Origin: Candidatus Woesearchaeota archaeon
GTDB lineage: Archaea; Nanobdellota; Nanobdellia; Woesearchaeales; GW2011-AR9
Length of the DNA stretch: 64,000 bases
Assembly (NCBI GenBank): GCA_018696595.1
Contig: JABHQW010000008.1
Span: forward strand, 38,484-102,483
Reading direction: 5' to 3'
Part shown: piece after piece, positions 1-64,000 of the stretch
How positions within the stretch are numbered: the first letter of the stretch is position 1
How the letters are laid out: each line of letters opens with the position of its first letter
Notes under the pieces: model-generated
Told to the model about the DNA's origin: nothing
Database searches by the model: none
What the model saw: the letters and a program-made list of their open reading frames with translations, nothing else
Position numbers and translations under genes: made by a program

Positions 1-597
1 AACACCTTTTTCTGGGACAACACATAAAACTTGTTCATCCTCATAAAGAACATGACCATTTTCATAAACTTCTTTTAGAAAACTTGGTTGTTCGCCATTC
101 CCAGTATGCCAACTCATTGGATTTCTTTTGAAATGGTTGCCCATCATGATTGGGAAATTGTTTTGCAAAACTTTTAATTTTTCATCTTCTAAAGTTTCTT
201 TTTGTTTCCAGAAAAAATTGAAGAACCCATCGCCTTGATCTCTTGGAAAAATGTGCATTAAAAAATGTCCTGCTTGTTGTCCTGCTACTCCGCCAGAAGC
301 AATAAAAACATTGCATGAGGTTGTGACCATAGCCTTTTTAACAGCTTCACACATTCCGGGAACTAAACCAAATAAATGTTTGAATTCTTCTTGTGGCATA
401 TAAGGAAGAATAGGATAATGTTCTTTTGGTAAGAATAAAGTGTGCCCTTTGATTGCTGGATAAATATCAACCATTGCAACTGTAACGTCATCTTCAAAAA
501 CTTTCTTTGCTTCCATTTCTCCGGAGATCAATTTACAGAAGATACATTGTTTCTTTTGCTCTTGTAATTGAGCTTTCATTTCTGGTGTAAGATTCAT
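1..597 (-). CDS. HIT (histidine triad) family-like protein, truncated by the left window edge. It is absent from the supplied ORF track because it runs off the end.
   Basis: Own translation from ATG 597-595 on the minus strand: MNLTPEMKAQLQEQKKQCIFCKLISGEMEAKKVFEDDVTVAMVDIYPAIKGHTLFLPKEHYP...GHFLMHIFPRDQGDGF... The frame stays open to nt 1. This fits the HIT N-terminal pattern (CxFCkI..ge....vfEDd...a..Di.P...GH.L..PK.H). A second HIT-like start (YENGHVLYEDEQVLCVVPEKGV) follows at nt 60-1. Confidence 0.6.
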   Translation of the reverse strand, partial: MNLTPEMKAQLQEQKKQCIFCKLISGEMEAKKVFEDDVTVAMVDIYPAIKGHTLFLPKEHYPILPYMPQEEFKHLFGLVPGMCEAVKKAMVTTSCNVFIASGGVAGQQAGHFLMHIFPRDQGDGFFNFFWKQKETLEDEKLKVLQNNFPIMMGNHFKRNPMSWHTGNGEQPSFLKEVYENGHVLYEDEQVLCVVPEKGV

Positions 598-600
598 TTT

Positions 601-1116
601 TTATTTTAAGATTATTTTATGTCTTTCTTGAAGATCACTTAATAACACTTCCAATTTAGAGACATAAGGAATGGTATCATCAAAACCATTACAACATTTG
701 ATTAATTCTATGTTCCCTTGACCTTTTAAATAAGTATCATCTCCCCCAACTAAATAAATATATCCATGGCTTTTAATAGTTTTTTGATTAACACCATCAA
801 GAGTTATAGGAAAACTGTGTTTTCTCTTTATTCTTGTAGGATATCTCAAATTTGTTCCTTCATTTGATAATACTGCTTTCAACAAAGCAACACTACCAAA
901 TTCTGTAAGATAAATAATCCCCTCATCGTTAGATTTTATAGGGCCATCAAAATCACAATGAGAACCGTGTAACAAAAGTTGATGTTCAATATTTAGATAA
1001 TCTAAAAAATCTTCAACTAATAAGCCCCCTTTTCTTAATTCATCTAAATCATCAGAACTAATTACAGTGCCATTTTGAAAATCATGTTGACCCATAAATT
1101 GATTGAATTTTTCCAT
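601..1116 (-). CDS. hypothetical protein (171 aa)
   Basis: Long ORF co-directional with and tightly packed against its neighbours. No domain recognised. Confidence 0.5.
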   Translation of the reverse strand: MEKFNQFMGQHDFQNGTVISSDDLDELRKGGLLVEDFLDYLNIEHQLLLHGSHCDFDGPIKSNDEGIIYLTEFGSVALLKAVLSNEGTNLRYPTRIKRKHSFPITLDGVNQKTIKSHGYIYLVGGDDTYLKGQGNIELIKCCNGFDDTIPYVSKLEVLLSDLQERHKIILK

Positions 1117-1166
1117 CTTCTATCTAGAACACCCACAACCACAAAATAATAAATTAAAAAAGAAAT

Positions 1167-2087
1167 TTACTTCTTCTTGCTTTTCTCAACTTCTTTAGTT
1201 AACTTCAACTTCTTAATCAGTTCTTTATACCGATTTCGAATAGTTACTTCAGTAACTCCAGCAACATCAGCAACTTCTCTTTGAGTTCGTTTCTCACCAT
1301 GAATAAGACTAGCAACATAAAGTGCAGCCGCAGCAATTCCAGTTGGACCCCTACCAGAAGTTAATTCAATATCTCGAGCATGTTCAAGAATCTCAACAGA
1401 CTTACTTTGAGTTTCTGCTGATAATTTCAAAGCAGAAGCAAACCGAGGGATATAATCTGCAGGATTTGAAGGTTTAATACTGATTTCTAGTTCTCTAGTA
1501 ACAAATCTGTAAGTTCGACCAATTTCTTTCTTCTCAATACCAGAAGCCTCACCCATTTCATCTAAAGTTCTAGGAACTTCATGTCTTCGACATGCTGCGT
1601 ATAAAGCACCAGCAACAACTGATTCCATGCTTCGGCCACGAACAAGACCTTTCTGAACAGCTTGCCTATATATTCTAGCAGCCTCTTCTTCAACTGATTT
1701 AGGTAATTTTAAGAATGAACTTACTCTTTTAAGTTCAGCTAAAGCAACTTTTAAGTTTCTTTCAATTGCAGTACTAATTCTGATATTCCATTTTCTTAAT
1801 CTAAAGAATCTGTCCCTTTCCCGATCTGAGCTTAATTTATAGAAATCTGAGGTATTCCCGACTTCAGTGCCTAAACCCTGATCAAAAGAAGTTTCTGAAG
1901 TTGGAGCTCCAGTTCTACGTTTAGTATTAGCATCATCTTCAAATGTACGCCATTCTTGGCCAAAGTCAACCATTCTGTCCTCAATAACTAACCCGCAATC
2001 TCTACAAATAGTTTCGCCTTTCTCTCGATCTCCAAATATATTCTTACTAGCACATTCAGGACATTCCTTCAGTTGTTTCCTTATCAT
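1167..2087 (-). CDS. tfb: transcription initiation factor IIB (TFB)
   Basis: N-terminal Zn ribbon CPECASKN...CRDCGLV, then two cyclin-like repeats (RGRSMESVVAGALYAACR / GRGPTGIAAAALYVASL). SD AGGTGA (complement of 2095-2100) sits 7 nt upstream of the ATG. Confidence 0.95.
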   Translation of the reverse strand: MIRKQLKECPECASKNIFGDREKGETICRDCGLVIEDRMVDFGQEWRTFEDDANTKRRTGAPTSETSFDQGLGTEVGNTSDFYKLSSDRERDRFFRLRKWNIRISTAIERNLKVALAELKRVSSFLKLPKSVEEEAARIYRQAVQKGLVRGRSMESVVAGALYAACRRHEVPRTLDEMGEASGIEKKEIGRTYRFVTRELEISIKPSNPADYIPRFASALKLSAETQSKSVEILEHARDIELTSGRGPTGIAAAALYVASLIHGEKRTQREVADVAGVTEVTIRNRYKELIKKLKLTKEVEKSKKK

Positions 2088-2222
2088 TTTTGAGTCACCT
2101 TTAGTATAGAACTATCACCGTGTAATCGTTACATTTAAATATAAATTGCAACACCTCTTTATAAATGTTTCGGTAAAGCAACCCCAAACAGTCATTTTTT
2201 CTAAACTTAAACAGCCGATACC

Positions 2223-2230
2223 TTTATATA
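2223..2230 (+). promoter_or_regulatory. TATA box (TTTATATA) for the small ORF at 2254
   Basis: TTTATATA ends 23 nt upstream of ATG 2254. This is the same geometry seen at many first genes in the window. Confidence 0.45.
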
Positions 2231-2253
2231 CTAAAAAGTAAACTCTCCAGACT

Positions 2254-2400
2254 ATGAAACTTACAAAAAGAGGTCAGTTAGGAATCATCGAATTTAAATA
2301 TTTCATGGTGGGATTAGTTGTTGGAATAATTATTGCATTAGTCTTAGTTTATCTTGGAACCGCAGAAATTTTACCATTTAAAATTCCATTAGTCTGCTGA
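2254..2400 (+). CDS. small membrane protein (48 aa) with a class III (pilin-like) signal-peptide-like N-terminus
   Basis: Own translation: MKLTKRGQLGIIEFKYFMVGLVVGIIIALVLVYLGTAEILPFKIPLVC. A basic K-R-G-Q head precedes a hydrophobic helix. A TATA box lies at -24. The ORF is below the track's length cutoff. Confidence 0.35.
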   Translation: MKLTKRGQLGIIEFKYFMVGLVVGIIIALVLVYLGTAEILPFKIPLVC

Positions 2401-2528
2401 TAGAAATCAACTAGTTCTTTGTTTTTTAGATTATAATAGTTTTTAAAACCAATTAATATATCCCTGACAATAGAAAACGTTATAACTGAATTCTTTTTAA
2501 TTAAACTACAAAAAACGAGGTACATACA

Positions 2529-3050
2529 ATGGATGTAGAAAGAATTCAAAAAGTTAACAATCTTGCTCTTGATTTAATGAAACAAGGCCTAGCACAAGAC
2601 CGGGAAGAAGCAGTAACTAAAGCCGAAGAGATTTTTAAAGAAAGAGATACAGAAGATTATGCTAATATTAGAGAAACAATGCAAGAAGGTAAAGAAAAGA
2701 CAGAAGAACCAACACCAGAAACTCCCAAATCAGAACTATCTGAAGATAAAATTAAAGATATCCTGGGGAAAAACACACAGTTTATTATTAAAACATTCAA
2801 AGAATTTCAAGGGAAGTTAGATTCTATGCAAAGAGAAATTGAGTTTCTAAGAAATACTTCTGGAAGAAGCTCTGCGGTTAAACAGATTGTAACTAATGAA
2901 GTTAAAGACGTCCCCCCACCAGTACAAGAACCAAAATCAGAAGTAACTCAAGAACAAAAACCGGCTAGTCAAGAGAGCCATCCACGTTCTGGAGATTATA
3001 AGGAAAACGACGTTTCAATTGAAAAATTCTTCTATATGGGCAATAAATAA
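2529..3050 (+). CDS. hypothetical charged (E/K-rich) protein
   Basis: 173-aa ORF. SD GAGGT lies 8 nt upstream (acGAGGTacatacaATG) and a T-run terminator follows. Confidence 0.55.
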   Translation: MDVERIQKVNNLALDLMKQGLAQDREEAVTKAEEIFKERDTEDYANIRETMQEGKEKTEEPTPETPKSELSEDKIKDILGKNTQFIIKTFKEFQGKLDSMQREIEFLRNTSGRSSAVKQIVTNEVKDVPPPVQEPKSEVTQEQKPASQESHPRSGDYKENDVSIEKFFYMGNK

Positions 3051-3053
3051 GCC

Positions 3054-3075
3054 CTTTTTATTCTCTTTGTTTTTC
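3054..3075 (+). terminator. oligo-T archaeal terminator candidate
   Basis: Two T5 runs immediately after stop codon 3048-3050. Confidence 0.4.
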
Positions 3076-3124
3076 TTAACTGTTTACTGACGAAAAACAC
3101 CTTATTTCTAAAGTATAGTCTGCA

Positions 3125-3134
3125 GTATATAAAT
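3125..3134 (+). promoter_or_regulatory. TATA box (GTATATAAAT) for the surface-protein operon
   Basis: Ends 25 nt upstream of ATG 3159, implying a leaderless transcript. Confidence 0.5.
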
Positions 3135-3158
3135 CTTTAAAAAACAAATTGACTACTC

Positions 3159-4670
3159 ATGAATAAAAACTCTGTGGGGTGGGTTAAAATTAAACTAAAA
3201 ATACTTATTGGATTACTAGCAATTATACTTTTTATTAGTTCTTTTTCTGCTTTTGCAGATGCGCCTTTCGCAACAACAGGCATAGAAATCACTGAAAATG
3301 AAATTACAATAGACGTTGATTATGAAAAATTCAATGACGACAATCAAGATACTATTTCAGTTTTAACAAATCAGATTACAGTTAAAAACAATAACCCAAC
3401 AGAAGTAAAAATCCTCTTAGATGTTTCTAATTTACCTTCTGACTATTCTTCTGAAAGCCAAGAACTAACAATTGCAGGAAATGCAAGCGTTAATGCTAAC
3501 TTAAATCTTAATGTACCCCATGAAGAAGAACCAGGAAACTCAACTATTGGAGATGTAGTTGTTTTGGGCGAAGGCAACGTTGAATTAGACAAAGCAACCT
3601 TAACTCAAGAAACTAAATCAATGTTAGAAATGACTCATATAAAAGTGAAATACTACATTGAAGCAGAAAATGAAGAGTCAGATTCATTTGATTCCGATAC
3701 GGAAGACTCTTTTGAATTGGATGAAAAAGTTCAAGTTTATAGTGAAATCACATTAGAAATTAAAATTAAAAACTTGTTAGATGATAAATACGATGTTGAT
3801 ATCGATAATGTTAAACTAACTATTGAAGCAGATGATAATGACTTATTTGAAAGCGGCTTTGATGAAGAATACGAATTAGATAACTTAAAAGGAGAAGAAA
3901 AAATAGAAGAAACAATCACATTTATGATCGATGAAGAAGCTGATGTAAAAGAATATACTTTAGAACTTACCTTGGAAGGAGAAGATGAAGAAGGGATAGA
4001 ATACAAACTTAAGAAAGAAATCACGTTTGAATTAGAAAGTAAAAAAGATGACATTCGGATTTTAAATGTTGAAACAGTTCCTGAAGAAATTACTCTTTGT
4101 GAAAGTCAAGTGACTTATTCCGTTTCTTTAAAGAATCTGGGACATAAAGACCAAAAATATGTTGCCTTATCCATTTTCAATGAAGAACTTAAGATTAATG
4201 AGAATATCCAAACAATAAATCTTGAAGAACATGGCGATGAAGATTCTTGGGACAAAGAATTCACCCTTAACTTAAAAAATGTAAAAGCTAAAGATTACGA
4301 TTTAGACATTACTACCTATGTAGACAACGATGAACCTGTTGATTATGAACGGTTCAAGTTAGTTATAGGTAAGTGTATTAAAGAAACAGTTGAAAAAGTT
4401 GAAGTTAAAGAAGTGTCTAAAGAAGAAGAGATTGTAGAATCAGTTACAGAAGTAATTGTTAGTAACTTAGACACAGAACAAAACAACAAAGAAACAGTAA
4501 CAACAACTACCTCAACAAACCAAGAGGGAGATCTTATTTCTTCATCTGCGGTTGTTGAAACAGTAGAAGACTCTTATAGCAAAGAAGACTTTATTGTAGG
4601 AGTTATGTTAGTTGCCATTGTGATGATCTTAATTTTGATCATTGTATTCTTTGTAGTATTACTAAAATAA
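3159..4670 (+). CDS. secreted acidic surface protein with C-terminal TM anchor (CARDB/Ig-like repeats likely)
   Basis: N-terminal signal/TM (KLKILIGLLAIILFISSFSAFA). Very D/E-rich body with beta-sandwich-like segments (VTYSVSLKNLGHKDQKYVALSIFN). A Thr-rich linker (TVTTTTSTNQ) precedes the terminal TM helix, which ends in K. Confidence 0.7.
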   Translation: MNKNSVGWVKIKLKILIGLLAIILFISSFSAFADAPFATTGIEITENEITIDVDYEKFNDDNQDTISVLTNQITVKNNNPTEVKILLDVSNLPSDYSSESQELTIAGNASVNANLNLNVPHEEEPGNSTIGDVVVLGEGNVELDKATLTQETKSMLEMTHIKVKYYIEAENEESDSFDSDTEDSFELDEKVQVYSEITLEIKIKNLLDDKYDVDIDNVKLTIEADDNDLFESGFDEEYELDNLKGEEKIEETITFMIDEEADVKEYTLELTLEGEDEEGIEYKLKKEITFELESKKDDIRILNVETVPEEITLCESQVTYSVSLKNLGHKDQKYVALSIFNEELKINENIQTINLEEHGDEDSWDKEFTLNLKNVKAKDYDLDITTYVDNDEPVDYERFKLVIGKCIKETVEKVEVKEVSKEEEIVESVTEVIVSNLDTEQNNKETVTTTTSTNQEGDLISSSAVVETVEDSYSKEDFIVGVMLVAIVMILILIIVFFVVLLK

Positions 4671-4716
4671 GAGACGTGATAGTTGTTAAAAATTAAAGTT
4701 AATTGAGGTTAAAAAA

Positions 4717-7700
4717 ATGAAATATGGAAAAACATTACTGATTTTGTTCATCTTACTTGCAGCCCTATTTGTTACTGCAAAAGCAGCTTTAGGTGCAGTA
4801 GTAGTTGATGAAATTGAAGATCAAACTGCAGTAGAAGGAGTAGAGTTTGAACTACCCGTCACCGCACACAACGAAAATAACATTAATGTAGAGATATTTT
4901 CGATCTCTCAAGCAGATTCTATATTAGAATGGCTAGGTTTAAAAAACGATGCGGAAGGTAATCTTCGTATCCTTTATGAAACACCAGAAAGCAATAATAT
5001 TGGAACTAAAGAAATTTCGGTTGTAGTTAATGATGGAGTAGATTTATCTGAAGCTGAAACATTCAACTTAACAGTTAAACCCGCATTAGAAATTACCCAA
5101 ATCACAATTGGCGGAAAAGTTTGGGATGGAGAATCAGAAGTAAATGTAACTCCCGGACAGAATGTAGAAGTTAAAGTCGAGTTTGTGAATAATTTTAACC
5201 AAGACATGGGACATGTTGACTTAGAAGCCAATACAAATCCAAATATTAATGAAGAATATTCAGTTGAACCTGGTGTTTGTGAAGGAGTAGATTGTAATGA
5301 TGGAGATTGGTATTTAGGAAAGGAAAATGGTAAAGGAGAAGATGAATTTATTTTTCAAGTACCCTACATTATTGGTGAAGAATTTGATCTAAGCATCGAA
5401 ACAACATATGATGATTTCTTATTATTTAATTGGTTCCCCTGGTTAGAGGGATTCTTTGATAATTATAAATACGAAAAAATCATCACATTCAACGTAGAAA
5501 AAGATTTAGCAGACATTTACTTAGATGAAGATGAAGAATTCACATTCTTGTATGATGAAGAATTAACTTGTGTAAAATCAACAGATTTAACATTACATCT
5601 ATTCAACACTGGAGAAGAAATAATTACTCCCGAATTATTAATTTATAATAAAGAAGGAAATAATTTTAATTCTGTAACTGGTAAATTTTCTAGTTTCACT
5701 GGAGGAGAACCAGCAATTAACATTGCAGAAGATTTAATCCCAATTGCTCCAGGAGATGACCCTTCGCTTGATTACGAGGATGTTGAAGGATTAAGATTAA
5801 ACCTAACAGCACTTGAAGAAGGAGACCACACTTTGTATGTTTACATTGTAAACCCATACTTTGATGGTGAAACAAAACACATTGCTGGATTTACAACCTT
5901 TGATGTAACAGTAGGACCTTGTTTAAATGTTGAAGCAATTGAAGAAGTTTTAACAATGAGTAAAGGTGGAGATGCACCAGAGAGTATTAATTTCTTTGAA
6001 GTTAATGCAGATAACGAATATATTTACATCTTTGAAGATTACAAGATTGATGAAGTAGAACAAGTGTACGAAGATATCTTAACTTTCAATTTTGTTGAAG
6101 ACAATGAAGAAGAAGGAATCTTTGGCCAAAGTAACTTAGATTTGATTTCTTGTAGTGTTATAGACAACGTTTTAAGTTGTTTAAAACCAGTAGATAACGA
6201 AGCAGGAAGTTCAGAACTATTAATTGAAGTTACTGCAGACACTTACCCTTCAGTTGTTGAAGAAACAGTTGAAGTAACTGTTGGAAACACTTTAGAAGTA
6301 ACTGAAGTAAAGATTAATGGAGTTTCTGTTGAAGAAGATGGAGAAAGTGTTTCTTTAGAACCATTACAAGAAACAAAGTTTCAGGTTACTTTTAAGAACC
6401 ATTTAGACCATTACGTAACAAATGTTGGTATGATGGTTTTTGTTGAAGGAGAAATGTTGTTAATAACAGGAAATGGTGAAAGTGTTAATATTGCACCAGG
6501 AAGTACAAAAACAATAACTTTAACAGACAACTTACCAAAAGACATTGTTAGTAACATTTATCCAACAGACATTTTACTTGCGGGTGAAGATGAATTAAAT
6601 AATGAAGAAATACAAAGTGATTTATTTAGTTTTAATTTAGTAGTAGAACTAGACCCTAATAACTTAATAATCTCAAAAGCAGAAATTGAAGAAGATGACT
6701 TAGAGATTATCTGTAAAACTGAAGTGAATCTTTTCTTAGAACTTACCAATACTGGAAGTAATACAGAAAAAGATGTAATCATTAGCTTGTTAGGAAACGA
6801 CTTAGATTGGTCAAGTTATATGACTAATGAAGAAGGAGAAATCGAAGGAGAATTGATTACAATAAAAAGTGCTAAAGTTTGGGGAGATAATGAGAATGGA
6901 GAAGAAGGACATTTCATAATCCCAACAGATGGATTCCATGTAGGAGAAAATACAATTACTATTGAAGTAAAATATACTGGATCAACAAGTAAAGACGGAG
7001 CATTACATAAAGAAACTGAACAAGTTACCATTAACAAAGCTTCATGTATTGCAGAAGAAATTCCAGAACATGACTTTTGGGTTCTAGCTAATGATATGAC
7101 AATTAGTGACCCAGTAGAAATTCCAAATGGTTTAGAGATTGTCTTAGCAGAAGAAGGTTATGATAGTGAAGTTGTTTGGTATGTAAATGATGAGGAAGAA
7201 ACAGAAGGACCAACAGACAACACATACGATTTCTCATCCGATGTTGATGGAGAATATGAAATCTATGCAATGATTGGCGGAGAAAAAAGTATGGTCTGGA
7301 CAATCTTTGTAACTGGTGTACCAATCTCAGATTCTGGATTATTCCCAGAAGATTACTTTGAAGATAAAGACGCTGGAAACGTAGAAGACTTTACTGTTGA
7401 AAATGGTTTTGGTAAAATTGTTTTTAATGAAGCAGTAAATCTAAACAGTATCTTAAACATCGATGAAGTGATTAGTATTACTAATGGACAAGTTTCTGTT
7501 GATGCTGATTTTGCAATAGAATTAGATGTTCCAGCAACAATTACTTTGAAAAAAGAATTCAGCCAACATGTAATTTTGTTAGCAGAAGAATATATTGACA
7601 ACGAAAATATTAACTTTGCTCTTTGTCCAGAAGATGTTTGTCAGGGAATAAGCAATGACAATGGAGAATTTGTTTTCACAGTTCCTGGATTTTCAACTTA

Positions 7701-8973
7701 CAAAGTAGTAGAAAATAAAGAAGCAAACTTCGAAGTGGCTGATGTTATTATTGCAGATGTTGATAGAGGAGATAATACTAGTGTTGAAGTAACTATTAAC
7801 AATGTAGGGGTTCTAGACTCCATTACTGGGGTTACCGTTGAATTAGAAGACTTTAGCAGTGATTACAGCGCAGTATTATCTGACAACATTCCAAGTACAG
7901 TTAAAGCTGGAGAGAACTTCAAAGTAACTTTAGACTTAGCTGTCCCAGATGATGAAAACTCTGGCCAACATAAAGTTGGTAAGATTAAAGTTTCTGGTCA
8001 GAAGAACGGCGAAGCAGTTTCCACCACAGCAAATGTTTACTTAAACCCAATCAGTCACTTAAGTATTGAAAGTGTTAAGTTAAATGGTAAAACTAGTGGA
8101 GATTTATCTGTTGATGAAGATAATGAATTCAAAGTAAAAGTGCAAAACGATTACACTGAAGATTTAGAAGATGTTGTTGTTACTGTAACAGTTTTAGATG
8201 TTGACAATGATGACATTGAAGAAGAATCTGATGAATTTGATCTAAACAATGGAGATGATGACACAGTAGAAATTACTTTTGACTTATCTGGAGAGGAACT
8301 AGAAGACGATACTTATGATGTTGAAATCAAAGTTGAAGGAGAAGCAGATGACGGAAGTGAACATGAGACTATTGAAATCATTACTGTAGACGTTGAAAGA
8401 GAAGATCATAAAGTTGTGATTAAAGAAGTTGACTTAAGTGCTAGCTTTGTAGAATGTAGCAGACATTCAACATTAGAAGTTACCGCAGAGAATGTTGGTA
8501 ATAAGAATGAAGATGTTGAAGTAACTGTTAAGAACACTGCTCTTGGCTTAGAAGAAACTAAAGAAATGGATTTAGACAAGTACTCTGGAAGTGATCCAAA
8601 GGACAATGTTAAGTTCTTCTTAGATTCTTTCTTAGCTGACGCTGATGCAGGATCTTACCCATTAACCATTGAAGTTAGGTTCGATGATGGTGATGAGAAA
8701 GAAACTGAAAGTGTTACTATTGAAGTTAAAGACTGTGGCACAACTAGTAGTGCTTCTCAAGGACAGAACCAGTTAGCTGATGATTTGTTAGCACTGCAAT
8801 TACAACAGCAGTTACAAGACCAGTTAAACGCACAAAAAACAACTGTGGGAAAAAGTTCAGTTCAGTCTTCATTCAGAGAAAGTAATACCTACACATTATT
8901 GTTAGGAGTACTAATTGTCTTAGTATTGTTCGCAATGATCTTGGCTATTGCAGTAATGATGAAGAAGAAGTAA
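4717..8973 (+). CDS. giant (1418 aa) acidic secreted surface protein/adhesin or S-layer candidate with C-terminal TM anchor
   Basis: Signal peptide MKYGKTLLILFILLAALFVTAKAALG. Repeated Ig/CARDB-like modules (e.g. VEVTINNVGVLDS, EVTAENVGNKNEDVEVTVKN). A Q-rich linker is followed by the TM helix LLLGVLIVLVLFAMILAIAVMMKKK. Confidence 0.8.
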   Translation: MKYGKTLLILFILLAALFVTAKAALGAVVVDEIEDQTAVEGVEFELPVTAHNENNINVEIFSISQADSILEWLGLKNDAEGNLRILYETPESNNIGTKEISVVVNDGVDLSEAETFNLTVKPALEITQITIGGKVWDGESEVNVTPGQNVEVKVEFVNNFNQDMGHVDLEANTNPNINEEYSVEPGVCEGVDCNDGDWYLGKENGKGEDEFIFQVPYIIGEEFDLSIETTYDDFLLFNWFPWLEGFFDNYKYEKIITFNVEKDLADIYLDEDEEFTFLYDEELTCVKSTDLTLHLFNTGEEIITPELLIYNKEGNNFNSVTGKFSSFTGGEPAINIAEDLIPIAPGDDPSLDYEDVEGLRLNLTALEEGDHTLYVYIVNPYFDGETKHIAGFTTFDVTVGPCLNVEAIEEVLTMSKGGDAPESINFFEVNADNEYIYIFEDYKIDEVEQVYEDILTFNFVEDNEEEGIFGQSNLDLISCSVIDNVLSCLKPVDNEAGSSELLIEVTADTYPSVVEETVEVTVGNTLEVTEVKINGVSVEEDGESVSLEPLQETKFQVTFKNHLDHYVTNVGMMVFVEGEMLLITGNGESVNIAPGSTKTITLTDNLPKDIVSNIYPTDILLAGEDELNNEEIQSDLFSFNLVVELDPNNLIISKAEIEEDDLEIICKTEVNLFLELTNTGSNTEKDVIISLLGNDLDWSSYMTNEEGEIEGELITIKSAKVWGDNENGEEGHFIIPTDGFHVGENTITIEVKYTGSTSKDGALHKETEQVTINKASCIAEEIPEHDFWVLANDMTISDPVEIPNGLEIVLAEEGYDSEVVWYVNDEEETEGPTDNTYDFSSDVDGEYEIYAMIGGEKSMVWTIFVTGVPISDSGLFPEDYFEDKDAGNVEDFTVENGFGKIVFNEAVNLNSILNIDEVISITNGQVSVDADFAIELDVPATITLKKEFSQHVILLAEEYIDNENINFALCPEDVCQGISNDNGEFVFTVPGFSTYKVVENKEANFEVADVIIADVDRGDNTSVEVTINNVGVLDSITGVTVELEDFSSDYSAVLSDNIPSTVKAGENFKVTLDLAVPDDENSGQHKVGKIKVSGQKNGEAVSTTANVYLNPISHLSIESVKLNGKTSGDLSVDEDNEFKVKVQNDYTEDLEDVVVTVTVLDVDNDDIEEESDEFDLNNGDDDTVEITFDLSGEELEDDTYDVEIKVEGEADDGSEHETIEIITVDVEREDHKVVIKEVDLSASFVECSRHSTLEVTAENVGNKNEDVEVTVKNTALGLEETKEMDLDKYSGSDPKDNVKFFLDSFLADADAGSYPLTIEVRFDDGDEKETESVTIEVKDCGTTSSASQGQNQLADDLLALQLQQQLQDQLNAQKTTVGKSSVQSSFRESNTYTLLLGVLIVLVLFAMILAIAVMMKKK

Positions 8974-8981
8974 CTTCTTTC

Positions 8982-9000
8982 TTTTTATTTTTTATTTTTT
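8982..9000 (+). terminator. oligo-T terminator candidate
   Basis: T5, T6 and T6 runs directly after stop codon 8971-8973. Confidence 0.5.
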
Positions 9001-9078
9001 ATAATTTTCTATTTATTTTTCTAAACATCACTAAAAAACCATAACAAATATAAACAATCTAATTATTTTCCAACCTAA

Positions 9079-9618
9079 ATGATTCTTGGAACAGATAAAG
9101 TAAAGAAACTAATTGATGAAGAAAAGCTAATTGAAGATCTTTGTGAACGTGAATTAAACAACCCGGAAAGTATTGTTATCGATTTAAGACTAAACAAACT
9201 ATTCAAACTTAAAGGGAAAGGTTTTCTAGGCATAGATGAACGACAGACACCCGAAGCAGAAGAAATTATTAGTTATCATCCAGAAGAGAAAAGATCTTAT
9301 ATCATAAAACCAGGAGAATATCTTATCGCAGAAACTATTGAAAAGATTAATGTTCCAAAAGATGTTTTCGTTCTATTTAAACCAAGAACAACATTACACA
9401 GAATGGGCATTATCATGCGAGGAACAATTGCAGATCCCGGCTTTGGCGGAATATTGCATCCAGCAATTTATAATGCTGGCCCTTGTGAAGTAGAAATAGA
9501 ATTAGGAGCAAGATTCTTCCAATGCTTCTTTGTTAAAATTGATGGTGAATCTGTTTCTTACAGAGGCCAATGGCAAGGTGGCAGAGTTTTCACAGAAGAA
9601 AAGGAGAAACAGGTTTAA
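9079..9618 (+). CDS. dcd: dCTP deaminase / dUTPase-fold enzyme
   Basis: 179 aa. Family-like pattern ...VLFKPRTTLHRMGI...GTIADPGFGG... TATA AAATATAAAC lies about 25 nt upstream. Confidence 0.75.
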   Translation: MILGTDKVKKLIDEEKLIEDLCERELNNPESIVIDLRLNKLFKLKGKGFLGIDERQTPEAEEIISYHPEEKRSYIIKPGEYLIAETIEKINVPKDVFVLFKPRTTLHRMGIIMRGTIADPGFGGILHPAIYNAGPCEVEIELGARFFQCFFVKIDGESVSYRGQWQGGRVFTEEKEKQV

Positions 9619-9619
9619 A

Positions 9620-10354
9620 ATGAGAAACATAAAGAAAATTCTAATTGAACAAAAAACGGGGAAAAAACATTTTGTTAAAGATCTAGATGACAATTATCAT
9701 ACTTCCTCTGGAGTTATCTTAAAAAAAGATTTAAAATCAAAGAAGAATATTATCAAGTCCGACAAAGGAAAAACTTTCTTTATGATTGAACCAACATTCC
9801 CAGATTTATGGGAATCACTTAGCAGAGGCCCACAACTAATGTTACCAAAAGATATTGGGATGGTTATGGCTAAAACTGGAATTAACCATAATTCAAAAAT
9901 CGTCGATGCCGGTGGTGGAACAGGAAGTTTATGTTTATCTCTAGCAAATATGTGTAAAGAAATTACTGTTTACGAAATTAATCCCGAACATTATGATGTT
10001 GTTGCTAAAAACATTAAATTGTTTGGTTTTAAAAACATCAAATTAAAACACGATAGTATTTACAAAGGGATTAAAGAGAAAGATTTAGATTTAATCACTT
10101 TAGATCTTCCGGAACCATGGCAAGTTATTGAACATGCAGAAAAATCCTTAAAACAAGGAGCACATTTAGTTGTTTATCTTCCAAATCTTAATCAAGTAAA
10201 AATGTTTATCGATTCTTGTAGAAGAAGCAATATCAAAGTCACAGAAACATTAGAACTTATTGAGCGTAAATGGAAAATCGAAGACAGGATCATGCGTCCA
10301 GAGTTCCAAATGTTAGGACATACTGGGTTCTTAATATTTTGTAGGAAATTCTAG
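9620..10354 (+). CDS. trmI: tRNA (adenine-N1)-methyltransferase TrmI/Gcd14 family
   Basis: GPQLMLPKDIGMVMAKTGINHNSKIVDAGGGTGSLCLSLA (SAM motif I) and DLITLDLPEPW. I chose ATG 9620, which is 1 nt after the dcd stop. The track's 9530 start would overlap dcd by 89 nt. Confidence 0.8.
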   Translation: MRNIKKILIEQKTGKKHFVKDLDDNYHTSSGVILKKDLKSKKNIIKSDKGKTFFMIEPTFPDLWESLSRGPQLMLPKDIGMVMAKTGINHNSKIVDAGGGTGSLCLSLANMCKEITVYEINPEHYDVVAKNIKLFGFKNIKLKHDSIYKGIKEKDLDLITLDLPEPWQVIEHAEKSLKQGAHLVVYLPNLNQVKMFIDSCRRSNIKVTETLELIERKWKIEDRIMRPEFQMLGHTGFLIFCRKF

Positions 10355-11853
10355 AGAATTAAATATCCATGATTCTTTTTAGCAAACTCTTTAGCCAGAC
10401 CCAACTTAAATTTATTCTCTGCAAAGATAGTATAAAGAACCTCTCCTTTCTTAATTGGGTGATGAATTTTTTTATTAATATATAAACCTGAACCCTTATC
10501 TTGAGGCGCACCAGCAATCCGGGCAATCTTAGAAATTATTTCGTTATCAATCTCTTTAACCCGACCAATTTTTGTTGACTTTACAATATGTTGATAATAA
10601 CCAATTTTAACTTTTTTTTGTTTTCCTTGTAATTCAATAATTTCGTTCATCTTTTTAAGAGCTTTACCACTTTCAAGAATTTCATGTGCTACTTTCAAAC
10701 CTTTACCTTTTCGGTACTTGCCAGTCATTTCTAATAAAGCTCCCGCCATAATTAAGGCTTTATGTTTCAAATCCTGTGGAGCCAAAACATCATCTTTTAA
10801 AACTTGCATCACATCCATAGCTTCTAAAAATGGACCAATCCCATTACCAATAGGTTGAGAACCATCGGTAATAACAACTTTAACATTCATTCCTAATTTT
10901 TTTCCAATCAACATAAACATTTTCTTGAAATGTTTTGCTTGTTTCCAATTCTTTGCTTTAACCTGTTTACCCATAGGAATATCTATCAAAACATGATTAG
11001 CAGAAACAGAAAACTTCTTTGCCATAACTGAAGCCAAGAGCTGTCCTTCTGCGTCGATAGATAATGGATGTTCAACATCAATAATTTTGTCATCGGCTGG
11101 AGCCAGGTTCATGCTACCACCATGAACAATACAGGACTTAGCTTTTTTTACAATTTGTTTGATCTTTTTTTCAGGAAGTTCAACCCTGGCAAGACATTCC
11201 ATAGTATCTGCAGTTCCTGCCGGACTTGTAATTGCCCTACTAGAAGTTTTAGGAATTGTAAAACCAGCAGCTGCAACAATGGGGATAACAATCATAGTGG
11301 TTCTGTTTCCCGGAACCCCGCCAATGCAATGTTTATCTAATGTTATTCCCGAGAACTTTAATTTATACCCCGTCTTCACCATTGCTCGAGTCATATCAAC
11401 AACTTCTTCATTGTTCCAGCCATTAACAAATCCCGCAGCTACAAAATAAGTTTTTTCAATATCGGTTAATCGATCATTTGTAATATCATCAATAATATGT
11501 AATAATTCTGTGTAAGACAAACGTTTCCCATAAAGTTTACTTCTAATATGTTTTACAGATTCTGGTTTACCAGTAAATTTTAATTGTACAGCACTATCTT
11601 TTTTAACGTTTAATTTCTTAAGAACTTCTTCAAATAATCCAATTTTGCCTTCGGGAACGGCTTTTTGACTCTCAGAAATATCTAAGATGCAAACTTGTTC
11701 CCTGCCATCAGTTTTAAGTAGAATTCTATCCCCAGAATGTAAATCTAATTTGTGTGCGTCTTTAGTATTAAGAATGGCCACTAAAGTGCCGCCCGTAGCA
11801 ATATCCATATCTTTAACTTTAAACTTAAGACTGTGATTCTTCTTAGACTTCAT
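10351..11853 (-). CDS. deoA: AMP phosphorylase (archaeal thymidine-phosphorylase-family enzyme with N-terminal extension)
   Basis: 500 aa. N-terminal FKVKDMDIATGGTLVAILNTKDAHKLDLHSGDRILL domain plus DKHCIGGVPGNRTTMIVIPIVAAAG phosphate/ribose motif. Confidence 0.8.
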   Translation of the reverse strand: MKSKKNHSLKFKVKDMDIATGGTLVAILNTKDAHKLDLHSGDRILLKTDGREQVCILDISESQKAVPEGKIGLFEEVLKKLNVKKDSAVQLKFTGKPESVKHIRSKLYGKRLSYTELLHIIDDITNDRLTDIEKTYFVAAGFVNGWNNEEVVDMTRAMVKTGYKLKFSGITLDKHCIGGVPGNRTTMIVIPIVAAAGFTIPKTSSRAITSPAGTADTMECLARVELPEKKIKQIVKKAKSCIVHGGSMNLAPADDKIIDVEHPLSIDAEGQLLASVMAKKFSVSANHVLIDIPMGKQVKAKNWKQAKHFKKMFMLIGKKLGMNVKVVITDGSQPIGNGIGPFLEAMDVMQVLKDDVLAPQDLKHKALIMAGALLEMTGKYRKGKGLKVAHEILESGKALKKMNEIIELQGKQKKVKIGYYQHIVKSTKIGRVKEIDNEIISKIARIAGAPQDKGSGLYINKKIHHPIKKGEVLYTIFAENKFKLGLAKEFAKKNHGYLIL

Positions 11854-11975
11854 GATCTACCTCTTTTTGATATTAGAATTAAAGTTTTATGTTTTATAAG
11901 GTTTTTGGAAATCTTTAATTTCCTAAATACTTAATAGTATTAGATTTTTGAAAAAAAGAAAAAGTAAAAAAAAAG

Positions 11976-13166
11976 TTATTTGCTCAATAAACTCTTAATT
12001 CTTTCTGTTTCTTCTAAAGTTAATTCAGGGTTATTAGGAAAATAAAACCCGAACTGGTGAATCTTTCTAGCATTAGGACAACTAAAACTTAATCCCTTTT
12101 CTGATAAATAATTCCTAAAGAAAGGTTGCTCAACAATTGAACCCCCAACAATGGGTCTTATTTCAACATTATTCTCTTCAAACTTATTCCTATAACTGTT
12201 GAAAGTTTCTAAGTCTTTACAAATTAAAGGAAAAGCAAAATTTGAAACTAGGCTCATGTGGCCTACATTTAGTTTTTCAAAATCTGAGTTTGTCCCTGCA
12301 GTAATACTAAACTCTTTAAAATTATTTTCTCTTGCCAAATTTATTTCTTCAGCATACTTAAGTTGTTCCACACCAATAAATCCGGTAATCTCGGTTGGTC
12401 GCAAATTATATGCTGGGAAAAAGAATGCATAACGAGAATAAAACCCATCAATATTATTCTCTGCCCTTAATTTAGTCTGTGTTTCTTGATCTAGATTTCT
12501 GTCCCAGCCATGCGCTCTAACCATCAAAAGCATGTCATGTAACTCTTTATCGTTAGTACAAACCATGCCCCCCTCGATTGTAGAAAGATGATGCCCCACA
12601 AACGTAGAGAAAGTTCCCGCCAACCCAAAACTACCTAGCTTAGTATTATTTAACTCGCTACCAAAAGATTCACAATTATCTTCTATTAAAACAATCCCTT
12701 TTTGTTCACAGACTGCTTTTATTTTATCTAAATCCCCACTAAAACCAAGAAGATTAGTAATGAAAAGAACTTTCATGTCAGTATTCTCTAATGTTCTTAA
12801 TAATGTTTCAGAACTTACGTTTAAAGTTTCTAAAGAAACATCAACGGGAACTGGATTTAATCCTAATTGTAATAAAGGCATGACATTAGTGGCCCAAGTT
12901 AAAGCAGAAAAACCCACTTTATCTTCTTTTCTAAGAATGTTAAGATTAAGTAAAGATTGTATTAAAGCAAGGTTAGCAGAACTACCACTGTTAAAAAGTA
13001 CAGAATATTCTTGATTTTGAAATTTGCTAAATTCATTTTCAAATTCTGCACATTTATGGCTCATGCTCAGCTGTTCTTTTTCCATAATAAATTTGCACAA
13101 TTTCTCTTTAACTTCTTGTTCATGATAGAATGTTGATTTCATTAACCTAATTTTGCTATCTGTCAT
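11976..13166 (-). CDS. DegT/DnrJ/EryC1-family PLP/PMP enzyme, probable NDP-4-keto-6-deoxyhexose 3-dehydratase (ColD/E1-like)
   Basis: Family pattern throughout (FNSGSSANLALIQ, IEDNCESFGS). At the PLP-lysine position the sequence reads FVGHHLSTIEGG, i.e. His-His instead of Lys. Confidence 0.65.
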   Translation of the reverse strand: MTDSKIRLMKSTFYHEQEVKEKLCKFIMEKEQLSMSHKCAEFENEFSKFQNQEYSVLFNSGSSANLALIQSLLNLNILRKEDKVGFSALTWATNVMPLLQLGLNPVPVDVSLETLNVSSETLLRTLENTDMKVLFITNLLGFSGDLDKIKAVCEQKGIVLIEDNCESFGSELNNTKLGSFGLAGTFSTFVGHHLSTIEGGMVCTNDKELHDMLLMVRAHGWDRNLDQETQTKLRAENNIDGFYSRYAFFFPAYNLRPTEITGFIGVEQLKYAEEINLARENNFKEFSITAGTNSDFEKLNVGHMSLVSNFAFPLICKDLETFNSYRNKFEENNVEIRPIVGGSIVEQPFFRNYLSEKGLSFSCPNARKIHQFGFYFPNNPELTLEETERIKSLLSK

Positions 13167-13204
13167 TTTTAGTATCTCCTTTTAATTTGATTTCATCTAA
13201 TCTC

Positions 13205-14347
13205 TTAACAATCCTTATCAACACACTCGCCAGCATCTAACTTCTTGCCAACTTCACATTTGTCTTTAACAAACGCACCCAACTTCTCTTTACCAGAATC
13301 ATGTTCTTTGCCATTGCCATTAACTTTTACAGTTTTATCTTTTCCAGCATTGGAAACTTTAACGCCAGCACTTAACCTGGCCTTATCGCCTAGAACAGAA
13401 TCACTAACTTCACAACCCTCTTCCAAATCGCAGCCAGCACCAACAATAGTATTTTTTAATTTAACATTGTCACCGATTCTAGAACCATCACCAATAGCAG
13501 TGAAACCTTCCAAAATACAATTTTCACCGATTAAACATCCTCTGCCAATAACAATATTTCCTTTCAATACACAACCATCTTCTATAATTGATCCTTCACC
13601 AATGTCAACAGAACCTTCAATAATAACGTCTTTTCCTAACTTACCTTTAATTGAGATTTCATCTTTTTCATTCAATAATTTTTCAGTTGCATCTAAAACA
13701 TGCCAAGGATATCCGACAGGGATCCAATAACCTTTAACTTCTTCTGCATGCATTTTTCCTTGCTTAGCCAAAACTTTAACCGCATCCGTCAATTCATATT
13801 CACCCCGAATGGAAGGTTCTAACCCCTGTAAGATTGCAAAAACTTCTGGACTAAAACAATACATTCCTGCATTTACGTAATTAGAAACAAACTCTTTAGA
13901 TTTCTCAACAATATCTTTAACTTTTCCATTCTCAATAACTACTGCCCCGAAAGCAGATGCATCTCTTTTATATTTTATTAAGATACAGTTTTCATATTTA
14001 GAAATATTCCCCATATCTTTACGGGAGAATAAATCATCCCCATTCAGAACTAAAAACTTTTCATTAACAAATTCTTTAGCCATTAGAACAGCGTGGCCAG
14101 TTCCTAATTGTTCTTCTTGAACAACATAAGTTATCTTGATTCCTTTGTAATTATTACCAAACCGATTAATGATCATGTCTTTCTTGTAACCAACAATAAT
14201 AACCACTTCTTCTACTAACCCTAACATTTGTTCAAGGTTGTGTTCCAAAACCGGTTTGTTAGCAACCTCAATTAATGGTTTAGGTTTATCAACTGCTAAT
14301 GGATACATTCTTGTTCCTTTTCCGGCCGCTAATATTACTGCTTGCAT
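13205..14347 (-). CDS. bifunctional sugar-1-phosphate nucleotidyltransferase with C-terminal left-handed beta-helix (GlmU/ST0452-like)
   Basis: MQAVILAAGKGTRMYPL...KPLIEV N-terminal NTP-transferase motif. C-terminal hexapeptide repeats (IGEGSIIEDGCVLKGNIVIGRGCLIGENCILEG...). Confidence 0.8.
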   Translation of the reverse strand: MQAVILAAGKGTRMYPLAVDKPKPLIEVANKPVLEHNLEQMLGLVEEVVIIVGYKKDMIINRFGNNYKGIKITYVVQEEQLGTGHAVLMAKEFVNEKFLVLNGDDLFSRKDMGNISKYENCILIKYKRDASAFGAVVIENGKVKDIVEKSKEFVSNYVNAGMYCFSPEVFAILQGLEPSIRGEYELTDAVKVLAKQGKMHAEEVKGYWIPVGYPWHVLDATEKLLNEKDEISIKGKLGKDVIIEGSVDIGEGSIIEDGCVLKGNIVIGRGCLIGENCILEGFTAIGDGSRIGDNVKLKNTIVGAGCDLEEGCEVSDSVLGDKARLSAGVKVSNAGKDKTVKVNGNGKEHDSGKEKLGAFVKDKCEVGKKLDAGECVDKDC

Positions 14348-14814
14348 TTTAAGACTTCATTCAATTCTGTAAATTCTTCAATTTTGTGATCTGGAACTTC
14401 AAAATCATCTTTTGCTTTTAAAGTTTTATATTTTCCTTGATTTAGTAAGACAGTTTTAAGTCCCAATTCTTTCCCATAACGGATTTCTGAAGTTATTTTA
14501 TTGCCAACAACTAAAAAATGATAAGAAGGATATTTCTGCATTATCTTTCTAAAACAATTAATTTTGTTTTTATCTTCTAAAGGATAAAAGATTTCATCAA
14601 AAAAGTTTTTGATTCCTAAAATATTAATCTTCTCTTCTTGAATCTCTTTATTTCCTTTGGTAACTAAAATTTTCTTAGAATCGTCATTGATTAAAAATTC
14701 TCTCACTCCCAGAAATGGTTTTATTTCATTAAGATTAGAATAATCTGGTTTCACAACATTAGAACATAAATAGAGGGTATCATCAAGATCAAAAATGATT
14801 AACCTAGATTTCAT
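14335..14814 (-). CDS. HAD-superfamily hydrolase
   Basis: Motif I IIFDLDDTLY. Overlaps both neighbours by 11-13 nt, suggesting translational coupling. Confidence 0.6.
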   Translation of the reverse strand: MKSRLIIFDLDDTLYLCSNVVKPDYSNLNEIKPFLGVREFLINDDSKKILVTKGNKEIQEEKINILGIKNFFDEIFYPLEDKNKINCFRKIMQKYPSYHFLVVGNKITSEIRYGKELGLKTVLLNQGKYKTLKAKDDFEVPDHKIEEFTELNEVLKCKQ

Positions 14815-15772
14815 GGATAATCCCCATCAGAATTTGAGTTAGCTTCTTACGATCATGTCGAATAAGATTCCTAGCCATTAAGTCAACTTTATCTGCTTGT
14901 TTCAGTTTACTGCTTAACAAATCTGCAACAATAACTCTTTCCTCTTCCATTAAATCGTTTTCAATTAGTTCCCCTTCTTTAGCATAAACCTCCACTAATT
15001 CTTGAGGGGGTTTACCATCATTAACAACAATGAAATCAAAAACATCTTTACCTAAATAACGTCTAATTTCTTTAAGATACCCATTAGTTGTAAAACCGGT
15101 AGTTTGACCTTTACGGTTCATTAGATTTACTACAAAAACTTTTTCAGCCTTAGTTTCTCTTAAAGCTTTACTTACCCCTTCAACTAATAGAAGAGGAATT
15201 AAACTGCTATATAGGCCACCGGGCCCGAGAACAATTAAATCAGCATTCATGATTGCATCAATTGCTCGTTGGTTAACTTTAGGAATTGGTTCTAAAAAAA
15301 TACTTCTAAAACCTTGATCAATTTCTTCAGACAAATAAATTTCTCCTTCACCATTGAGAATCTTATTGTTATCTAGAATCATTTTCAAACGAACTTCGTT
15401 TGTAGTTATCGGAAGGACCTTTCCTTTAATATTCATTATTCGGCTTACTTCTTCAACCGAAGTTTCAAAACTGCCAGTAACTTTCTCTAATGCAGATAAT
15501 AAAAGGTTACCAAAACTGTGGCCTTGTAAACAACCATTGTCAAAACGATAATTCATTAAATTTCTCATTAACTTACTAGAATCTGATAAAGCTACTAAAC
15601 ATTGTCTCACATCTCCCGGAGGAAGAACACCTAACTCATCTCTTAAAACTCCTGTTGAACCACCATCATCAGCCATTGAGACTACTGCAGTTAAATCTAA
15701 AGGATATTTCTTTAAACCTCTGAGAACGGTAAAATTACCTGTACCGCCACCTAAAGTCACTACCTTTTTCAT
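14804..15772 (-). CDS. YvcK/CofD-family protein (UPF0052, 2-phospho-L-lactate transferase-like fold)
   Basis: VVTLGGGTGNFTVLRGLK...VVSMADDGGSTGVLRDELGVLPPGDVRQCLVAL signature. Confidence 0.75.
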   Translation of the reverse strand: MKKVVTLGGGTGNFTVLRGLKKYPLDLTAVVSMADDGGSTGVLRDELGVLPPGDVRQCLVALSDSSKLMRNLMNYRFDNGCLQGHSFGNLLLSALEKVTGSFETSVEEVSRIMNIKGKVLPITTNEVRLKMILDNNKILNGEGEIYLSEEIDQGFRSIFLEPIPKVNQRAIDAIMNADLIVLGPGGLYSSLIPLLLVEGVSKALRETKAEKVFVVNLMNRKGQTTGFTTNGYLKEIRRYLGKDVFDFIVVNDGKPPQELVEVYAKEGELIENDLMEEERVIVADLLSSKLKQADKVDLMARNLIRHDRKKLTQILMGIIHEI

Positions 15773-15833
15773 AGTGTTTTTAGAGAGATTTAGTTTTTAA
15801 AAGTTGTGAAAAAGAAGCAATCATTAAAAAGAA

Positions 15834-16607
15834 TTATTCTTTCCTGATTCTTACCATCATAGCATAATCATAAGTGTCAAGAAGGATAAAAGAAAAGTTT
15901 TCTTTTTTGACAAAACTGAGATAATCATAAACTCTTTGTTTAGTGAATCTTTGAGACCACCATCCTTCTTTAGTTGCTGTGAAACAATCTCTTTCATCAG
16001 TTATAACTGTCCAACCAAAATTCCTATAAGAATCTTCTTGCTTTTTTCTAGTTTCTTCATTGTCAATATACATTGAACCAATTACTAATTCCCCATTTGG
16101 TTTTAACATCCCATAAGCTTGTTTAATAATTGTTATGATTTTATCATTTGTAGACAGATCTAGTCCTGGTTTGAATTTTTCTAAATCAAAATTTGAAGGA
16201 TAAAAAGTTCCTATAGTAAACCAAGTAGAAATTATTAGATCATATTTTTGATTTAAAGAGTCTAACTTTGTTGCATCCAATAATTGAACATTAGATTTAT
16301 CCCCAATGTCTAAATCTGCGATAACTTTCTGAGAAAGATTAATACAATTTTGGGCAATATCAATTCCTTCATAATGTTCAATAGCATTCCAGATTTCTTT
16401 TATTCCAACAAGATGTTTTAATATTCTTGCATCACCAATACCAATATCTAAAACCCTTAGCGGCGATCCCTTCTTTTGATAAAGTTCAGTAATTGCCTTT
16501 TTTAATTCAATAAGTTCGGCCCATTGTGCTTGTAATAAATATTCAGTAAGGTTATTCTCATTAAAAGTGTCCTTTACGTGTTGAGGTTTGTCATACATTT
16601 CTTCCAT
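15834..16607 (-). CDS. class I SAM-dependent methyltransferase
   Basis: Motif I VLDIGIGDARILKHL and acidic loop DLIISTWF. Confidence 0.6.
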   Translation of the reverse strand: MEEMYDKPQHVKDTFNENNLTEYLLQAQWAELIELKKAITELYQKKGSPLRVLDIGIGDARILKHLVGIKEIWNAIEHYEGIDIAQNCINLSQKVIADLDIGDKSNVQLLDATKLDSLNQKYDLIISTWFTIGTFYPSNFDLEKFKPGLDLSTNDKIITIIKQAYGMLKPNGELVIGSMYIDNEETRKKQEDSYRNFGWTVITDERDCFTATKEGWWSQRFTKQRVYDYLSFVKKENFSFILLDTYDYAMMVRIRKE

Positions 16608-16688
16608 AAGAACAAAAAAATAAGGTTAATATATAAATTTTCAGGTATAAAAATTAAAAAAAGAAAAAAAGAAAAAAAATAAAGAACT

Positions 16689-17294
16689 TTATTCTTCAGT
16701 AAAGTCTTCGATACTTGCAGACATTTCTTCATTACCAGCTAACATACCTTTCTTTTGCATGTATTCTCTAGCAATCAAGTAAAAGATTAAACCAATAGAT
16801 TTCTTACCTTTATTGTTACAAGGAATTACTAAATCTAATTTGTTAGACTGGTTGTTTGTATCACATAAAGCAATTACAGGCACACCAATCTTGAAAGCAT
16901 CTTCAACAGCATTTTTGTCTGGCCACGGGTCACAAACAAAAACAACTTGTGGTTCTGTAAAAGTTTCCAAGTTAGGGTTTGTCATAATTCCTGGCGGATA
17001 TCTTCCAGGTAAAACTTTGATTCCAGTTAATTCTCCCAATTTCTTAAGAGCTTTCCAACCATTTTCCCTTCTACAAGTTATTAAGATTTGTTCTGGTTCG
17101 TATTGTGCTAAAAAGTTAGCAGCAATAGCAACTCGTTCATCAATCTGTTTTAAGTTTAAAACAGATAAACCGTCTGGCCTAGTTTTGTAAATAAATTTAG
17201 CCATGTACTTGGTTTTAAATTTAGTTCCAATATGAATTCCTGATTTCAGGTATTCTTTGGATTCTATTAGTAAATTTTCTTGTTCTTCTCCCAT
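16689..17294 (-). CDS. rps2: 30S ribosomal protein uS2 (archaeal type)
   Basis: YLKSGIHIGTKFKTKYMAKFIYKTRPDGLSVLNLKQIDERVAIAANFL. SD GGAGG (complement of 17304-17308) lies 9 nt upstream. Confidence 0.9.
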   Translation of the reverse strand: MGEEQENLLIESKEYLKSGIHIGTKFKTKYMAKFIYKTRPDGLSVLNLKQIDERVAIAANFLAQYEPEQILITCRRENGWKALKKLGELTGIKVLPGRYPPGIMTNPNLETFTEPQVVFVCDPWPDKNAVEDAFKIGVPVIALCDTNNQSNKLDLVIPCNNKGKKSIGLIFYLIAREYMQKKGMLAGNEEMSASIEDFTEE

Positions 17295-17307
17295 TTTAAT
17301 TTTCCTC

Positions 17308-17580
17308 CTATTTCAGTAATGATTCTTTTGTACTTTTTTCTTTACTCTTATCCCAAACATTTTCAAACTCTTCTTTACTGATTTCAATGTAAGTGGGTTT
17401 TGGGGGTTCTTCACCAAATAAACTGTGGTCTGAAGAAGAACAAGCTTGAAAAAAATCTTTTGCAGACCCTTTAGTTGAATCTCCATTTTCTTCTTGACAA
17501 ACTACTCTCCCCATATTTCCTTCTGACAAAATCTCTTCAAAATAAACTTTATCATTAACTGTTTCTTTAATATATTTCAT
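17308..17580 (-). CDS. hypothetical protein (90 aa), co-transcribed with rps2
   Basis: The ORF ends 13 nt before rps2, and its stop codon overlaps the rps2 SD. No recognisable domain. Confidence 0.4.
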   Translation of the reverse strand: MKYIKETVNDKVYFEEILSEGNMGRVVCQEENGDSTKGSAKDFFQACSSSDHSLFGEEPPKPTYIEISKEEFENVWDKSKEKSTKESLLK

Positions 17581-17755
17581 TTTTCAGATAACAAATAAGA
17601 ACTAAATCTTATCTGCGTATTTCTTTTGCCTCACGCAGCTATGCTTCACCCTACAACAGGTAAGCGTCGGCTATGTTGTTTATTTTAGAGAGGGGTTTAT
17701 AAATGTTTCTAGAATTTACTATTAGATTCTAAAACCACAGAAAAATCTTCATTTT

Positions 17756-18523
17756 TTAACAGCTTCTTATAAGTTCTAAAAGATTCTCTTGATCAAGTAC
17801 TGTTGCACCAAGCCTTGCTGCTGCTTCTTGTTGTTTCTCGGTGTTATAACCCCATGGGGCCATTACAAGATTAACCCCCAGGTCATGTAATCTAATAACT
17901 TCAGGTAGACTGTCCTCAATCATCGTTATATCTTCCAAACCCACACCTTCTCTTTCTGCAATCTCTCTCAAATGATCAGCTTTTTTCTTACCATGTGTTG
18001 CTTTTGTAAAAATATTTTCTTCATTGATATCGAAACCCAACATCTTCAATCTTTTTTGTGCCATTTGGTTTGAAGAAGAAACATACACTGGACCATTTTC
18101 CTTTGCAGCATTAATAATATTACGAATACCTATGTAAACAATTAATAAATTAATTATTTCTTGTGAGTGTTCATATGGTAAACAGCTACGCACATCAGTA
18201 AAAGCTAAACAGAACTGATTATATTCACTATCACCTACTTTGTCCCTATACTTAGCCACTTCAGTCTCAAATTGTTCTCTACTCTCGACGTTCGGAGATG
18301 TTTCTCTAAAATGAGCACATATTGCTAAAAATTCATGGCCATGAACTAAGAAAGGTCTGTATTGATTAATAGCTTTTTCAAATCCAGGATAAGCCAGTTC
18401 AGTAGCTTCCAATGATAAAATTCTATTACTTGGTTCAGTTCCACGAAGAGCATTAACAGCTTCAATACCCCCCAATATTGCTGAATTGGTTAATACTCCA
18501 TCCATATCAAATACAGATATCAT
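17756..18523 (-). CDS. HAD-like hydrolase/phosphatase
   Basis: Motif I VFDMDGVLTNS. Starts 3 nt after the upstream carbamoyltransferase stop. Confidence 0.55.
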   Translation of the reverse strand: MISVFDMDGVLTNSAILGGIEAVNALRGTEPSNRILSLEATELAYPGFEKAINQYRPFLVHGHEFLAICAHFRETSPNVESREQFETEVAKYRDKVGDSEYNQFCLAFTDVRSCLPYEHSQEIINLLIVYIGIRNIINAAKENGPVYVSSSNQMAQKRLKMLGFDINEENIFTKATHGKKKADHLREIAEREGVGLEDITMIEDSLPEVIRLHDLGVNLVMAPWGYNTEKQQEAAARLGATVLDQENLLELIRSC

Positions 18524-18525
18524 GA

Positions 18526-20247
18526 TTAACCTCCTTTTTTTGTAACTAAAAATTCTCCTATCGCCAGGTACTTAACATCTTCTGACTCAAGAAAAGCATG
18601 GATAGCTTGTTGAGAATTATTTACAATCGGCAAACCTTTAATATTGAGTGATGTATTTATGAAAAGTGGAATTCCACTTATCTTTGAATACTCTTCTAAT
18701 AAAGAATAATAAATATCATCAGATTCTTCATTAACAGTGTGAACACGAACACTTCCATCAACATGCTGAGCAACTGGAACTATACTTTTAAATTTAGGTT
18801 TTATTGAATCAACTAATAACATATAGGGAGACTTAGTTCCCCTCACAAGCCACTTCTTAGCTTCAGTTTCAAGAATAGTAATGGCAAATGGACGGAATTG
18901 TTCTCTTTGCTTAATATTATTTAGTTTCTCTTGCATATTCTTATCTACGGCAGATGCCAGAATGCTTCTTGACCCTAAAGCCCGTGGACCAAATTCTAAC
19001 CTTCCTTGAAACCACATAACAACTTCTCCTTTGTGCAATAATTTCGCTACTGTTTTATGAATTGCTTTGTCTTTAGAAAATTCTAGTTCATATTTTTTCA
19101 AAACATCTTCAATCTCTCTCAATGAATATTCGGGACCAAGAGATGCATTTTTCATTGGTTCTGGTTTAACACCTTTATTAGATTCTTGTTGTAATAGATA
19201 TGCAGCTCCGATAGCTACACCTGCGTCATGTGATGCAGGTTGTATAAAAACTTCTTTAAATGGAGTTTTTTCCAATATAAATCCGTTAGTTACAGAATTC
19301 AAACAAACTCCGCCAGCCATTACTAATTTTGTTTTTCTCGTCTTTTTATGAATGTTATTAAGTTTTCCAAGTATGATCTCTTCAGTATACTTTTGCCATG
19401 TAGCAGCCACGTCACAATGGACCTGCAGATATTTTCCTGATTTAGCAGAAAGTGCACCAATCAGTTTCTCAAATTTTTCTTTAACTTGGCCTTTACAATC
19501 AGCTATTTTAAAGTAATCTTTATCTATGCTCAACCAATCTTTACCTTTTTCAGGGAAAAATTTAATCATTTTCTTAAATTCCTTCATGTATTTCGGCTTT
19601 CCTAATGCTGCTAAACCCATTGTAACACCAGCTCTTTGCCATCCGGGAACAAAACCACAGTATTCACTGATTGCTCCCCAAATACAACCTAATGAGTTGG
19701 GGTGGCATATTGATCCTTTTACTTGTATTCCACTGTAATAATCAACCTTACCCCATAAACTACTCTTGTATTCACCTCTTGCATCAATTGTTAAGAATGC
19801 AGCATCATTAAATCCAGAAGCATAAAATGCTGAAGCAGCATGTGCTTTGTGGTGAGAAAAGAACTTTATTTTCAGGTTTGTAGGAAGTTTTCCAATATTT
19901 CTTTCAAAAACTTTCCTTATCCCTAATAATCTCAATAACTTTTTTATGGTCTTAGCAAAAACATAGTAGGGAGGGCGAAACTGAAACATGTACTCCTTTA
20001 TCACCCTATCAAAAAATAGTTCTTTTGGATTCCAACCTACTGCTATACCTTTCAAATTTTTAGGTAATATTCCTGCTTCTTTCAAACAGAACTTAATGGC
20101 ATTTTTTGGAAAAAGAGAGTAGTGTTTTATTTGTCTAAAGCGTTCTTCTTCAGCCGCTGCTATAATATTGCCTTGTTCATCCATGAGACAAGCACTGCTG
20201 TCATGCGAATAAGCATTTAATCCTAAATAATAATGTTTATTTTTCAT
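18526..20247 (-). CDS. NodU/CmcH-family carbamoyltransferase
   Basis: YYLGLNAYSHDSSACLMDEQGNIIAAAEEERFRQIKHYSLFP N-terminal signature. 573 aa, typical length. Confidence 0.85.
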   Translation of the reverse strand: MKNKHYYLGLNAYSHDSSACLMDEQGNIIAAAEEERFRQIKHYSLFPKNAIKFCLKEAGILPKNLKGIAVGWNPKELFFDRVIKEYMFQFRPPYYVFAKTIKKLLRLLGIRKVFERNIGKLPTNLKIKFFSHHKAHAASAFYASGFNDAAFLTIDARGEYKSSLWGKVDYYSGIQVKGSICHPNSLGCIWGAISEYCGFVPGWQRAGVTMGLAALGKPKYMKEFKKMIKFFPEKGKDWLSIDKDYFKIADCKGQVKEKFEKLIGALSAKSGKYLQVHCDVAATWQKYTEEIILGKLNNIHKKTRKTKLVMAGGVCLNSVTNGFILEKTPFKEVFIQPASHDAGVAIGAAYLLQQESNKGVKPEPMKNASLGPEYSLREIEDVLKKYELEFSKDKAIHKTVAKLLHKGEVVMWFQGRLEFGPRALGSRSILASAVDKNMQEKLNNIKQREQFRPFAITILETEAKKWLVRGTKSPYMLLVDSIKPKFKSIVPVAQHVDGSVRVHTVNEESDDIYYSLLEEYSKISGIPLFINTSLNIKGLPIVNNSQQAIHAFLESEDVKYLAIGEFLVTKKGG

Positions 20248-20327
20248 TTTAATTCTCTTTATTACTTGATAGTGATTATTACTCTAATAGGCATATTAAA
20301 TTATTCCTTGTTTTTCTTAATTAACCA

Positions 20328-20341
20328 CAAGATTTAAATAA
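20328..20341 (+). promoter_or_regulatory. BRE/TATA promoter core CAAGATTTAAATAA
   Basis: Ends 23 nt before ATG 20364. An identical 14-mer occurs at 23125-23138 before the paralogous regulator. Confidence 0.55.
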
Positions 20342-20363
20342 GGTTTCTGTGTTATATGAGAAT

Positions 20364-21362
20364 ATGAACTTAAATGCTAAAGACAAAAAAATACTAGCAG
20401 AATTAGATTTAAATGCCAGAGCCCCATTTCAGGAGCTAGGAAAAAAAACAAGATTATCAAAGGAAACAGTTATTTATAGAATTAAAAATCTTGAAAAAAA
20501 AGGAATTATACAAAGATATACAACATTAGTGAATTGGGGGAAATTAGGATATACCGGATTTGGAGTTTACAATCGGTTTCAAAATGTTAATGAGAGTTTG
20601 AAAAAAGAGATAATTGAATATCTAAGCAAAATCCCTGAACTTTATTGGATAGCCACAATTGGAGGGAAATTTGATATAGTCTTTGGAGTTATAGCAAAAA
20701 GTGTCTATGAATTTAACACTATCCATTACCAGATTCTTGCAAAGTACGGAAATCATCTTGTTGACAATAGTGTAACCATAAGAACAGAGTTAAGACAAAA
20801 CAAAAGAGATTACTTAACAGGAAATAAACCCAAATTATTCAAACCTCCTTACTTTGGAAAGAAACCAGAGATTGAAGAACTTGATGAGTTAGATTCTATA
20901 GTCTTATCATTAATGTCAAATAATGCTCGTATGAGCATAATAAAACTTGCCCAGATTATTAAAAAACCAGCTAGTACTATCGCTTTGAGAATTAAGAATT
21001 TAGAAAAAAGAGGCATAATACAAGCATACACTACTTACATAAAATCGCAAAATTATGGCATGCAAAGTTATCGGTTATTGTTTAACTTGCAAAATATGGA
21101 AGAAAAAGTAAGAAGCAGTCTTTTCTCTTATGCATATTCAAATCCAAAGATGGTTTTAGCAATAGAAACTGTAGGGAAATGGAACTTTGAAATCACTATA
21201 GAAGTTGAATCGCAGGAGGAATTACAAAAAGAAATCTCAAAGTTAAGAAGAGAATTTAGTGACATTATAAAAAATGTAGAATTCATAGTTATGTTTGAAA
21301 ACGATTTAATTTATGACCCTTATCCTCTTAAAAAAGTAGAAAGAGAGAAACTACTAAAATAA
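20364..21362 (+). CDS. Lrp/AsnC-family regulator with internally duplicated architecture (2 x wHTH + effector-like domain)
   Basis: Two HTH_AsnC-like segments (DKKILAELDLNARAPFQELGKKTRLSKETVIYRIKNLEKKGII and LDSIVLSLMSNNARMSIIKLAQIIKKPASTIALRIKNLEKRGII). I preferred ATG 20364 (leaderless geometry) over the track's GTG 20349. Confidence 0.75.
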   Translation: MNLNAKDKKILAELDLNARAPFQELGKKTRLSKETVIYRIKNLEKKGIIQRYTTLVNWGKLGYTGFGVYNRFQNVNESLKKEIIEYLSKIPELYWIATIGGKFDIVFGVIAKSVYEFNTIHYQILAKYGNHLVDNSVTIRTELRQNKRDYLTGNKPKLFKPPYFGKKPEIEELDELDSIVLSLMSNNARMSIIKLAQIIKKPASTIALRIKNLEKRGIIQAYTTYIKSQNYGMQSYRLLFNLQNMEEKVRSSLFSYAYSNPKMVLAIETVGKWNFEITIEVESQEELQKEISKLRREFSDIIKNVEFIVMFENDLIYDPYPLKKVEREKLLK

Positions 21363-21377
21363 TATCTTTAGTATAAA

Positions 21378-22049
21378 CTAAACACCTTCAATACCTTCGC
21401 CAATAATCTTGAACTTGAACTCAAGACCTTCAGGAAGTGAACGATGTTTCCGCAATATTAAACCACGGCAGTTAGAAAAGCTTCTCAATTCAATTAAACA
21501 TTTCGAACCATACTTCAACAAATCGCCACCAACCATCTTAACTTGATCTCTGTTATCGAAATCAGAATAAACTTGATTTGTTATCAACACAGGAATTTTC
21601 TTACGCCGAGCAATCTCAACCAAATAAGCAATCTGCCGACCCAAAGAAGCATTGACATCATAAACTTCAGTTGACCGACCCAATTCCAAACGATACAACA
21701 TAGAAATAGAATCAACTACAATCATGCCAATGGTTTCGTTAATCATGCCCCGAAGAGTTTCAAAAATCTCGTTCTGTTCAATAAAGTTAACTGGATTAAA
21801 GAAAACAATATTCTTCAACACAGAATCATAATTTTTAGTTAACTGCTTAATTCTTTCCACACAGATACCACCTTCAGTATCAATAAATATTACCTTTTTG
21901 CCAGACTCCACTACTTTAACAGCAGAAACTAAACAAAGATTAGTTTTCCCAGTTCCAGAAGGCCCATAAATGGTTGTGATTATATCTGTATCGTAACCAC
22001 CTGAAAGCAATTTGTCCAGTACTGAAGACCCAGTAGAAACTTTGTTCAT
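21378..22049 (-). CDS. radB: RadB recombinase paralog (RadA/KaiC-like ATPase)
   Basis: STGSSVLDKLLSGGYDTDIITTIYGPSGTGKTNLCL (Walker A) and MIVVDSI (Walker B). I preferred ATG 22049; the track's start at 22094 is TTG. Confidence 0.8.
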   Translation of the reverse strand: MNKVSTGSSVLDKLLSGGYDTDIITTIYGPSGTGKTNLCLVSAVKVVESGKKVIFIDTEGGICVERIKQLTKNYDSVLKNIVFFNPVNFIEQNEIFETLRGMINETIGMIVVDSISMLYRLELGRSTEVYDVNASLGRQIAYLVEIARRKKIPVLITNQVYSDFDNRDQVKMVGGDLLKYGSKCLIELRSFSNCRGLILRKHRSLPEGLEFKFKIIGEGIEGV

Positions 22050-22090
22050 GAGAAATAACCAGATTCTCCAAGTTATAAAGATTTCTAGTT

Positions 22091-23056
22091 TCAACTATAA
22101 TTGACTGGTTCTTTTCCAATTTGCATAATCTCTTCTTCTAATGGTCCAAAAACTTTGTCTAAGACAGGTTCAAGTAATTTTTCGTAAGCATCTTCAATTA
22201 AAAACTCTGGTGGTACTGGCAATTCTAGAGGCCCCAATTTCTTGATAAATTTTTTACGATATACCTCCAATCGCTGACTTGAAGTTAATGGATAATAAGA
22301 AAAAGCTGCTTCAATTCCCCAACAAACTTGATTCAGGTTACATTTCTCTTTTCGTTGTTTTCTTGTTATCTTTAATGGAAATAAACTAAATCCCCCCAAT
22401 CTTTCTCCCTCCTGCTGAATTGATTTTCTTAATACTGCATTCCCTGTTATGTTTAAATAATTCGCAAAAGAAGATACATCTAATTCTTTAAACCAACCCT
22501 CATAAACTATTCCTTTCTCTTCTAAATCCTTAAAAATAACCTTATTGCTTAATTCTCTTGGCAAATCTATTCTTAAAACAGAATCCTGATAATAAACAAA
22601 TTGTGTAGGGTCCGCACCCACAAAATTAATTTTCACTTTCTCTCGAAGATTATTAGACATCCTTTCAGCAACAACCATAAGATCGTCAATTTTAGATTTT
22701 TCATAAACTTCTATATGTAAATCCCATCCATATATACGATGAGGATAATGAGTATTACTACTCTTTGCAATGATTGGTTCTGTAACAATCCTAGCGACCG
22801 TTTTCTTTTTCCAGGGAGGTAATCCTTCTGTCTCTTTCTCTTCAATCAGATGATCTTTCAGAATATCCCACGAAGCAGTTGAACCCAATAAACTTACAAT
22901 GCCACTAGTCTTTTGAATATAAAAATGACTCAGTCCCACTTTGTTCAATTCATTTTCAAAAACAGAATCATATTCTTCAACACAAATCTCTTCAAGTCTA
23001 CCAACCATTATCCAACTAGGACCAAACCCAAATTCTATTTGATATTCTTCAACCAT
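22091..23056 (-). CDS. hypothetical protein (321 aa) upstream of radB
   Basis: Long ORF in an operon-like position. No recognisable domain. Confidence 0.5.
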   Translation of the reverse strand: MVEEYQIEFGFGPSWIMVGRLEEICVEEYDSVFENELNKVGLSHFYIQKTSGIVSLLGSTASWDILKDHLIEEKETEGLPPWKKKTVARIVTEPIIAKSSNTHYPHRIYGWDLHIEVYEKSKIDDLMVVAERMSNNLREKVKINFVGADPTQFVYYQDSVLRIDLPRELSNKVIFKDLEEKGIVYEGWFKELDVSSFANYLNITGNAVLRKSIQQEGERLGGFSLFPLKITRKQRKEKCNLNQVCWGIEAAFSYYPLTSSQRLEVYRKKFIKKLGPLELPVPPEFLIEDAYEKLLEPVLDKVFGPLEEEIMQIGKEPVNYS

Positions 23057-23124
23057 TTTTAATTACTCACTAATAGCAGTTCACCACAATAAATAACTTC
23101 CCCTCAGAACTTACCCCAAAACAG

Positions 23125-23138
23125 CAAGATTTAAATAA
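23125..23138 (+). promoter_or_regulatory. BRE/TATA promoter core CAAGATTTAAATAA
   Basis: Ends 22 nt before ATG 23160. Identical to 20328-20341. Confidence 0.55.
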
Positions 23139-23159
23139 TAATTACCCCATCAAGGCAAT

Positions 23160-24137
23160 ATGGACGAAATTAAGCTTGATGTTAAAGATAGAAAGATTTT
23201 GTATTATCTAGATATTGATGCAAGACAACCATCCTCAAAAATCGCTAAGAAAGTTGGATTAAGTAAAGACGCTGTTAATTACAGAATCCAGAAGATGTTG
23301 AGATTAGGAATAATAAAACATTTTTATACAGTTCTTAACACACCACAATTAGGTTTTATGCATTTTAACACCTTGTTTAGGTTTAGAAATATAAACCAAA
23401 CAATAAAGAACAATTTTGTAAATTATTGCAAAAATAACCAAAAAGTTATTTGGTGCACTTCTTGTTATGGTGGTTGGGATTTTGGAGTTTCGTTTCTTGC
23501 AAAAGACTTGAACGAGTATAATGAGTTTATTCAAGAAGTTCTTAATCAATTTGGAAAAAACATCCATGAAAAATCAATGTCCATGATATTAGATAGTCCA
23601 ACATATTCACGAGAATATTTGAAAGGAGGAAAAATTGGAAAAGAGTTCAAATATAAAGTATCAAAAAAAAATACTTTAGATCAAACTGAAAAAAAGATTT
23701 TATCAATTATTTCACAAAACGCGGAATTAACCGCTATTGAAATTGCTAACAAATTAAAACTAACAACAGATATTGTTCGTTACAGAATTAAACAATTAAA
23801 AAAGAAGAATATTATCCAGGGGTTTAGAATCTCTATTGATTTAGAAAAGATTGGTTACACATACTATAAACTATTATTTACACTTAAAGATTTAACAATT
23901 AAAAAAGAGAATGAACTTCGAGAATATTGTAAAACCCACCCTTACATAATCCAATTCATCAAATACTTAGGAAATTGGGAAATTCAAATAGAATTAGAAG
24001 TCCCTTCTGAAAAAAAGTTATTTGTGATTCTTGAAGACCTTAGAAACAGATTTGCAGAGATTATAAAAACTTATGAGGTTCTGCGACTTAAAGAAGAAAA
24101 ACTTAATTATTATCCTTTCGAAGTTCAAACAACTTAA
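23160..24137 (+). CDS. Lrp/AsnC-family regulator with duplicated architecture (paralog of 20364-21362)
   Basis: Two wHTH segments (DRKILYYLDIDARQPSSKIAKKVGLSKDAVNYRIQKMLRLGII and EKKILSIISQNAELTAIEIANKLKLTTDIVRYRIKQLKKKNII). Confidence 0.75.
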   Translation: MDEIKLDVKDRKILYYLDIDARQPSSKIAKKVGLSKDAVNYRIQKMLRLGIIKHFYTVLNTPQLGFMHFNTLFRFRNINQTIKNNFVNYCKNNQKVIWCTSCYGGWDFGVSFLAKDLNEYNEFIQEVLNQFGKNIHEKSMSMILDSPTYSREYLKGGKIGKEFKYKVSKKNTLDQTEKKILSIISQNAELTAIEIANKLKLTTDIVRYRIKQLKKKNIIQGFRISIDLEKIGYTYYKLLFTLKDLTIKKENELREYCKTHPYIIQFIKYLGNWEIQIELEVPSEKKLFVILEDLRNRFAEIIKTYEVLRLKEEKLNYYPFEVQTT

Positions 24138-24179
24138 AACTAAACACCTTTATATAAAAATAAACAATTTACACAAAAG

Positions 24180-25661
24180 ATGGAAAAAAAAGTAAAATAT
24201 TGGTTGTTAGCGATATTCATCATTACGCTAACTGTAAGGTTAGTCCTAGCTTTTACAAGCCCTAATTTAACTTATGAATCATATTTTCATTTAAGACAAG
24301 TAGAACAAATTACAGAAACAGGATTACCACAATACCAAGATACTTTATCGTATGGTGGCAGAGAAATGATTTTTCCGCCAGCGTTCCATTATCTAGCAGC
24401 TTTCTTCAACCTGTTCTTACCGTTAGGGTTTGTAGCTAAGCTCCTACCAAATCTTCTCATAGCATCCCTAACATTAATAGTTTATTTAATCAGCAAAAAA
24501 ATAACTAACAACAACAACGCCGCCTTAGGTTCAGCATTAATAACTGGTTTCTTACCAGTTTTATTCTCTACAAACTCCTTCACCCCAAACTCTTTATTTT
24601 TGCCATTAATTTTTCTAACAGTTTATGCCTTCATAAATATTAAAGCAAAGAATGCATTATACATTTACATCGCCACCTTTTTCATAGCTTCCTTAACTAG
24701 CTCAGCAACAATCCTACTATTATTAGGGTTTGCAATTTATCTTATCCTTTCATTATCAGAAAATAAAAAAATCAAACAAGCAGAATTAGAAGTGATGATT
24801 TTCTCGGTCTTCTTCTTCATTTGGATCCAGTTTTTATTCTATAAAAATATTTTTCTAAAACAAGGATTAGGTTTCATTTGGCAAAACATTCCAACACAAA
24901 TTGTTCAACAATATTTCCCCCAAGTATCAATCCCACAAGCAATATTATTGGTAAGTGTTGTGCCTTTCTTGATAGGAGTAGTTGTTGCTTACCGGGCCTT
25001 ATTTAAATTAAAAACAGAAAAATCATTTTTATTAATCAGTTTCGTTATTTCAACTACAGCATTAGCTTGGTTTAAATTGATTGAGTTCCATTTATCTTTA
25101 TCTTTCTTTGCTATAATTTTAGCAATTCTTTTCGCATCATTTTATCATGACATCACTAATTATATGAAAAAAACAAAAGCACCAAAATTAATAAAATATC
25201 TACAGGCAGCGTTAATTATTCTAATACTAGCAACAACAATTTATCCAGCAATAAACGTAAGTCTTAAACAAGATCTACCATTAAAAGAAGAGATAGATGC
25301 TTTCCGTTGGTTACAATATAACTCCCCTCAGAATGCGGGAGTGGTTTCTTTATTAAAAGAAGGACATTTGATTACCCATTATAGTAAAAGAAAAAACTTA
25401 ATGGACGACCATTTTAATCTAATTGAAAAAGTTGAGGAAAGATTTACAGATTTAAACTCCTTATTCACAACTAAATTTAAAACTCAAGCACTACAAATCT
25501 TAGATAAATATCAAATCAAATATTTGATTATAAGTCCAAGTGCCAAGGACCAGTTCAAGATTGAAGAATTAAGTTATGCAACGGAAGACTGTTTTGAATT
25601 AGTTTACGATGAAGAGACTAAGATTTATCAAGTTAAGTGTCAATTATCAGCAACATCTTAA
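24180..25661 (+). CDS. polytopic GT-C-fold membrane protein, STT3/AglB-like with degenerate WWDYG region
   Basis: About 11-13 TM helices plus a C-terminal soluble domain. First loop YESYFHLRQVEQI resembles the AglB DPYYH-type loop. VVSLLKEGHLITHYSKRKNLMDD aligns by eye with the AglB ITSWWDFGHWFYAISERRVTFDG of this window. Confidence 0.5.
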   Translation: MEKKVKYWLLAIFIITLTVRLVLAFTSPNLTYESYFHLRQVEQITETGLPQYQDTLSYGGREMIFPPAFHYLAAFFNLFLPLGFVAKLLPNLLIASLTLIVYLISKKITNNNNAALGSALITGFLPVLFSTNSFTPNSLFLPLIFLTVYAFINIKAKNALYIYIATFFIASLTSSATILLLLGFAIYLILSLSENKKIKQAELEVMIFSVFFFIWIQFLFYKNIFLKQGLGFIWQNIPTQIVQQYFPQVSIPQAILLVSVVPFLIGVVVAYRALFKLKTEKSFLLISFVISTTALAWFKLIEFHLSLSFFAIILAILFASFYHDITNYMKKTKAPKLIKYLQAALIILILATTIYPAINVSLKQDLPLKEEIDAFRWLQYNSPQNAGVVSLLKEGHLITHYSKRKNLMDDHFNLIEKVEERFTDLNSLFTTKFKTQALQILDKYQIKYLIISPSAKDQFKIEELSYATEDCFELVYDEETKIYQVKCQLSATS

Positions 25662-25663
25662 AA

Positions 25664-27076
25664 ATGGAACAAAAAGACAAACAAGAAATAATTGGGAAAA
25701 AGAATAAAGTTCTTTGTCATTTAGTAAAGCACCAAAAAAAATATTTGATTTTACTACTCTTAATTATTTGGTCAATACCTTTATTAACAAATTTAGCCAA
25801 TAATGAACCGATCATAAAAGGGGCTGAAAGTTATTATCATTTAAGTCAAGCTAAAGACATTACAATAAACAATTTTTATTATTGGCCGTTAAATTTCCTC
25901 TCCACTAACTTCCCGGACCAATCATTAATCTTGATTCCATTAATCCTAGCAATTTCTTCAATCATACTATTTGTTGCTATAACAAAAAAGACAAACTTTA
26001 CAGAAAAATCAACTTTCTTTTATTTATCTTTAACAGTTATTTCTCCAGCATTTATCTGGACTTTTACAACCATTTCTGCTTATTCAGTTCAAATATTCTT
26101 GACTTTGTTAGGATTATATTTTCTGTCAAGAGACAAACAATCCATCAAAATATTGTCTCTAGTTCCTTTCATCTTAGCAACGTTCTTTGATACATTCAGT
26201 TCATTAGTTTTAATCTCATTATTATTAGTTTACTGGTTTTACAAAAGAAAAGATGCAGTAATAGTAAAAACAATTTTAGGAGCAACTATTATTCTTACAA
26301 CCATTAATTCCTTATTATTAAGATTGCCTTTTATGTTAGGCCCATTCCATCGACAAGAATTTGTTTCTGAATTAATTACAGATCTTGGCGGACTATCTGG
26401 AATTAGTTTGTTCACTATCTTGATTGGCTTAATCGGATTCACTATAACATGGAAAAAGAAAGGGTTTTACTTTGCCTATCTTTTGTTGCCAGTAGTATTA
26501 ATCCCTTATTTTCTCAACACTAATACAATTATTTATCTTTCTTTGTTAACAACCTTCTTTGCAACGGTAGGCTTAACAAAACTATTTGAAAGAAATTGGC
26601 GAATTGTATCATTAAAAAAAATAACATTTTTTATCCTAATATTAGGTTTATTGTTCTCAACATTAACTTATGTTGAGAGAATAGCAGAATATCAACCAAC
26701 TGAAGAGATTATAGAAACACTTTCCTGGGTTAACCAAAACCTACCAAATCAAGAGAAAGTTTTCTCAACTCCAAAAAACGGTTATTTCATTAAATATTTT
26801 ACAAATAAAGAACCATTATATTACATACACCAAGCAACCCTAGAAAAAGAAGACCTATTACAAAATATATCTCAATCGTTTTATGTTACAGAATTATTCC
26901 CACTTTTAGAAGAAAACAACATCTCAATCATATATGTTACAAAAGATATGAAAGAACAATTGTCTGAAGAAATAGGCTTGTTATTTCTGTTAAAAAACGA
27001 AAGATTTAAAATAGTTCATTCTCATGAGGATACAGAGGTATGGGTGTTTGTTCCAAGTGCAGCAGAAGAGGAGTAA
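25664..27076 (+). CDS. polytopic GT-C-fold membrane protein, STT3-like, lacks WWDYG
   Basis: Loop-1 AESYYHLSQAKDI, multi-TM body and a C-terminal soluble domain (KVFSTPKNGYFIKYF where WWDYG is expected). ATG 25664 lies 3 nt after the upstream stop. Confidence 0.45.
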   Translation: MEQKDKQEIIGKKNKVLCHLVKHQKKYLILLLLIIWSIPLLTNLANNEPIIKGAESYYHLSQAKDITINNFYYWPLNFLSTNFPDQSLILIPLILAISSIILFVAITKKTNFTEKSTFFYLSLTVISPAFIWTFTTISAYSVQIFLTLLGLYFLSRDKQSIKILSLVPFILATFFDTFSSLVLISLLLVYWFYKRKDAVIVKTILGATIILTTINSLLLRLPFMLGPFHRQEFVSELITDLGGLSGISLFTILIGLIGFTITWKKKGFYFAYLLLPVVLIPYFLNTNTIIYLSLLTTFFATVGLTKLFERNWRIVSLKKITFFILILGLLFSTLTYVERIAEYQPTEEIIETLSWVNQNLPNQEKVFSTPKNGYFIKYFTNKEPLYYIHQATLEKEDLLQNISQSFYVTELFPLLEENNISIIYVTKDMKEQLSEEIGLLFLLKNERFKIVHSHEDTEVWVFVPSAAEEE

Positions 27077-27157
27077 ATAGAAGTACAATTAGCGACAATG
27101 ATTCTGACTTGTATAAACTAAAAAAGACAACTATCGTTTGGTGAATGAGGGCCTCTA

Positions 27158-28432
27158 ATGAATATTTTTGTAAACATACTATTATGGATCGCATATGCAG
27201 CATCTTTGTATTTCTCAATTTTCTTATTACTAGTCTTTTTTGACAATAGAACAATTTTCGCTCAAGAAGAGTCATCCGCAAACCCCAAAATCACTCCAGA
27301 AGTTACAGTAATTGTTCCTGCATATAACGAAGAAAAAACAATTACTAGAACTTTACAATCCATTTGTAATTTAGATTACCCAAAAGAAAAGTTAGAAGTC
27401 TTGGTAGTGAATGACGGTTCAAAAGATAAAACTAAAGAAATAATTCAAGAATTTATCAAAGATAAACCCAACTTTAAACTAATCTCTCACTCCAATCAAG
27501 GTAAAGCTGCTTCAATGAATAAAGCGTTAAATGTAGCAAATGGAGAATTCTTTGCTTGTCTTGATGCAGATTCCTTTGTTGATTCTAAAACACTAAAGAA
27601 AATGTTATCCTTATACTACAAAGAAGACGATCCTTCTCTTGTAATTATTACTCCAGCAATGAAAGTTTACAAACCTAAGAACATTCTCCAAAAAATCCAA
27701 TGGCTAGAATATTTAGTAATAATCCTAATTGCCCGTATTACAAGTCAAATTGATTCGTTATACGTTGCACCTGGACCATTTTCGTTATACAAAACAAAAG
27801 TAATTCAGGAACTGGGTGGATTTGATGAAAAGAATATTACCGAAGATCAAGAGATTGCTTACAGAGTTCAAAGGAACCAGTATAAGATCAAACAATGTTT
27901 TGATGGGTATGTTTTCACAACTGCTCCAAAAAAGATTAAACCATTTTATAAACAGAGAAGAAGGTGGTATTTAGGTAGTATTATGTGTATTAACCAGTAT
28001 AAAGATATGGTTGCTAACAGAAAGTACGGAGACTTTGGAGTGATGCAAATGATCAAAAATGTTTTGGGTTATGTTCTAGCAATAACAGGGATATCGTTAG
28101 CGGTGTACTTAATTTTCCTACCATTATTTAATAAGTTAAAAAACCTAATTTTAATCAAGTTCAATCTGTGGCCTTGGTTAACTAGTTTAGAATTAAAATT
28201 TAATTTCATCACTTTACTTTTGATTGATTTTAGAAAAGGGTTCATCATCGCTTTTCTTTTTATGATTGGGTTCTTTTTCTTTTATTTAGCCCACAAAAAT
28301 GCAAAAGAGAAAATGATGAAATTTGGTCTTATTGCATTAATCCCTTATTTCATATTTTACTATTTGCTTAAAGGGATAATACTATTATTATCATTATTTG
28401 AATTTACGAGAGGTAGAAAAATAAAATGGTAG
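27158..28432 (+). CDS. family-2 glycosyltransferase, processive synthase type (PgaC/chitin/cellulose-synthase-like)
   Basis: VIVPAYNEE, VVNDGSKDKT, CLDADSF (DxD), TEDQEIAYR and QRRRW (YKQRRRWYLGS). TM helices flank the catalytic domain. Confidence 0.8.
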   Translation: MNIFVNILLWIAYAASLYFSIFLLLVFFDNRTIFAQEESSANPKITPEVTVIVPAYNEEKTITRTLQSICNLDYPKEKLEVLVVNDGSKDKTKEIIQEFIKDKPNFKLISHSNQGKAASMNKALNVANGEFFACLDADSFVDSKTLKKMLSLYYKEDDPSLVIITPAMKVYKPKNILQKIQWLEYLVIILIARITSQIDSLYVAPGPFSLYKTKVIQELGGFDEKNITEDQEIAYRVQRNQYKIKQCFDGYVFTTAPKKIKPFYKQRRRWYLGSIMCINQYKDMVANRKYGDFGVMQMIKNVLGYVLAITGISLAVYLIFLPLFNKLKNLILIKFNLWPWLTSLELKFNFITLLLIDFRKGFIIAFLFMIGFFFFYLAHKNAKEKMMKFGLIALIPYFIFYYLLKGIILLLSLFEFTRGRKIKW

Positions 28433-29169
28433 AAGAAAAAAATAAAGTTCAAAAGGAGAAAAAAGAAGAAAAAGAAAGCATTAGTACTTTCAGAAGAATT
28501 AGTAAAGACAAATACATTCTTGCAGGAATCATTACTTTCCTAATCTTTTCTTTAGGTCTAACATTTGGTTTCATATTAGAAGATTATCGTTATGGCTTAG
28601 TGGAAGAAATTAACATGGAACAAGAAGTCAAGTATTTAAGTTTACAACTCCAATATTTATATTTGGATGTTTTCAGTAATCAAGATAATTGCCCAATATT
28701 AGCTACAACTTTAAAGAAAACTGTTGAAGATTTAGATGAATCATTAAGTCAAGTTATTGCTTATGAAGAGAATAACAAAGGTTCAAAGATAGAACAAGAC
28801 TTAATTATGCGAAGATACGTATTAGATAATTTGCGTTATTGGCTTTTGTCCTTAGAAAGTAAACGTAGATGTGATCTTGACATTGTACCAATACTTTACT
28901 TTTACTCCACTGAATGCCCTTCCTGCCCAAACCAAGGGGCTGTTCTAACTTTCTTCAAAAATAAATTTGGAGAACAAGTATTAGTGTTTCCAATCAATTT
29001 AGATTTAAGACAGAAAGAACCAATGGTAGAAATAACAAAGTCACAATTTAACATCAATAAGATTCCCACTTTAGTTATTGATAACAAAAAGTATGAGGGG
29101 GTTATGCCTAAAGAAACATTGCAAAAACTGATTTGCTCTTCATTAAAGAATAAAGAAAATTGTGATTAA
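28426..29169 (+). CDS. membrane-anchored thioredoxin-fold protein (CxxC)
   Basis: N-terminal TM helix ILAGIITFLIFSLGLTFGFIL. Thioredoxin-like YFYSTECPSCPNQGAVLTFF...IPTLVID (cis-Pro-Thr region). Confidence 0.55.
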   Translation: MVEEKNKVQKEKKEEKESISTFRRISKDKYILAGIITFLIFSLGLTFGFILEDYRYGLVEEINMEQEVKYLSLQLQYLYLDVFSNQDNCPILATTLKKTVEDLDESLSQVIAYEENNKGSKIEQDLIMRRYVLDNLRYWLLSLESKRRCDLDIVPILYFYSTECPSCPNQGAVLTFFKNKFGEQVLVFPINLDLRQKEPMVEITKSQFNINKIPTLVIDNKKYEGVMPKETLQKLICSSLKNKENCD

Positions 29170-30666
29170 ATGAAACTAAAAGACAATAAAACAATCAGGA
29201 AAGTACAAAAAGAGATAGTCAATAAACCACTATTTTATTTAATCCTACTTACAATCTTAATTCGATTGTTTTATTTGTCAATGCAACATCCTTTGTGGTG
29301 GGATTCCCACATTTATATTGGAATGGGGAAGTTCATTTTTTCTCAAGGTAAAGTTGGAATCTGGGAAAGTTTTAGGCCGTTAGTTCACCCAATAATTATT
29401 GGGGCGTTCTGGAAACTAAACTTCAACCCTATCATGATTGGAAAACTATTAGATTTAGTCTTCTCAACTACCGCAGTTTACTTAACATACTTAATTGGAA
29501 AACAAACTTTTAATAAAACGGTGGGACTGATTAGCGCATTAATTTTCAGTTTAACTTCTCTTTTCATTATGTTTACAGGATTAATTCTAACTGAACCCTT
29601 AGCAATTACTTTAGCATTGTTAGGAATATACCTTTATCTTAGAGAAGAAAAAACCAGTAATACAAATAATGTAAAAGGTTATTTCTTATTAGCGATTTCA
29701 GGATTATTCTTAGGTCTTTCATTTATGACCAAATTTCCACAAGGGATAATATTTGGTGCATTGGCATTAATTCTATTATTTCGAAGAAAAAAATTAATTA
29801 AGAAATTTAAAGACCTATTCTCCATAACATTCGGATTCTTGATTCCAGTCGCCCCCTATATGATTTTTAACTATTTTAAGTACCCAAACATGTTGGAACC
29901 GTTCATCTCAGGATCATGGATTGTAACTACCTCTACCTGGGTTTATGGTACTGGAATAACTTTCTACCTAACAAATTTCTTTCTTCGCTATTGGATCTAT
30001 CTTTTCTTTTTCGTGTATATATATTTTTATTTCAAGGAAAAACATTGGCAAGACAATAAGAAAACATTTATCTTAATCACAGCAATCTTTTTTCTATTAT
30101 ACTTCATTATTCAAGTGCCAAGGAAAGAAGTAAGATACTTAACAACAATCTTACCTTTATTAACAACCTTAGTAGCCTATGCAATAATAAACATCTATCA
30201 AAAACTTAAAACAACCGAGAAACCCACATTAAGACCGTACGCTTTTGTAATTATTTGTATCATAATAACAATTGTTCATGTTCCAACTACCTTATACTCA
30301 GAGAAAGTCCCAACCTTTGAACAAGAAATCTTAATTCTTATTGATGAGTATAATATTACTAACGCAATTATGACCACAGACCCGTCATTTGTTTCATTTG
30401 TTGACCAACCAGTAATTATCTTAAGTGCTGGATTACAGTTTGGGCCACAGATTTATGAAAGAGAGAAAAGTAATTATGGGTTATTGTTTATTAATAGTTG
30501 TGATTTCATTTGTGCTCCAAATGATAGTACTTGTTTAGAAAAAAAAAACAATTTTGTGAATTTAATTTTTAGTGAGAATAAAGAGATATTTAGGAAAACA
30601 GTTAAGAATTGTACTTATTCAATCGCTTTACCAAAACCGCAAGATGGAGAATTAGCAGAAAAATGA
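29170..30666 (+). CDS. GT-C glycosyltransferase, ArnT/PMT_2 (GT39/GT83)-like
   Basis: Polytopic. First-loop motif HPLWWDSHIYIGMG, then GLSFMTKFPQG. Start is adjacent to the upstream stop. Confidence 0.7.
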   Translation: MKLKDNKTIRKVQKEIVNKPLFYLILLTILIRLFYLSMQHPLWWDSHIYIGMGKFIFSQGKVGIWESFRPLVHPIIIGAFWKLNFNPIMIGKLLDLVFSTTAVYLTYLIGKQTFNKTVGLISALIFSLTSLFIMFTGLILTEPLAITLALLGIYLYLREEKTSNTNNVKGYFLLAISGLFLGLSFMTKFPQGIIFGALALILLFRRKKLIKKFKDLFSITFGFLIPVAPYMIFNYFKYPNMLEPFISGSWIVTTSTWVYGTGITFYLTNFFLRYWIYLFFFVYIYFYFKEKHWQDNKKTFILITAIFFLLYFIIQVPRKEVRYLTTILPLLTTLVAYAIINIYQKLKTTEKPTLRPYAFVIICIIITIVHVPTTLYSEKVPTFEQEILILIDEYNITNAIMTTDPSFVSFVDQPVIILSAGLQFGPQIYEREKSNYGLLFINSCDFICAPNDSTCLEKKNNFVNLIFSENKEIFRKTVKNCTYSIALPKPQDGELAEK

Positions 30667-31517
30667 AATTCAAAGATTTTTTAGCATTAATTAGAGTGCA
30701 CCAATGGTACAAGAACTTAGTAGTTTTCTTAGCAATATTTTTTTCAGGAAACTTTTTTGATACAAACTTAATTTATTTAACAATAGTTGCATTCTTTTCT
30801 TTATCATTTGTTTCTTCTGCGGGATATATTATCAATGATTTAGTTGATTTAAAGAAGGATTTACTAAATCCCGAAAAAAGGACCAGACCTCTTGCTTCAG
30901 GTAAGGTTAAGAAGCCAACAGCAATATTCATTTCATTACTACTATTGGCAGTTAGTATTTACATGGCTCATACTATCTCAATTGCCGTAACCTATTTTAT
31001 AATCTTGCTTTTCATCTCACATCAAATTTATACCTTTTTCTTAAAGAATATTATCTTTGCAGATATTCTGTCTATTGCAACTTTCTTTGTTATTAGAGCA
31101 ATAACGGGTGCATTTGCTATTGAAGTTAAAGTAAGTCCTTGGTTAATCTTGTGTCCGTTCTTTTTATCATTATTCCTTTCGATAGGAAAACGCCAATCAG
31201 AGTTGCACTTGTTAAAAGAGAAATCAGCCCAAGCAAGAAAAGTTCTTAAGGAATATAATAAAGAATTAACAAACTCATTAATGATTATCTCAACAACATT
31301 GTTAATCATCTCTTATGCTCTTTATTCATTTCTCAGCGAACATGCAAATTTATTATACACTTTACCCTTTGCATTATTTGTAATATTCCGCTTTTATTAT
31401 TTGATTGATAAAGGATCTGAGATTGCCAGACACCCAGAAAGAATAGTTAAAGATAAAGCTATTATTGTAGGAATGATATTGTGGGCAATTGTAGTTGGGT
31501 TACTGATTTATTATTGA
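30663..31517 (+). CDS. UbiA-superfamily transferase, decaprenyl-phosphate phosphoribosyltransferase (DPPR synthase)-like
   Basis: RVHQWYKNLVVFLAIFFSG N-terminus. NDLVDLKKDLLNPEKRTRPLASG (NDxxDxxxD...RPxASG). ATGA start/stop overlap with the upstream GT-C gene. Confidence 0.7.
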   Translation: MKFKDFLALIRVHQWYKNLVVFLAIFFSGNFFDTNLIYLTIVAFFSLSFVSSAGYIINDLVDLKKDLLNPEKRTRPLASGKVKKPTAIFISLLLLAVSIYMAHTISIAVTYFIILLFISHQIYTFFLKNIIFADILSIATFFVIRAITGAFAIEVKVSPWLILCPFFLSLFLSIGKRQSELHLLKEKSAQARKVLKEYNKELTNSLMIISTTLLIISYALYSFLSEHANLLYTLPFALFVIFRFYYLIDKGSEIARHPERIVKDKAIIVGMILWAIVVGLLIYY

Positions 31518-31543
31518 AAATGTTTGAGAATATTTAACGAAAA

Positions 31544-32026
31544 CTATTTTCTCTTCCGCACCTTAATGAAATCGCCCAAAGTAAGCTCATCAGAAGGACC
31601 TTTCTTCTTTTTGTCAATCTCAACAGAACCAACCACATCTTTTTCAACCAATACTAAGTTCAATAGTCGTTCTAATTGGCGAGCAATGTTAAGCCTAGGC
31701 CTTAATGTTCCAGATTCCCATTTAGCCAAAATGCTTTCCTTCTCATTTAAAGAATTGGCAAACTCTTCTTGAGTCATACATTTTTGTTCTCTCGCTTTAC
31801 GAATTAACTGAGAATAATTCCGAACTATTCTAAATTCAGGCTTATTTTGTTGCTTAGAAAAAGATTTTCTATTTGTCCCAGATGAAAATGTTCTTGTCCC
31901 GTGTCCATAACTTTTCTTTTTAACAGTACCATATTTACTACAACCAGAACATACACTAAGCTCTCCACCTTCAATTTCTGCTAAAATAAGGTTTCCTTCC
32001 TTCCCACACATCTCACAAATTGGCAT
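31544..32026 (-). CDS. mbf1: archaeal multiprotein bridging factor 1 (aMBF1), Zn-ribbon + HTH
   Basis: CEMCGKEG...CSGCSKYG Zn ribbon. C-terminal cro/C1-type HTH MTQEEFANSLNEKESILAKWESG. A TATA-like element lies about 25-35 nt upstream. Confidence 0.8.
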   Translation of the reverse strand: MPICEMCGKEGNLILAEIEGGELSVCSGCSKYGTVKKKSYGHGTRTFSSGTNRKSFSKQQNKPEFRIVRNYSQLIRKAREQKCMTQEEFANSLNEKESILAKWESGTLRPRLNIARQLERLLNLVLVEKDVVGSVEIDKKKKGPSDELTLGDFIKVRKRK

Positions 32027-32141
32027 TTTAGAATGTAAAAACAGAACCCATATTAAAAGCTAACGGTCATAAGAACTGATTAAAGTATTACACTATAATA
32101 AATCTTATAAAGGACCCCTGCTTAAAACCAAAATAAAGGGC

Positions 32142-32148
32142 GAGGTGG
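32142..32148 (+). promoter_or_regulatory. Shine-Dalgarno GAGGTGG for the TTG-initiated aglB
   Basis: GAGGTGG lies 6 nt upstream of TTG 32155. TATA CTTATAAAGG is at 32104-32113. No in-frame ATG exists before the first TM helix. Confidence 0.5.
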
Positions 32149-32154
32149 TCTAAT

Positions 32155-35100
32155 TTGGAAGAAAAAAGACTTGAAGAAGAAAATACAAATAATACCAATA
32201 ACATTAATACTGTCAACATTACAAACGATATTATAAACAATAATCCAGAAGTTAATATTAACGATCCTGAGGTTAAAATTCTTGCTGAAGAGACTGAAAT
32301 CGCTAAAGAAGAGACCACAATAAATTTTAAAGAAAATAACCAAGAGCACAAAATAGAAGAAAGCAAAAGTAATGATAAAGAAAAGGAAAATGATGATGAA
32401 AAAAAGGCAGACAAAGATGAAGAAATTGCCTTTGACTTCACTAAAACAAAAGAAAAAATAGTTGGATTCTTTAAAACAGATAAAAAATCAAATAAAAACA
32501 AACACAAAGAACAACATCACTCTCATCATCATGAAAAAGAACAAAACTCAGAGAAAAAAGACTCTGAAGAAACTTCTTTTGATTTGAAAGAAATAAATAA
32601 TGTATTTAAGAAAAATGCTAAATGGTTAATCCCTGTTCTTCTAATCTTTATTGCAATCTTTGTATCTAGTTATTTTAGAATGATGCCTTCAGATCTTCCA
32701 ATCACAGATGCTTGGGCTGAGAATTCAGTAGACAATTTTTATAAACAACAGATACAACAACAAATTGATCAACAATATCCTAATTTACCACCACAAAACA
32801 AAGGCGCTTTAGTAGAAAAAGAGTTTCAAAACTTTCTCGATAATAATGAAGATTTAGTAAAACAACAAACCCAATCAACATCACAAGAGTATAAAAATTA
32901 TTTCAAAGATGATTCTGGACAGACCTATCTATTAGCAATTGACCCGTACTATTGGTTCGCAGAGTCAAGAAATTATGTAGAAAACGGACAATTAGGAGAT
33001 GGAACCAATTCTGAAGGAGATAGAATATTTAGTTTAAGAGGCGGAAGAGAAGATAAATCAATAACACAACTATCTTTTCACCCATTATTCCAAGGAATGT
33101 TGTTTAAAGTGTTAAGTTTCTTCAATAGAGATCTAACTTTATTACGAGTATCTTTCCTGCTACCTGCAATATTAATTGCACTATCGTTAATTCCTGCTTT
33201 CTTCATTGGAAGAAAAATTGCCGGCAATGTTGGTGGGTTTTTTGCAGCAATAATCATAGCTATTAATTCAGCCCTACTAGGGCGGACCCCCGCGGGATTT
33301 TCTGACACTGACCCCTATAACATACTTTTCCCATTAATAATTGCTTGGCTTTTCTTAGAAGCCTATACTATCAAAGAAAAATGGCAGAAACTTAGTGTTT
33401 TAGGTTTAGCTGGTTTATTCACTGGTTTTTACGCAATCTCTTGGGGTGGATGGCACAACATTGTAAATTTTATTGTTTACGCTGCCATTGCATATTTGTT
33501 ATATCAAACCTTCATTCACCGTTCAGAGTTTAAAAAAGGAATAACCAATTTCTTTAAAAATAAAGAAATTAAAAACACTTTGTTAGTTTTATTCGCATAT
33601 GTTATATCCTCTGGTATTTTTGTTACTTGGTTTAAAAGTTTCGAAGATTTTATCCGAATACCCCTAAGACCTTTTCAATTTATTTTTATGAAAGATGTTG
33701 CAGTTAAATCTATTTGGCCAAATGTTTTAACAACCGTTGCAGAATTTAACGAAATTGCATTTAGTAATATTATTGCTCAAATGGGGGGCACTCTTTTGTT
33801 TTTCATTGGTGTTCTTGGAATAGTTTTAACATTTGTTAATAAAAATAAAGAAGGCAAAAGAAGAATTCATTACGCAATTTTCTTAACATTGTGGTTTATT
33901 GGAACTGCCTACTCATTCACTCAGGGAGTGCGTTTTTCAATCTTACTTGTACCTGCGTTTGCCATCTCATTTGGAGCGGCAATAGGAATTATTTATCAGT
34001 GGACATCCGGTTGGCTTAATAAAGAACTAAAATTGAGTAAATATTTAGCTAAGGGTTTAGTTTTGTTAATCTTTTGTTTGTTATTAATTGCTCCAATCAC
34101 ATCAGCAGATAAGATTGGAAAAAGTGAAATCCCAAGTATGAATGATGCCTGGTATAGTACCCTCACAAAAATTAAAGACACTTCAAATGATGCAATGATT
34201 ACTTCATGGTGGGATTTTGGCCATTGGTTCTATGCAATTAGTGAAAGAAGAGTAACATTTGATGGTGGAGACCAAGGAGAAAGAATTCATTGGGTTGGAA
34301 AAACCTTGCTTACTGATGATGAACAAGTTTCAGTAGGATTATTAAGAATGCTAAATTGTGGACAAGAAAAACCGGTACATATACTAGAAGAATTTTTAGA
34401 AAATGATGCAGTTAAAGCAGTAGACGTTCTTAATAAAATAATGGTAGTTAATGATAAAAAAGAAGCAATAAAAATATTGAAAAATGAAGGATTAACAACA
34501 GAACAGATTGCAGAAGTAATCAAATTAACTTATTGCGAAGACTTAATTGATCAGTATTATATTACTTCTGAAGATATGGTTGGAAAAGCTGGAGTCTGGG
34601 GCCATTTTGGTAGTTGGGATTTTAACAAAGCACTAATGTACCAAACAGTTATTAAAGACAAAGATAACGGAAAACAGATTTTAATGAACCAGTTTGGTTT
34701 AGATGAAGAAAAAGCAGACCAATATTATTACAATATTATCAATACGGATGCTGATCGATGGATTGCACCATGGCCGGGCTATCACACTGGAATAAAAGGA
34801 TGTGACTTGGTTTCAGGAACATCACAATTAAGTTGTTCTAACTCTGTCCAAGGACAAAATATAAATTTCTTGATAGACTTAAACACATACCAAGTTAGTA
34901 TAGAAGGTAATCCTAACGTTGTCCCAAACAGCATTGTTTACGCAACTAAAGAAGGAATAAAAGAGAAAGAACTTGAAGGGCAAAAGTTGGGTTCTTCCTT
35001 AGTTTTAATCCCAAATGGAGAAGGTTATAAAATTCTACTTGCCGACCCATTACAAGCAAATAGTATGTTCACAAAGCTATTTTACTTTGAAGGACATGGA

Positions 35101-35532
35101 TTAAAATGTTTCAATAAATTTGATGACCAACAACAAATGACTGGGGGTGGAAGAATAATTACTTGGACTGTTGATTTTAATTGCCAACAAGAAAACAGTA
35201 TCTTTTTTCTTCCAAAACCACTAAAAGAAGAAGTTAATGCTGCCCACATCTTAATTTCAACAGAAGATAAGAGTGAAGAAGAAGCATTAATATTAATTCA
35301 AGAAATAGAAAGTCAAGCAACAATAGAAAGTTTTGCAGAACTAGCCAAAAAGTATTCACAAGATCCAGGAAGCGCAGTTAATGGTGGAACTTTAGGGTGG
35401 TTTGGAAAAGGATTAATGGTGCAAGAATTTGAAGAAGCTACTTTTTCACTAAATATTGGAGAGATTTCCAAACCAGTAAAAACACAGTTTGGGTATCATT
35501 TGATTTATTTAGTTGATAAGAGAATGAGTTAG
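32155..35532 (+). CDS. aglB: oligosaccharyltransferase AglB (STT3 family) fused to a C-terminal parvulin-type peptidyl-prolyl isomerase
   Basis: The first ~155 aa form an N/E/K/H-rich low-complexity tail. The polytopic STT3 body carries DPYYW (loop 1), GFSDTDPYN and WWDFG (aa 685-689, nt 34207-34221). C-terminal aa ~1027-1122 read VNAAHILI...DPGSAVNGGTLGWFGKGLMVQEFEEATFSL..GEISKPVKTQFGYHLIYL, a PpiC/parvulin rotamase pattern. Confidence 0.85.
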   Translation: MEEKRLEEENTNNTNNINTVNITNDIINNNPEVNINDPEVKILAEETEIAKEETTINFKENNQEHKIEESKSNDKEKENDDEKKADKDEEIAFDFTKTKEKIVGFFKTDKKSNKNKHKEQHHSHHHEKEQNSEKKDSEETSFDLKEINNVFKKNAKWLIPVLLIFIAIFVSSYFRMMPSDLPITDAWAENSVDNFYKQQIQQQIDQQYPNLPPQNKGALVEKEFQNFLDNNEDLVKQQTQSTSQEYKNYFKDDSGQTYLLAIDPYYWFAESRNYVENGQLGDGTNSEGDRIFSLRGGREDKSITQLSFHPLFQGMLFKVLSFFNRDLTLLRVSFLLPAILIALSLIPAFFIGRKIAGNVGGFFAAIIIAINSALLGRTPAGFSDTDPYNILFPLIIAWLFLEAYTIKEKWQKLSVLGLAGLFTGFYAISWGGWHNIVNFIVYAAIAYLLYQTFIHRSEFKKGITNFFKNKEIKNTLLVLFAYVISSGIFVTWFKSFEDFIRIPLRPFQFIFMKDVAVKSIWPNVLTTVAEFNEIAFSNIIAQMGGTLLFFIGVLGIVLTFVNKNKEGKRRIHYAIFLTLWFIGTAYSFTQGVRFSILLVPAFAISFGAAIGIIYQWTSGWLNKELKLSKYLAKGLVLLIFCLLLIAPITSADKIGKSEIPSMNDAWYSTLTKIKDTSNDAMITSWWDFGHWFYAISERRVTFDGGDQGERIHWVGKTLLTDDEQVSVGLLRMLNCGQEKPVHILEEFLENDAVKAVDVLNKIMVVNDKKEAIKILKNEGLTTEQIAEVIKLTYCEDLIDQYYITSEDMVGKAGVWGHFGSWDFNKALMYQTVIKDKDNGKQILMNQFGLDEEKADQYYYNIINTDADRWIAPWPGYHTGIKGCDLVSGTSQLSCSNSVQGQNINFLIDLNTYQVSIEGNPNVVPNSIVYATKEGIKEKELEGQKLGSSLVLIPNGEGYKILLADPLQANSMFTKLFYFEGHGLKCFNKFDDQQQMTGGGRIITWTVDFNCQQENSIFFLPKPLKEEVNAAHILISTEDKSEEEALILIQEIESQATIESFAELAKKYSQDPGSAVNGGTLGWFGKGLMVQEFEEATFSLNIGEISKPVKTQFGYHLIYLVDKRMS

Positions 35533-35578
35533 AATTTCACAACCCTTATAAATTAACTTTTTAATTTTTATTATTATC

Positions 35579-36229
35579 ATGAACTACGTAGTTATTCCAG
35601 CACATAACGAAGAAAAGCATCTCGAACAAGTAATTGATACAACAAAAAAAAATTGTGAGAATATTATTGTTGTTGATGATGGTAGCAAAGATAAAACTTC
35701 GGAAATTGCTAAAAAGAAAGGGGTTTTATTGTTAAAATTAAAAGTTAATTTAGGTAAAGGTGCAGCATTAAAAACAGGGTGTGATTATGCTTATATCAAT
35801 GGAGCTAAAAAGATAGTAGTAATGGACGCCGATGGCCAACATAATCCCAACCAAATACCATTATTCTTAAACAACCTTGATAATCATGACATTATTTTTG
35901 GGTACAGACAAAGATCAAAAGACATGCCAGCCATTCTAAGATTTGGCAATTGGTTTATTAATAAAACAGTGTCCATTCTTTACAATGTTTCATTAAATGA
36001 TACTCAGTCAGGTTATAGGTCATTTACTAATAAAACATACAAAAAGATAAGATGGCAAGCTTCTGATTATAGTATGGAATCAGAAATGATTGCCAATACA
36101 GGAAAACATAAATTACGATACAAACAAATACCAATTGAAACAATATATTCAGACAATTATAAAGGCACAACAGTTATTGATGGAATTAAGATTGTCTTAA
36201 AGACAATTAGTTGGAGGTTATTAAAATGA
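35579..36229 (+). CDS. GT2 polyprenyl-phosphate glycosyltransferase (GtrB/DPM1/AglD-like)
   Basis: VVIPAHNEEKHL, VVDDGSKDKT, DADGQH. TATA CCTTATAAATT lies 25 nt upstream. Confidence 0.8.
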   Translation: MNYVVIPAHNEEKHLEQVIDTTKKNCENIIVVDDGSKDKTSEIAKKKGVLLLKLKVNLGKGAALKTGCDYAYINGAKKIVVMDADGQHNPNQIPLFLNNLDNHDIIFGYRQRSKDMPAILRFGNWFINKTVSILYNVSLNDTQSGYRSFTNKTYKKIRWQASDYSMESEMIANTGKHKLRYKQIPIETIYSDNYKGTTVIDGIKIVLKTISWRLLK

Positions 36230-36579
36230 GCACTACATTTTGGATTCAATTATTAGGGGCTATTTTTGGTATAGCTATGTCATACTTCACTTATGTTAAA
36301 TTTAAAAGAAAAGAATTAAGTTCGACAGAAGTAGTTTTTTGGACAGGCGGATGGTTATTATTAATATTAGTAGCAATTATCCCGGAGATCTTAGATCCAA
36401 TAATTGGCCCATTAAACTTTTATCGCAGATTAGATTTTTTTGTAGTTTTAGGATTTTTCTTTTTATTGGGAATTGGATTTTACAATTATAGCCTCACTAA
36501 AAAAATGGAGAAAAAAATTGAACGTTTAGTTAGAACAGAAGCAATTAATCAAAGAAAGGATGATAAAATAGAAGAATGA
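36226..36579 (+). CDS. small 4-TM membrane protein (DUF2304-like GT2 partner)
   Basis: MSTTFWIQLLGAIFGIAMSYFTYVKFKRKELS... ATGA overlap with the GT2 stop. This pairing is typical of GtrA/DUF2304-type accessory proteins. Confidence 0.5.
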   Translation: MSTTFWIQLLGAIFGIAMSYFTYVKFKRKELSSTEVVFWTGGWLLLILVAIIPEILDPIIGPLNFYRRLDFFVVLGFFFLLGIGFYNYSLTKKMEKKIERLVRTEAINQRKDDKIEE

Positions 36580-37715
36580 AAATACTATTTATTTGTGAGA
36601 ATTACTTGCCCCATTATGGGGGTGCCGAAGTTGTTTTCAAGAATCTTGCAGAATCTTATGCCATTAAAGGTCATAACGTTGCATTACTAACTCACCAAAT
36701 TAAAGGAACAAAAAAAAGAGAAGAAATGGGGGCAGTTAAGGTTATCAGAGTCCCCTCATTTAACTCCAGATATATTTTTAGTTTTTCTGCTATTCTTAAG
36801 GCAATTAAATTAGCTAAACATTGTGATGTAATCCAAACAACTACTTTTAATGGAACTTTTCCTGCTTGGATAGCTGCCAAAGTTTGCCGCAAACCAATAG
36901 TAATCACTGTACATGAAGTTTGGGTTAATAAATGGAGAAAAGTGACTAGTTTTCCCCGCTGGAAATGCTTCATTCATGATTTATTAGAAAGAGCAATTTA
37001 TTTGTTACCATATGACCAATATGTTTGTGTTTCCAATGCAACAAAAAAAGACTTGCTTAAATTAGGAATAAATGAAAATAAAGTAAAAACAATCTATAAT
37101 GGATTAGATTATAATTTCTGGAACAAAAATAATTTTAGTGACAAAAAGGTTCAAGAGATTAAGGAGCAACTCAATCTTAAAAAGAAAGTAGTTTATTACG
37201 CTAGTGGAAGACCCGGAGAATCAAAAGGTTTTGAAACTTTCATTAAAGCAATCCCTTTAATAAAGAGTAAAGTTCCAAATTCTTTTTTCTTATTAGCTTT
37301 GGGGTCTGTTGAAAAATACAAAAGAAAACATTTAGAATTACTGGCCTTAATAAAAAAGTTAAGAATTGAAAAAGAGATAAAAGTAATGAATTCTGTGCCA
37401 TATGAAGAATTAGGACATTATCTCAAAGCAGCCAATTATGTGGTGGTTCCTTCATTGGCGGAAGGATTTGGTTACACTACTGTTGAAGCAGTAGCAATGG
37501 AGAAACCAGTAATTGTTAGTAATGCGGGCTCACTTCCCGAAGTGGTTAGTGGTAAACACCTCATCTTTAAAAAAGGAAGCCCCATTGATTTAGCAGAGAA
37601 AGCGATACAAACAAATCAAGGCCAATACGAAAAAAGTAAAATGAAAAAGTTTTTATGGCAAAATAGTGTTCAAAGCTATTTGAGAGTTTATGAAAGATTG
37701 CTTAACCGTTTCTGA
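36576..37715 (+). CDS. GT4 (group 1) glycosyltransferase
   Basis: MKILFICENYLPHYGGAEV and EX7E motif LAEGFGYTTVEAVAMEKPVIVSN. Confidence 0.8.
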   Translation: MKILFICENYLPHYGGAEVVFKNLAESYAIKGHNVALLTHQIKGTKKREEMGAVKVIRVPSFNSRYIFSFSAILKAIKLAKHCDVIQTTTFNGTFPAWIAAKVCRKPIVITVHEVWVNKWRKVTSFPRWKCFIHDLLERAIYLLPYDQYVCVSNATKKDLLKLGINENKVKTIYNGLDYNFWNKNNFSDKKVQEIKEQLNLKKKVVYYASGRPGESKGFETFIKAIPLIKSKVPNSFFLLALGSVEKYKRKHLELLALIKKLRIEKEIKVMNSVPYEELGHYLKAANYVVVPSLAEGFGYTTVEAVAMEKPVIVSNAGSLPEVVSGKHLIFKKGSPIDLAEKAIQTNQGQYEKSKMKKFLWQNSVQSYLRVYERLLNRF

Positions 37716-39709
37716 ATTAATGGTTTCCACCACCATTCGTTATCCCTATACCAAGAAATAGTTTTATCCAAACCTTCCTCGAAGCTGATTTGTGGTCTCC
37801 AACCAAGCGCATAAAGTTTATCAACATTAACACTATACCTTTTATCATTGAATGGTCGGTCTCTTACAAAGGTAATATAAGAATCATCTTTTCCCACCTT
37901 ACTGATAATTAATTTTGTTAGTTCCAAGTTGGAGATTTCTTCATGGGTCCCAATGTTATAAGTTTCACCCACTATGCCACGTTCAAAAACAACATCTAAT
38001 GCTGAACAAAAGTCTTCAACATGAATATAAGTTCTAATATTTTTGCCGTCACCATGTAAAGGAACTTTTTGATCCTGTAAAAGTTGAGTTATAAAACAAG
38101 GAATTATTTTTTCTGGAAACTGGTGTGAACCATAATTATTATTACCCCTAACAATAATAATTGGTAAGTTGTATGCCGTACAATACCCTTTAACAATCAT
38201 CTCTGCAGCTGCTTTTGAAGCAGAGTAAGGATTCGTTGGATTTAACTTATCATCTTCTTTAAAACTGCCTTCTAAAATATCCCCATAAACTTCATCAGTA
38301 GAAACATGGATAATTCTCTTTATGTTACATTGGCGAGCCACTTCCATTAAAACATGTGTCCCATAAGTATTAGATTGAGTAAATATTAGTGAACTTTCAA
38401 AAGAATTGTCAACATGACTCTCGGCAGCTAAATGAATTAAACAATCAACACCTTGTAATAAATGAGCCAAAAAGTTAAAATCACAAATATCCCCCCGTAC
38501 AAAACTATAATTATCTTTATTATCAAGATCCTTTAAGCTATCTAAATTTCCGGCATATGTTAACTTATCAAAATTAATAAAATTGTGTTGTGGGTACTTG
38601 TTAACCATATAACGAATAAAATTACTTCCAATAAAACCAGCCCCACCAGTTATAACAATCTTCATTTTATTTTTTATTTTGTTTCCTAATTCATTTTTAA
38701 AACCATCAATCATTTGTCCTTCACCATCCAAAGAATTATTCTTTTTAATATTATCAAAACAAGCATTTTTATTATTGTGATTAATATATTTATTTTTTAA
38801 TCTTCCAATTCCTTCTTCTAAAAATATTTTTGGAGACCACCCGGTGATAGTTTTAATTTTTGTTATATCCATAACACAACTATCTAATTCAAACAACTTT
38901 TCTTTGTAAGCTAGCTCTTCAAATACAATGTTACTATTACTTTCACAAATAGAAATTATTTGTTTAGCAACATCCCTCATAATAACTCCTTCCCCAGAAC
39001 CAACATTAAATACTCCCGTTGATTTTAAATCAATAAGTCTTAGGAAAAGATTAGTTAAATCATCAATGTAAAGAAAATCTTTAAAATCATTTCCATCACC
39101 AAAGACATTAATATCTTGATTACTAATGGCTTTTTTTACGAAAATAGGAATTACATTGTTTGGTTCTCCCCGACAATCAAACCCATAAACACTAGAAACT
39201 CTTAATGAAATTATTTTCAAACCATAGATCTTATGATAATAATTGATATACTGTTCCGCAGTTTGTTTGTGTATTCCATAAAGTGAAAAAGGATTTTGAA
39301 AAAAATCCTCGTTAATCTTTTTATCTAAAGCCCCAGTTTTTCCAAATTGTGTCCGCGAACCAATAAATATATGATAACAATTTGGATTAACATTTTTGAT
39401 TGCTTCTAAAACATTTAATTCCCCTAAGCAATTAACTTTTAAACTATTGATAGCAATTTTATCTTCAACATGTTTATCTATTACTGCAGCTAAATTTATA
39501 ACAACATCATGATCTTTAATTAATCTCTCAACTAATAAGTAATCGGTGATAGACCCACTCACAAAATTAACTTTTTTAAAAAAAGCACAAGATTGAATTT
39601 TATTCTCATTATTAGCTAGAATAGTAATATGGTTTTCTTGTTCCAAAAGTGTTTTCACTAAGTTTAACCCAATAAAACCATTCCCTCCAATTATTAAAAT
39701 TCTTTTCAT
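37688..39709 (-). CDS. fused double SDR: NAD-dependent epimerase/dehydratase domain + dTDP-glucose 4,6-dehydratase (RmlB-like) domain
   Basis: Two Rossmann motifs (ILIIGGNGFIGLNL at the N-terminus; IVITGGAGFIGSNF from aa 349, nt 38665). Two YxxxK motifs (YGIHK, YSASK). No stop codon between the halves. Confidence 0.8.
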   Translation of the reverse strand: MKRILIIGGNGFIGLNLVKTLLEQENHITILANNENKIQSCAFFKKVNFVSGSITDYLLVERLIKDHDVVINLAAVIDKHVEDKIAINSLKVNCLGELNVLEAIKNVNPNCYHIFIGSRTQFGKTGALDKKINEDFFQNPFSLYGIHKQTAEQYINYYHKIYGLKIISLRVSSVYGFDCRGEPNNVIPIFVKKAISNQDINVFGDGNDFKDFLYIDDLTNLFLRLIDLKSTGVFNVGSGEGVIMRDVAKQIISICESNSNIVFEELAYKEKLFELDSCVMDITKIKTITGWSPKIFLEEGIGRLKNKYINHNNKNACFDNIKKNNSLDGEGQMIDGFKNELGNKIKNKMKIVITGGAGFIGSNFIRYMVNKYPQHNFINFDKLTYAGNLDSLKDLDNKDNYSFVRGDICDFNFLAHLLQGVDCLIHLAAESHVDNSFESSLIFTQSNTYGTHVLMEVARQCNIKRIIHVSTDEVYGDILEGSFKEDDKLNPTNPYSASKAAAEMIVKGYCTAYNLPIIIVRGNNNYGSHQFPEKIIPCFITQLLQDQKVPLHGDGKNIRTYIHVEDFCSALDVVFERGIVGETYNIGTHEEISNLELTKLIISKVGKDDSYITFVRDRPFNDKRYSVNVDKLYALGWRPQISFEEGLDKTISWYRDNEWWWKPLIQKRLSNLS

Positions 39710-39743
39710 TTTATGCCAAAAGTAAATTCTTTATTTTTATTCT

Positions 39744-41393
39744 TTATTTTTTATCTCTTTTTGCTATTATGGCATTAATTCTTTTATAATCTTCAAATGT
39801 ATGAATTTCAGTCCAACCTTTATTGACTTCTAAACAATCAACTTTGTGTCCTTGCTCAATTAACTTTTGAATAGCATAAGTAAAATCTTTGTTTTTCATT
39901 TCTTCATAATTCTCAGAATAGATTTGTTTTAGTAACTCGGTACCTTGTCCCGAAAACATTGCCATGCCAATAAATTCAAAATTTGCTTCATCCGGATCTA
40001 AATGTGAACCAATTTTAACAATTTCATTATGGTCATCAAAAGTTAATGATCTTTCACCTAGATAGGGGTCTCTTTTACCAACAACAAGATCTAACTTTTT
40101 ATTATACCGATTAGCATTTAATTTATATGAAGAATCAATCACTAAAGTAATATCTCCTTCTTTCTTAATTAATCTTTCAACAATGTCCTTATCAAAAAGA
40201 AGGTCAGAATAAAGCATTAGAATTTTTCCGTTCATTTTATCTTTAGCAGTCATGATTGAATGTAACGCTTTGGTGTTTTCATATTCAGAGTTATGATACT
40301 TATTAATTGCAGGAAGATTAATTTTTTCCCCACAATAGCCAGTAACTACACTAATATCATTAATCTTAAGAGAATTAAGAATCTCAATATTTCTTTGAAT
40401 AATTGGTTTGCCATTAATATCAAGTAAACAAAGAGGGGTATCTTTTAGGTATACATCATTGAGCTTAGGATCTATTGGCTTACCAGCGGCAGGAATAATA
40501 ACTTTAATCTCTTCAAAGTCTCCTTTAACATATTTCGTTTCATGGTCCTTCATTTCAAAAGTACCTTGAAGTTCAAACAATTCTTTTACTGGAATCAATT
40601 TTTCTGAGATTGTATGAATCCCTCCTTGTTCTTTTATTTCCTTAAGTGTTTCTTTAATAGAAGTTACTGCAGATCTAATCACATGATTAGCATAAATAAC
40701 CATCTTAACTTTAGGGTGATTTTTTATTTTATCCTCAGTCAAAGTGTAATAATTTGTAGGAACAATGACGATTGGAATATCTTCTTTCCACTCTTCAATA
40801 AACCTAATAACTTCTGCAGGATCACTTTGTTTAGAATGAATCATAATTGCATCTGCCCCTGCCTCAACATAAGCTTTGGCTCTTTTTTTTGCTTCTTCAT
40901 GACCCCATCCAGCAATGAGGGCTTCAACACGAGCAATAACCATGAAATCATCATCTCGTTGAGCATTTTTAGCAGCCATAATCTTTCCAGAGAACTCAGC
41001 AATAGATGCTAATTCTTGTTTCCCTCCAACTAAAAGGCTATTCTGTTTTGGAAACTTTTTATCTTCCATAATTACTCCTGCAATTCCGGCTGCCTCAAAT
41101 TTTTGAACCATCCGAATTACGTTAATAGAATTACCATAACCTTGATCAACATCAACAACAACGGGAATCGTAACTGCATCATTCATAGAAACTGCCGCAT
41201 CTAAATAGTCTGTCATAGTGAGAATATTAGCATCTGGAACAGCATGTGACGCCGAAACTTCTAAAGAAGAAGCCCAAACTCCTTCAAAGCCTGCTTTCTC
41301 GATTAATTTCGCAGTCAAACCATTATGAGCCCCAACTAAACGAAAGAACCCAGGAAGATTAAATAATTCACGCAATTTTTTTGATTTTTCCAT
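39744..41393 (-). CDS. pepM: phosphoenolpyruvate phosphomutase (PepM) fused to a C-terminal LicC/MobA-like nucleotidyltransferase domain
   Basis: N-terminal ~290 aa: FRLVGAHNGLTAKLIEKAGFEGVWASS, DVDQGYGN and the PepM-diagnostic EDKKFPKQNS (EDKx5NS, aa 110-119, nt 41037-41066). The C-terminal half is IIPAAGKP...LLDINGKPII...VVTGY...GWTEIHTFEDY. SD AGGTGA lies 5 nt upstream. Confidence 0.85.
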   Translation of the reverse strand: MEKSKKLRELFNLPGFFRLVGAHNGLTAKLIEKAGFEGVWASSLEVSASHAVPDANILTMTDYLDAAVSMNDAVTIPVVVDVDQGYGNSINVIRMVQKFEAAGIAGVIMEDKKFPKQNSLLVGGKQELASIAEFSGKIMAAKNAQRDDDFMVIARVEALIAGWGHEEAKKRAKAYVEAGADAIMIHSKQSDPAEVIRFIEEWKEDIPIVIVPTNYYTLTEDKIKNHPKVKMVIYANHVIRSAVTSIKETLKEIKEQGGIHTISEKLIPVKELFELQGTFEMKDHETKYVKGDFEEIKVIIPAAGKPIDPKLNDVYLKDTPLCLLDINGKPIIQRNIEILNSLKINDISVVTGYCGEKINLPAINKYHNSEYENTKALHSIMTAKDKMNGKILMLYSDLLFDKDIVERLIKKEGDITLVIDSSYKLNANRYNKKLDLVVGKRDPYLGERSLTFDDHNEIVKIGSHLDPDEANFEFIGMAMFSGQGTELLKQIYSENYEEMKNKDFTYAIQKLIEQGHKVDCLEVNKGWTEIHTFEDYKRINAIIAKRDKK

Positions 41394-41526
41394 AATTTCA
41401 CCTAATGCAAAAGCAGAATTGAAAACTTATAAAACTTATGAATTTGTCTTATTAATTAAGACTATTAATTAAAATATTAAATGAAAGTCTTCCCAAAAAA
41501 TAACAAAAATAACGTTAATCTTTACT

Positions 41527-41542
41527 CCATAGAATATATAAA
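41527..41542 (+). promoter_or_regulatory. promoter core CCATAGAATATATAAA
   Basis: Ends 23 nt before ATG 41565. An identical 16-mer lies at 46715-46730. Confidence 0.55.
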
Positions 41543-41564
41543 GGGACTACCTTAAATCAAATTT

Positions 41565-42620
41565 ATGAAAATCTTATTAGTCCATGAATTATTTATGCCC
41601 GACCAAGTTGGAGGGGGCGAAGTTTTAGTTTATGAATTAGCAAAAGGACTAATTAAGAAAGGTCACGAAGTCAAAGTCTTTACAACTGGAAAGCCAGAAA
41701 TTAAACAGTATGAGAATATCCCAACAGTTAGAATAAATATCAACAGATATTTGTTTAATTTTTCATTTCTAAAAATAAAGAAATTAGCTAAAGATTATGA
41801 TATCATTCAATCTTTTAGTTATAATGCTGCCTTCCCATCATATTTAGCTAGCAAACTTGGAAAAAAGCCAGTTATTTGTACCATCTTGGGAGTATACGGA
41901 AAAACTTGGAAGAAATTAAGAAAATTAAGTTTCTTTTGGAGAATGATGGAAAAAGTACAACTTAACAGAAAATTTAATGCCACTGTTTTCTTAAGCCCTC
42001 TCTCTCGTGAAATTGGTCATGAGATTGGGATGAAGATGGCCCCAAATTTTATAATTCCTTCAGGAGTTAATTTATCTAACACCCATCCCAATCTAAAAAA
42101 GGAGAAGTTTGTTCTTTTTGTAGGGAGGCTTTCAAAACAAAAAGGATTAGATTTACTTATTGATACAGCAGTTTTACTTCCAGAAATTAAGTTTGTTTTA
42201 GTAGGTGAAGGACCAGAAAAACAAAAGTTGCAACAAAAAGCAACGAAAAATGTTAGTTTTCTTCCTCCACAATACGGAGACAAATTGTTCAATCTATTTG
42301 GAAAAGCTCAGATTTTTTGTTTACCTTCTTACGCAGAAGGATTTCCAGTTGTTATAGTAGAAGCCATGGCCTCCGGTTGTGCCATTGTTTCAACTTTAGA
42401 TTATCCTTATCATGGCCAGTACGTACCAAATAGGTGTCCGAACGAACTAGCCACTACAATTGAGAAATTGTATAATAATGAAAAATTATTACAGAAATAT
42501 TCCAATAGCAATATTAAAGATTCTCGAGATTATACTTGGAATAACTTCGTTAATAAAACGGAACAAGTTTATCATTGGGTTCTAAATCAGAAAACATCAG
42601 AAAAAGAGATTGAAGATTAA
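41565..42620 (+). CDS. GT4 (group 1) glycosyltransferase
   Basis: MKILLVHELFMPDQVGGGEV and EX7E YAEGFPVVIVEAMASGCAIVST. Confidence 0.8.
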   Translation: MKILLVHELFMPDQVGGGEVLVYELAKGLIKKGHEVKVFTTGKPEIKQYENIPTVRININRYLFNFSFLKIKKLAKDYDIIQSFSYNAAFPSYLASKLGKKPVICTILGVYGKTWKKLRKLSFFWRMMEKVQLNRKFNATVFLSPLSREIGHEIGMKMAPNFIIPSGVNLSNTHPNLKKEKFVLFVGRLSKQKGLDLLIDTAVLLPEIKFVLVGEGPEKQKLQQKATKNVSFLPPQYGDKLFNLFGKAQIFCLPSYAEGFPVVIVEAMASGCAIVSTLDYPYHGQYVPNRCPNELATTIEKLYNNEKLLQKYSNSNIKDSRDYTWNNFVNKTEQVYHWVLNQKTSEKEIED

Positions 42621-42703
42621 TGCACAAGAATTATAAATGAATTATAACCATTAACTACCTATTAATTTAAAAAAATTAACGAGAATGGATTAATTAATTG
42701 AAA

Positions 42704-43825
42704 ATGATAAACCCAGCACAATTTTACGAACTTTTACAAACTAAAGAACTAACTATGTTTACCGGGGTGCCTGATTCTACCTTAAAACAATTATGTGCTT
42801 ACATCACAGATCATGTGCCTCCAGAAAGAAATATTATAACTGCAAATGAAGGTAATGCAATTGGTTTAGCAAGTGGGTATTACTTAAGCACAAACAACCC
42901 TGCCATCGTTTACATGCAAAATTCGGGATTGGGAAATTGTGTTAATCCCTTAACTTCTTTAACTGATGAAGATGTTTATTCTATTCCAATGTTATTGATT
43001 ATCGGCTGGAGAGGCGAACCAGGAAAAAAAGATGAACCGCAACATGTAAGAATGGGACAAATAACTCTGGAGATGTTGGATGTTCTAAAAATACCTTATT
43101 CTATTATTCCTGATACAATTGAAGAAACAGAAATAGAGGTTAGTAAAGCTGTTGTTCATATGAACAATCATAAAACACCTTATGCTCTTGTTGTAAGAAA
43201 AGGAACTTTCACGGAACATAAATTACAAAATACAAAAACAACAAATTATCCCCTTAATCGCGAACAAGCAATAAGGACCCTTGTTCCGTTATTAGAAGAA
43301 GATGCTATTATAGTTTCAACCACTGGAAAAACATCAAGAGAATTATTTGAATTTAGAGAAGAACTTCAACAAGGACACGAAAGAGATTTCTTAACTGTTG
43401 GTTCAATGGGCCATTCATCTTCAATTACTTTAGGAGTCGCCTTACAAAAACCAAAAAAGAAAGTATACTGTTTTGATGGTGATGGTGCGCTAATAATGCA
43501 CATGGGTGCCTTATCAACAATTGGCCAGTTACAACCAAAGAATCTGTGTCATATTGTATTGAATAATTTTGCACATGATTCGGTCGGGGGACAACCAACT
43601 GCTGCAGACAATATTGATATTCCGCAAGTTGCTCAAGCTAACGGATATAAGAAAGTGTTCTCGGCTCAAAGCGAAGAAGAGATTAGAGCTAAAATAAAAG
43701 AAATCCAACAACTAGAAGGGCCAACATTATTAGAAATTAAAGTAAACAAAGGGGCAAGAAAAGAATTAGGAAGACCCACTACAACACCAAAAGAGAACAA
43801 ATCTGAATTGATGAAGTATTTATAA
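42704..43825 (+). CDS. ppd: phosphonopyruvate decarboxylase (TPP-dependent; Ppd/Fom2/AepY family)
   Basis: ~373 aa single-chain TPP enzyme: FTGVPDSTLKQLCAYI, EGNAIGLASGYYLSTNNPAIVYMQNSGLGN, TPP motif FDGDGALIMHMGALSTIG...NN. It lies next to pepM. I chose ATG 42704; the track start at 42698 is TTG. Confidence 0.8.
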   Translation: MINPAQFYELLQTKELTMFTGVPDSTLKQLCAYITDHVPPERNIITANEGNAIGLASGYYLSTNNPAIVYMQNSGLGNCVNPLTSLTDEDVYSIPMLLIIGWRGEPGKKDEPQHVRMGQITLEMLDVLKIPYSIIPDTIEETEIEVSKAVVHMNNHKTPYALVVRKGTFTEHKLQNTKTTNYPLNREQAIRTLVPLLEEDAIIVSTTGKTSRELFEFREELQQGHERDFLTVGSMGHSSSITLGVALQKPKKKVYCFDGDGALIMHMGALSTIGQLQPKNLCHIVLNNFAHDSVGGQPTAADNIDIPQVAQANGYKKVFSAQSEEEIRAKIKEIQQLEGPTLLEIKVNKGARKELGRPTTTPKENKSELMKYL

Positions 43826-43907
43826 CTCATTCTCCTCGAAGGAAAATTTATTAAAATTTCTAACTAACTATACTCATAATTAAAAAGATTCAAAAAAGAC
43901 TCTTTAC

Positions 43908-44969
43908 TTAATTATCTTCCCAATCCTTTTTTGGAATTCTCCAGTCTTTTCCATAAACAAATTCGAGATGTTTTTCAGGATTAAAAGGGGCATGATACTC
44001 TTTCCCATAAAAATCTATTTTTCCTAATTGACTATAATGTTCTCTTAAAAACTTCCACTCAATGATTCTACAATCTTTTAGTGAAACTTTTTCCCATAAT
44101 AATTGAATTAATTTCCCTTTATAAGGAATAAAAGTAAATATAAATATCACTACATTAAAAAAACCTTTTAAAAACCAAGAAGGGATTCTTGAATCTTGTA
44201 GCTCTCCACCATGCCTTCTTATTAAAGTAATAAATGTATTTATTATCATCCTTCGCTTTTTTATGCCATCTCTAGCTGCCAACAACAACCAACCCAATAA
44301 CGCAGTAATTTTTGTTTTTTTCTTTAAACTTTTTGTTTGAAAAAAAACTAAATAGTCCTTTTTTTTCCTAAGAATATGAATATTAATATGTAATGAACCT
44401 TTCTTTCTAAATGTAATCATTCCACGATCAGCAAACCAACATACTTCAAACCCCTGATCTGATAGCTTATTAAGAGCATCTAGTAATGTATTTATATTAA
44501 TTTCTTCCCTCACCATACTAGTATCAATATCACAATCCCAAGATAATATTTTCTTATCCCTAACTGCTCCAAGAAGGGTACCACAATCTAATCTCCAAAT
44601 TAAGTTATGTTCTTCAAATACCTCTTTTATTTCTTCTAACGCTTTCACTGTTCCTTTTTCATGTGGGTTTTTTTCTTTTGAAGAAATTGTGGGCGTGTTC
44701 TTTCTAGAAATAACTTTTTCATTTAACTCCATTTGTATTTTTTGATTAATACTTTTATCTTTTATATTTCCAATTTTAGTTAAGTGTTTCCTAAAAGGAC
44801 CGAGATTTGTCCTAAATATTCTACAATTTAACCAAAGGTATCCTTTCTCTTTTGTAATAGTATACACATTTTCTCTGAAAGGGTCTAATGGTGGTGTAAA
44901 CCGAGTTGTTTTTACTATATCGCCAACTTTAAAAATTGTTTTTGTCATTTTCTTTATTATTCTCCACAT
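43908..44969 (-). CDS. LicD-family phosphotransferase with ~100-aa N-terminal extension
   Basis: LicD core LDCGTLLGAVRDKKILSWDCDIDTSM (DxD). A TATA-like ATTATAATTA lies 22-31 nt upstream. Confidence 0.7.
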   Translation of the reverse strand: MWRIIKKMTKTIFKVGDIVKTTRFTPPLDPFRENVYTITKEKGYLWLNCRIFRTNLGPFRKHLTKIGNIKDKSINQKIQMELNEKVISRKNTPTISSKEKNPHEKGTVKALEEIKEVFEEHNLIWRLDCGTLLGAVRDKKILSWDCDIDTSMVREEININTLLDALNKLSDQGFEVCWFADRGMITFRKKGSLHINIHILRKKKDYLVFFQTKSLKKKTKITALLGWLLLAARDGIKKRRMIINTFITLIRRHGGELQDSRIPSWFLKGFFNVVIFIFTFIPYKGKLIQLLWEKVSLKDCRIIEWKFLREHYSQLGKIDFYGKEYHAPFNPEKHLEFVYGKDWRIPKKDWEDN

Positions 44970-45019
44970 AGTTAATCAATAAAATCAAAGATTATAATTA
45001 CTAAGTAATTATAATTAAA

Positions 45020-46549
45020 TTATGTTTGTTTTATCCCCACAAAACCTATTCTTTCACCATACATCGCTTTTGCCCGAATTGGATCTCTTTTAAGTAACAA
45101 ATGATTAAGATCAAAGTTTTGTTTTTCTACCCAACATTCAAACTCTCCTGCACTTTTAAAACCGTCAACAGTTATATGGGAGTTTCTGAAAGTACCACTT
45201 TTTTTTACTTCTCCATCCCACCATAAATTTTCTTTTGTAACTTGTCGATAAAGCTCTGTTCCAGGAAGGGGATTCACAATGGCAACAGAATAACTATCTG
45301 CCCCACAACTAGCAGCAAACTTAATTGTTTCTTCCCTTTCTTCTCTTGTTTCGCCTGGAAAACCAACCATCCAAAAAGTATGAGTATACAACCCGGCATC
45401 AATAGCAGTTCTAATTGTTTGAGGAATAAGTTCTAAATCCAACCTTTTATTGGCCTGATCTAAAGTTTTTTGCACACCACTTTCACATGCTAAAGTGACT
45501 TGATAGCAACCCGAATCTGCCATTTTTTCAAATAATTCCTGATGCTTACCCTGGTGATAATCTACTCTGATTCCATTCGGCGGGCACCAAGGAATATTCA
45601 AGGGTTTCATTAGATCACATAATTCATTTAATTTTGAAAGGTCAGATGTTAGAGTATCGTCTTCAAACTGAACTTCTTGAATACCATGATTTTCAATAGC
45701 GTCTTTTATTTCTGCAACAATTTCTTGAGGGCTTCTCCACCTAACTTTTCTTCCCCAAGTAACGGGAGTAGTACAATAAGTACAACGTTCCGGACATCCC
45801 CTAGAAGCCATAACATTCAATACCCTTTTTCTTTCAGTATCTGCATTATGAAATAAACCAACATTAAAGTACCCTTCCATATTCATAAGATGCCTAGCGG
45901 GAGAAGGTAAATCTTGGAGATTAAGTGTTTCTCCAGATAAAGGATTAATTACTATTTTACCTGCTTCGGATGAAGAATTTTCTCTATGAACTAAACCGGG
46001 AATCAAACTATAATCACCACCAGTTAATAAACAATCAATTAAATGTGCAAATCTCAGTTCACTTTCTCCAACCATTGCAAAATCAATATTTTGATTATCC
46101 ATGAAAGCCAATTCTTTTTCTAGATTTGATTCTTGGTTTCTAGGATCATTGGCATAAAGATAATCTGACACACTATTAGTGATATAGTTTCCACCTACAA
46201 TAACTGGGAGATCTCTTTTAACCTCTTTTGTAATCCGAGCTAAGGCATGAGAGCCTTGAACAAGATTAGAAAAGAGTACAGAAATCCCAACAATGTCTGG
46301 ATTAATTTCTGAGATATATTTAGCAATATCAGTATCTGATTCTCCCACAATAACTATTCCCTTCTCCCCGGAGGATTCAGAATGGTGATAGCCTTCTAAT
46401 GCAGTATCACGAACATAAACGTCGTGGCCTTCTTTTTCAAGAACTGCCGCCAAATAACCCAAACCCAAAGGAGGTTGTATTCGGTTAACCCCTCCTTCAA
46501 TGCCCCTGATATTTGGAGAGAATAACAAAATCCTACTTTTATTTACCAT
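45020..46549 (-). CDS. cobalamin(B12)-binding radical SAM enzyme (class B methylase-like)
   Basis: N-terminal B12-binding Rossmann-like domain (ILLFSPN...PLGLGYLAAVLEKEGHDVYVRD...DIVGISV). Radical SAM cluster motif ASRGCPERCTYC (CxxxCxxC). Confidence 0.85.
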   Translation of the reverse strand: MVNKSRILLFSPNIRGIEGGVNRIQPPLGLGYLAAVLEKEGHDVYVRDTALEGYHHSESSGEKGIVIVGESDTDIAKYISEINPDIVGISVLFSNLVQGSHALARITKEVKRDLPVIVGGNYITNSVSDYLYANDPRNQESNLEKELAFMDNQNIDFAMVGESELRFAHLIDCLLTGGDYSLIPGLVHRENSSSEAGKIVINPLSGETLNLQDLPSPARHLMNMEGYFNVGLFHNADTERKRVLNVMASRGCPERCTYCTTPVTWGRKVRWRSPQEIVAEIKDAIENHGIQEVQFEDDTLTSDLSKLNELCDLMKPLNIPWCPPNGIRVDYHQGKHQELFEKMADSGCYQVTLACESGVQKTLDQANKRLDLELIPQTIRTAIDAGLYTHTFWMVGFPGETREEREETIKFAASCGADSYSVAIVNPLPGTELYRQVTKENLWWDGEVKKSGTFRNSHITVDGFKSAGEFECWVEKQNFDLNHLLLKRDPIRAKAMYGERIGFVGIKQT

Positions 46550-46714
46550 AAGTAATCTTCCTCTAAATCAATATCTAATAATTGTATTTTTTCGCATCAA
46601 GGGTCTTTTATAAAAGTTATGAATATGTAATGCAGTCAAAATCCTTTTATAAAGAACCCTAATGAATTAAATGTGGCCAAATCCACATTAGAATTATAAA
46701 AATGAATCGAAGAA

Positions 46715-46730
46715 CCATAGAATATATAAA
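46715..46730 (+). promoter_or_regulatory. promoter core CCATAGAATATATAAA
   Basis: Ends 25 nt before ATG 46755. Identical to 41527-41542. Confidence 0.55.
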
Positions 46731-46754
46731 TACTTTAATTTATTTAGTTGTTAA

Positions 46755-49700
46755 ATGTCATTAGCAAAACAGAGGGAATATTTTGGAATTGGAAAAATAG
46801 ATAAGTTAAAAGAAATATTAGCATTAGAACGAGCAAAAAAAGTATTTTTAGTAACCACAAAAAGATCATTCTCATCTTCTAGTGCTAAAGAAAGAATTGC
46901 CCCCCAATTAAAAGATTACCAGGTCACTATTTTTAACGAATTCTCCCAAAACCCAAAACTAGAAGATATTAAAAGAGGAATAAAGATATTTAAAGAAAGT
47001 AATTCCGATTTAATTATTGCTATTGGTGGAGGGAGTGTAATTGATATGGCAAAATCAATTAATGTCTTATCTGCCCAAACTTTAGCACCTGAAATATACA
47101 TCATTGAAAAAGTTCCGTTTGAAAAGAAAGGTTGCCCATTAGTTGCAATACCAACCACATCAGGAACAGGAAGTGAAGCGACACATTTCGCGGTTTTGTA
47201 TATTAACAAATCCAAATATTCGTTAGCTCACGAAGAATATATTCTTCCAAATTATGCCATTATCGATCCCGAATTGACATTTAGTTTACCTAAAGCCATT
47301 ACTGCTACAACTGGTATTGATGTTTTAAGCCAAAGCATAGAATCATATTGGTCGGTAAACTCAACTGAAGAAGCAAAGGCTTACGCCCAAGAAGCAATAA
47401 AGTTAGTTTTAAAAGATCTAAAAACTGCGGTTAATTACCCTTGCAAAGAAGCCAGAGTAGCAATGGCCAAAGCGGCCAATTTATCTGGAAAAGCAATTAA
47501 CATTGCAAAATCCACGGCCCCACACGCGATATCATACCCTTTTACTTCATACTTTAATATTCCTCACGGCCATGCAACAGGATTAACCCTTGGCCCAATA
47601 CTAGTTTTTAATGCCAATATTAATGAAACTAATTGTACAGACCCAAGAGGGGCAGAATATGTTAGATTAACTATTAATAAAATAATTTCTTTTTTTGGGT
47701 CTACTTGTGCCGCTGATACTTGTAAAAAAATTCAATATTTAATGCGAGATATTGGACTTGAAACAAACATTAAAAGATTAGGGATTGATTCTGAAGAAAA
47801 AGTAAATTTAATAATTGAAAAAGGGTTCAACCCCGATCGAATTAAAAATAACCCCAAAAGAATAGAGCCAGAACAGTTAAGAAAAATTTTAAATGAAATT
47901 AGCCAAGAAACAGAAATTAAACCAGAAAAAATGGAAACAGTTTATATTGGCATGGTTGCTGATAGCATCCACCACGGCCACATAAATATTATCAGTGAAG
48001 CAAGAAAATTGGGAGATGTAATTGTGGGATTAGTTACTGATGATGCGGCCCAAAGCTATAAAAGAAGACCAATCTTAAGCTTTAGTGATAGAGCAAGAAT
48101 TATTAAAAATATCAAAGGAGTAACAAAAATTGTTCCCCAAAACACATTGGATTATGTCCCAAATATAGAGAAATATAAACCATCAATAATCATGCATGGG
48201 GATGATTGGAAAAAAGGATCCCAAAGAATTATTAGAGAAAGAGCATTAAATGCAGTTGAAAAGTATGGGGGGAGAATTATAGACCTCCCTTATACTAAAG
48301 GCATTTCAACTACAGAATTTATAGAAAAAGTTAAATCTTGTTCATTAAATAAAAAAAACACAACCCAAGCAATAATTCTGGCAGCAGGGATGGGTACAAG
48401 ATTAAGACCACTTACTGAAGAGACACCAAAATGTTTAATTAAAGTGAACAATAAAACACTATTAGAATATTCACTTGATTGTCTTAAAGAAAATGGAATC
48501 CAAGAGGTAATTATTGTTATTGGTTATCGCGGAGAATTAATTAAACAAAAAATAGGTAATGATTATCACGGCTTAAAAGTAGCATACATTGAAAATTTAC
48601 GTTTTTCCGAGACTGGAAGTATGTATTCTTTGTCACTTGCTAAAAAAGAGATTAAAAATGACATCCTGGTTTTAGAATCTGATCTGTTATATGAATCGTC
48701 TGCTATTAATACAATATTAAATTCAAATCATAGAAATACTATGGTCATCTCTAAATTACTTCATTCTGGAGATGATGTTTACATTTGTACAAATGAAAAA
48801 GAAGAAATTATTAATCTTGGGAAAGAAATATCAGAAGAAGAGAAAAAAAGAGCTAAAGGAGCAATGATCGGAATTTCAAAATATTCTGGTGAATTTCTTG
48901 CAGAACTTTTTAAGAAAGCAGAAGAAGATTATGAAAAGGGGGAAGTCAATTACCATTATGAAGAGTGTGTATTTGCCACCAGTCATGAGAATAACCCGGT
49001 TAAAGCTATCTTTTGTCCTGAACTTCATTGGATTGAAATTGACAATGAAAATGATTTAAAGAAAGCAACAGAAGTAACATACCCCAAGATCAGAAATTTA
49101 GAGAATAATAAGCAAAAAAGTTCAAGTATAAAAAGAAATATCCTTTTAAATCCTGGACCAGCTACTACTACTGACACCGTAAAATATGCACAAATTGTTC
49201 CCGACATTTGTCCAAGAGAAAAAGAATTTGGGGATGTAATGAAATACATTAATAATAATTTAATTGAAATTGCTGGGGGAAATACGGAGGAAGATGTCTG
49301 CGTATTATTTGGTGGCTCTGGAACGGCGGCCATGGATGCTACAATTAATTCTGTTGTACCACCTGATAAAAAAATCTTAGTGATTAATAATGGAGCATAT
49401 GGGGAAAGAATTGCTAAGATTGCTCGAGCGTATAGTCTTGGTTGTATTGAACTAAAGTTTGAATGGGATGCTCTACCAGATCTAAAAATAATTGAGGACC
49501 AACTAAACGAAAACCCTGAAATTTCTTGCGTTGCTATGATTCATCATGAAACAACAACGGGACTATTAAATCAGGTTAAAGAAATTGGAGAATTAGTTAA
49601 AAATCACAATAAAGTGTTCATAGTTGACACAATATCTAGTTTCGCAGGGATCCCAATGAATATTAAAGAATTTAATATTGATTTTATGATGTCTACTTCA

Positions 49701-50249
49701 AACAAGTGTATTCAAGGAATGGCAGGGGTTAGTTTTGTTATTTGTAGTAAGAAACAACTTGAAAGAATTAAAGAATACCCACGCCGATCTTTTTATTTAA
49801 GCTTATATGACCAATACGAATATTTCATTAAAAATTACCAGATGAGGTTTACCCCCCCAGTACAAACATTATATGCTCTTAAAAAAGCAATTGCAGAATT
49901 TTTAGAGGAAGGATATGAAAACCGAGTTGCAAGATATACTCAGAGTTGGAAAGTTCTAAGAGCAGGAGTTCAAGAATTAGGATTTAAGATATTAACTCAA
50001 CCTGAAAATGAGTCCAACCTTTTAATTACTTTACTTAATCCAGAACACCCTAATTTTAATTTTAATATTCTTCATGACAAATTATTTGAAAAAGGATTTA
50101 CTATTTATCCTGGAAAAGTGGGAAAAGTTAATTCATTTCGGTTATCTAATATGGGTGCCATTGATGAAAAGGATATTAGCGAATTCTTAGTAACATTTGA
50201 AGGTGTATTAAATGAAATGGGAACAATTGGACAGCAAAAACCAACATAA
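46755..50249 (+). CDS. four-domain fusion: Fe-dependent alcohol dehydrogenase (phosphonoacetaldehyde reductase-like) + HxGH cytidylyltransferase + LicC/PntC-like nucleotidyltransferase + 2-aminoethylphosphonate:pyruvate aminotransferase (PhnW-like)
   Basis: One uninterrupted 1164-aa ORF. aa 1-~385: Fe-ADH (GGGSVIDMAKS, PTTSGTGSE, HAISYP...PHGHATG). aa ~393-525 (from nt 47931): VYIGMVADSIHHGHINII (HxGH). aa ~539-780 (from nt 48369): AIILAAGMGTRLRPLTEETPKCLIKV. aa ~793-1164 (from nt 49131): RNILLNPGPATTTDTV...MSTSNKCIQGMAG (class V aminotransferase with PLP Lys). Confidence 0.85.
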   Translation: MSLAKQREYFGIGKIDKLKEILALERAKKVFLVTTKRSFSSSSAKERIAPQLKDYQVTIFNEFSQNPKLEDIKRGIKIFKESNSDLIIAIGGGSVIDMAKSINVLSAQTLAPEIYIIEKVPFEKKGCPLVAIPTTSGTGSEATHFAVLYINKSKYSLAHEEYILPNYAIIDPELTFSLPKAITATTGIDVLSQSIESYWSVNSTEEAKAYAQEAIKLVLKDLKTAVNYPCKEARVAMAKAANLSGKAINIAKSTAPHAISYPFTSYFNIPHGHATGLTLGPILVFNANINETNCTDPRGAEYVRLTINKIISFFGSTCAADTCKKIQYLMRDIGLETNIKRLGIDSEEKVNLIIEKGFNPDRIKNNPKRIEPEQLRKILNEISQETEIKPEKMETVYIGMVADSIHHGHINIISEARKLGDVIVGLVTDDAAQSYKRRPILSFSDRARIIKNIKGVTKIVPQNTLDYVPNIEKYKPSIIMHGDDWKKGSQRIIRERALNAVEKYGGRIIDLPYTKGISTTEFIEKVKSCSLNKKNTTQAIILAAGMGTRLRPLTEETPKCLIKVNNKTLLEYSLDCLKENGIQEVIIVIGYRGELIKQKIGNDYHGLKVAYIENLRFSETGSMYSLSLAKKEIKNDILVLESDLLYESSAINTILNSNHRNTMVISKLLHSGDDVYICTNEKEEIINLGKEISEEEKKRAKGAMIGISKYSGEFLAELFKKAEEDYEKGEVNYHYEECVFATSHENNPVKAIFCPELHWIEIDNENDLKKATEVTYPKIRNLENNKQKSSSIKRNILLNPGPATTTDTVKYAQIVPDICPREKEFGDVMKYINNNLIEIAGGNTEEDVCVLFGGSGTAAMDATINSVVPPDKKILVINNGAYGERIAKIARAYSLGCIELKFEWDALPDLKIIEDQLNENPEISCVAMIHHETTTGLLNQVKEIGELVKNHNKVFIVDTISSFAGIPMNIKEFNIDFMMSTSNKCIQGMAGVSFVICSKKQLERIKEYPRRSFYLSLYDQYEYFIKNYQMRFTPPVQTLYALKKAIAEFLEEGYENRVARYTQSWKVLRAGVQELGFKILTQPENESNLLITLLNPEHPNFNFNILHDKLFEKGFTIYPGKVGKVNSFRLSNMGAIDEKDISEFLVTFEGVLNEMGTIGQQKPT

Positions 50250-50273
50250 TCAGAACTTAAAAAATTTATAAAA

Positions 50274-51020
50274 ATGATTACTAGAAATCAACAGAAAGAA
50301 AAATATGAAACTGATTTAAGATACCATTCAGATTCGGACAACTTAAATCAAACGTTTGATAACCGCTATTCATTACGTAATAATTGGGGATTATATTTTG
50401 AATTAATAAAATTTAAAGAGATGGTTAAGCTCTTAAATAAAAGTAAAGTTAGGTTAAAGAATAAAAAAATCTTAGATTTAGGTTGTCACCGTGGCTTTAC
50501 TTCTAACCTTTTAGCACAATTAAAAGGATCTTCTGAAAACATTTATGGGGCAGATTTTATCAATTCTTTTGTTGAGCAAGCCCAAGAAATTAATCCTGGT
50601 GTTAAATTCTTTCAACATGATGTTTATAATGAGCTACCTTTTGAGAACTCTTATTTTGATTTAGTTACATTAATTTACTTGTTTAATGCCCTTCCCTCCC
50701 AAGACCAACAAGAAGTTGTTAAGAATATTTCCAAAAAAATAAAAGTAGGAGGTCATATCTTATTCTTTGACTTGTTTGAATCCAGAATGTCACGAGTAAC
50801 ACAAAGATTAGCTCACCTTAACAAGAGATATACTCCTTTGCCACATTTTAATGATAAAATTATTAAAAAATTGTTCCCGGACTTTAAGATAATCCAATCT
50901 AAAAAAATAATTAATTTGTTAACTTATCGAACAATTGGGTTTTCGTATGGTTTAGCAGAATTTTTAGATAAAATGTTACCATGCGAGTATTATATCACAT
51001 TATTAAGAAAAATAAAATAA
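50274..51020 (+). CDS. class I SAM-dependent methyltransferase
   Basis: Motif I ILDLGCHRGFTS and post-I GADF. Confidence 0.65.
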   Translation: MITRNQQKEKYETDLRYHSDSDNLNQTFDNRYSLRNNWGLYFELIKFKEMVKLLNKSKVRLKNKKILDLGCHRGFTSNLLAQLKGSSENIYGADFINSFVEQAQEINPGVKFFQHDVYNELPFENSYFDLVTLIYLFNALPSQDQQEVVKNISKKIKVGGHILFFDLFESRMSRVTQRLAHLNKRYTPLPHFNDKIIKKLFPDFKIIQSKKIINLLTYRTIGFSYGLAEFLDKMLPCEYYITLLRKIK

Positions 51021-51021
51021 A

Positions 51022-51672
51022 ATGGGCGAAAAAAGAATAAAAGAAAATGTGGAATTTTGGGATTGGGTATTCAGATTTGTATCTAAACCAGTCACACACT
51101 TTTTTGTTAAGTTCACTAAGATAACCCCTAACCAAATCACCATATTAAGTTTTATTTTAGGCTTATTAGCCGCGGGACTAATTTTAATGGGAGATTATAA
51201 TTACTTAGTTGTTGCAGGCGTCTTAGTATTAATTTTCATGGTCTTAGATAATGTTGACGGGGAGATTGCTAGAATAACTAAGAAAACAAGTAAGTTAGGC
51301 CATTGGTTAGATGGAGTTGTGGGTTTTATTATAAATGAAGCATTAATTTTAGCCATGGCATTAAGTATTGGTAGCCCATTATCTCTATCCGTTGGATTAT
51401 TAACAATGATTGCTTTTCCAATGCAATATTTATTAATATTCTTTTACAAAGCAGAGATTGTTAAAGAGAATGCCCCAATTACAATTGGATCTGGAAGCCT
51501 AATCAATAAAATAAAGTATTTATATGGTTCAACCTTCTTTCAATTTACAGTTGCGATAGGTTGCTTTTTCAATAAGCTACTATGGGTTTTAATCTTCTTT
51601 GCAGTCATCGGAAACTTATTCTGGATGGGGACATTGTTTGTCCAATATATCAACTTAAAACGAAAGTTTTAA
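51022..51672 (+). CDS. CDP-alcohol phosphotransferase family membrane protein (variant motif)
   Basis: DNVDGEIARITKKTSKLGHWLDGVVG = DxxDGxxARx8GxxxDxxxG. 5-6 TM helices. Starts 2 nt after the upstream stop. Confidence 0.7.
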   Translation: MGEKRIKENVEFWDWVFRFVSKPVTHFFVKFTKITPNQITILSFILGLLAAGLILMGDYNYLVVAGVLVLIFMVLDNVDGEIARITKKTSKLGHWLDGVVGFIINEALILAMALSIGSPLSLSVGLLTMIAFPMQYLLIFFYKAEIVKENAPITIGSGSLINKIKYLYGSTFFQFTVAIGCFFNKLLWVLIFFAVIGNLFWMGTLFVQYINLKRKF

Positions 51673-51697
51673 AGAAGGCGGTTGTTCTGACTATAGA

Positions 51698-52687
51698 ATG
51701 GTAAACAATTTGTTGAGTCATTATAAAGTCTCCCCAAAATTAGAAGTGAAATTAACAGCAAGTTTTCCTTTATCTCGGAGTACAGGAATTCAACAAGCTT
51801 ATAATTCTCAAGAACCAGATTGGGACTTATTATTTACGCATTGGGGTAAAGAGATTATATATATTAATCCTAATATCCCCCAATTACAGTGGAGAGAGAT
51901 ATGCTTAGCAACCCATTGGAATCAATTTGAAGAAGCAGTTAAAAAAAATGATAAATTAGTACTAGATGGGAGAAAAATCGATGGTTTTTCAATTCAAGCT
52001 CAACGTAAAGGGGCTTTAAAAGATTTAAGTTTTTTATCTACTGCAAATTATTGTTTTACTCTTACCGATGATGACCAACATATTTTAATGGGAGTTAGGG
52101 GAGGAAGTGATAATGTAGGACAAGCAGTAACAATGCCATTGGGGGTTGTTTCTTATCCTTCAGAACCTGACCCTAATAATTTAGATCCAATTACGGCTTC
52201 AGTTTACTCCGAAGCAAATGAAGAAGGGGGCATTTTACCAAATGAATATTCTTCATTAAATTGTATTGGAACCTTGCGACAAGAGCAATGTTCTACACCA
52301 GTAAATAATCTTATTTGGATTGGAAGATTAAAGATTACAGGTGAAGAAATTATAGAGAGACACAAAGTAGCCATTGAATTATATAATAAATTTGGAAATG
52401 ATTCTGAGAACATATTAAAGGCACGAATGGAGTTGAGAAAAAGATTTTTATTTAATCCAAGATTTCCAAAAGATGCTTGGGAAAATTCAAGATTAAATTT
52501 ATTTTCTAATGATCCCGAGAAAATGGTTGCAGATCTCAGTTATTTAATTGACCAAGGAAAAGAAATTAAACATGGATTATATGGTGCTTTAGCCTTATAT
52601 ATTTTAAACCAACATGGAGATAAATATTATAGTCAATTAATGAATATACCACAATTTAAAGAAAAGATTCATGATCAAAAATTATAG
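51698..52687 (+). CDS. hypothetical protein, weak Nudix-box-like segment
   Basis: 329-aa ORF. SEANEEGGI (nt 52208-52234) partly matches the Nudix core REx2EExGU, but the upstream Gx5E spacing does not fit. Confidence 0.4.
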   Translation: MVNNLLSHYKVSPKLEVKLTASFPLSRSTGIQQAYNSQEPDWDLLFTHWGKEIIYINPNIPQLQWREICLATHWNQFEEAVKKNDKLVLDGRKIDGFSIQAQRKGALKDLSFLSTANYCFTLTDDDQHILMGVRGGSDNVGQAVTMPLGVVSYPSEPDPNNLDPITASVYSEANEEGGILPNEYSSLNCIGTLRQEQCSTPVNNLIWIGRLKITGEEIIERHKVAIELYNKFGNDSENILKARMELRKRFLFNPRFPKDAWENSRLNLFSNDPEKMVADLSYLIDQGKEIKHGLYGALALYILNQHGDKYYSQLMNIPQFKEKIHDQKL

Positions 52688-52774
52688 GAACAATAAAAGA
52701 AATAATCCATATCAAAAAGTGAATATATCAATGTAGCATAATATTTATATAATCAATTTTTGTTTTCTCTTTAA

Positions 52775-53479
52775 ATGAAAGCATTAATTACTGCGGCCGG
52801 AATGGGTACGAGACTGGGTAATATTACTAAAGACACAAACAAGTGTATCTTAAATGTCGGAAACAAACCATTACTTCTCCATTCAGTCGAGATTCTCAAG
52901 AATGTAGGAATTGATGACATATATGTAATTATTGGCCATCACGGAGAGAAAATTAAACAACTTCTTGGAGATAAAGTTAATTATATCTATAATCCTGATT
53001 ATGCCACTACTAGTATTCTAGGTTCTATTGTTCTTGCTAAAGAACATTTATTCCAGTCAGAATTTGTTTTTCTAACCGGAGATTCTTTGCTCCATCCCGA
53101 ACTCATCAAGGGCTTATTAGAACCAAGTCAAGATGTTCTTGTTTCTATTGAGCTTAAAAAATGTAATGAAGAAGATATGAAAGTTGTTTTAGAGAACCAT
53201 AATATTAAAGAAATAAGTAAAACAATATCTTTGGATCAGGCCCAGGGAGAATATACTAGCCTTACTAGATTCCCAAAAGAGTCTTCCACTGTTTTTTTTA
53301 ATGAAGTTGAAAAAGCAATAAACAATCAGAATTGTAAAACTTATGTTGCTGACATCCTTTTAAATTTACAAAATTTAGGGTTTAATCTTAAACCAATATA
53401 TACCAATAAACCAAGAATTGAAATTGATTTCTTAGAAGACTTAGAAAAAGCCCAAGCATTGTACAAACAATATTTTTGA
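52775..53479 (+). CDS. LicC/PntC-like (MobA-like) nucleotidyltransferase
   Basis: MKALITAAGMGTRLGNITKDTNKCIL...VIIGHHGEKIKQ. TATA ATTTATATAA lies 23 nt upstream. Confidence 0.75.
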   Translation: MKALITAAGMGTRLGNITKDTNKCILNVGNKPLLLHSVEILKNVGIDDIYVIIGHHGEKIKQLLGDKVNYIYNPDYATTSILGSIVLAKEHLFQSEFVFLTGDSLLHPELIKGLLEPSQDVLVSIELKKCNEEDMKVVLENHNIKEISKTISLDQAQGEYTSLTRFPKESSTVFFNEVEKAINNQNCKTYVADILLNLQNLGFNLKPIYTNKPRIEIDFLEDLEKAQALYKQYF

Positions 53480-53549
53480 TTTCTAGTATGAAAATTATAA
53501 GAATATAGAAAAGATAAAAAGAAAATTAAAAAAGAAATTAATAAAAAAA

Positions 53550-54278
53550 TTAAAATTTCTTTTCTTCAACACCTAACCGATCACAAATTTGACTAATACT
53601 AATTACTTTCAAATCATATTGATCTGCTAAGCCCCTAAGTTGTGCAGGGGAAGCCATTTTGTAAGGGTCATCAGGATGTAATATTTCCATATCAACTACC
53701 ACTGGAGGATTGATTCCAGCTAACTTCATCAATTCAATTCCCGATTCTGTATGACCTTGTCTAGCATAAAGTCCCTGAGGATTACCTGCAATTGGAACAA
53801 GATGTCCTGGTCTAACCAAGTCTTCTGGGGTTGATGCTCTTTCTTCTAATTCTCCGGAAACTAATCGTGAATAATCAAAAGGCCTACCGTTCTCTCCAGT
53901 TTGATAAGGAACAAATCGACCGCCAAGAATATTCGCAGTTTGTGCTCTTTCTGCAGCAGAACAACCAGAATGACCATACAATGTATCGGTAGTTAAACGA
54001 AAATTAGTTTGACTACTTTCTTGGTTATCACTTGCATCTACTTGACCAGGCAACCCAAACTGAGTTGCATAATCTTCAGGCATAAAAATAGCAATAAATG
54101 CCCCTTTAGCATTATCTAAAACAAATTTCATTGTTGTGGGTGTTATTTTAGCAGCAGAAACAAGAAAATCTCCTTCTCCTTCCCTACCTGGATTATCCAT
54201 TAAAATAATTGGTTTGCCTTGTTGGATATCAATTAAAGCATCATCCAAACTATCTAATTTTACGCCATAATTATTCAT
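53550..54278 (-). CDS. ribB: 3,4-dihydroxy-2-butanone-4-phosphate synthase
   Basis: IDIQQGKPIILMDNPGREGEGDFLVSAAKITP and RPGHLVPI, RQGHTE motifs. I chose ATG 54278 with SD GAGGT 8 nt upstream; the track start at 54332 is TTG. Confidence 0.8.
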   Translation of the reverse strand: MNNYGVKLDSLDDALIDIQQGKPIILMDNPGREGEGDFLVSAAKITPTTMKFVLDNAKGAFIAIFMPEDYATQFGLPGQVDASDNQESSQTNFRLTTDTLYGHSGCSAAERAQTANILGGRFVPYQTGENGRPFDYSRLVSGELEERASTPEDLVRPGHLVPIAGNPQGLYARQGHTESGIELMKLAGINPPVVVDMEILHPDDPYKMASPAQLRGLADQYDLKVISISQICDRLGVEEKKF

Positions 54279-54446
54279 TTTATTTACCTCTTCACATTTT
54301 TTAAAAATGTTAAATTTATAAAGTAATCTCAAATTCTGATATATAAGTTTTATGCACTACAAATCAGACTACGAAAACCTAAATGATTTAAAACCCACAT
54401 TCCAAAATAGAGATTAATTTAACAGAAAGACAAGAGATCCAAAAAA

Positions 54447-55208
54447 ATGAAAACCAAATATCCATTTAAAACAATAACAAAAACTGAAGAGCAACTTCAT
54501 TCTTGGACTTATGTATTTCTACTTAAGTATCCAACAATCTTATTAACCTGGCTATTTGCAAATTTTACTAACTTCTCTCCAAACTTAGTTTCTTTCCTAG
54601 GGCTGATTCCTTCTTTTATTAGTGCTTATTTTTATGTTAATGGGAACTTACTATTTGGTGCTCTTTTTTATCTCTTGGCTTGGCTTCTTGATGGAGTTGA
54701 TGGAAGATTAGCAAGAGTCAAAAGCCTAGGGTCAAAGTACGGGGCATTTTATGACAATTATGTTGGCCAAATTGGTTTTATTATAATGATCATGGGATTT
54801 TTTTATGGTATAGCTAGAATAAAACAAAATTCTTTATGGTTGTTGTTGGGCATTCTAGTTTACTTTCTGGTTACTTTCCGCAGCTTGATTGCTTTAAAAG
54901 TTAAAACCTTGATGGGAAATGAATATCGTGTCAACTTAGATGAAGTAAATGTTGAAGAAGCAAGTATTAAAGAAACAAAAGGATTATGGGGATTAGCTGT
55001 AAGATTACAAAATAAACTGAACCAAAAAGGTTTAGTTGAACCATTTAACCTAATTGATATGATTGTATTGATTTTTATTATTGGCCCAATTGCGGAATTA
55101 ATTTTATCTGGTTCTCTAATATATGTGATAATATTTGCATTGATTATGATTATAATAAAAGAAATCATCTGGTTTCTCTATTATAGAAAGATTTTAAAAG
55201 ATAGGTGA
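54447..55208 (+). CDS. CDP-alcohol phosphotransferase family membrane protein (variant motif, paralog of 51022-51672)
   Basis: DGVDGRLARVKSLGSKYGAFYDNYVG = DxxDGxxARx8GxxxDxxxG. Polytopic. Confidence 0.7.
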   Translation: MKTKYPFKTITKTEEQLHSWTYVFLLKYPTILLTWLFANFTNFSPNLVSFLGLIPSFISAYFYVNGNLLFGALFYLLAWLLDGVDGRLARVKSLGSKYGAFYDNYVGQIGFIIMIMGFFYGIARIKQNSLWLLLGILVYFLVTFRSLIALKVKTLMGNEYRVNLDEVNVEEASIKETKGLWGLAVRLQNKLNQKGLVEPFNLIDMIVLIFIIGPIAELILSGSLIYVIIFALIMIIIKEIIWFLYYRKILKDR

Positions 55209-55216
55209 AATTAAAA

Positions 55217-56353
55217 ATGAATATAATTCTTCTTACTGATGGATTCATGCGGAATAAAAAAGAATCAATATATCTTACATTAACTAGTTTAAGTAAAGAA
55301 TTAATTAATCAAGGACATCAAGTAGTAATTATTGCTAATGGAAATAATGATCTTCCCCGGATTAATATTGAAGAGAGAGTAACAATCGTTAGGCCGCCAA
55401 AAATCTTCAGTTTTTGTAGAATAATGAGGATAATTATTATTGGTCCTTTTATTAGAGTCTTACAAAAAAAACAGAAAAGAAAATACCAAATCATTAATAA
55501 TTTTAGTTCTGCTCCAATCTTAGTATTGAGAGCAGTATTTGCAAAATTGTTTTTGCCAAATATTAAAATTATTCAAAGCATAAAGTCTTATTCAAAAATG
55601 AATCTTGGAAACCATTTTTTTCATTTACTTAATTTTGCAAATTTAGTAACTATACCAACAAAAGTATTTGCAAAAAAGCTGGTTAGAAAAGGAGTAAAAG
55701 AAGAGAAAATCGAGGTCATGAGATCCACCATTAATACCAATAAATTTTATCCAAAGAATGGAGACAAACTTAAGCAGGAATATGGCTATAACAATAAAAA
55801 TGTGATTTTTTATTATGGGGCATTATGGAAAGAAAAAGGAGTGAAATATCTTGTTGAAGCCATCCCCGAAATTAAAAAGGTAGAACCACAAACAATGTTC
55901 ATTTTTGCACCACGAGAAAGAAAAGAATTTTTATATCAACATAAGAAGTTACTAAATAAAATTAAAAAAATACCTGATACAACTATTTTAATTAACAAAA
56001 TTAAAATTGAAGATTATGTCAATATGGCCCAGATTTTAGTACTCCCTTATGCCAGCATTATTGGAACAGAAGGTAATCCTTCCTGCTTACTAGAAGCAAT
56101 GGCTTGTAAAACTGCCGTTGTTACAAGTAATCTCCCTGAGTTGAAGGAAATTGTGCAACATGAACAAGATGTTCTTTTAGCAGAACCCGAAAATCCCGCC
56201 TCCATTGCTAAAAATGTAATCCGATTATTAAATGATAAACAGTTACAAGAAAGATTAACTGAAAATGCATATAAGAAATCAAAACAATTTGATGTAAGAA
56301 TCATTGCCCAACAATATTTAAAGTTATATCAAAATGTTTTAAACAAGAAGTAA
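55217..56353 (+). CDS. GT4 (group 1) glycosyltransferase
   Basis: MNIILLTDGF... and EX7E GTEGNPSCLLEAMACKTAVVTSN. An alternative GTG start at 55205 overlaps the upstream stop. Confidence 0.75.
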   Translation: MNIILLTDGFMRNKKESIYLTLTSLSKELINQGHQVVIIANGNNDLPRINIEERVTIVRPPKIFSFCRIMRIIIIGPFIRVLQKKQKRKYQIINNFSSAPILVLRAVFAKLFLPNIKIIQSIKSYSKMNLGNHFFHLLNFANLVTIPTKVFAKKLVRKGVKEEKIEVMRSTINTNKFYPKNGDKLKQEYGYNNKNVIFYYGALWKEKGVKYLVEAIPEIKKVEPQTMFIFAPRERKEFLYQHKKLLNKIKKIPDTTILINKIKIEDYVNMAQILVLPYASIIGTEGNPSCLLEAMACKTAVVTSNLPELKEIVQHEQDVLLAEPENPASIAKNVIRLLNDKQLQERLTENAYKKSKQFDVRIIAQQYLKLYQNVLNKK

Positions 56354-56387
56354 TAATGATTAAATTATGAATAAACTCTGATTTGTT

Positions 56388-57692
56388 TTATTTATTCAAG
56401 AAAGAAAGAGTTTTTGTGACTATTGCATTTAGATTTAACTCTTTATTATCAGTCTTCACATTATTTGCTTCAAAATTATTAGATAACTGTTCAAATAAAC
56501 CCATCTGTCTACTTAATTCTTCAGGAGACTGGTCCCTTTTTCGGTTATAAAGAGTATTGGGATCATTGTAAAGATAAAAAGTTAAAGAAGGTTTAGGGAA
56601 AAAACTAAGAAAAAATCTTTTCAGAAAAAAAGGAACATGTTTCATCAAAAGAATATCGCTGCAGTATCTGTCTGTGACCACAATAAAGCGTTTTCTCTTT
56701 GGTAAAACAATAAACAAATATCGAATTAATAAATCAAGAGTATAAATTGGAGAAGACAATGAATAAATAATTTTCTTTAAGTTCTTGCCAACTTTCTTTT
56801 TCTTTTCAACCCCTTTGTAAATATTACCAATCTTTTTAATGGGGATTATATTCTTCTTTCCCCGTCCAACATAAATTAAATTGACAGGATAACCATTATT
56901 CTTTAATATGCTTACCAATCCTTCTGTCATTGTTGATTTTCCAGATCCATCTGGCCCAATTAAAGAGATCAATGGTTTGCTAGGCATCAATAGATTAAGT
57001 AAAGGAACCTTTCTTAAAGGACAATATTTTCTACTAAAAAACCACCGAGCAGATAATTTAGTAAAAGTCCAAGCCCTTTTAAAATCTTTAAAAGCATAAT
57101 AACTCGCTAAGAATTTCATTCTTCTTTCAATCTTCTCAAATGTTCCTTCTTGTACATTCTTTAATAAAAATAAAGCAATCTTTTTATTAAATATTTGAGC
57201 CAGGTTAGATTTAATATAACTAAAATTAAGATCTTCCTGAGATAAACTCACCAGTTCCTCTTTATACTTATGTTTAAAAAATCGTTTTCCCAAAATAGAA
57301 TGACATAAATAATGAAGATAAGAATCATTAACAGAAAGTATTGGAAAGAAATACTTGTTTTCTATTCCTGATAAAATCTGATTCATCTTTAGATACACAA
57401 TGTCGTTCCAGTAGATTCCTCCTTTTTGTAAGTCAAAAGAAAAAGTTTTTTTATTCTCTGGAAAATATTTCCAAAAACCTTGGTGTTTTAAAGAAAAGTT
57501 CTTACTAGATTTATTAAACCCTTGATTAAGCAATATTTCTTCGGCGTTATTCCAATTACTATCATCAACAGAAATATCCAAATCAGTCCCCAGATCCCCT
57601 TGATTTAAGAGAAAAGCATAATTACGTAAAACACAATACTTGATGTTATTCTGATTAAATACTTGTAATATTTCTTTTATTTTTGGAATCAT
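56388..57692 (-). CDS. two-part protein: N-terminal nucleotidyltransferase-like region + C-terminal P-loop (thymidylate-kinase-like) NTPase
   Basis: N-terminus IKYCVLRNYAFLL..GDLGTDLDISVDD. Walker A LIGPDGSGKSTM at about aa 245. Confidence 0.5.
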   Translation of the reverse strand: MIPKIKEILQVFNQNNIKYCVLRNYAFLLNQGDLGTDLDISVDDSNWNNAEEILLNQGFNKSSKNFSLKHQGFWKYFPENKKTFSFDLQKGGIYWNDIVYLKMNQILSGIENKYFFPILSVNDSYLHYLCHSILGKRFFKHKYKEELVSLSQEDLNFSYIKSNLAQIFNKKIALFLLKNVQEGTFEKIERRMKFLASYYAFKDFKRAWTFTKLSARWFFSRKYCPLRKVPLLNLLMPSKPLISLIGPDGSGKSTMTEGLVSILKNNGYPVNLIYVGRGKKNIIPIKKIGNIYKGVEKKKKVGKNLKKIIYSLSSPIYTLDLLIRYLFIVLPKRKRFIVVTDRYCSDILLMKHVPFFLKRFFLSFFPKPSLTFYLYNDPNTLYNRKRDQSPEELSRQMGLFEQLSNNFEANNVKTDNKELNLNAIVTKTLSFLNK

Positions 57693-57711
57693 TTTGCAAT
57701 CGTTTTTGTAG

Positions 57712-59199
57712 TCATTTTCTAAATAACTTAAAGTAATATTTCAATTCTTTTAAGCTCCAAACCTTAAAAAGCCAAGCTAAAAGTAGATATAATGTTCCAG
57801 CCATAGTAATGCTTAAGATAACATTTGCCCAAAGCCCAAAAGTTAAAACATCTTTTAAAAAGTTAATGAAAAACAAGAACATAATCGCCAACAAAGATAG
57901 TTTAATCCATTCCATAATACGAGATTTCATACCCAAGATGCGGTTCAAGAATATAGTTGATATAATAAAAACAATAAAATAACTCACAGAAGTAGCAATG
58001 GCCGCACCAATAATCCCATAGATAGGAATTAAAATAACGTTTAGAGTTACGTTGATTAAGGCAGCAATTACGATTGTAATTGTAACTACTTTTGGTTTGC
58101 CAATGCCAGAAATCATATTATTATTGATCCCAGCAATGATATAAAATAACACGCCCACTAAAAGTATTTGAAAAGAAACTGTTCCAACATTAAATTTTAA
58201 TCCAAAAGATAAAGTTATAAAAAGTTTAGCAAAAGAGAATAAAGCAAGAATCATTGTACTCATAAAAAGAAAAGTATATTTATGTAATAAATTAATTCCT
58301 GCCGTCAATCGTTTAAAATCCTTCTTAGCAAACAATTCTGAAGTCATTGGAAAAACTACGGCTGACAAAGATGTCCCCACGAATAAAAATAACATTGCAG
58401 AAGGGAGGATTGCATTATAAACCCCAACCTGTTCTAAAGTTCCAAAGTAAGTTAATATTAAAGTATCTAAGTAACCAATAACTTTTCCCCCAATTCCAGT
58501 AAACAAAACAGGCAAACCAAACAGAAACATTTTTTTAGTTGTTTTTTTAAATGAAATTAAGGGGTATTGAAAGAAAGGGAAAGTTCGTATTGCAAAAGGT
58601 AGCAATATGCAAAATAAAATTAATGACCCCACCACATATGCCCAGGCTGTCGCAAGAACAGTCTTATGCCCGAACATAAAGAATATAACCAAAGTTATTA
58701 GGATAATCCCATTTTTCAAAAATTCAAATAAAGAAAAAACCCTGAAGTTCTGAAAACCTCTTAAAATATATTTAGTCATCTTAAAAAAAACGCTGAGAAT
58801 AATATACATGATAAATAACTTAATTAAACTTTCCGCCATGGCTTCTTTAAAGTAACTAGTTGCTAAAAAACCAGCAAAAAAATAAAGAAAGAAACTAAAA
58901 ATAATAGAACTGATTAATTGAAAAAATAGAGTTACAAAAGTAATTGTGGTAATTAAATGTAATTTATTACTTACCTTAAACTCGGCAATATACTTGACTA
59001 ATGCAGTTCCTAAACCAAGATCTCTAAAAAACAACAAGAACATTACTAAATTAAAAACGGCATAAAACAAACCATATTCTGTAATACTAAGATTTCTTGC
59101 AAGAATAATTTTTGTTGTAAAAGCTAACAGATTTGCTAATGCATTCATTACGAAAATTAGGGTTGCGCCAACAAGTGCTTTTCTAAAATAATTAACCAT
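57712..59199 (-). CDS. Wzx-type polysaccharide/oligosaccharide flippase (MOP superfamily)
   Basis: 495 aa with about 14 TM helices. LARNLSITEYGLFYAV... is the typical polysaccharide biosynthesis protein N-terminus. Confidence 0.75.
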   Translation of the reverse strand: MVNYFRKALVGATLIFVMNALANLLAFTTKIILARNLSITEYGLFYAVFNLVMFLLFFRDLGLGTALVKYIAEFKVSNKLHLITTITFVTLFFQLISSIIFSFFLYFFAGFLATSYFKEAMAESLIKLFIMYIILSVFFKMTKYILRGFQNFRVFSLFEFLKNGIILITLVIFFMFGHKTVLATAWAYVVGSLILFCILLPFAIRTFPFFQYPLISFKKTTKKMFLFGLPVLFTGIGGKVIGYLDTLILTYFGTLEQVGVYNAILPSAMLFLFVGTSLSAVVFPMTSELFAKKDFKRLTAGINLLHKYTFLFMSTMILALFSFAKLFITLSFGLKFNVGTVSFQILLVGVLFYIIAGINNNMISGIGKPKVVTITIVIAALINVTLNVILIPIYGIIGAAIATSVSYFIVFIISTIFLNRILGMKSRIMEWIKLSLLAIMFLFFINFLKDVLTFGLWANVILSITMAGTLYLLLAWLFKVWSLKELKYYFKLFRK

Positions 59200-59200
59200 T

Positions 59201-61162
59201 TTATACTATCTTAAAAACAACGTAAAGATTCTCTTTTTGATAAATTGGTTGGAATGATGGTGAACTAACAAACCCATTTATTCTTTCCTGGAATTTCTTA
59301 TTTACTTGTTCCTCATCACCACAATCGGGGGTCAAATATTTTAAATCTCCAATTCCCGCTAGAAGGTATTCGTATTTGTTCCTTTTTAAAAAAGAATATA
59401 ATTCTTCATTGTTTAAGCCCATGATACATTGATCTCTGGTATTTTCAATAATGTCTTCACACCAAGTACAACTAAATGCATCAAAACCGGCCATTAAATG
59501 GTTTCGATCAGAGTAAGTAAAAACTGAAGTCCCTTTAGGTAATGTTGCAAACCACTCCGCATATTCAAATGCAACTTGGGGATTCCCACCACCAAAATAG
59601 CCATACGTTGGCCAAATGGCAGTATTAGCAGAATATTTTTGATGAGCTGAAGTCAATACAACCCCTGAAACAACAACCAATAAAACTATGATTATGGGGA
59701 TCCCTACTTTCTTCAAAGAGTTTTTAATCAACCAATAGCCTTCAGCTGCCAATAAAGAAATAGGAATTGCTAAAAGCATCCAGAATCTAAAAGCAATAAG
59801 TCCCACAGGAAGATTAAATGTCATACTATTAACTCCAAGGAAAGTAAAAATAAACCAGCCTATAGTTACAGGCAACCAATAATTTTTATTCCTAAAAGTT
59901 TTCTTGTAGAATATTAATGAAGACAAAACCCCAATAACAAGTAGAATACTAATAAAAATACCTACTCCAATTGGATTATTGATCATATTATTATGTTGAG
60001 CAAAGAAAAAATCACCAAAAGTATACGCTCTCGTTGCTGAACCCACATCTGGTGGAAACATGGATAATATCCTACTAAATAAGCTACTACTACCAGAAGT
60101 TTCTGCAATCTTGAATCCACCCAAGCCAAGAGCCTGAGCAATTCCGCTTGCCCCCTTATATTTTGTCAACATATTACCCCACCATATAAATGAAATAACA
60201 TATCCAGCAACAATACTAATAAAAGACCATCTTAGAAATTTCTTAGCTAAAATAGATTTAATAACAAAATAAATTAATAACAGAAAACCAATCTTAATTG
60301 GTTGAGTTGGTTGTGAGACTGCTATGCTCGCAATCGTTAGTGCAGCAGGACACATCCATTTCTTATTTTCATCAATCTTTTCTAAACAATACATAGATAC
60401 AAAGAAAAGAGCAGGAATCAATGAATGAGCCCAAATAAAATGACTAAGATAACAAGGAATCGCAGCTAGAATAAATGTTGCAAATAACGCTTTATTACTT
60501 GAACCAATAAAGTTTCTGGCAAAGAAAAAGAAAAATATAATGCTTAATGATATAATTAAAGCATTAAAAAACTTCAGAGTCCAATTAATAGAATCATTTG
60601 TTTGATACAATAAAGCCATTAAAATGTCATAAGCAGGAGGGTAAGGGTCCAAATAAGTCAGTTGATCATTATGCCTGTCAAGAATCTCCCTAGGAGGATC
60701 ATAAGCCGTCTTTTCTAATGAAATATATTGGGCCCCATTTGCGTGTGACCAAGGATCAGCATTTTCTAAATAAGGATATGCTGTTGCCCCAGTATAATAC
60801 ATAAAAAATGTTGCTCCAAAAATAATCAGAAGTGTAAACATAATCAAATGAGATTTTTTTATTTTCAAGTTTGGTTTAAATTTAAACTTAAACTGGTCAA
60901 GATGAATAGGTTTATTCTTAATACTAACAATAAATTTAATTAAAGGATAAATTAAACCAATAGAAAGAAATATTCTCCAATCCAGAGGAATTCTAACAAA
61001 GTTAAAGAAAACAGACACTATTAAAATAACCCCTAAACCAATTCCTAAAATCATAAAAAAAGATTCCCATTTATCAACAATTTTCAATTTAAGAAGAGAA
61101 GTCATAGTATAACCAAACCCAAGTAAGTATACAAAAAATAAGATTATTGTTAGTATATCCAT
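59201..61162 (-). CDS. polytopic GT-C-fold membrane protein, STT3-like loop-1 motif, no WWDYG
   Basis: 653 aa. YLENADPWSHANGAQYI (DPWxH-type loop as in AglB). C-terminal soluble domain with VFTYSDRNHLMAGFD at the expected WWDYG position. Confidence 0.45.
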   Translation of the reverse strand: MDILTIILFFVYLLGFGYTMTSLLKLKIVDKWESFFMILGIGLGVILIVSVFFNFVRIPLDWRIFLSIGLIYPLIKFIVSIKNKPIHLDQFKFKFKPNLKIKKSHLIMFTLLIIFGATFFMYYTGATAYPYLENADPWSHANGAQYISLEKTAYDPPREILDRHNDQLTYLDPYPPAYDILMALLYQTNDSINWTLKFFNALIISLSIIFFFFFARNFIGSSNKALFATFILAAIPCYLSHFIWAHSLIPALFFVSMYCLEKIDENKKWMCPAALTIASIAVSQPTQPIKIGFLLLIYFVIKSILAKKFLRWSFISIVAGYVISFIWWGNMLTKYKGASGIAQALGLGGFKIAETSGSSSLFSRILSMFPPDVGSATRAYTFGDFFFAQHNNMINNPIGVGIFISILLVIGVLSSLIFYKKTFRNKNYWLPVTIGWFIFTFLGVNSMTFNLPVGLIAFRFWMLLAIPISLLAAEGYWLIKNSLKKVGIPIIIVLLVVVSGVVLTSAHQKYSANTAIWPTYGYFGGGNPQVAFEYAEWFATLPKGTSVFTYSDRNHLMAGFDAFSCTWCEDIIENTRDQCIMGLNNEELYSFLKRNKYEYLLAGIGDLKYLTPDCGDEEQVNKKFQERINGFVSSPSFQPIYQKENLYVVFKIV

Positions 61163-61164
61163 AT

Positions 61165-62583
61165 TTAACCCTTCATAACAGAGAAATGATAAACCTCTAT
61201 CCCCTTATAAGTTTTATTAAAGTCAAGAATTAAGTTTTTTTCTGCTTGTTCCAGATAATAATCAATATCGTTATAGTTATGAGAGAGAATCAACCAAAAA
61301 CCTTTGCTTGAGAGTAATGGAAAAGAATAATTATTTTCAGTATTAAGACCCATGATTTTTGATTTTCCTTGGTAGTAATAATCAAACGGAACAATAGCAG
61401 ATGAACTATCAAATAAGATTATTTCTCCTTTTTTTTCTTTTAGACTTATTAACTCAGAGACATTATCCCATTCCTCTTTTGTGATATCTTGATAATATAG
61501 TTGTAAGGAAGAAAAAGACAATATAATAATTAAGACAATAACACTTATTCTTAATAATTTCTTCTTAGTTAAGCTAATTATGTATGCAAAGAAAACAAAA
61601 AGAAACGGCAATAAAAATAAAGTATACCTGGTTAAGAAAAATGGAGAGTAGAGAGATTTGACAAATATTAGAATTAAAAAGAAATAGATGATAACCAAAA
61701 GTAAAAGAAAATTGTGATTAATAAAAAAGAAAAAGTTAACAATTTTCTTCCAATTTCTAACAACAACAAATATAGTCAAAATAAGTGAGATAATTGGAAT
61801 TAAAAATAAGATAATACCAAGATTTGCAACACTTGAAGATAATCCCCACTTATTTATGAAAATGTTGATTAAAATATTATTGTACCAAAAAAACTTAGTT
61901 ATAAATTTTGGTAAAAATGGAATAAAAAGTAAAATAATTATTAACTGGCTGATAAACCATCTCTTTAGAGATGTACCCTTTTTATAAAATAAGGATAATA
62001 AAATGATGTTTTGAACAAGAAAAATTAACAAACCAAAATAATGGATAGCATTTAAGAATGCACCTACAACTCCAAAGAAAAAATAAAGAAAAAGGCTGCT
62101 TTTTTTAGAATCCTTGTTTACAAAACCCTTAATTAATTTTACAAATATAAAAAAAGATAAAATTGTCAAAGTAGTAAAAAAAGAGAAAACTCTGGCTTCT
62201 TGAGAATAAATTATATCGAATAGTGAAATTGAAATCAATAGTGCTGATAATATTGCTACTTTTTTATCAAACAACTCTTTTGCCAAAAGGTATAGTAAGA
62301 TTATAGAAATAACACCACACAATAAAGAGAAAAAACGTAAAGCGAACATAGAAAGACCAAAAATCTCTGACCAAAGATGTAAAATAATAAAATATACTGA
62401 CGGCTTAGTCTCGGTAATTTCTGCTTGATCAATCACACCACCAATATTATCTTGATTAATTGATAATATCGTATATCCTTCATCAAACCAAAGATTTTCT
62501 TTATCTAAATCATAAAATCGCAATCCAAAACCCAAGAGAACTATTAAAGCCAAAATAATTAAGGGAACATATCTTTTTTTCAT
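61165..62583 (-). CDS. GT-C glycosyltransferase, ArnT/PMT_2 (GT39/83)-like
   Basis: LRFYDLDKENLWFDEGYT first-loop DE motif. Polytopic. Confidence 0.7.
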   Translation of the reverse strand: MKKRYVPLIILALIVLLGFGLRFYDLDKENLWFDEGYTILSINQDNIGGVIDQAEITETKPSVYFIILHLWSEIFGLSMFALRFFSLLCGVISIILLYLLAKELFDKKVAILSALLISISLFDIIYSQEARVFSFFTTLTILSFFIFVKLIKGFVNKDSKKSSLFLYFFFGVVGAFLNAIHYFGLLIFLVQNIILLSLFYKKGTSLKRWFISQLIIILLFIPFLPKFITKFFWYNNILINIFINKWGLSSSVANLGIILFLIPIISLILTIFVVVRNWKKIVNFFFFINHNFLLLLVIIYFFLILIFVKSLYSPFFLTRYTLFLLPFLFVFFAYIISLTKKKLLRISVIVLIIILSFSSLQLYYQDITKEEWDNVSELISLKEKKGEIILFDSSSAIVPFDYYYQGKSKIMGLNTENNYSFPLLSSKGFWLILSHNYNDIDYYLEQAEKNLILDFNKTYKGIEVYHFSVMKG

Positions 62584-62592
62584 TTTTCTGAT

Positions 62593-63672
62593 TTACAACT
62601 TTTGTTGTAAGATAGATATTATCCTTTCTGCAGTTTTACCATCACCATAGGGATTTGTCCAAGACCGATCCTTTTTAGTCATCTCTTTAGTTCCATTCAA
62701 TACCGATTCTGGCTCAACTCCGACTAAAATATTACTACCAACATTTAATGTTTCGGGTCTTTCAGTATTATCTCTAAGAGTCACACACGGAACCTTTAAA
62801 ACACAACTCTCCTCTTGCATCCCGCCCGAATCAGTCATAATTAGGTGAGAATTTTTTTGTAATTGTAAAAATTCCAAGTACCCTAAAAGGGGAATCGTCT
62901 TAACACATCCTGGAACTTTTAAATTAAACTTTTCCAACATTTTAATTGTTCTTGGATGAATGGGCCAAACAATTGGCAAGCCATGGTATTCTGCAACCAA
63001 AGAAATGCTGTCAAGTAATTTTAATAATCTAGGTTCAAAATCAACATTTTCTTGTCGATGAGATGACATAAGAATATACTGCCCCTTCTTTAATTCAAAC
63101 CTTTGCAAAACATTACTCTTACGATCAGACAATTCAATATTTTGTGAAAGAGCATCAACAACTGTGTTTCCAGTAACAAAAATCTTATTTTGATCATGGT
63201 TTTCTTTAAGAAGATTGTTTTCAGTTGTAAGGGTCGGAGTAAAAAGAAAATCTGATAAATTATCAATTATTATTCTATGAGTTTCCTCCAACATTTGAAT
63301 ATCATCACTTCTAAGTCCTGCTTCTACGTGCCCAAGGGGAATTCTTAGTTGAGTCGCAGCTAATCCACCAGCTAACACAGAATTAGTATCACCAATAACT
63401 AAAACCACACTCGGTTTTTCCTGTTTAAGAATTTTTTTAATATTTGGAAGCATAGTACTTAATTGAAACTTAAATGCCCCCACCCCTCCTTGAATATGAT
63501 ATTTTGGAAGTGGCAATTCCAATTCTTCAAAAAAGAGTTTATCTAAGTCATAAGAATAATGTTGCCCAGTATGAATAATAAAATAATCAGTACCTCTTTG
63601 TTCACAACACCTAATTAAAGAACATGCTTTAATTATCTCTGGTCTGGTCCCCAGAACAATACAAACTTTCAT
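62593..63672 (-). CDS. wecB: UDP-N-acetylglucosamine 2-epimerase (non-hydrolysing)
   Basis: MKVCIVLGTRPEIIK, HVEAGLRS, TDSGGMQEE. ATG 63672 shares one nt with the upstream TAA (TAATG). Confidence 0.9.
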   Translation of the reverse strand: MKVCIVLGTRPEIIKACSLIRCCEQRGTDYFIIHTGQHYSYDLDKLFFEELELPLPKYHIQGGVGAFKFQLSTMLPNIKKILKQEKPSVVLVIGDTNSVLAGGLAATQLRIPLGHVEAGLRSDDIQMLEETHRIIIDNLSDFLFTPTLTTENNLLKENHDQNKIFVTGNTVVDALSQNIELSDRKSNVLQRFELKKGQYILMSSHRQENVDFEPRLLKLLDSISLVAEYHGLPIVWPIHPRTIKMLEKFNLKVPGCVKTIPLLGYLEFLQLQKNSHLIMTDSGGMQEESCVLKVPCVTLRDNTERPETLNVGSNILVGVEPESVLNGTKEMTKKDRSWTNPYGDGKTAERIISILQQKL

Positions 63673-64000
63673 TAAACAATCCACCCCGGATTTGGTTTCT
63701 CATACTGCCAGAGAACTGATTGAAGTGCAAACATGGTGACCCAAGAATTAACGTCAGAGGAAGTTTCCCCACTTAGCTTCATATTATAAACTAATCCCTC
63801 AAATTGGTGTTGTAATTTTCTTAAGAAAGAAGTACCCAAGAGGATATTCTCTTTATACTTCTCAGAATCAGCAAATAACCAAATTCTAATTGCTTGCGAA
63901 GTTGCATCCCCTTGTTTTTCTAATTCAACATTTTCTTTAAAATACCAATTATACAAACTACCATCTTTATTTTGTTGTTTAGCTAGCCATTCTGCGGATA
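63672..64000 (-). CDS. C-terminal part of a larger protein running off the right edge; possible alpha/alpha-toroid (prenyltransferase/SQHop-cyclase-like repeat) protein
   Basis: The track's M at 63956 is actually TTG. The frame stays open to nt 64000 (…SAEWLAKQQNKDGSLYNWYFKEN…). The Q-x-x-DGS motif resembles toroid repeats. Confidence 0.35.
   Translation of the reverse strand, partial: SAEWLAKQQNKDGSLYNWYFKENVELEKQGDATSQAIRIWLFADSEKYKENILLGTSFLRKLQHQFEGLVYNMKLSGETSSDVNSWVTMFALQSVLWQYEKPNPGWIV

Follow-up and report, generated by a model that had tools for sequence, protein, structure and literature searches.

A general logic has been proposed for phosphonyl tailoring, in which nucleotidyl activation is followed by LicD-type transfer, and the commonest Ppm architecture is a fusion of PepM with a PF12804 domain (PMC6697681). 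The chemistry of the Fom1/Fom2/FomC/Fom3 pathway is established (PMC8158854). The cluster described here, found in a 64-kb window (the whole stretch of DNA that was analysed) from an uncultured woesearchaeotal archaeon, follows this already known phosphonyl-tailoring logic, and we do not claim a system of a new kind. By its predicted functions, the gene set is complete for making carbon-phosphorus compounds and activating them with CTP, and the products are probably attached to surface sugars or lipids of the archaeon. We consider it probable that this is a biosynthetic phosphonate-tailoring cluster within an AglB-centred glycosylation locus of a Woesearchaeota/Nanoarchaeota (DPANN) archaeon, working by the steps proposed below. 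An assembly artefact is excluded, because the identical cluster with an intact 1164-aa ORF was found in independent ENA and Logan assemblies and on 20 contigs.

Predicted core enzymes of phosphonate synthesis and activation

Every domain listed in the original prediction was recovered in profile searches (Pfam, NCBIfam). The features discussed are the following:

32155-35532, plus strand: AglB/STT3 oligosaccharyltransferase with C-terminal parvulin PPIase (STT3 E 6e-37, Rotamase_3 E 1e-29)
36576-37715: GT4 glycosyltransferase, upstream of 39744-55208
39744-41393, minus strand: PepM ORF, 549 aa, PEP_mutase domain plus C-terminal nucleotidyltransferase domain
40524-41393, minus strand: PEP mutase (PepM) domain, aa 1-290 (PF13714, E 1.7e-56)
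39756-40508, minus strand: divergent LicC/PntC-like nucleotidyltransferase domain, aa ~296-546, fused to the PepM C-terminus
41565-42620, plus strand: GT4 glycosyltransferase (Glycos_transf_1 E 5.5e-27, Glyco_transf_4 E 2.7e-20)
42698-43825, plus strand: phosphonopyruvate decarboxylase (Ppd; TIGR03297 507 bits, cut-off 312.5)
43908-44969, minus strand: LicD-family phosphotransferase (PF04991 39.6 bits, cut-off 22.6, N-terminal part only)
45020-46549, minus strand: cobalamin-dependent radical SAM enzyme (B12-binding and Radical_SAM domains; CxxxCxxC at C251/C255/C258)
46755-50249, plus strand: four-domain fusion ORF, 1164 aa
46755-47909, plus strand: Fe-dependent alcohol dehydrogenase (Fe-ADH) domain, aa 1-385 of the fusion (PF00465, E 1.5e-42)
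47937-48350, plus strand: Fom1-type (PF01467, CTP_transf_like) cytidylyltransferase (CyTase) domain, aa ~395-532
48366-49124, plus strand: PntC-type (PF12804/PF00483) cytidylyltransferase domain, aa 538-790
49131-50249, plus strand: 2-aminoethylphosphonate:pyruvate aminotransferase (PhnW/AEPT) domain, aa ~793-1157 (TIGR03301)
50274-51020, plus strand: class I SAM methyltransferase (Methyltransf_25, E 2e-14)
51022-51672, plus strand: CDP-alcohol phosphotransferase 1 (PF01066 42.6 bits, cut-off 22)
51698-52687, plus strand: 329-aa protein
52775-53479, plus strand: free-standing LicC-like nucleotidyltransferase, 234 aa (NTP_transf_3, E 4e-15)
54447-55208, plus strand: CDP-alcohol phosphotransferase 2 (PF01066 48 bits), overlapping the start of the GT4 gene
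55205-56353, plus strand: GT4 glycosyltransferase (Glycos_transf_1 E 4e-28), almost wholly beyond 39744-55208

The EDKx5NS motif (EDKKFPKQNS) lies exactly where it had been reported, at nt 41037-41066, and corresponds to PepM residues 110-119. In NCBIfam profile searches the protein reached 319.8 bits on TIGR02320, a margin of only 0.25 bits over the cut-off of 319.55, and the model for phosphonopyruvate hydrolase (PPH) gave it almost as much (317 bits, under its own cut-off of 374); both points count against the assignment. We nevertheless regard it as PepM rather than PPH because of the EDKKFPKQNS motif, in which the Asn of 'NS' is kept, whereas PPH carries Thr at this position. An affiliation with non-mutase relatives, raised beforehand as an objection, is not what comparison with the PDB returned: the closest solved relatives of the domain are PEP mutases (5UNC, E 1e-91; Mytilus 1M1B, E 7e-79), whereas methylisocitrate lyase and carboxyPEP mutase are distant (about E 1e-25). 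The nucleotidyltransferase domain fused to PepM matches NTP_transf_3 at E 2.9e-5 (under the Pfam cut-off), AglF of NCBIfam at E 1.9e-11, and LicC and Tde-PntC in the PDB at E 9e-6 and 2e-5, respectively, with AAGKPIDPKL in place of the G-x-G-T-R-L loop. The TPP decarboxylase is of the anticipated Ppd type, as the sulfopyruvate decarboxylase models (ComD, ComE) give it only 130 and 97 bits, both under their cut-offs.

The domains of the 1164-aa fusion are ordered as two mirror-image modules, reductase-cytidylyltransferase and cytidylyltransferase-transaminase, and no full-length counterpart was found among 1.84 billion representative proteins. The protein is a candidate for uniting on one polypeptide both branches from phosphonoacetaldehyde (PnAA), towards CMP-2-hydroxyethylphosphonate (CMP-HEP) and CMP-2-aminoethylphosphonate (CMP-AEP). 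Its Fe-ADH domain, a candidate PnAA reductase (PnAA to HEP), shares 44-52% identity with the Fe-ADH halves of Ppd-FeADH fusions from CPR bacteria and Woesearchaeota; its score on the Phn_Fe-ADH model (177 bits, cut-off 424) counts against this assignment, and in the PDB, which holds no PnAA reductase structure, it resembles generic group III ADHs only. The Fom1-type domain, a candidate HEP cytidylyltransferase, keeps the HxGH motif and has as best solved relative the Fom1 CyTase domain (5X3D; E 1.1e-43, 133 aligned residues), followed by human ECT (E 3e-16). The PntC-type domain, a candidate AEP cytidylyltransferase, is closest to the Tde1415 PntC-AEPT structures 6PD1/6PD2 (E 6.5e-26); the alignment shows R15, K25, E104 and E196 of Tde-PntC to be conserved, and the NTP-transaminase half thereby keeps catalytic and AEP-amine-binding residues of Tde1415. 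The predicted PhnW-like domain scored 430 bits on TIGR03301 (cut-off 360.8), and two-domain PntC-AEPT proteins share 52% identity with the fusion over aa 538-1155. The joining of the transaminase to a cytidylyltransferase of PntC type, known from the characterised AEP cytidylyltransferase-transaminase Tde1415, argues for the biosynthetic direction originally proposed. Three-domain NTP-CyT-FeADH proteins also occur in another locus (L064), with LicD and TagF-like genes and without PepM, so these domains are not phosphonate-specific by themselves.

The expectation of at least four nucleotidyltransferase domains holds: they are the PepM-fused domain, CTP_transf_like (aa 403-524) and NTP_transferase (aa 539-~790) in the fusion, and the 234-aa protein. 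Four cytidylyltransferase domains exceed the number that our model needs, which we count against it.

Candidate methylation and transfer enzymes

The radical SAM enzyme ranks highest in NCBIfam with the Sden_1168 family (259 bits), followed by HpnJ (137) and PhpK (105), all far under cut-offs. Its clade has members in DPANN, CPR, SAR11 and others, and PepM lies within 10 kb in 16 of the 22 clade loci that are flanked by 7 kb or more on each side. PepM-positive loci also hold a PF01467 CyTase (~20/24), Ppd (~18/24) and Fe-ADH (~12/24). This co-occurrence with PepM, together with the Fom1-, Fom2- and FomC-like parts of the cluster, suggests a candidate Fom3-like methylation of a CMP-phosphonate; the likeness to this fosfomycin-pathway enzyme is drawn from neighbouring genes and analogy. 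Clade members in four loci devoid of phosphonate genes (L065, L028, L029, L042) count against it. The class I SAM methyltransferase, weakly similar to phosphoethanolamine N-methyltransferase (5WP4, E 3.6e-6), may N- or O-methylate the phosphonate head group.

The LicD protein, which matches the Mf1 cholinephosphotransferase of NCBIfam (E 1.8e-16) and contains the motif LLGAVRDKKILSWDCDID, is by analogy a candidate CMP-phosphonate:glycan transferase. CDP-alcohol phosphotransferase 1 matches AF2299 (4O6M, E 4.6e-17) and carries the motif DNVDGEIAR...GHWLDGVVG, in which Gly takes the place of D4, while the second enzyme reads DGVDGRLAR...GAFYDNYVG, the fourth Asp being absent here too. This residue is also missing in most CDP-OH homologues of related clusters, and because it has been proposed as the catalytic base, the activity and acceptor of both enzymes are uncertain. 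The 234-aa nucleotidyltransferase has LicC (1JYK) as its best solved relative (E 1.7e-15, full-length alignment); family membership alone cannot separate PntC from LicC (PMC6697681).

Glycosylation setting and proposed pathway

The surroundings agree with the archaeal surface-glycosylation setting that had been predicted. Besides AglB/STT3-PPIase, the locus contains GT2 and GT4 enzymes, four PMT_2-type GT-C proteins, a Wzx flippase, RmlB and UDP-GlcNAc 2-epimerase, and the window holds the archaeal markers TFB, archaeal/eukaryotic-type uS2 and RadB. AglB, GT2, DUF2304 and GT4 flank the cluster on one side; CDP-OH, GT4, Wzx and the 2-epimerase on the other. Two GT4 enzymes had been assigned to 39744-55208: the first is fully inside, but the second starts only 4 nt before the end of this interval. 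The STT3, GT2, DUF2304, GT4 flank is common to the syntenic Nanoarchaeia loci L004, L005 and L023, which have CyT-PepM, Fe-ADH, radical SAM and CDP-OH genes at the same place, and the gene order CDP-OH, GT4, dTMP-kinase-like is common to this cluster and L004. ORFs of 100 aa or more across the 64-kb window, a few of which match no profile at all, yielded no match to phosphonatase, PhnA, C-P lyase or MpnS/HEPD-like enzymes.

In the proposed pathway, PepM would convert PEP to phosphonopyruvate (step 1), which Ppd would decarboxylate to PnAA (step 2). The PhnW domain would transaminate PnAA to AEP (step 3), and the adjoining PntC-type domain would form CMP-AEP (step 4); in the other branch, the Fe-ADH domain would reduce PnAA to HEP (step 5), to be turned into CMP-HEP by the adjoining Fom1-type domain (step 6). 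All four activities acting after PnAA would reside on the single 1164-aa polypeptide. Steps 1-4 have support at the equivalog or near-equivalog level, close homology and context point to steps 5 and 6, and steps 7-10 are proposed by analogy only. The cobalamin radical SAM enzyme would methylate a CMP-activated phosphonate (step 7), the most likely reaction being CMP-HEP to CMP-2-hydroxypropylphosphonate, as with Fom3, and the SAM methyltransferase may further methylate the head group (step 8). Transfer of the phosphonyl groups from CMP, by LicD and both atypical CDP-alcohol phosphotransferases, would be to the hydroxyls of sugars in lipid-linked or surface glycans, to lipid alcohols, or to both (step 9), and the GT4s, Wzx and AglB would assemble, flip and attach the glycan (step 10).

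The original prediction of phosphonate-decorated glycans, glycoproteins or lipids has support at the sequence level, and the sequence comparisons named there as potentially refuting favour it; what the end products are chemically, and whether a glycan, a glycoprotein or a lipid accepts them, is inferred. Three points go beyond that prediction: the fusion of four domains, a logic like that of Fom1/FomC/Fom3, and the recurrence of similar clusters in other Nanoarchaeota.

Competing explanations and a conserved neighbour

It is somewhat unlikely that the radical SAM enzyme, instead of acting like Fom3 on CMP-HEP, performs P-methylation (giving a phosphinate, as reported for SD_1168/PhpK) or serves the AEP branch or an unrelated sugar or lipid. 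Among curated families it scores best with the Sden_1168 'P-methyltransferase', PhpK also being among the ranked models, and the physiological role of SD1168 itself is unknown (PMC9204698); however, every NCBIfam score is far under its cut-off, and the second-ranked HpnJ groups with Fom3 in published similarity networks. The clade members devoid of phosphonate neighbours point away from Fom3, as do Nitrohelix (L003) and SAR11-type (L066) clusters, in which the enzyme accompanies aminotransferases or an aminotransferase-like gene and no Fe-ADH, whereas its strong co-occurrence with the Fom1-type CyTase, Ppd and often Fe-ADH favours a Fom3-like role. P-methylation also faces the lack of a route to an H-phosphinate substrate, since HEPD, phosphonoformate genes and CPEP mutase were not found in cluster searches. 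In eukaryotes, ethanolaminephosphotransferases of the CDP-alcohol family use CMP-AEP to make AEP lipids, and a less likely alternative is that the products here are phosphonolipids rather than phosphonoglycans, the two CDP-OH membrane enzymes transferring AEP, HEP or HPP from CMP to archaeol or diacylglycerol-type lipids as head groups. DPANN archaea usually cannot make such lipids and might scavenge them from a host; this possibility overlaps and is compatible with our preferred explanation. The two CDP-OH_P_transf genes speak for it, their closest curated families being archaetidylinositol-phosphate, PIP and DIPP synthases and their homologues lying beside the radical SAM gene again in L003, L004, L016, L018 and L053. 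Yet the genomic neighbourhood is one of glycosyltransferases, LicD, AglB and a flippase. A GT4 gene is overlapped by one of the CDP-OH genes, the two staying together in relatives, the only lipid-synthesis gene nearby encodes a UbiA-family prenyltransferase, and the absent fourth Asp leaves any CDP-OH assignment uncertain.

Ordinary phosphate-ester decoration, with the 234-aa enzyme, LicD, the SAM methyltransferase and CDP-OH proteins attaching phosphocholine, phosphoethanolamine or glycerol-phosphate-type groups, appears unlikely. The nearest relatives are suggestive (LicC, a CTP:phosphocholine cytidylyltransferase; the Mf1 cholinephosphotransferase; weakly, phosphoethanolamine N-methyltransferase), and L064 combines its fusion with LicD and TagF-like genes in a PepM-free locus. 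These genes nevertheless alternate with PepM, Ppd and the four-domain enzyme, in a closely packed run on one strand between 46755 and 53479, family membership does not by itself tell PntC from LicC, and neither a choline/ethanolamine kinase nor a transporter was found in the 64-kb window. Functions like those of Fom1, Fom2, FomC and possibly Fom3 bring to mind a diffusible phosphonate natural product, for instance an antibiotic resembling fosfomycin, in place of a decoration bound to the cell, but this is highly improbable: neither a FomD (DUF402) hydrolase nor a Fom4/HppE epoxidase is present, resistance or export genes of the antibiotic-cluster type were not found, and the genes lie within a glycan assembly locus (LicD, CDP-OH transferases, GT4s, Wzx, AglB). 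Scarcely credible is phosphonate catabolism with PhnW working in the degradative direction; the enzyme is reversible and best known from AEP degradation, but the model that fits it best here is of the biosynthetic PhnW-AepZ type, a cytidylyltransferase is joined to the domain, PepM and Ppd are adjacent, and searches of the 64 kb found no PhnX, PhnA, PhnY/Z, PalA-type hydrolase or C-P lyase.

The 329-aa protein matched nothing in Pfam or NCBIfam even at E 10 and only itself in a word search; its Nudix-box-like motif is weak (hhalign probability 3%) and its AlphaFold2 single-sequence model unusable (pLDDT 35.6). It is conserved beside CyT-PepM in a syntenic Nanoarchaeia cluster at 36-39% identity, with a homologue at L004:6081-7118.

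Gene content, predicted C-P bond formation and CMP activation

ORF calling and profile searches of the window reproduced the full domain list of the original prediction, including LicD, a class I SAM methyltransferase, two CDP-OH_P_transf proteins, a B12-radical SAM enzyme and a free-standing NTP transferase. Of the two GT4 genes assigned to the interval, one lies wholly inside, whereas the second (55205-56353) starts 4 nt before the interval end. The genes on which the argument turns are:

39744-41393 (-), PepM: 549-aa ORF with a PEP_mutase domain at its start (Pfam E 1.7e-56)
42698-43825 (+), Ppd: single-chain TPP enzyme (TIGR03297, 507 bits, cut-off 312.5)
43908-44969 (-), LicD
45020-46549 (-), B12-radical SAM enzyme
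46755-50249 (+), 1164-aa protein with Fe-ADH, Fom1-type cytidylyltransferase (CyTase), PntC-type CyTase and PhnW/AEPT domains
50274-51020 (+), SAM methyltransferase
51022-51672 (+), first CDP-alcohol phosphotransferase
51698-52687 (+), 329-aa protein (ORF329)
52775-53479 (+), 234-aa LicC-like enzyme
54447-55208 (+), second CDP-alcohol phosphotransferase

The family motif of PepM, EDKKFPKQNS, occupies aa 110-119 (nt 41037-41066), exactly where it had been placed. In the NCBIfam profile search the protein passes TIGR02320 marginally (319.8 bits, cut-off 319.55) and stays below the cut-offs of the rival models (PPH, 317 against 374; prpB, 170 against 354; CPEP mutase, 116 against 420). Comparison with the PDB gives PEP mutases as the closest solved relatives of the domain (5UNC, E 1e-91; Mytilus 1M1B, E 7e-79), with methylisocitrate lyase and carboxyPEP mutase far behind (both about E 1e-25); these E-values and the NCBIfam scores place the domain closer to the mutases than to the latter two enzymes, and the EDKx5NS motif sets mutases apart from the rest of the superfamily. 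Phosphonopyruvate hydrolase is a close second in the PDB comparison (E 7e-87); the window protein has the Asn of the motif's 'NS', and the aligned position of the hydrolase 2DUA is a Thr (...KDTS). Conversion of PEP to phosphonopyruvate is the predicted activity. The nucleotidyltransferase domain C-terminal to PepM is divergent, with LicC/PntC matches at only about E 1e-5 and its Gly-rich loop replaced by AAGKPIDPKL; PepM-PF12804 fusions are the commonest Ppm architecture (PMC6697681). The TPP enzyme, for its part, is of Ppd and not ComDE type: it clears TIGR03297, and both sulfopyruvate decarboxylase models fall below their cut-offs on it (beta, 130 against 221; alpha, 97 against 148). At sequence level, de novo formation of the C-P bond and a branch leading to 2-aminoethylphosphonate (AEP) and CMP-AEP are predicted with high confidence.

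The NTP_transferase domain and the aminotransferase of the 1164-aa protein match Tde1415 (6PD1/6PD2; E 6.5e-26), a characterised PntC-AEPT fusion of Treponema denticola that makes CMP-AEP, and in which Arg15 and Lys25 are catalytic while Glu104 and Glu196 hold the AEP amine (PMC6697681). Alignment to 6PD1 shows all four residues to be kept, and the aminotransferase domain, described earlier as PhnW-like, reaches 430 bits on the PhnW-AepZ equivalog TIGR03301 (cut-off 360.8). The best solved relative of the CTP_transf_like domain is the Fom1 CyTase (5X3D; E 1.1e-43 over 133 residues), whose product is CMP-2-hydroxyethylphosphonate (CMP-HEP; PMC6697681, PMC8158854); the runner-up in the PDB search, human ECT (E 3e-16), trails it by 27 orders of magnitude. 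The Fe-ADH domain is a generic group III ADH by PDB comparison, and falls below the curated phosphonate Fe-ADH model TIGR03405 (177 bits, cut-off 424). In CPR bacteria and Woesearchaeota, Fe-ADH domains with 44-52% identity to it are fused to Ppd; by a Rosetta-stone argument it is a candidate phosphonoacetaldehyde (PnAA) reductase. An HEP/CMP-HEP branch can be proposed with good confidence. The free-standing 234-aa enzyme resembles LicC along its whole length (E 1.7e-15 to 1JYK).

The domain order of the 1164-aa protein reads as two mirror-image modules acting on the common substrate PnAA, a reductase followed by an HEP-type CyTase and an AEP-type CyTase followed by a transaminase. When 1.84 billion representative proteins were searched exhaustively with phmmer, none spanned all four domains; the best matches were two-domain PntC-AEPT (~615 aa, 52% identity), CyT-FeADH (~510 aa) and Ppd-FeADH fusions, and the architecture appears unique to the window's lineage. 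Three-domain NTP-CyT-FeADH proteins, at least one of which sits with LicD and TagF-like genes and without PepM, were rejected as close analogues for their other domain order and identity of only ~35%. An assembly chimera was rejected as the source of the ORF: the window's gene order and the identical 1164-aa ORF are present in independent ENA and Logan assemblies, with records of the protein on 20 contigs, the longest of 496 kb, and the fusion is therefore not an assembly artefact. The protein is a compact, directly testable candidate for a catalyst turning PnAA into CMP-HEP and CMP-AEP in one pot.

The radical SAM enzyme and its clade

The radical SAM enzyme has a B12-binding domain at its N-terminus, followed by a CxxxCxxC radical SAM core. 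NCBIfam models rank it nearest to the Sden_1168 family (259 bits), ahead of HpnJ (137) and PhpK (105), all far below their cut-offs. In similarity networks presented in a review, Fom3 was grouped with MoeK5 and HpnJ, with SD1168, of unknown physiological role, in the same main cluster (PMC9204698). Many homologues share 45-56% identity with it and come from widely separated taxa, among them Omnitrophota, Planctomycetia, Nitrospinota, Saccharibacteria, Parcubacteria, Methanosarcinales MAGs, Nanoarchaeota/Woesearchaeota and many SAR11 single-cell genomes.

We searched 57 loci from GTDB species representatives with the window's domains, and a neighbour-joining tree divided them into three clades. 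Within the window's clade, PepM lies no more than 10 kb away in 16 of the 22 loci that have at least 7 kb on both flanks, and one further locus, that of Candidatus Nitrohelix vancouverensis (L003, CP048620.1), has Ppd and PhnW. The 24 PepM-positive loci mostly carry a PF01467 CyTase (~20), usually fused N-terminally to PepM as in Fom1, together with Ppd (~18) and Fe-ADH (~12). PepM, CyTase, Ppd and Fe-ADH are all absent from the loci of the two remoter clades (42-45% and 31-35% identity). Counter-examples exist inside the window's own clade: an Omnitrophota copy stands among unrelated genes, and SAR11-type clusters hold the enzyme without Fe-ADH.

The domain architecture, the contextual co-occurrence and the HpnJ/SD1168 neighbourhood are indirect evidence that the enzyme may be Fom3-like. 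By analogy, members of the window's clade would methylate a CMP-activated two-carbon phosphonate, in the window most likely converting CMP-HEP to CMP-2-hydroxypropylphosphonate, which is the Fom3 reaction (PMC8158854). We put methylation by this enzyme forward tentatively, at slightly under an even chance. The clade is large, uncharacterised and phosphonate-linked, and includes abundant marine bacteria; to assign its reaction would be to close a gap in the marine phosphonate cycle.

Clusters of the SAR11 type contain CyT-PepM, Ppd, a weak class V aminotransferase, a second PF01467 CyTase, APS kinase and PhyH, and no Fe-ADH. These loci (the marine L066 and the single-cell genomes L017, L019, L036, L038, L039 and L059) are situated inside a nonulosonic-acid sugar cluster. 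A similar pairing of radical SAM enzyme and adenylylsulfate kinase with ppm and ppd appears for Campylobacter in a published inventory (PMC8942020). At the Nitrohelix locus, Ppd, PhnW, two methyltransferases, the radical SAM enzyme and a CDP-alcohol phosphotransferase lacking the signature's fourth Asp are clustered, with no PepM within 10 kb.

Candidate transfer enzymes and relation to known pathways

LicD scores above the PF04991 cut-off, retains the family's N-terminal DxD region and has the Mf1 cholinephosphotransferases as its closest NCBIfam family; its surroundings, with GT4s, Wzx and AglB nearby, are those of glycan biosynthesis. Both CDP-alcohol phosphotransferase paralogues exceed the Pfam cut-off, the first matching AF2299 at E 4.6e-17. 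They share with Archaeoglobus fulgidus AF2299 (4O6M) and with IPCT-DIPPS (4MND), against which the alignment register was confirmed, the membrane topology and the D1xxD2GxxAR...GxxxD3 part of the signature D1xxD2GxxAR(x8)GxxxD3xxxD4. Unlike in those two enzymes, the fourth Asp (D4), regarded as the catalytic base of CDP-alcohol phosphotransferases, is Gly in both paralogues, leaving the signature incomplete. Most homologues of this family beside the same radical SAM clade (loci L003, L004, L007, L008, L016, L018, L053 and L059) likewise have another residue at D4 (Gly, Ala, Ser or His); D4-less proteins accompany the radical SAM enzyme in Nitrohelix, three Nanoarchaeota lineages, a Planctomycetia MAG, a Methanosarcinales MAG and a SAR11 single-cell genome. 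We found no literature on D4 loss in this family, and nothing relevant on CDP-alcohol transferases using CMP-AEP. Proteins without D4 may form a subfamily adapted to CMP-phosphonate donors or to another acceptor, and may be the still-missing transferases of phosphonyl tailoring pathways. Phosphonyl transfer to glycans and/or lipids is the likely, predicted outcome of the window's cluster.

ORF329 has a homologue (L004:6081-7118, 36-39% identity) beside CyT-PepM in Nanoarchaeia, at a locus with no Ppd within 10 kb. The two proteins share a conserved, Nudix-box-like xE(A/G)xEExGI stretch, and hhalign aligned ORF329 with the Nudix-box region of E. coli MutT at a probability of 3%. A word-index homology search with ORF329 returned the protein itself alone, Pfam at E 10 gave nothing, and a profile search of the PDB gave a chance DnaJ match only; a single-sequence AlphaFold2 model has a pLDDT of 35.6.

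The set had been described as biosynthetic, and profile searches of the ORFs in the 64-kb window agree: they gave no PhnX, PhnA, PhnY/Z or C-P lyase, and no PalA-type hydrolase above cut-off. The HAD hydrolase at 17756-18523 was rejected as PhnX, its only NCBIfam match being a generic HAD-IA one below cut-off. Nor did the profile searches detect an MpnS/HEPD-type dioxygenase in the window (ORFs without any match include 25637-27076, 22091-23056 and 51698-52687), or a FomD (DUF402) hydrolase or Fom4/HppE epoxidase in any window ORF. The cluster is therefore neither catabolic nor dedicated to methylphosphonate, and, lacking FomD and Fom4, it makes no fosfomycin.

The window shares several elements with the bacterial Pnt pathway of Treponema denticola (Tde1415) and Atopobium rimae (PMC6697681): an EDKx5NS PepM fused to a PF12804 nucleotidyltransferase, Ppd, a PntC-AEPT with the Tde1415 residues, and a LicD-family transferase and glycosyltransferases next door. 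Unlike in that pathway, the host is a DPANN archaeon, the PntC-AEPT is further fused to Fe-ADH and a Fom1-type CyTase, and the window adds a second (HEP) branch, the B12-radical SAM enzyme and two CDP-alcohol phosphotransferases. All four enzyme types of the early Streptomyces fosfomycin pathway (Fom1 CyTase-PepM, Fom2 Ppd, FomC Fe-ADH and Fom3 B12-radical SAM; PMC8158854) are also represented, the window's CyTase has that of Fom1 as its closest solved relative, and the radical SAM clade co-occurs with CyT-PepM, Ppd and Fe-ADH; in contrast to that pathway, the CyTase is fused to the reductase and not to PepM, and the CMP-phosphonate is predicted to be transferred rather than hydrolysed. With the methylphosphonate pathway of the thaumarchaeon Nitrosopumilus maritimus (PepM, Ppd, Pdh, MpnS) the window has in common a predicted archaeal PepM/Ppd/Fe-ADH route to HEP and a presumed ester bond with a surface polymer. 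The distinction drawn earlier from that route stands, as no MpnS/HEPD-type match was found in the window; the window further differs by its AEP branch, CMP activation, radical SAM enzyme and archaeal lineage. Finally, the 234-aa LicC-like cytidylyltransferase, LicD and the sequence of CTP activation and glycan transfer recall the Lic phosphocholine system (LicA-LicD) of Streptococcus pneumoniae and Haemophilus, whereas choline kinase and choline transporter are absent from the window and the head groups are predicted to be C-P-bonded and synthesised de novo from PEP.

To our knowledge, thaumarchaeal methylphosphonate is the only experimentally supported archaeal phosphonate case. We found no literature on phosphonate biosynthesis in DPANN archaea, and nothing relevant on 2-hydroxypropylphosphonate outside fosfomycin. 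PepM occurs in 1.6% of RefSeq archaeal genomes, in 12 neighbourhoods, all uncharacterised (PMC8942020). The succession of PepM, Ppd, CMP activation and envelope transfer is already known from bacteria (PMC6697681). The novelty lies in the lineage, in a four-domain enzyme serving two branches, in the combination of a Pnt-type AEP module with a Fom-type HEP/radical SAM module, and in the atypical CDP-alcohol transferases. At least seven further species-level genomes of Nanoarchaeota/Woesearchaeota hold relatives of the cluster; together with the window they suggest that DPANN archaea, although host-dependent and genome-reduced, devote C-P chemistry to their envelope, which, if true, would bear on host recognition, phosphatase resistance and phosphorus economy.

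A broader joint reading, speculative and in our estimation rather unlikely, would be that early 'fosfomycin' chemistry (HEP to CMP-HEP to B12-radical SAM methylation) is mainly a widespread envelope tailoring route, of which the window is one elaborate example. The radical SAM clade (in DPANN, CPR, Nitrospinota, Planctomycetota and many SAR11) would then make CMP-2-hydroxypropylphosphonate or a related methylated CMP-phosphonate, and the D4-less subfamily would consist of dedicated CMP-phosphonate transferases. If this were true, glycans or scavenged lipids of DPANN archaea would bear C-P-bonded, C-methylated head groups, and the SAR11 version could supply hydroxyalkylphosphonate esters to marine dissolved organic matter. 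Among these esters is reportedly the precursor of the propylene that C-P lyase degradation sets free (Repeta et al. 2016).

The glycosylation locus and its host setting

The window contains archaeal markers (TFB, an archaeal/eukaryotic-type ribosomal protein uS2, a RadB-like recombinase, AMP phosphorylase and Lrp/AsnC regulators). Proteins matching its TFB and AMP phosphorylase within 90% identity bear the NCBI names Nanoarchaeota or Candidatus Woesearchaeota archaeon, which makes the host a DPANN archaeon. Searches of the window for tRNAs and Rfam families were negative. Upstream of the phosphonate genes are AglB/STT3 with a C-terminal parvulin domain, GT2, DUF2304, GT4 and an RmlD-like/RmlB double SDR, and downstream are a CDP-alcohol phosphotransferase, GT4, a dTMP-kinase-like protein, Wzx, PMT_2-type GT-C proteins and UDP-GlcNAc 2-epimerase. 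With AglB/STT3, GT2, GT4 and Wzx on its flanks, the island does lie inside an archaeal glycosylation locus, as had been proposed. Recent horizontal transfer was considered as its source and rejected: there is no GC anomaly (0.30-0.335 in the cluster, within a window range of 0.28-0.34 and an average of ~31%), and related Nanoarchaeia have a phosphonate module at the same locus. Both flanks are common to the Nanoarchaeia MAGs L004, L005 and L023, where a simpler module (CyT-PepM, Fe-ADH, radical SAM enzyme and CDP-alcohol phosphotransferase) occupies the same place. The phosphonate genes are a variable cassette of a conserved locus and not a recent foreign island.

Several neighbouring genes deserve mention in their own right. 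The AglB/STT3 oligosaccharyltransferase (32155-35532(+), 1125 aa) ends in a parvulin-type PPIase domain; the domains listed for the truncated STT3 product at L004, the syntenic Nanoarchaeia locus, include no rotamase. Directly downstream of PepM, a 673-aa double SDR (37688-39709(-)) combines an RmlD/GDP-fucose-synthase-like N-terminal half with a dTDP-glucose 4,6-dehydratase (542 bits, above cut-off); PF16363-type dehydratases have been noted before in archaeal ppm neighbourhoods (PMC8942020). The gene at 56388-57692(-) encodes a fusion of an NTP_transf_5-like and a dTMP-kinase-like P-loop domain, and is kept beside the CDP-alcohol phosphotransferase/GT4 pair in Nanoarchaeia (L004:13381-14751). 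Between the LicC-like gene and the second CDP-alcohol phosphotransferase lies a RibB-like 3,4-dihydroxy-2-butanone-4-phosphate synthase (53550-54332(-)) that has an insertion and scores 113.6 against an NCBIfam cut-off of 177; the window holds no other riboflavin genes, and this gene is not conserved in related loci.

Further upstream, a 1418-aa protein (4717-8973(+)) has a Nup98-type autopeptidase S59 domain as its sole Pfam match (E 3.5e-7), and the adjoining 503-aa protein (3159-4670(+)) shows weak similarity to a putative S-layer protein; the two may be surface proteins that receive glycans. A CofD-related YvcK-like protein (311 bits), a GlmU-like bifunctional enzyme, HAD hydrolases and a carbamoyltransferase, encoded upstream at 14804-15772(-), 13205-14347(-) and 18526-20247(-), suggest further sugar-nucleotide or glycan-modification functions in the host archaeon.

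What the first reader, a model, noticed from the sequence alone, without database searches (positions are those of the whole stretch)
45020..46549. B12-binding radical SAM enzyme inside the phosphonate module: candidate Fom3-like methylase of a cytidylylated phosphonate
Seen: an N-terminal cobalamin-binding-type domain plus a CPERCTYC radical SAM motif. The gene is transcribed divergently from the ADH/CT/NT/PhnW fusion and lies next to the LicD gene.

Established: in Streptomyces fosfomycin biosynthesis HEP is first cytidylylated, and the class B radical SAM Fom3 then C-methylates cytidylyl-HEP.

The local combination PepM + Ppd + Fe-ADH + cytidylyltransferase + B12-rSAM reproduces the early fosfomycin logic. 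No HppE-type epoxidase or FomD-type hydrolase is evident.

Inference: a methylated phosphonate (e.g. 2-hydroxypropylphosphonate or a methylated AEP) may be the head group transferred.
Basis: inference. Interest (0 to 1): 0.65.

Follow-up and report, generated by a model that had tools for sequence, protein, structure and literature searches.

The report
Fom3-related B12 radical SAM phosphonate enzyme
This intact gene in a marine DPANN archaeon encodes a vitamin-B12-type radical SAM enzyme, a distant full-length relative of the fosfomycin methylase Fom3, from an uncharacterised family that sits in phosphonate-making gene clusters of many marine microbes and probably adds a methyl group to a nucleotide-activated phosphonate before it is attached to the cell surface.

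Summary
Window 45020-46549 (-) is an intact 509-aa ORF with a B12-binding domain, a radical SAM domain and the motif CPERCTYC. It is divergent from the FeADH/CT/NT/PhnW fusion and lies 50 bp upstream of LicD.

I recovered authentic Fom3 (UniProt Q56184). The target aligns to it over nearly its full length: 32% identity, E 1e-73, and profile-profile probability 100%. It is equally close to an Sden_1168-family protein (31%). It is an orthologue of neither. It falls below every NCBIfam cut-off and belongs to its own clade ("T1"), which has >1500 members.

T1 occurs in SAR11 single-cell genomes, DPANN archaea, Omnitrophota, Nitrospinota, Planctomycetia and two viral contigs. In 25 of 38 non-redundant T1 loci, PepM or Ppd lies within 10 kb. 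The immediate neighbours are Fe-ADH or an AEP-type aminotransferase, cytidylyltransferases, an APS-kinase-like gene and a PhnY*-like hydroxylase. Several loci carry the full Fom1-like/Fom2/FomC set with T1 in Fom3's place.

No HppE or FomD is present, so this is surface tailoring, not fosfomycin synthesis.

Most likely function: cobalamin-dependent C-methylation of CMP-HEP (or CMP-AEP). This is unproven biochemically, and the substrate and the methylated atom are inferred. It is a new family-level variant of a known kind.

The parts
45020..46549 (-). Class B (B12-binding) radical SAM enzyme of 509 aa. It is a member of the uncharacterised 'T1' family, which is related to Fom3 and SD_1168.
   Evidence: Pfam B12-binding plus Radical_SAM domains. 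CPERCTYC at residues 252-259. 32% identity to Fom3 Q56184, E 1e-73. AlphaFold model pLDDT 89.5. Foldseek best matches are AprD4, TsrM, MgmA, OxsB, CysS and TokK.
43908..44969 (-). LicD-family phosphotransferase. It lies 50 bp downstream of the rSAM gene on the same strand and is probably co-transcribed. It is the candidate transferase of the CMP-activated head group onto a glycan.
   Evidence: Pfam LicD PF04991, 39.6 bits. NCBIfam cholinephosphotransferase Mf1 model, 61 bits, below cut-off.
46550..46754 (.). AT-rich 205-bp divergent spacer between the rSAM/LicD unit and the fusion gene. It holds all three copies of CTTTTATAAA in the window; these are TATA-like, and one copy is palindromic.
   Evidence: A promoter function is inferred only.
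46755..50249 (+). Four-domain fusion of 1164 aa. The domains are Fe-ADH (PnAA to HEP, FomC-like role), CTP_transf_like PF01467 (the Fom1 CyTase type), an NTP_transferase (LicC/PntC type), and PhnW/AepZ AEP transaminase.
   Evidence: Pfam. TIGR03301 PhnW-AepZ 430 bits, above the 360.8 cut-off. PF01467 is the Fom1 CyTase family according to PMC6697681.
42698..43825 (+). Phosphonopyruvate decarboxylase (Ppd, Fom2 equivalent).
   Evidence: TIGR03297, 507 bits, above the 312.5 cut-off.
41565..42620 (+). GT4 glycosyltransferase lying inside the phosphonate module.
   Evidence: Pfam Glycos_transf_1 and Glyco_transf_4.
39744..41393 (-). PEP mutase with a C-terminal MobA-like nucleotidyltransferase (PntC-type fusion).
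   Evidence: PF13714, 192 bits. TIGR02320, 319.8 bits, at the cut-off. Motif EDKKFPKQNS at residue 110. NTP_transf_3 domain at residues 322-411.
50274..51020 (+). Class I SAM-dependent methyltransferase. It may N- or O-methylate the head group.
   Evidence: Pfam Methyltransf_25/31/11.
51022..51672 (+). CDP-alcohol phosphatidyltransferase family protein. It is the candidate transferase of the CMP-linked phosphonate to a lipid or polyol alcohol.
   Evidence: PF01066, 42.6 bits. Similar to archaetidylinositol-phosphate synthase, below cut-off.
51698..52687 (+). 329-aa protein with no family match. A 37% identical homologue lies near the T1 gene in a Nanoarchaeia MAG (L023).
52775..53479 (+). Stand-alone nucleotidyltransferase of 234 aa.
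   Evidence: NCBIfam sugar-1-P nucleotidylyltransferase-like hits, all below cut-off.
54447..55208 (+). Second CDP-alcohol phosphatidyltransferase family protein.
   Evidence: PF01066, 48 bits. NCBIfam.

Best explanation
The gene encodes a cobalamin-dependent (class B) radical SAM methyltransferase. It belongs to a distinct, uncharacterised family (here called T1) that shares a common ancestor and full-length architecture with Fom3 and SD_1168.

Proposed pathway in this marine DPANN archaeon:
1. PepM and Ppd make phosphonoacetaldehyde.
2. The Fe-ADH and PhnW domains of the neighbouring fusion protein convert it to 2-hydroxyethylphosphonate (HEP) and 2-aminoethylphosphonate (AEP).
3. The fused cytidylyltransferase domains load these onto CMP.
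4. By the Fom3 mechanism, the enzyme reductively cleaves SAM at its [4Fe-4S] cluster. The resulting 5'-deoxyadenosyl radical abstracts an H atom from the two-carbon phosphonate moiety of the CMP conjugate. The substrate radical then takes a methyl group from methylcobalamin, which is re-methylated by a second SAM.
5. The product is a CMP-linked C3 phosphonate: CMP-2-hydroxypropylphosphonate, or the amino analogue.
6. LicD and the CDP-alcohol phosphotransferases move the methylated head group onto glycans or lipids of the cell envelope. It is not converted into fosfomycin.

Shown here: domain architecture, homology to Fom3, gene linkage and the family's distribution. Inferred: cobalamin use, methyl transfer, the identity of the substrate and the atom methylated.
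For: Architecture and motifs.

Homology to Fom3:
- Authentic Fom3 (Q56184) was identified.
- BLASTP gives 32% identity over residues 6-482, 231 bits, E 1e-73.
- The T1 profile against a Fom3-family profile gives probability 100%, E 2.5e-99, 459 aligned columns and 34% identity.
- The best NCBIfam hit is the Sden_1168 phosphonate-cluster family (259 bits), followed by HpnJ (137 bits). A review places HpnJ in the same SSN sub-cluster as Fom3 (PMC9204698).

Genomic context:
- PepM or Ppd lies within 10 kb in 25 of 38 non-redundant T1 loci. A cytidylyl- or nucleotidyltransferase is present in 27 of 38.
- The immediate neighbours (1-2.7 kb centre to centre) are Fe-ADH, Ppd, an AEP-type aminotransferase, an APS-kinase-like gene, a PhnY*-like hydroxylase and a CDP-alcohol transferase.
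- Locus L076 reads CTP_transf_like-PepM / Ppd / Fe-ADH / APS-kinase-like / T1. This is the Fom1/Fom2/FomC/Fom3 set with T1 in Fom3's place.
- Bona fide Fom3-family loci (L050-L056) have the same partner set.
- In viral contig L078 the T1 gene lies tail-to-tail with a LicD + cytidylyltransferase fusion; in L079 a CTP_transf_like match lies at the same position. This ties T1 to the activate-and-transfer step.

Literature: Fom3 methylates CMP-HEP and Fom1's CyTase makes CMP-HEP (PMC8158854, PMC6697681).
Against: - The gene is not a Fom3 orthologue. It is about 32% identical, the clades are separate, and the deep branching between T1, Fom3 and SD_1168 is unresolved in an NJ tree.
- It is below every curated family cut-off.
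- 13 of 38 T1 loci and both viral loci show no pepM within 10 kb, so the substrate need not be a phosphonate in all members.
- T1 proteins up to 71% identical sit beside either an Fe-ADH or an aminotransferase, so CMP-HEP specifically is not established.
- The best structural match is AprD4, a non-methylating enzyme that uses no cobalamin, although sequence alignment to AprD4 covers only the rSAM half.
- A search for residues shared by T1 and Fom3 but absent from related clades found only six positions.
- There are no expression data: the RNA runs held none of the gene's words.
- I found no report of a C3 phosphonate on a glycan.
Confidence: 0.55

Rival explanations
1. The enzyme works on the nucleotide-activated head group but is not phosphonate-specific. 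It would methylate the alcohol moiety of a CMP/CDP-activated small molecule in general, for example CDP-ethanolamine, CDP-choline or CDP-glycerol-type phosphoesters as well as CMP-phosphonates.
For: The most constant partner is a cytidylyl- or nucleotidyltransferase (27 of 38 loci), not PepM. PepM-less loci keep an NTP transferase, LicD or a CDP-alcohol transferase (L025, L028, L029, L047). Viral contig L078 pairs T1 with a LicD + CTP_transf_like fusion and L079 with a CTP_transf_like match, with no PepM or Ppd in +/-10 kb. PF01467 also contains glycerol-3-P and phospho-alcohol cytidylyltransferases.
Against: Two thirds of loci do carry PepM or Ppd within a few kb. Single-cell genomes and MAGs are incomplete, and pepM may lie elsewhere. 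Other neighbours are phosphonate-type: a PhnY*-like hydroxylase, a TmpA-like dioxygenase and PhnW-like transaminases.
Confidence: 0.15
2. The enzyme is a phosphonate/phosphinate methylase with different regiochemistry. It would perform P-methylation of a P-H phosphinate, as SD_1168 and PhpK do in vitro, or methylation at C1 rather than C2.
For: The top curated HMM hit is the 'Sden_1168 family P-methyltransferase' model (259 bits), and PhpK also hits at 106 bits. The target is 31% identical to an Sden_1168-family protein, the same as to Fom3. SD_1168's physiological substrate is unknown, and either C- or P-methylation is considered possible (PMC9204698).
Against: None of the genes that generate phosphinates are seen in the window or in T1 loci: no HEPD/PhpD-type dioxygenase and no carboxyphosphonoenolpyruvate mutase. 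Scores are far below both family cut-offs (575 and 600 bits).
Confidence: 0.12
3. The enzyme is a sugar or glycan C-methylase (GenK/MoeK5-like) of the surrounding glycosylation island. It would be only co-located with the phosphonate genes.
For: The window is a large glycosylation island with AglB, many GTs, a flippase and sugar-nucleotide enzymes. Many T1 loci hold additional B12-rSAM and SPASM rSAM genes and nonulosonic-acid genes.
Against: Across phyla the glycan genes vary, while the immediate neighbours of T1 are the phosphonate enzymes (distances). The additional rSAMs belong to other families at 17-35% identity by tblastn.
Confidence: 0.1
4. The enzyme is a non-methylating radical enzyme whose B12-like domain may be vestigial. 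It could be an AprD4-type dehydratase, an HpnJ/OxsB-type rearrangement enzyme or a BchE-type cyclase, acting on the phosphonate or its carrier.
For: AprD4 is the best PDB match by sequence (E 5.9e-23) and by fold (E 4.7e-24, TM 0.65-0.73). HpnJ and BchE models also hit. The family occurs in SAR11 and DPANN lineages; from my own knowledge, not tested here, these are not known to make B12.
Against: The N-terminal domain passes the Pfam B12-binding cut-off and keeps family-invariant D..G / SxL / GG motif elements. AprD4 similarity by sequence is confined to the rSAM half, residues 183-470. Cobalamin-using methylases TsrM, MgmA, CysS and TokK match almost as well by fold.
Confidence: 0.08

Closest known systems
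Fom3, cytidylyl-2-hydroxyethylphosphonate methyltransferase of Streptomyces wedmorensis/fradiae (UniProt Q56184; EC 2.1.1.308)
   Same: The two share full-length collinear homology (32% identity, E 1e-73; profile-profile probability 100%). Both have an N-terminal B12-binding domain, a CxxxCxxC radical SAM core and a C-terminal domain. Both are encoded beside PepM, Ppd, Fe-ADH and a PF01467 cytidylyltransferase.
   Different: The target lies in a separate clade: the Fom3 clade has 97% bootstrap without it, and true Fom3 relatives are 56-69% identical to each other. T1 has an insertion of about 15 residues after the GGNH motif and lacks Fom3's 'MPPMFG' insertion. There is no Fom4/HppE or FomD; instead the neighbours are LicD, CDP-alcohol transferases and GTs, meaning surface tailoring rather than an antibiotic pathway. 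In many T1 loci an aminotransferase replaces the Fe-ADH.
SD_1168 / NCBIfam NF038361 'Sden_1168 family B12-binding radical SAM P-methyltransferase'
   Same: This is the best curated HMM hit (259.5 bits, residues 5-441). The target is 31% identical to a PGAP-named family member, P0365. Related clade members L049 and L054 are also pepM-linked.
   Different: The score is far below the 575-bit cut-off. SD_1168's only demonstrated activity is in vitro P-methylation of a phosphinothricin precursor, and its physiological substrate is unknown (PMC9204698).
PntC/LicD-type phosphonate tailoring pathway (Rice et al. 2019, PMC6697681)
   Same: The cluster has PepM fused to a MobA-like nucleotidyltransferase, an AEP transaminase, LicD and glycosyltransferases. 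This is the logic of CMP activation followed by transfer to the cell surface.
   Different: That pathway, as described, has no radical SAM step. The only published mention I found of a radical SAM beside ppm-ppd is as an unclassified neighbourhood: Campylobacter GCF 385, with an adenylylsulfate kinase (PMC8942020).
AprD4 (PDB 6FD2), radical SAM 1,2-diol dehydratase
   Same: It is the best solved-structure match by sequence and by fold.
   Different: It is 22% identical, and sequence alignment covers only the radical SAM half. AprD4 acts on an aminoglycoside and is not a methylase.

Membership tests
Class B (cobalamin-binding) radical SAM enzymes | CxxxCxxC [4Fe-4S]/SAM motif in a Radical_SAM (PF04055) domain | tested here: met
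   C252-P-E-R-C256-T-Y-C259. PF04055 scores 73.6 bits against a 29.5 cut-off. The cysteines are invariant in 30 homologues.
Class B (cobalamin-binding) radical SAM enzymes | N-terminal Rossmann-type B12-binding domain (PF02310) | tested here: met
   PF02310 scores 49 bits against a 32.1 cut-off at residues 24-131. The motif elements D48xxxxG53, S90xL92 and G119G120 are conserved and the His is absent; from my own knowledge, His-off binding is usual in class B enzymes. The predicted fold matches TsrM, MgmA, OxsB, CysS and TokK.
Class B (cobalamin-binding) radical SAM enzymes | Actual binding and use of cobalamin | not testable with these tools
   This needs purified protein. AprD4, the best structural match, does not use cobalamin, so this feature is not guaranteed.
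Fom3 family (cytidylyl-2-HEP methyltransferase) | Clusters with Fom3 in sequence space (orthology) | tested here: not met
   The target is 32% identical to Q56184, whereas the Fom3 family is 56-96% identical internally. The Fom3 clade has 97% bootstrap support and excludes T1.
Fom3 family (cytidylyl-2-HEP methyltransferase) | Encoded with PepM, Ppd, an Fe-ADH (FomC) and a PF01467 cytidylyltransferase (Fom1 CyTase) | tested here: met
   All four functions lie within 7 kb in the window. The same holds in many T1 loci such as L076, L009, L010, L016, L020, L021, L027 and L030.
Fom3 family (cytidylyl-2-HEP methyltransferase) | Downstream fosfomycin enzymes FomD (DUF402 hydrolase) and Fom4/HppE (cupin epoxidase) | tested here: not met
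   No DUF402 or cupin domain was found in any scanned ORF of the window.
Fom3 family (cytidylyl-2-HEP methyltransferase) | Methylates C2 of CMP-HEP with methylcobalamin | not testable with these tools
   This needs a biochemical assay.
NF038361 Sden_1168 family | HMM score at or above the curated cut-off (575 bits) | tested here: not met
   The target scores 259.5 bits. Other T1 members score 240-247 bits and Fom3-family members about 297 bits.
TIGR04479 PhpK/BcpD P-methyltransferases | HMM score at or above the cut-off (600 bits), plus a phosphinate-forming pathway in the neighbourhood | tested here: not met
   The target scores 105.6 bits. No HEPD/PhpD or CPEP mutase genes are seen.
Phosphonate tailoring (Pnt) cluster, for the module as a whole | True Ppm (EDKxxxxxNS), with Ppd, a nucleotidyltransferase and a LicD-type or CDP-alcohol transferase | tested here: met
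   EDKKFPKQNS at residue 110 of PepM, with a fused NTP_transf_3 domain. Ppd matches TIGR03297 at 507 bits. LicD and two PF01066 proteins are present. The criteria are taken from PMC6697681.

The most novel reading that the evidence does not exclude
T1 would be a widespread, cobalamin-dependent 'phosphonate head-group methylase' of the ocean. SAR11, DPANN archaea, Nitrospinota and even viruses would use it to turn CMP-HEP or CMP-AEP into C3 phosphonates (2-hydroxypropyl- or 2-aminopropylphosphonate) that are then displayed on glycans, glycoproteins or lipids.

Three consequences would follow:
- A previously unrecognised class of marine phosphonates would be added.
- A biosynthetic source would exist for the propylene that C-P lyase organisms reportedly release from marine high-molecular-weight DOM.
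- A vitamin B12 requirement would be created in lineages generally regarded as lacking B12-dependent enzymes or B12 synthesis (again my recollection).
Probability: 0.3. Interest if true: 0.8.

Novelty: new variant of a known kind. Interest (0 to 1): 0.62.

Why it matters
Fom3 is so far the only C-methylase known to act on a phosphonate, and it is known only from an antibiotic pathway. This gene shows that a sister-level family occupies the same position in the far more common cell-surface phosphonate clusters, including those of SAR11.

One study estimates that SAR11 could supply most of the surface-ocean phosphonate budget (PMC8931226). Neither marine survey that I read discusses this enzyme.

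If it methylates the CMP-activated head group, three things follow:
- Marine and host-associated microbes would carry C3 phosphonates that current surveys based on pepM, ppd, phpC and mpnS miss.
- Phosphonate production would be tied to B12 availability.
- C-P lyase degradation products would include C3 hydrocarbons.

The family also gives enzymologists soluble-protein candidates from many phyla for studying Fom3-type chemistry.

Tried and rejected
- Getting a Fom3 sequence from papers failed. The supplement of PMC8158854 showed only sequences of other genes in the parts I read. PMC6103835, PMC6554712 and PMC4362910 are not held. PMC12183590 and PMC8992657 have no Fom3 sequence.
- tblastn against plasmids gave only distant B12-rSAMs.
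- The 150 nearest 50%-cluster representatives carried no informative names.
- Fom3 was finally reached by searching with the Bradyrhizobium relative from L053 and listing cluster members.
- I first guessed the window was thaumarchaeal, from its low GC, TFB and CofD. I rejected this because its TFB and AMP phosphorylase fall in 90% clusters with Nanoarchaeota/Woesearchaeota MAG proteins.
- A specificity-position analysis (residues conserved in T1 and Fom3 but not in other clades) yielded only six columns. I treat it as uninformative.
- There is no RNA evidence: metatranscriptome runs of the same study hold none of the gene's words.
- There are no Rfam families or tRNAs in the window, and therefore no B12 riboswitch.
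- Literature searches for propylene from marine phosphonates and for C3 phosphonates on polysaccharides found nothing relevant in the held library.
- The deep branching order of T1, Fom3 and SD_1168 could not be resolved with NJ, and no ML tool was available.
Full report
**Observation.** The ORF at 45020-46549 (minus strand) is intact: 509 aa with an ATG start. Pfam finds a B12-binding domain at residues 24-131 (49 bits, cut-off 32.1). It also finds a Radical_SAM domain at 249-412 (73.6 bits, cut-off 29.5). The cluster motif CPERCTYC lies at residues 252-259.

In an alignment of 30 homologues the three cysteines are invariant. So are the aspartate, serine and glycine residues of the classical cobalamin-binding motif, D48xxxxG53, S90xL92 and G119G120, although the His is absent (that alignment's numbering is one lower because I cut the first Met).

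| Coordinates | Strand | Gene |
|---|---|---|
| 43908-44969 | - | LicD, 50 bp downstream of the rSAM gene |
| 46755-50249 | + | 1164-aa Fe-ADH / CTP_transf_like / NTP_transferase / PhnW fusion, divergent across a 205-bp spacer |
| 42698-43825 | + | Ppd (TIGR03297, 507 bits) |
| 39744-41393 | - | PepM with motif EDKKFPKQNS and a fused MobA-like nucleotidyltransferase |

Further along lie a SAM methyltransferase, two CDP-alcohol phosphatidyltransferases and another nucleotidyltransferase. No cupin/HppE or DUF402/FomD protein occurs in any scanned ORF.

**Host and setting.** The window encodes TFB, a RadB/Rad51-like protein, CofD, an AMP-phosphorylase-like protein and an AglB(STT3)-PPIase fusion. 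It also carries many glycosyltransferases and a flippase. It is therefore an archaeal glycosylation island.

Its TFB and AMP phosphorylase fall in 90%-identity clusters with proteins named 'Nanoarchaeota archaeon' or 'Candidatus Woesearchaeota archaeon'. The same DNA is present in marine and seawater metagenomes. The host is therefore a marine DPANN archaeon. My first guess of Thaumarchaeota was wrong.

**Sequence relationships.**
- The best curated family is NF038361, the Sden_1168 B12-rSAM from a phosphonate cluster, at 259.5 bits against a 575 cut-off.
- Next come HpnJ (137 bits), ApyD (126 bits) and PhpK (106 bits). All are below their cut-offs.
- The best solved structure is AprD4, but that alignment covers only the radical SAM half.
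- An AlphaFold model (pLDDT 89.5) matches AprD4, TsrM, MgmA, OxsB, CysS and TokK. This is the class B architecture.

To test the Fom3 idea directly I needed Fom3's sequence. Papers did not yield it. A search seeded with a Bradyrhizobium relative (L053) followed by a cluster listing did. P0406 is UniProt Q56184, 'Cytidylyl-2-hydroxyethylphosphonate methyltransferase' of S. wedmorensis, and P0405 is the S. fradiae protein.

- Target against Fom3: 32% identity over residues 6-482, 231 bits, E 1e-73.
- Target against an Sden_1168-family protein: 31% identity, 231 bits.
- T1 profile against a Fom3-family profile: probability 100%, E 2.5e-99, 459 aligned columns.

I built an NJ tree of 91 sequences with 100 bootstraps. 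The target's family (T1) is a clade with 86% support, rising to 100% with two outliers. The Fom3 family is a separate clade with 97% support. The Sden_1168 group is a third lineage. The order in which the three branch is unresolved. The gene is therefore a homologue of Fom3 at the level of a sister family, not an orthologue.

**Family and distribution.** More than 1500 database proteins match. The closest complete ones are only 46-56% identical. At 50% clustering the family collapses to one large cluster plus a few others.

A scan of species-representative genomes found T1 members (45-55% identity) in many lineages:
- numerous Pelagibacteraceae single-cell genomes
- Nanoarchaeota and Woesearchaeota
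- Omnitrophota, Planctomycetia, Nitrospinota and Magnetococcales
- Methanosarcinales, Saccharibacteria and Parcubacteria
- Gammaproteobacteria and a Rhodobacteraceae SAG

Two IMG/VR viral contigs also carry it.

**Context.** I searched each locus with the window's pathway proteins. Results for the 38 non-redundant T1 loci with at least 10 kb of flank:

| Feature within 10 kb | Loci (of 38) |
|---|---|
| PepM or Ppd | 25 |
| Cytidylyl- or nucleotidyltransferase | 27 |
| Fe-ADH | 12 |
| Aminotransferase | 12 |

The genes directly beside T1 (about 1-2.7 kb centre to centre) are all of these kinds:
- Fe-ADH and Ppd
- a divergent PhnW-like aminotransferase
- an APS-kinase-like gene
- a PhyH protein whose best model is the PhnY* methylphosphonate hydroxylase
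- a CDP-alcohol transferase

Locus L076 reads CTP_transf_like-PepM / Ppd / Fe-ADH / APS-kinase-like / T1. That is the Fom1/Fom2/FomC/Fom3 set, and the true Fom3-family loci L050-L056 have the same partners.

PepM-less loci still carry a nucleotidyltransferase plus a TauD- or PhyH-type dioxygenase, LicD or a CDP-alcohol transferase. In viral contig L078 T1 lies tail-to-tail with a LicD + cytidylyltransferase fusion, and L079 has a CTP_transf_like match at the same position. The constant theme is an activated (cytidylylated) head group, usually a phosphonate.

**Mechanism proposed.** The proposal rests on homology to Fom3, whose reaction on CMP-HEP is established (PMC8158854; Fom1 CyTase in PMC6697681).
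1. The enzyme cleaves SAM reductively.
2. It abstracts an H atom from the C2 unit of a CMP-linked phosphonate.
3. It transfers a methyl group from methylcobalamin, giving a CMP-C3-phosphonate.
4. LicD and the CDP-alcohol transferases then place the head group on glycan or lipid.

Domain architecture, homology and gene linkage are shown. Cobalamin use, methyl transfer, the substrate and the regiochemistry are inferred. I put this at about 0.55.

The main uncertainty is the substrate. T1 proteins up to 71% identical sit with either an Fe-ADH or an aminotransferase, and the window encodes both. A third of loci show no pepM nearby.

**Rivals.**
- A head-group methylase that is not phosphonate-specific (0.15).
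- P- or C1-methylation, as for SD_1168 and PhpK (0.12).
- A glycan C-methylase that is only co-located (0.10).
- A non-methylating AprD4/HpnJ-type radical enzyme (0.08).

**What is known.** The Pnt pathway paper has no radical SAM step. Li and Horsman list 'radical SAM and adenylsulfate kinase' beside ppm-ppd in Campylobacter as an unclassified neighbourhood. Two reviews of B12-rSAM enzymes name only Fom3, PhpK and SD_1168 for phosphorus compounds, and they say SD_1168's physiological role is unknown. Two marine phosphonate surveys do not discuss this enzyme, although one attributes most potential phosphonate production to SAR11. I found no report of a C3 phosphonate on a glycan.

T1 therefore appears undescribed. 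I class it as a new family-level variant of a known kind of enzyme, placed in a new biological context: surface tailoring in marine oligotrophs, DPANN archaea and viruses.

**Limits.**
- The tree is NJ only.
- Context detection used tblastn with my own queries, so divergent PepM or transferases could have been missed.
- SAGs and MAGs are incomplete.
- There are no expression data.
- Cobalamin supply in this archaeon cannot be judged from 64 kb, and no B12 riboswitch was found.
- The link to propylene from marine DOM, and the view that SAR11 and DPANN lack B12 enzymes, rest on my memory and were not verified here.

Noticed in passing
L078:10004-12479 and L079:9998-12446 (IMG/VR UViG_3300032330_001422 and UViG_3300033069_001718): Two predicted viral contigs (59.5 and 125.5 kb) carry a T1-family B12-rSAM, 47-49% identical to the target. 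In L078 it lies tail-to-tail with a LicD + CTP_transf_like fusion protein, among glycosyltransferases, a phage-lysozyme-domain protein and a DUF5661/intein protein; in L079 a CTP_transf_like match occupies the same position. No PepM or Ppd lies within 10 kb.
   Followed up: partly
L029:8351-13769 (Pelagibacteraceae SAG AG-410-L19): In a pepM-less SAR11 locus the T1 gene is flanked by a TauD-family dioxygenase (weakly like the TMAEP dioxygenase TmpA) and a nucleotidyltransferase. A TonB-dependent receptor also flanks it; its best NCBIfam model is the vitamin B12 receptor (136 bits, far below the cut-off). This may be linked B12 uptake.
   Followed up: partly
window 46755-50249 (+): A single 1164-aa polypeptide fuses Fe-ADH, a Fom1-type cytidylyltransferase, a LicC/PntC-type nucleotidyltransferase and the AEP transaminase PhnW. 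It therefore carries both the HEP and AEP branches together with their activation steps. I have not seen this four-domain arrangement described.
   Followed up: partly
L004:9453-9980 and equivalents in L017, L019, L031, L036, L038, L039, L076: An APS-kinase-like gene sits immediately upstream of T1 in many SAR11 and other loci. By analogy with Campylobacter Cj1415 (my recollection), it may 3'-phosphorylate the CMP-phosphonate to give a PAPS-like donor. The window lacks this gene.
   Followed up: no
L004:11528-12292 and many SAR11 and gammaproteobacterial loci: A PhyH-family dioxygenase lies directly downstream of T1. Its best match is the PhnY* 'methylphosphonate hydroxylase' model NF052437 (154 bits, below cut-off). 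This suggests C1 hydroxylation of the same head group.
   Followed up: partly
window 46550-46754: All three occurrences of CTTTTATAAA in the 64-kb window fall in the 205-bp divergent spacer between the rSAM gene and the fusion gene. One copy is palindromic (46605-46616). These are TATA-box-like elements of a possible bidirectional archaeal promoter.
   Followed up: partly
window 32155-35532 (+): An oligosaccharyltransferase AglB/STT3 is fused at its C-terminus to a parvulin-type PPIase domain (1125 aa).
   Followed up: no
window 4717-8973 (+): A 1418-aa archaeal protein has as its only Pfam hit the Nup98-96 autopeptidase S59 domain (30.9 bits, cut-off 28.4) at residues 882-996.
   Followed up: no
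L050, L052, L053, L055, L056 (Neorhizobium, Roseibium, Bradyrhizobium, Vitreimonas, Telmatospirillum): True Fom3-family proteins occur in Alphaproteobacteria beside Fom1-like CT-PepM and a PhyH dioxygenase, and in most of these loci also Ppd and Fe-ADH. The L053 protein is 57% identical to the representative of Streptomyces Fom3's 90% cluster. The Fom3 family is therefore not confined to fosfomycin producers.
   Followed up: partly
L001 (Planctomycetia MAG), L004-L006, L076 and the JGI contig of P0040: Many T1 loci contain two to four additional B12-binding or SPASM radical SAM genes, together with nonulosonic-acid (NeuB, CTP_transf_3) genes. These are radical-SAM-rich glycan islands.
   Followed up: no

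What the first reader, a model, noticed from the sequence alone, without database searches (positions are those of the whole stretch)
46755..50249. 1164-aa four-domain fusion that appears to encode two parallel 'make and activate' phosphonate branches
One uninterrupted ORF links four domains in this order: Fe-ADH (aa 1-385), HxGH cytidylyltransferase (HHGH, from nt 47931), LicC-like nucleotidyltransferase (GMGTRL, from nt 48369) and PhnW-like transaminase (from nt 49131). Both the ADH and the transaminase would use the same substrate, phosphonoacetaldehyde. Each sits beside its own nucleotidyltransferase.

This suggests [ADH + CT] -> CMP-HEP and [NT + PhnW] -> CMP-AEP on one polypeptide. Two-domain fusions (LicC-like + AEP transaminase, PepM + nucleotidyltransferase) are known from bacterial AEP pathways. 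I am not aware of this four-domain arrangement.
Basis: partly seen in the sequence, partly recalled or inferred. Interest (0 to 1): 0.8.

Follow-up and report, generated by a model that had tools for sequence, protein, structure and literature searches.

The report
Four-enzyme phosphonate fusion protein, archaeal
A tiny DPANN archaeon encodes one 1164-residue protein that joins four known phosphonate-pathway enzymes; it most likely turns one aldehyde intermediate into two different CMP-activated phosphonates for decorating the cell surface, and no other protein in about 1.8 billion representatives has this combination.

Summary
The identical protein is called on at least 24 independently assembled contigs, so it is not an assembly artefact.

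The C-terminal half aligns end to end with the characterised Treponema denticola PntC-AEPT (6PD1, E 1e-141). It keeps both AEP-binding glutamates and passes the PhnW-AepZ cutoff.

The CT is about 48% identical to the Fom1 HEP cytidylyltransferase (5X3D). It groups with CTs physically fused to ADHs. The ADH's relatives are very often fused to phosphonopyruvate decarboxylase.

All catalytic motifs are intact. An exhaustive search of 1.84 billion representatives found no other four-domain protein, and clusters holding both an ADH and an AEPT are themselves rare (1 of 97 loci).

The AEP half is solid. The HEP half is inferred, because equally similar CTs also occur in ADH-free AEP clusters.

A divergently transcribed B12-radical SAM enzyme is 32% identical to Fom3. 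It may methylate one of the CMP-phosphonates.

This is a new variant of known kinds, of moderate interest.

The parts
46755..50249 (+). Complete 1164-aa four-domain ORF (ADH-CT-NT-AT), stop codon included
   Evidence: The identical protein is found on at least 24 independent contigs. The architecture is unique.
46755..47909 (+). Domain 1, aa 1-385: group III Fe-dependent alcohol dehydrogenase, inferred phosphonoacetaldehyde reductase (PnAA -> 2-hydroxyethylphosphonate)
   Evidence: - Pfam PF00465 plus PF25137.
- 33.5% identical to FomC of the S. wedmorensis fosfomycin cluster.
- Homologues at 37-52% identity are fused to Ppd (91 proteins), to CT or to PepM.
- Metal site D189/Q193/H257/H271. 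Q193 is the majority state among Ppd-fused ADHs and is shared with 6JKO.
47931..48338 (+). Domain 2, aa 393-528: HxGH (PF01467) cytidylyltransferase, Fom1-CyTase-like; inferred CTP:HEP cytidylyltransferase
   Evidence: - 5X3D E 1e-43, about 48% identity.
- H406xGH409 and G516ISTT are intact.
- Groups with CT-ADH fusions.
- A402, L465 and D466 match the ADH-context state.
48366..49112 (+). Domain 3, aa 538-786: LicC-like nucleotidyltransferase = PntC (CTP:AEP cytidylyltransferase)
   Evidence: - Best solved match is 6PD1 Tde1415.
- G545xGTRL, LESD and both AEP-amine glutamates (E641, E736) are conserved.
- Sits in the NT-AT clade.
49131..50225 (+). Domain 4, aa 793-1157: class-V aminotransferase = 2-aminoethylphosphonate transaminase (AEPT/PhnW-AepZ)
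   Evidence: - TIGR03301 430 bits (cutoff 360.8) and NF010006 354.5 bits (cutoff 296).
- PhnW structures 9KK8 and 1M32 at E 1e-74 and 6.5e-72.
- K984, D958 and R1129 are conserved.
45020..46549 (-). Divergently transcribed B12-binding radical SAM enzyme (509 aa), Fom3-like; candidate C-methyltransferase of a CMP-phosphonate
   Evidence: - PF02310 plus PF04055.
- 32% identity over 511 aa to Fom3, E 1e-73.
- Same best NCBIfam model as Fom3.
- 4 of 4 sampled homologues lie in phosphonate clusters.
39744..41393 (-). PEP mutase fused to a LicC-like NT (549 aa); makes phosphonopyruvate
   Evidence: - TIGR02320 319.8 bits against a cutoff of 319.55.
- EDKxxxxxNS motif present in the translation.
- The NT part has Y and T at the Tde E104 and E196 columns.
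42698..43825 (+). Phosphonopyruvate decarboxylase (Ppd); makes phosphonoacetaldehyde, the shared substrate of the ADH and AT domains
   Evidence: TIGR03297 507 bits against a cutoff of 312.5. 46% identical to Fom2.
43908..44969 (-). LicD-family phosphotransferase; candidate transferase of a phosphonyl group from CMP-phosphonate to a glycan
   Evidence: PF04991 and NF045866. The role is inferred by analogy with the Lic/Pnt logic of Rice et al. 2019.
50274..51020 (+). Class I SAM methyltransferase, 24 nt downstream of the fusion (same operon)
   Evidence: Substrate unknown.
51022..51672 (+). CDP-alcohol phosphatidyltransferase family membrane protein; candidate CMP-phosphonate:lipid/alcohol transferase
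   Evidence: PF01066. The same family lies next to the radical SAM homologues in L011, L012 and L013.
52775..53479 (+). Stand-alone LicC-like NT (234 aa), the fourth nucleotidyltransferase domain of the cluster
   Evidence: It has T and A at the AEP-glutamate columns. Substrate unknown.
54447..55208 (+). Second CDP-alcohol phosphatidyltransferase family protein

Best explanation
The ORF is a genuine single polypeptide of a Woesearchaeota/Nanoarchaeota (DPANN) archaeon. It joins two bifunctional phosphonate modules.

**Supply (shown by family membership).** The neighbouring PepM-NT and Ppd convert PEP to phosphonopyruvate and then to phosphonoacetaldehyde (PnAA).

**AEP module, C-terminal (strong homology to a characterised enzyme).** The AEPT domain transaminates PnAA to 2-aminoethylphosphonate. 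The adjoining PntC domain condenses it with CTP to CMP-AEP, exactly as in T. denticola Tde1415.

**HEP module, N-terminal (inferred).** The Fe-ADH domain reduces the same PnAA to 2-hydroxyethylphosphonate. The Fom1-type HxGH cytidylyltransferase converts it to CMP-HEP, as FomC and the Fom1 CyTase domain do in fosfomycin biosynthesis.

**Effect of the fusion (inferred).** It fixes the four activities at 1:1:1:1 and splits one reactive aldehyde into two CMP-activated head groups.

**Downstream (inferred from context).** The co-encoded LicD and two CDP-alcohol phosphotransferases, set among glycosyltransferases, a flippase and AglB, move the phosphonyl groups onto surface glycans and/or lipids. 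The Fom3-like B12-radical SAM and the SAM methyltransferase may methylate one of the intermediates first.
For: **Real and unique**
-.

**AEP half**
- 6PD1 matches end to end at E 1.4e-141.
- TIGR03301 and NF010006 both score above their cutoffs.
- Tde E104 and E196 are conserved, and these are the AEP-amine contacts.
- PLP Lys, Asp and Arg are conserved.
- Tde1415 has demonstrated AEP cytidylyltransferase and aminotransferase activity.

**HEP half**
- 5X3D (Fom1 CyTase) matches at E 1e-43, with HxGH and GISTT intact.
- The window CT clusters with CT-ADH and CT-PepM-ADH fusions.
- 46 of 47 genomic loci with Fom1-like CTs carry CT-PepM|Ppd|ADH and none carries an AEPT.
- The window has the ADH-context residues A402, L465 and D466. 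The best-matching class is ADH-linked in 898 of 1000 column bootstraps.
- ADH homologues are fused to Ppd (91), CT (3) or CT-PepM (1).
- The window ADH scores higher than authentic FomC on TIGR03405.

**Supply and consumers**
-.

**Fosfomycin-pathway chemistry**
-.
Against: - No activity has been measured.
- CT domains of similar identity (mostly 43-51%) occur fused to PepM in 24 of 50 AEP-only clusters with no ADH. The PF01467 clade is therefore not intrinsically HEP-specific.
- The grouping with CT-ADH fusions comes from a neighbour-joining tree with only moderate resampling support.
- The ADH passes no equivalog cutoff and has Gln instead of the classical second metal-binding His.
- The cluster contains four nucleotidyltransferase domains, two of them with unassigned substrates. 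The one-NT-per-branch picture may therefore be too simple.
- Substrate channelling and the benefit of the fusion are pure inference.
Confidence: 0.6

Rival explanations
1. **Extension: the HEP branch continues in fosfomycin style.** The divergent B12-radical SAM acts like Fom3 and C-methylates CMP-HEP to CMP-2-hydroxypropylphosphonate. HPP rather than HEP is then the head group that gets transferred. No epoxidase or FomD is present, so no fosfomycin is made.
For: - The radical SAM shares a 205-bp divergent promoter region with the fusion.
- It is 32% identical to Fom3 over 511 aa, E 1e-73.
- Fom3 and the window enzyme share the same best NCBIfam model, both below the cutoff.
- The window has homologues of Fom1-CT, Fom1-PepM, Fom2, FomC and Fom3, but not of Fom4, FomD or FomA/B.
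- L013 (Nanoarchaeota) and L011 pair this radical SAM family with an ADH.
- 9 of 47 CT-PepM|Ppd|ADH loci carry a homologue.
- Fom3 acts on the CMP-activated substrate.
Against: - 32% identity does not fix the substrate.
- Homologues at 54% identity (L012) and weaker ones (L149, L151, L157) sit in AT-only clusters without an ADH. The family may also, or instead, act on AEP-type substrates.
- NCBIfam's nearest named relative is a P-methyltransferase.
Confidence: 0.3
2. **The CT is not an HEP enzyme.** As in Treponema-type clusters, where CT-PepM co-occurs with NT-AT and no ADH, the HxGH CT activates AEP (redundantly) or some other phosph(on)ate. HEP made by the ADH domain is either activated by one of the other NT domains (PepM-fused or stand-alone) or is not activated at all.
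For: - 24 of 50 NT-AT loci have a CT-PepM with no ADH, and those CTs are 34-51% (mostly 43-51%) identical to the window CT.
- P0133 is a direct CT-AT fusion.
- All 29 ADH-fused LicC-like NTs form their own clade, with His at the Tde-E104 column. LicC-type enzymes can therefore also be ADH partners.
- The window has two further NTs of unknown specificity.
Against: - The window CT is adjacent to the ADH in the polypeptide.
- Its nearest neighbours are CT-ADH fusions.
- It carries the ADH-context residues at all three non-conservative discriminating columns.
- It is only 34% identical to the CT of the CT-AT fusion.
- Neither of the window's other NTs has the His signature of ADH-linked NTs.
Confidence: 0.15
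3. **Serial rather than parallel use.** The transaminase runs in the catabolic direction (AEP -> PnAA) and the ADH then reduces PnAA. The protein thus interconverts AEP and HEP pools instead of splitting de novo PnAA.
For: AEP transaminases are reversible, and the TIGR03301 PhnW-AepZ model covers both catabolic and biosynthetic enzymes. Tde1415 was assayed in the AEP -> PnAA direction.
Against: - A full de novo supply (PepM with the EDKxxxxxNS motif, plus Ppd) is encoded alongside.
- No phosphonatase, PhnX/PhnA or AEP transporter was seen among the annotated neighbours.
- The AT is fused to an AEP-activating PntC, which argues for AEP as a product.
Confidence: 0.05
4. **Artefact.** The long ORF results from a mis-assembly or sequencing error that joins two or more adjacent genes.
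For: Domain boundaries have short linkers, and an in-frame Met (M393) precedes the CT. This is what one would see after loss of a stop codon.
Against: - The identical 1164-aa product is called on at least 24 contigs from different projects and different assemblers (ENA, JGI, Logan, NCBI).
- Composition is uniform.
- All four domains have intact catalytic motifs.
Confidence: 0.02

Closest known systems
Tde1415 (Treponema denticola PntC-AEPT bifunctional enzyme; PDB 6PD1/6PD2; Rice et al. 2019, PMC6697681)
   Same: - Residues 538-1156 align end to end (E 1.4e-141).
- Same domain order (LicC-like NT, then class-V AEP transaminase).
- Same nucleotide-binding motif, the same two AEP-amine glutamates, and the same PLP lysine.
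- Same genomic logic, next to PepM and Ppd.
   Different: - The window protein carries 537 extra N-terminal residues (ADH plus HxGH CT).
- NT-domain identity to Tde1415 is only about 29%.
- The host is an archaeon.
- The partner PepM is fused to an NT rather than to a CT.
Fom1 cytidylyltransferase domain plus FomC (Streptomyces fosfomycin pathway; PDB 5X3D; Cho et al. 2017 as cited)
   Same: - The CT domain is about 48% identical to Fom1 CyTase, with HxGH and GISTT motifs.
- The ADH is 33.5% identical to FomC.
- Together they would perform the same two steps, PnAA -> HEP -> CMP-HEP.
- Homologues of Fom2 and Fom3 are also present.
   Different: - In Fom1 the CT is fused to the N-terminus of PEP mutase and FomC is separate. 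Here the CT is fused to the C-terminus of the ADH.
- There is no Fom4 epoxidase, FomD or FomA/B. The context is cell-surface glycosylation, not an antibiotic cluster.
CT-ADH (about 500 aa), CT-PepM-ADH (805 aa), NT-CT-ADH (about 750 aa) and Ppd-ADH (about 750 aa) fusions from metagenomes (uncharacterised)
   Same: They share the domain families, and the ADH is physically linked to phosphonate enzymes. The CT-ADH fusions are the window CT's nearest relatives (49-53%).
   Different: - Domain order is the opposite (CT before ADH).
- None contains an aminotransferase.
- The CTs of NT-CT-ADH fusions lack the GISTT motif, and their NTs carry His instead of the AEP-binding Glu.
Fom3 (B12-dependent radical SAM C-methyltransferase acting on CMP-HEP; PMC8158854). 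This applies to the neighbouring gene, not to the ORF itself.
   Same: B12-binding plus radical SAM architecture. 32% identity across the full length. Same best NCBIfam neighbour. Co-located with homologues of Fom1-CT, Fom2 and FomC.
   Different: It belongs to a large uncharacterised family (more than 1300 members) that also occurs in AEPT-only clusters. Its substrate has not been established.

Membership tests
PntC-AEPT bifunctional enzymes (Tde1415 type) | N-terminal LicC-like NT (PF12804/PF00483) directly followed by a class-V aminotransferase, collinear with Tde1415 | tested here: met
   phmmer against PDB 6PD1: query 538-1156 against chain 4-613, E 1.4e-141. Pfam order confirmed.
PntC-AEPT bifunctional enzymes (Tde1415 type) | Glu residues contacting the AEP amine (Tde E104, E196) and the GxGTRL nucleotide loop | tested here: met
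   E641 (in LESDL) and E736 are conserved. 24 of 26 NT-AT fusions have E at both columns. G545MGTRL is present.
PntC-AEPT bifunctional enzymes (Tde1415 type) | CTP:AEP cytidylyltransferase activity with preference over phosphocholine | not testable with these tools
   Requires an enzyme assay. Shown for Tde1415 and Ari1348 only.
2-aminoethylphosphonate transaminase (PhnW-AepZ, TIGR03301 / NF010006) | Score above the curated equivalog cutoff; PLP lysine, Asp and phosphonate-binding Arg | tested here: met
   TIGR03301 430.4 bits against 360.8. NF010006 354.5 against 296. K984, D958 and R1129 are conserved in 50-51 of 52 homologues. The narrower TIGR02326 model is not met (340.5 against 400.8).
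Fom1-type HEP cytidylyltransferase (PF01467 CyTase) | PF01467 fold with HxGH and the C-terminal (R)TxGISTT motif; close similarity to 5X3D | tested here: met
   PF01467 61.7 bits. 5X3D E 1.1e-43, about 48% identity. H406-H-G-H409 and G516ISTT present.
Fom1-type HEP cytidylyltransferase (PF01467 CyTase) | Fusion to the N-terminus of PEP mutase | tested here: not met
   Here the CT follows the ADH and precedes the NT. The window's PepM is fused to a LicC-like NT instead.
Fom1-type HEP cytidylyltransferase (PF01467 CyTase) | Association with a PnAA-reducing ADH rather than with an AEPT (proxy for HEP specificity) | tested here: inconclusive
   - For: the CT is fused to an ADH, its nearest neighbours are CT-ADH fusions, the ADH-context residues A402, L465 and D466 are present, and 898 of 1000 bootstraps pick an ADH-linked class.
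- Against: the same polypeptide also holds an AEPT, and AT-context CTs are about equally identical.
Phosphonoacetaldehyde reductase (FomC/PhpC-type group III Fe-ADH; NCBIfam TIGR03405 Phn_Fe-ADH) | Score above the TIGR03405 cutoff | tested here: not met
   176.7 bits against a cutoff of 423.7. Authentic FomC scores only 158.7, so this model does not define the functional class.
Phosphonoacetaldehyde reductase (FomC/PhpC-type group III Fe-ADH; NCBIfam TIGR03405 Phn_Fe-ADH) | Fe-ADH fold with a metal site, and physical or genomic linkage to Ppd/PepM | tested here: met
   - PF00465 plus PF25137.
- D189, H257 and H271 are invariant. Q193 is shared with 71 of 91 Ppd-ADH fusions and with 6JKO.
- 91 Ppd-ADH fusions lie among the closest homologues.
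- Ppd is 3 kb upstream.
Fom3-type B12 radical SAM C-methyltransferase (neighbouring gene 45020-46549) | B12-binding domain plus CxxxCxxC radical SAM core; full-length similarity to Fom3 | tested here: met
   PF02310 plus PF04055. CPERCTYC is in the translation. 32% identity over 511 aa, E 1e-73.
Fom3-type B12 radical SAM C-methyltransferase (neighbouring gene 45020-46549) | Substrate is CMP-HEP, methylated at C2 | not testable with these tools
   Context is mixed. Homologues occur with an ADH (L011, L013) and with an AT only (L012, L149, L151, L157).

The most novel reading that the evidence does not exclude
A DPANN archaeon uses this single protein as a two-output phosphonate head-group factory, and the adjacent Fom3-like B12-radical SAM extends one branch. 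The product would be CMP-2-hydroxypropylphosphonate (or a C-methylated CMP-AEP). That head group is then installed on lipids or glycans by the CDP-alcohol transferases or LicD. This would be the first non-antibiotic use of fosfomycin-type CMP-HEP methylation chemistry. It would also be the first evidence for a mixed AEP plus HEP/HPP phosphonate surface in archaea.
Probability: 0.25. Interest if true: 0.7.

Novelty: new variant of a known kind. Interest (0 to 1): 0.45.

Why it matters
- Every domain belongs to a known phosphonate-pathway family, and two- and three-domain fusions among them are common. What is new is the combination.
- It is the only protein found that carries both enzymes competing for phosphonoacetaldehyde, each with its own cytidylyltransferase.
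- Clusters with both branches are themselves very rare.
- If the inferred chemistry is right, the organism makes two CMP-activated phosphonates from one intermediate at a fixed enzyme ratio.
- That offers a compact, testable system for asking how flux is partitioned at the PnAA branch point.
- It also offers a way to test what substrates the HxGH-type and LicC-type cytidylyltransferases discriminate between. That question is unresolved, because many clusters carry both types.
- It adds phosphonate surface chemistry to the sparse biochemistry known for DPANN archaea.
- It flags a large uncharacterised Fom3-like radical SAM family embedded in phosphonate clusters.
- It does not overturn any concept.

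Tried and rejected
1. **Assigning the CT to HEP from similarity to Fom1 alone.** Rejected as insufficient. The reverse scan showed equally similar CTs in 24 of 50 AEP-only clusters. It was replaced by a joint tree and discriminating-column analysis. The first bootstrap script timed out.
2. **Using the TIGR03405 cutoff to judge the ADH.** Rejected, because authentic FomC fails it too.
3. **Reading Gln193 as a dead metal site.** Rejected. It is the majority state in Ppd-fused ADHs and is present in the active enzyme 6JKO.
4. **Taking the NCBIfam label 'P-methyltransferase' for the radical SAM at face value.** Not adopted. The score is far below the cutoff, Fom3 (a C-methyltransferase) hits the same model, and no other phosphinate-pathway families were detected among the neighbours.
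5. **Identifying ORF 51698-52687.** No homologues. The single-sequence AlphaFold model was unusable, pLDDT 35.6. A permissive Pfam scan found nothing. My Nudix-like impression from the sequence is unsupported.
6. **Rfam scan of the window.** Nothing found.
7. **Full-length structure prediction.** Not attempted, because inter-domain geometry would not be reliable.
8. **Context of the CT-PepM-ADH fusion P0012.** The contig was too short to be informative.

Full report
**1.

The window contains one uninterrupted ORF, 46755..50249 on the + strand, with an ATG start and 1164 codons. Pfam finds four domains in this order:
- Fe-ADH plus ADH_Fe_C, aa 9-381.
- CTP_transf_like, aa 403-524.
- NTP_transferase/NTP_transf_3, aa 539-657.
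- Aminotran_5, aa 821-1081.

HHGH is aa 406-409.

Base composition is uniform across the ORF and its flanks. The exact 1164-aa sequence is called on at least 24 contigs (37 index blocks) from ENA, JGI, Logan and NCBI assemblies. The longest is 496 kb, and the gene neighbourhood is always the same. A chimeric join or a frameshift artefact is therefore not credible.

**2. Host and setting**

The window encodes TFIIB, an archaeal AMP phosphorylase, an AglB-like oligosaccharyltransferase and PACE-CTERM-type S-layer-like proteins. The TFIIB and AMP phosphorylase fall in ≥90% identity clusters with proteins named from Woesearchaeota/Nanoarchaeota. The host is a low-GC DPANN archaeon. The ORF lies inside a long cell-surface glycosylation region with GT4/GT2 transferases, a flippase and epimerases.

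**3. The surrounding cluster**

Within ±8 kb the following genes are found:
- A PEP mutase fused to a LicC-like NT (39744-41393, -). It scores at the TIGR02320 cutoff and has the EDKxxxxxNS motif.
- Phosphonopyruvate decarboxylase (42698-43825, +; TIGR03297 at 507 bits).
- A LicD-family transferase (43908-44969, -).
- A B12-binding radical SAM enzyme (45020-46549, -), divergently transcribed from the fusion.

Downstream, apparently in one operon with gaps of 24, 1, 25 and 87 nt, come:
- A class I SAM methyltransferase.
- A CDP-alcohol phosphatidyltransferase.
- An ORFan of 329 aa.
- A stand-alone LicC-like NT.
- A second CDP-alcohol phosphatidyltransferase, a little further on.

The supply of phosphonoacetaldehyde (PnAA) and plausible consumers of CMP-phosphonates are therefore both encoded alongside.

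**4. The C-terminal half is a Tde1415-type PntC-AEPT**

- Residues 538-1156 align without a break to the 624-aa T. denticola enzyme (6PD1), E 1.4e-141.
- That protein was shown to make CMP-AEP and to have AEP transaminase activity.
- The AT domain exceeds the curated cutoffs of two AEP-transaminase equivalogs: TIGR03301 at 430 against 360.8, and NF010006 at 354.5 against 296.
- It keeps the PLP lysine (K984), D958 and R1129.
- Rice et al. identify Glu104 and Glu196 of Tde-PntC as the contacts of the AEP amine. Both are conserved here as E641 and E736.

In an alignment of 64 NT domains, those fused to aminotransferases carry E or D at the first of these positions. All 29 NTs fused to ADHs carry His and form a separate clade. 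The window's fusion NT sits in the aminotransferase-linked clade. This half is assigned with high confidence.

**5. The N-terminal half**

*CT domain*
- Its best solved match is the Fom1 cytidylyltransferase domain (5X3D), E 1e-43, about 48% identity. Fom1 CyTase converts HEP to CMP-HEP.
- HxGH and the C-terminal GISTT motif are intact.

*ADH domain*
- It is a group III Fe-ADH with D189, H257 and H271 invariant.
- Gln193 replaces the classical His. Gln is the majority state among Ppd-fused ADHs (71 of 91) and is shared with the best solved match, 6JKO.
- The domain passes no NCBIfam equivalog. However, authentic FomC from the S. wedmorensis cluster (L015) scores lower on the 'Phn_Fe-ADH' model than the window domain does: 158.7 against 176.7 bits.
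- Among the closest homologues, 91 are fused to phosphonopyruvate decarboxylase. Others are fused to CT, CT-PepM or NT. This is strong Rosetta-stone evidence that the ADH family acts on PnAA.

**6. How safe is 'CT = HEP'?**

I ran two opposite scans of GTDB species genomes.

*Scan with the Fom1 CyTase sequence.* Of the 47 loci of at least 15 kb, 46 had the conserved arrangement CT-PepM | Ppd | Fe-ADH, and none had an AEPT.

*Scan with an NT-AT profile.* Of the 50 loci of at least 15 kb, 24 were CT-PepM | Ppd | NT-AT with no ADH. Their CTs are 34-51% (mostly 43-51%) identical to the window CT, about the same as Fom1.

Similarity alone therefore does not decide the matter.

*Joint neighbour-joining tree.* The CT-PepM sequences split cleanly into an ADH-context clade and an AT-context clade. 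The window CT falls outside both, together with CTs that are physically fused to ADHs (P0147 and P0180, with P0124 nearby).

*Discriminating columns.* Nine columns discriminate the two context clades.
- Six are conservative I/L/V/M swaps.
- At the three non-conservative ones the window has the ADH-context residue: A402 not G, L465 not W, and D466 not S.
- Over 1000 column resamplings the best match to the window CT was ADH-linked 898 times.

I read this as moderate support for HEP specificity, not proof.

**7. Uniqueness**

- phmmer of the full protein against 1.84 billion cluster representatives returned no protein covering all four domains. The top hits were NT-AT fusions (617 aa, 52%), CT-ADH fusions (512 aa, 52%) and single-domain proteins.
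- The word-indexed search gave the same result.
- The query's own 90% cluster contains one full-length sequence.
- Of the 272 proteins retrieved, the architectures were:

| Architecture | Count |
|---|---|
| ADH | 93 |
| Ppd-ADH | 91 |
| NT-AT | 26 |
| NT-CT-ADH | 25 |
| AT | 20 |
| AT-NT | 4 |
| CT-ADH | 3 |
| NT-ADH | 2 |
| NT-ADH-LicD | 2 |
| CT-PepM-ADH | 1 |
| CT-AT | 1 |
| NT | 1 |
| ADH-CT-NT-AT (the window) | 1 |

- The ADH-before-CT order was also not seen elsewhere.
- The closest relatives of the NT-AT half (68-71%, in two MAGs labelled Methanosarcinales) are ordinary two-domain proteins following PepM-NT and Ppd, with no ADH or CT nearby.
- Even unfused, clusters holding both an ADH and an AEPT are rare: 0 of 47 and 1 of 50 loci.

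**8. The neighbouring radical SAM**

- It has B12-binding and radical SAM domains.
- It belongs to a family of more than 1300 uncharacterised proteins of about 505 aa.
- All four homologues whose contexts I examined lie in phosphonate clusters. Two are with an ADH (L011 and L013; L013 has CT-PepM, Ppd, NT, ADH, rSAM and a CDP-alcohol transferase). One is with an AT only (L012). One is with CT-PepM and Ppd (L014).
- Against the authentic fosfomycin cluster, the window has homologues of Fom1-CT (48%), Fom1-PepM (37%), Fom2 (46%), FomC (33.5%) and Fom3 (32% over 511 aa, E 1e-73). It has none of Fom4, FomD or FomA/B.
- Fom3 and the window enzyme share the same best NCBIfam model, both below the cutoff.
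- Fom3 methylates CMP-HEP at C2.

A Fom3-like methylation of CMP-HEP is therefore an attractive extension. The AT-only contexts (also L149, L151 and L157) mean the substrate could instead be on the AEP side.

**9. Most likely mechanism**

- PepM-NT and Ppd make PnAA.
- The AT domain converts part of it to AEP, and the NT (PntC) domain makes CMP-AEP.
- The ADH domain converts the rest to HEP, and the CT makes CMP-HEP.
- LicD and the CDP-alcohol transferases then move the phosphonyl groups to glycans and/or lipids, possibly after methylation.

Shown by sequence evidence: the family identities, intact motifs, collinearity with Tde1415, and the genomic associations. Inferred: substrate specificities of the ADH and CT, directionality, the acceptor molecules, and any kinetic advantage of the fusion.

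**10. Verdict**

The AEP branch is solid and the HEP branch is probable. In kind, this is a new variant: a unique combination of known modules in a pathway where domain shuffling is rampant. It is a neat and experimentally tractable object, but not a conceptual surprise. Interest 0.45.

Noticed in passing
Proteins P0001-P0039, P0050, P0051, P0066, P0076, P0148 (alignment): LicC-like NT domains fused to Fe-ADHs (NT-CT-ADH, NT-ADH, NT-ADH-LicD; 29 of 29) form their own clade. They carry His at the position of the AEP-amine-binding Glu104 of Tde-PntC. This may mark an HEP-specific (or otherwise non-AEP) subfamily of PntC.
   Followed up: partly
NT-CT-ADH fusions, e.g. P0001, P0002, P0016: In all 25 tri-domain NT-CT-ADH proteins the CT domain lacks the C-terminal (R)TxGISTT motif, and the Pfam match stops at about 102 of 133. 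This suggests a degenerate CT whose function may have passed to the fused LicC-like NT.
   Followed up: partly
Loci L015-L094 versus L107-L171: PepM-fused HxGH cytidylyltransferases split cleanly by context, ADH versus AEPT. The diagnostic residues are L-D (ADH context) against W-S (AT context) at window-equivalent positions 465-466, and A against G at 402. These are candidate specificity determinants not described in the papers I read.
   Followed up: partly
window 51698-52687 (+): A 329-aa ORF inside the operon, between the CDP-alcohol transferase and the stand-alone NT. It has no detectable homologues outside its own 90% cluster, no Pfam or NCBIfam hit, and an unusable single-sequence structure model.
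   Followed up: yes
window 45020-46549 (-) and P0273-P0391: There is a large family (more than 1300 hits, about 505 aa) of uncharacterised B12-radical SAM enzymes, about 32% identical to Fom3. It is found in marine, sediment and DPANN genomes. All four examined contexts were phosphonate clusters, often next to a CDP-alcohol transferase and a SAM methyltransferase.
   Followed up: partly
window 39744-41393 (-) and 52775-53479 (+): The cluster holds four nucleotidyltransferase domains. The PepM-fused NT (Y and T) and the stand-alone NT (T and A) have neither the AEP-type Glu pair nor the ADH-type His at the substrate columns. Their substrates are unassigned.
   Followed up: partly
window 32155-35532 (+): A 1125-aa protein combines an oligosaccharyltransferase-like region (weak PglB/AglB match, aa 335-755) with a C-terminal parvulin/PrsA-type peptidyl-prolyl isomerase domain (aa 1024-1123). 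This is an unusual pairing.
   Followed up: no
window 37688-39709 (-): A 673-aa protein with two tandem NAD-dependent epimerase/dehydratase domains (the family list is repeated), directly adjacent to the PepM-NT gene.
   Followed up: no
window 53550-54332 (-): A RibB-like 3,4-dihydroxy-2-butanone-4-phosphate synthase sits on the opposite strand in the middle of the phosphonate/glycosylation operon. The NCBIfam match is split into two stretches, which suggests an insertion.
   Followed up: no
PDB 6JKO: The best solved match of the ADH domain is deposited as a 'methanol dehydrogenase'. It shares the unusual D-x-x-x-Q metal-site motif (DVLSQ.IE) that typifies the Ppd-fused phosphonate ADHs. Its physiological substrate may be worth a second look.
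   Followed up: no
window 3159-8973 (+): Two large secreted or S-layer-like proteins (503 and 1418 aa) give weak PACE-CTERM-type matches. They are possible acceptors of the surface modifications encoded downstream.
   Followed up: no
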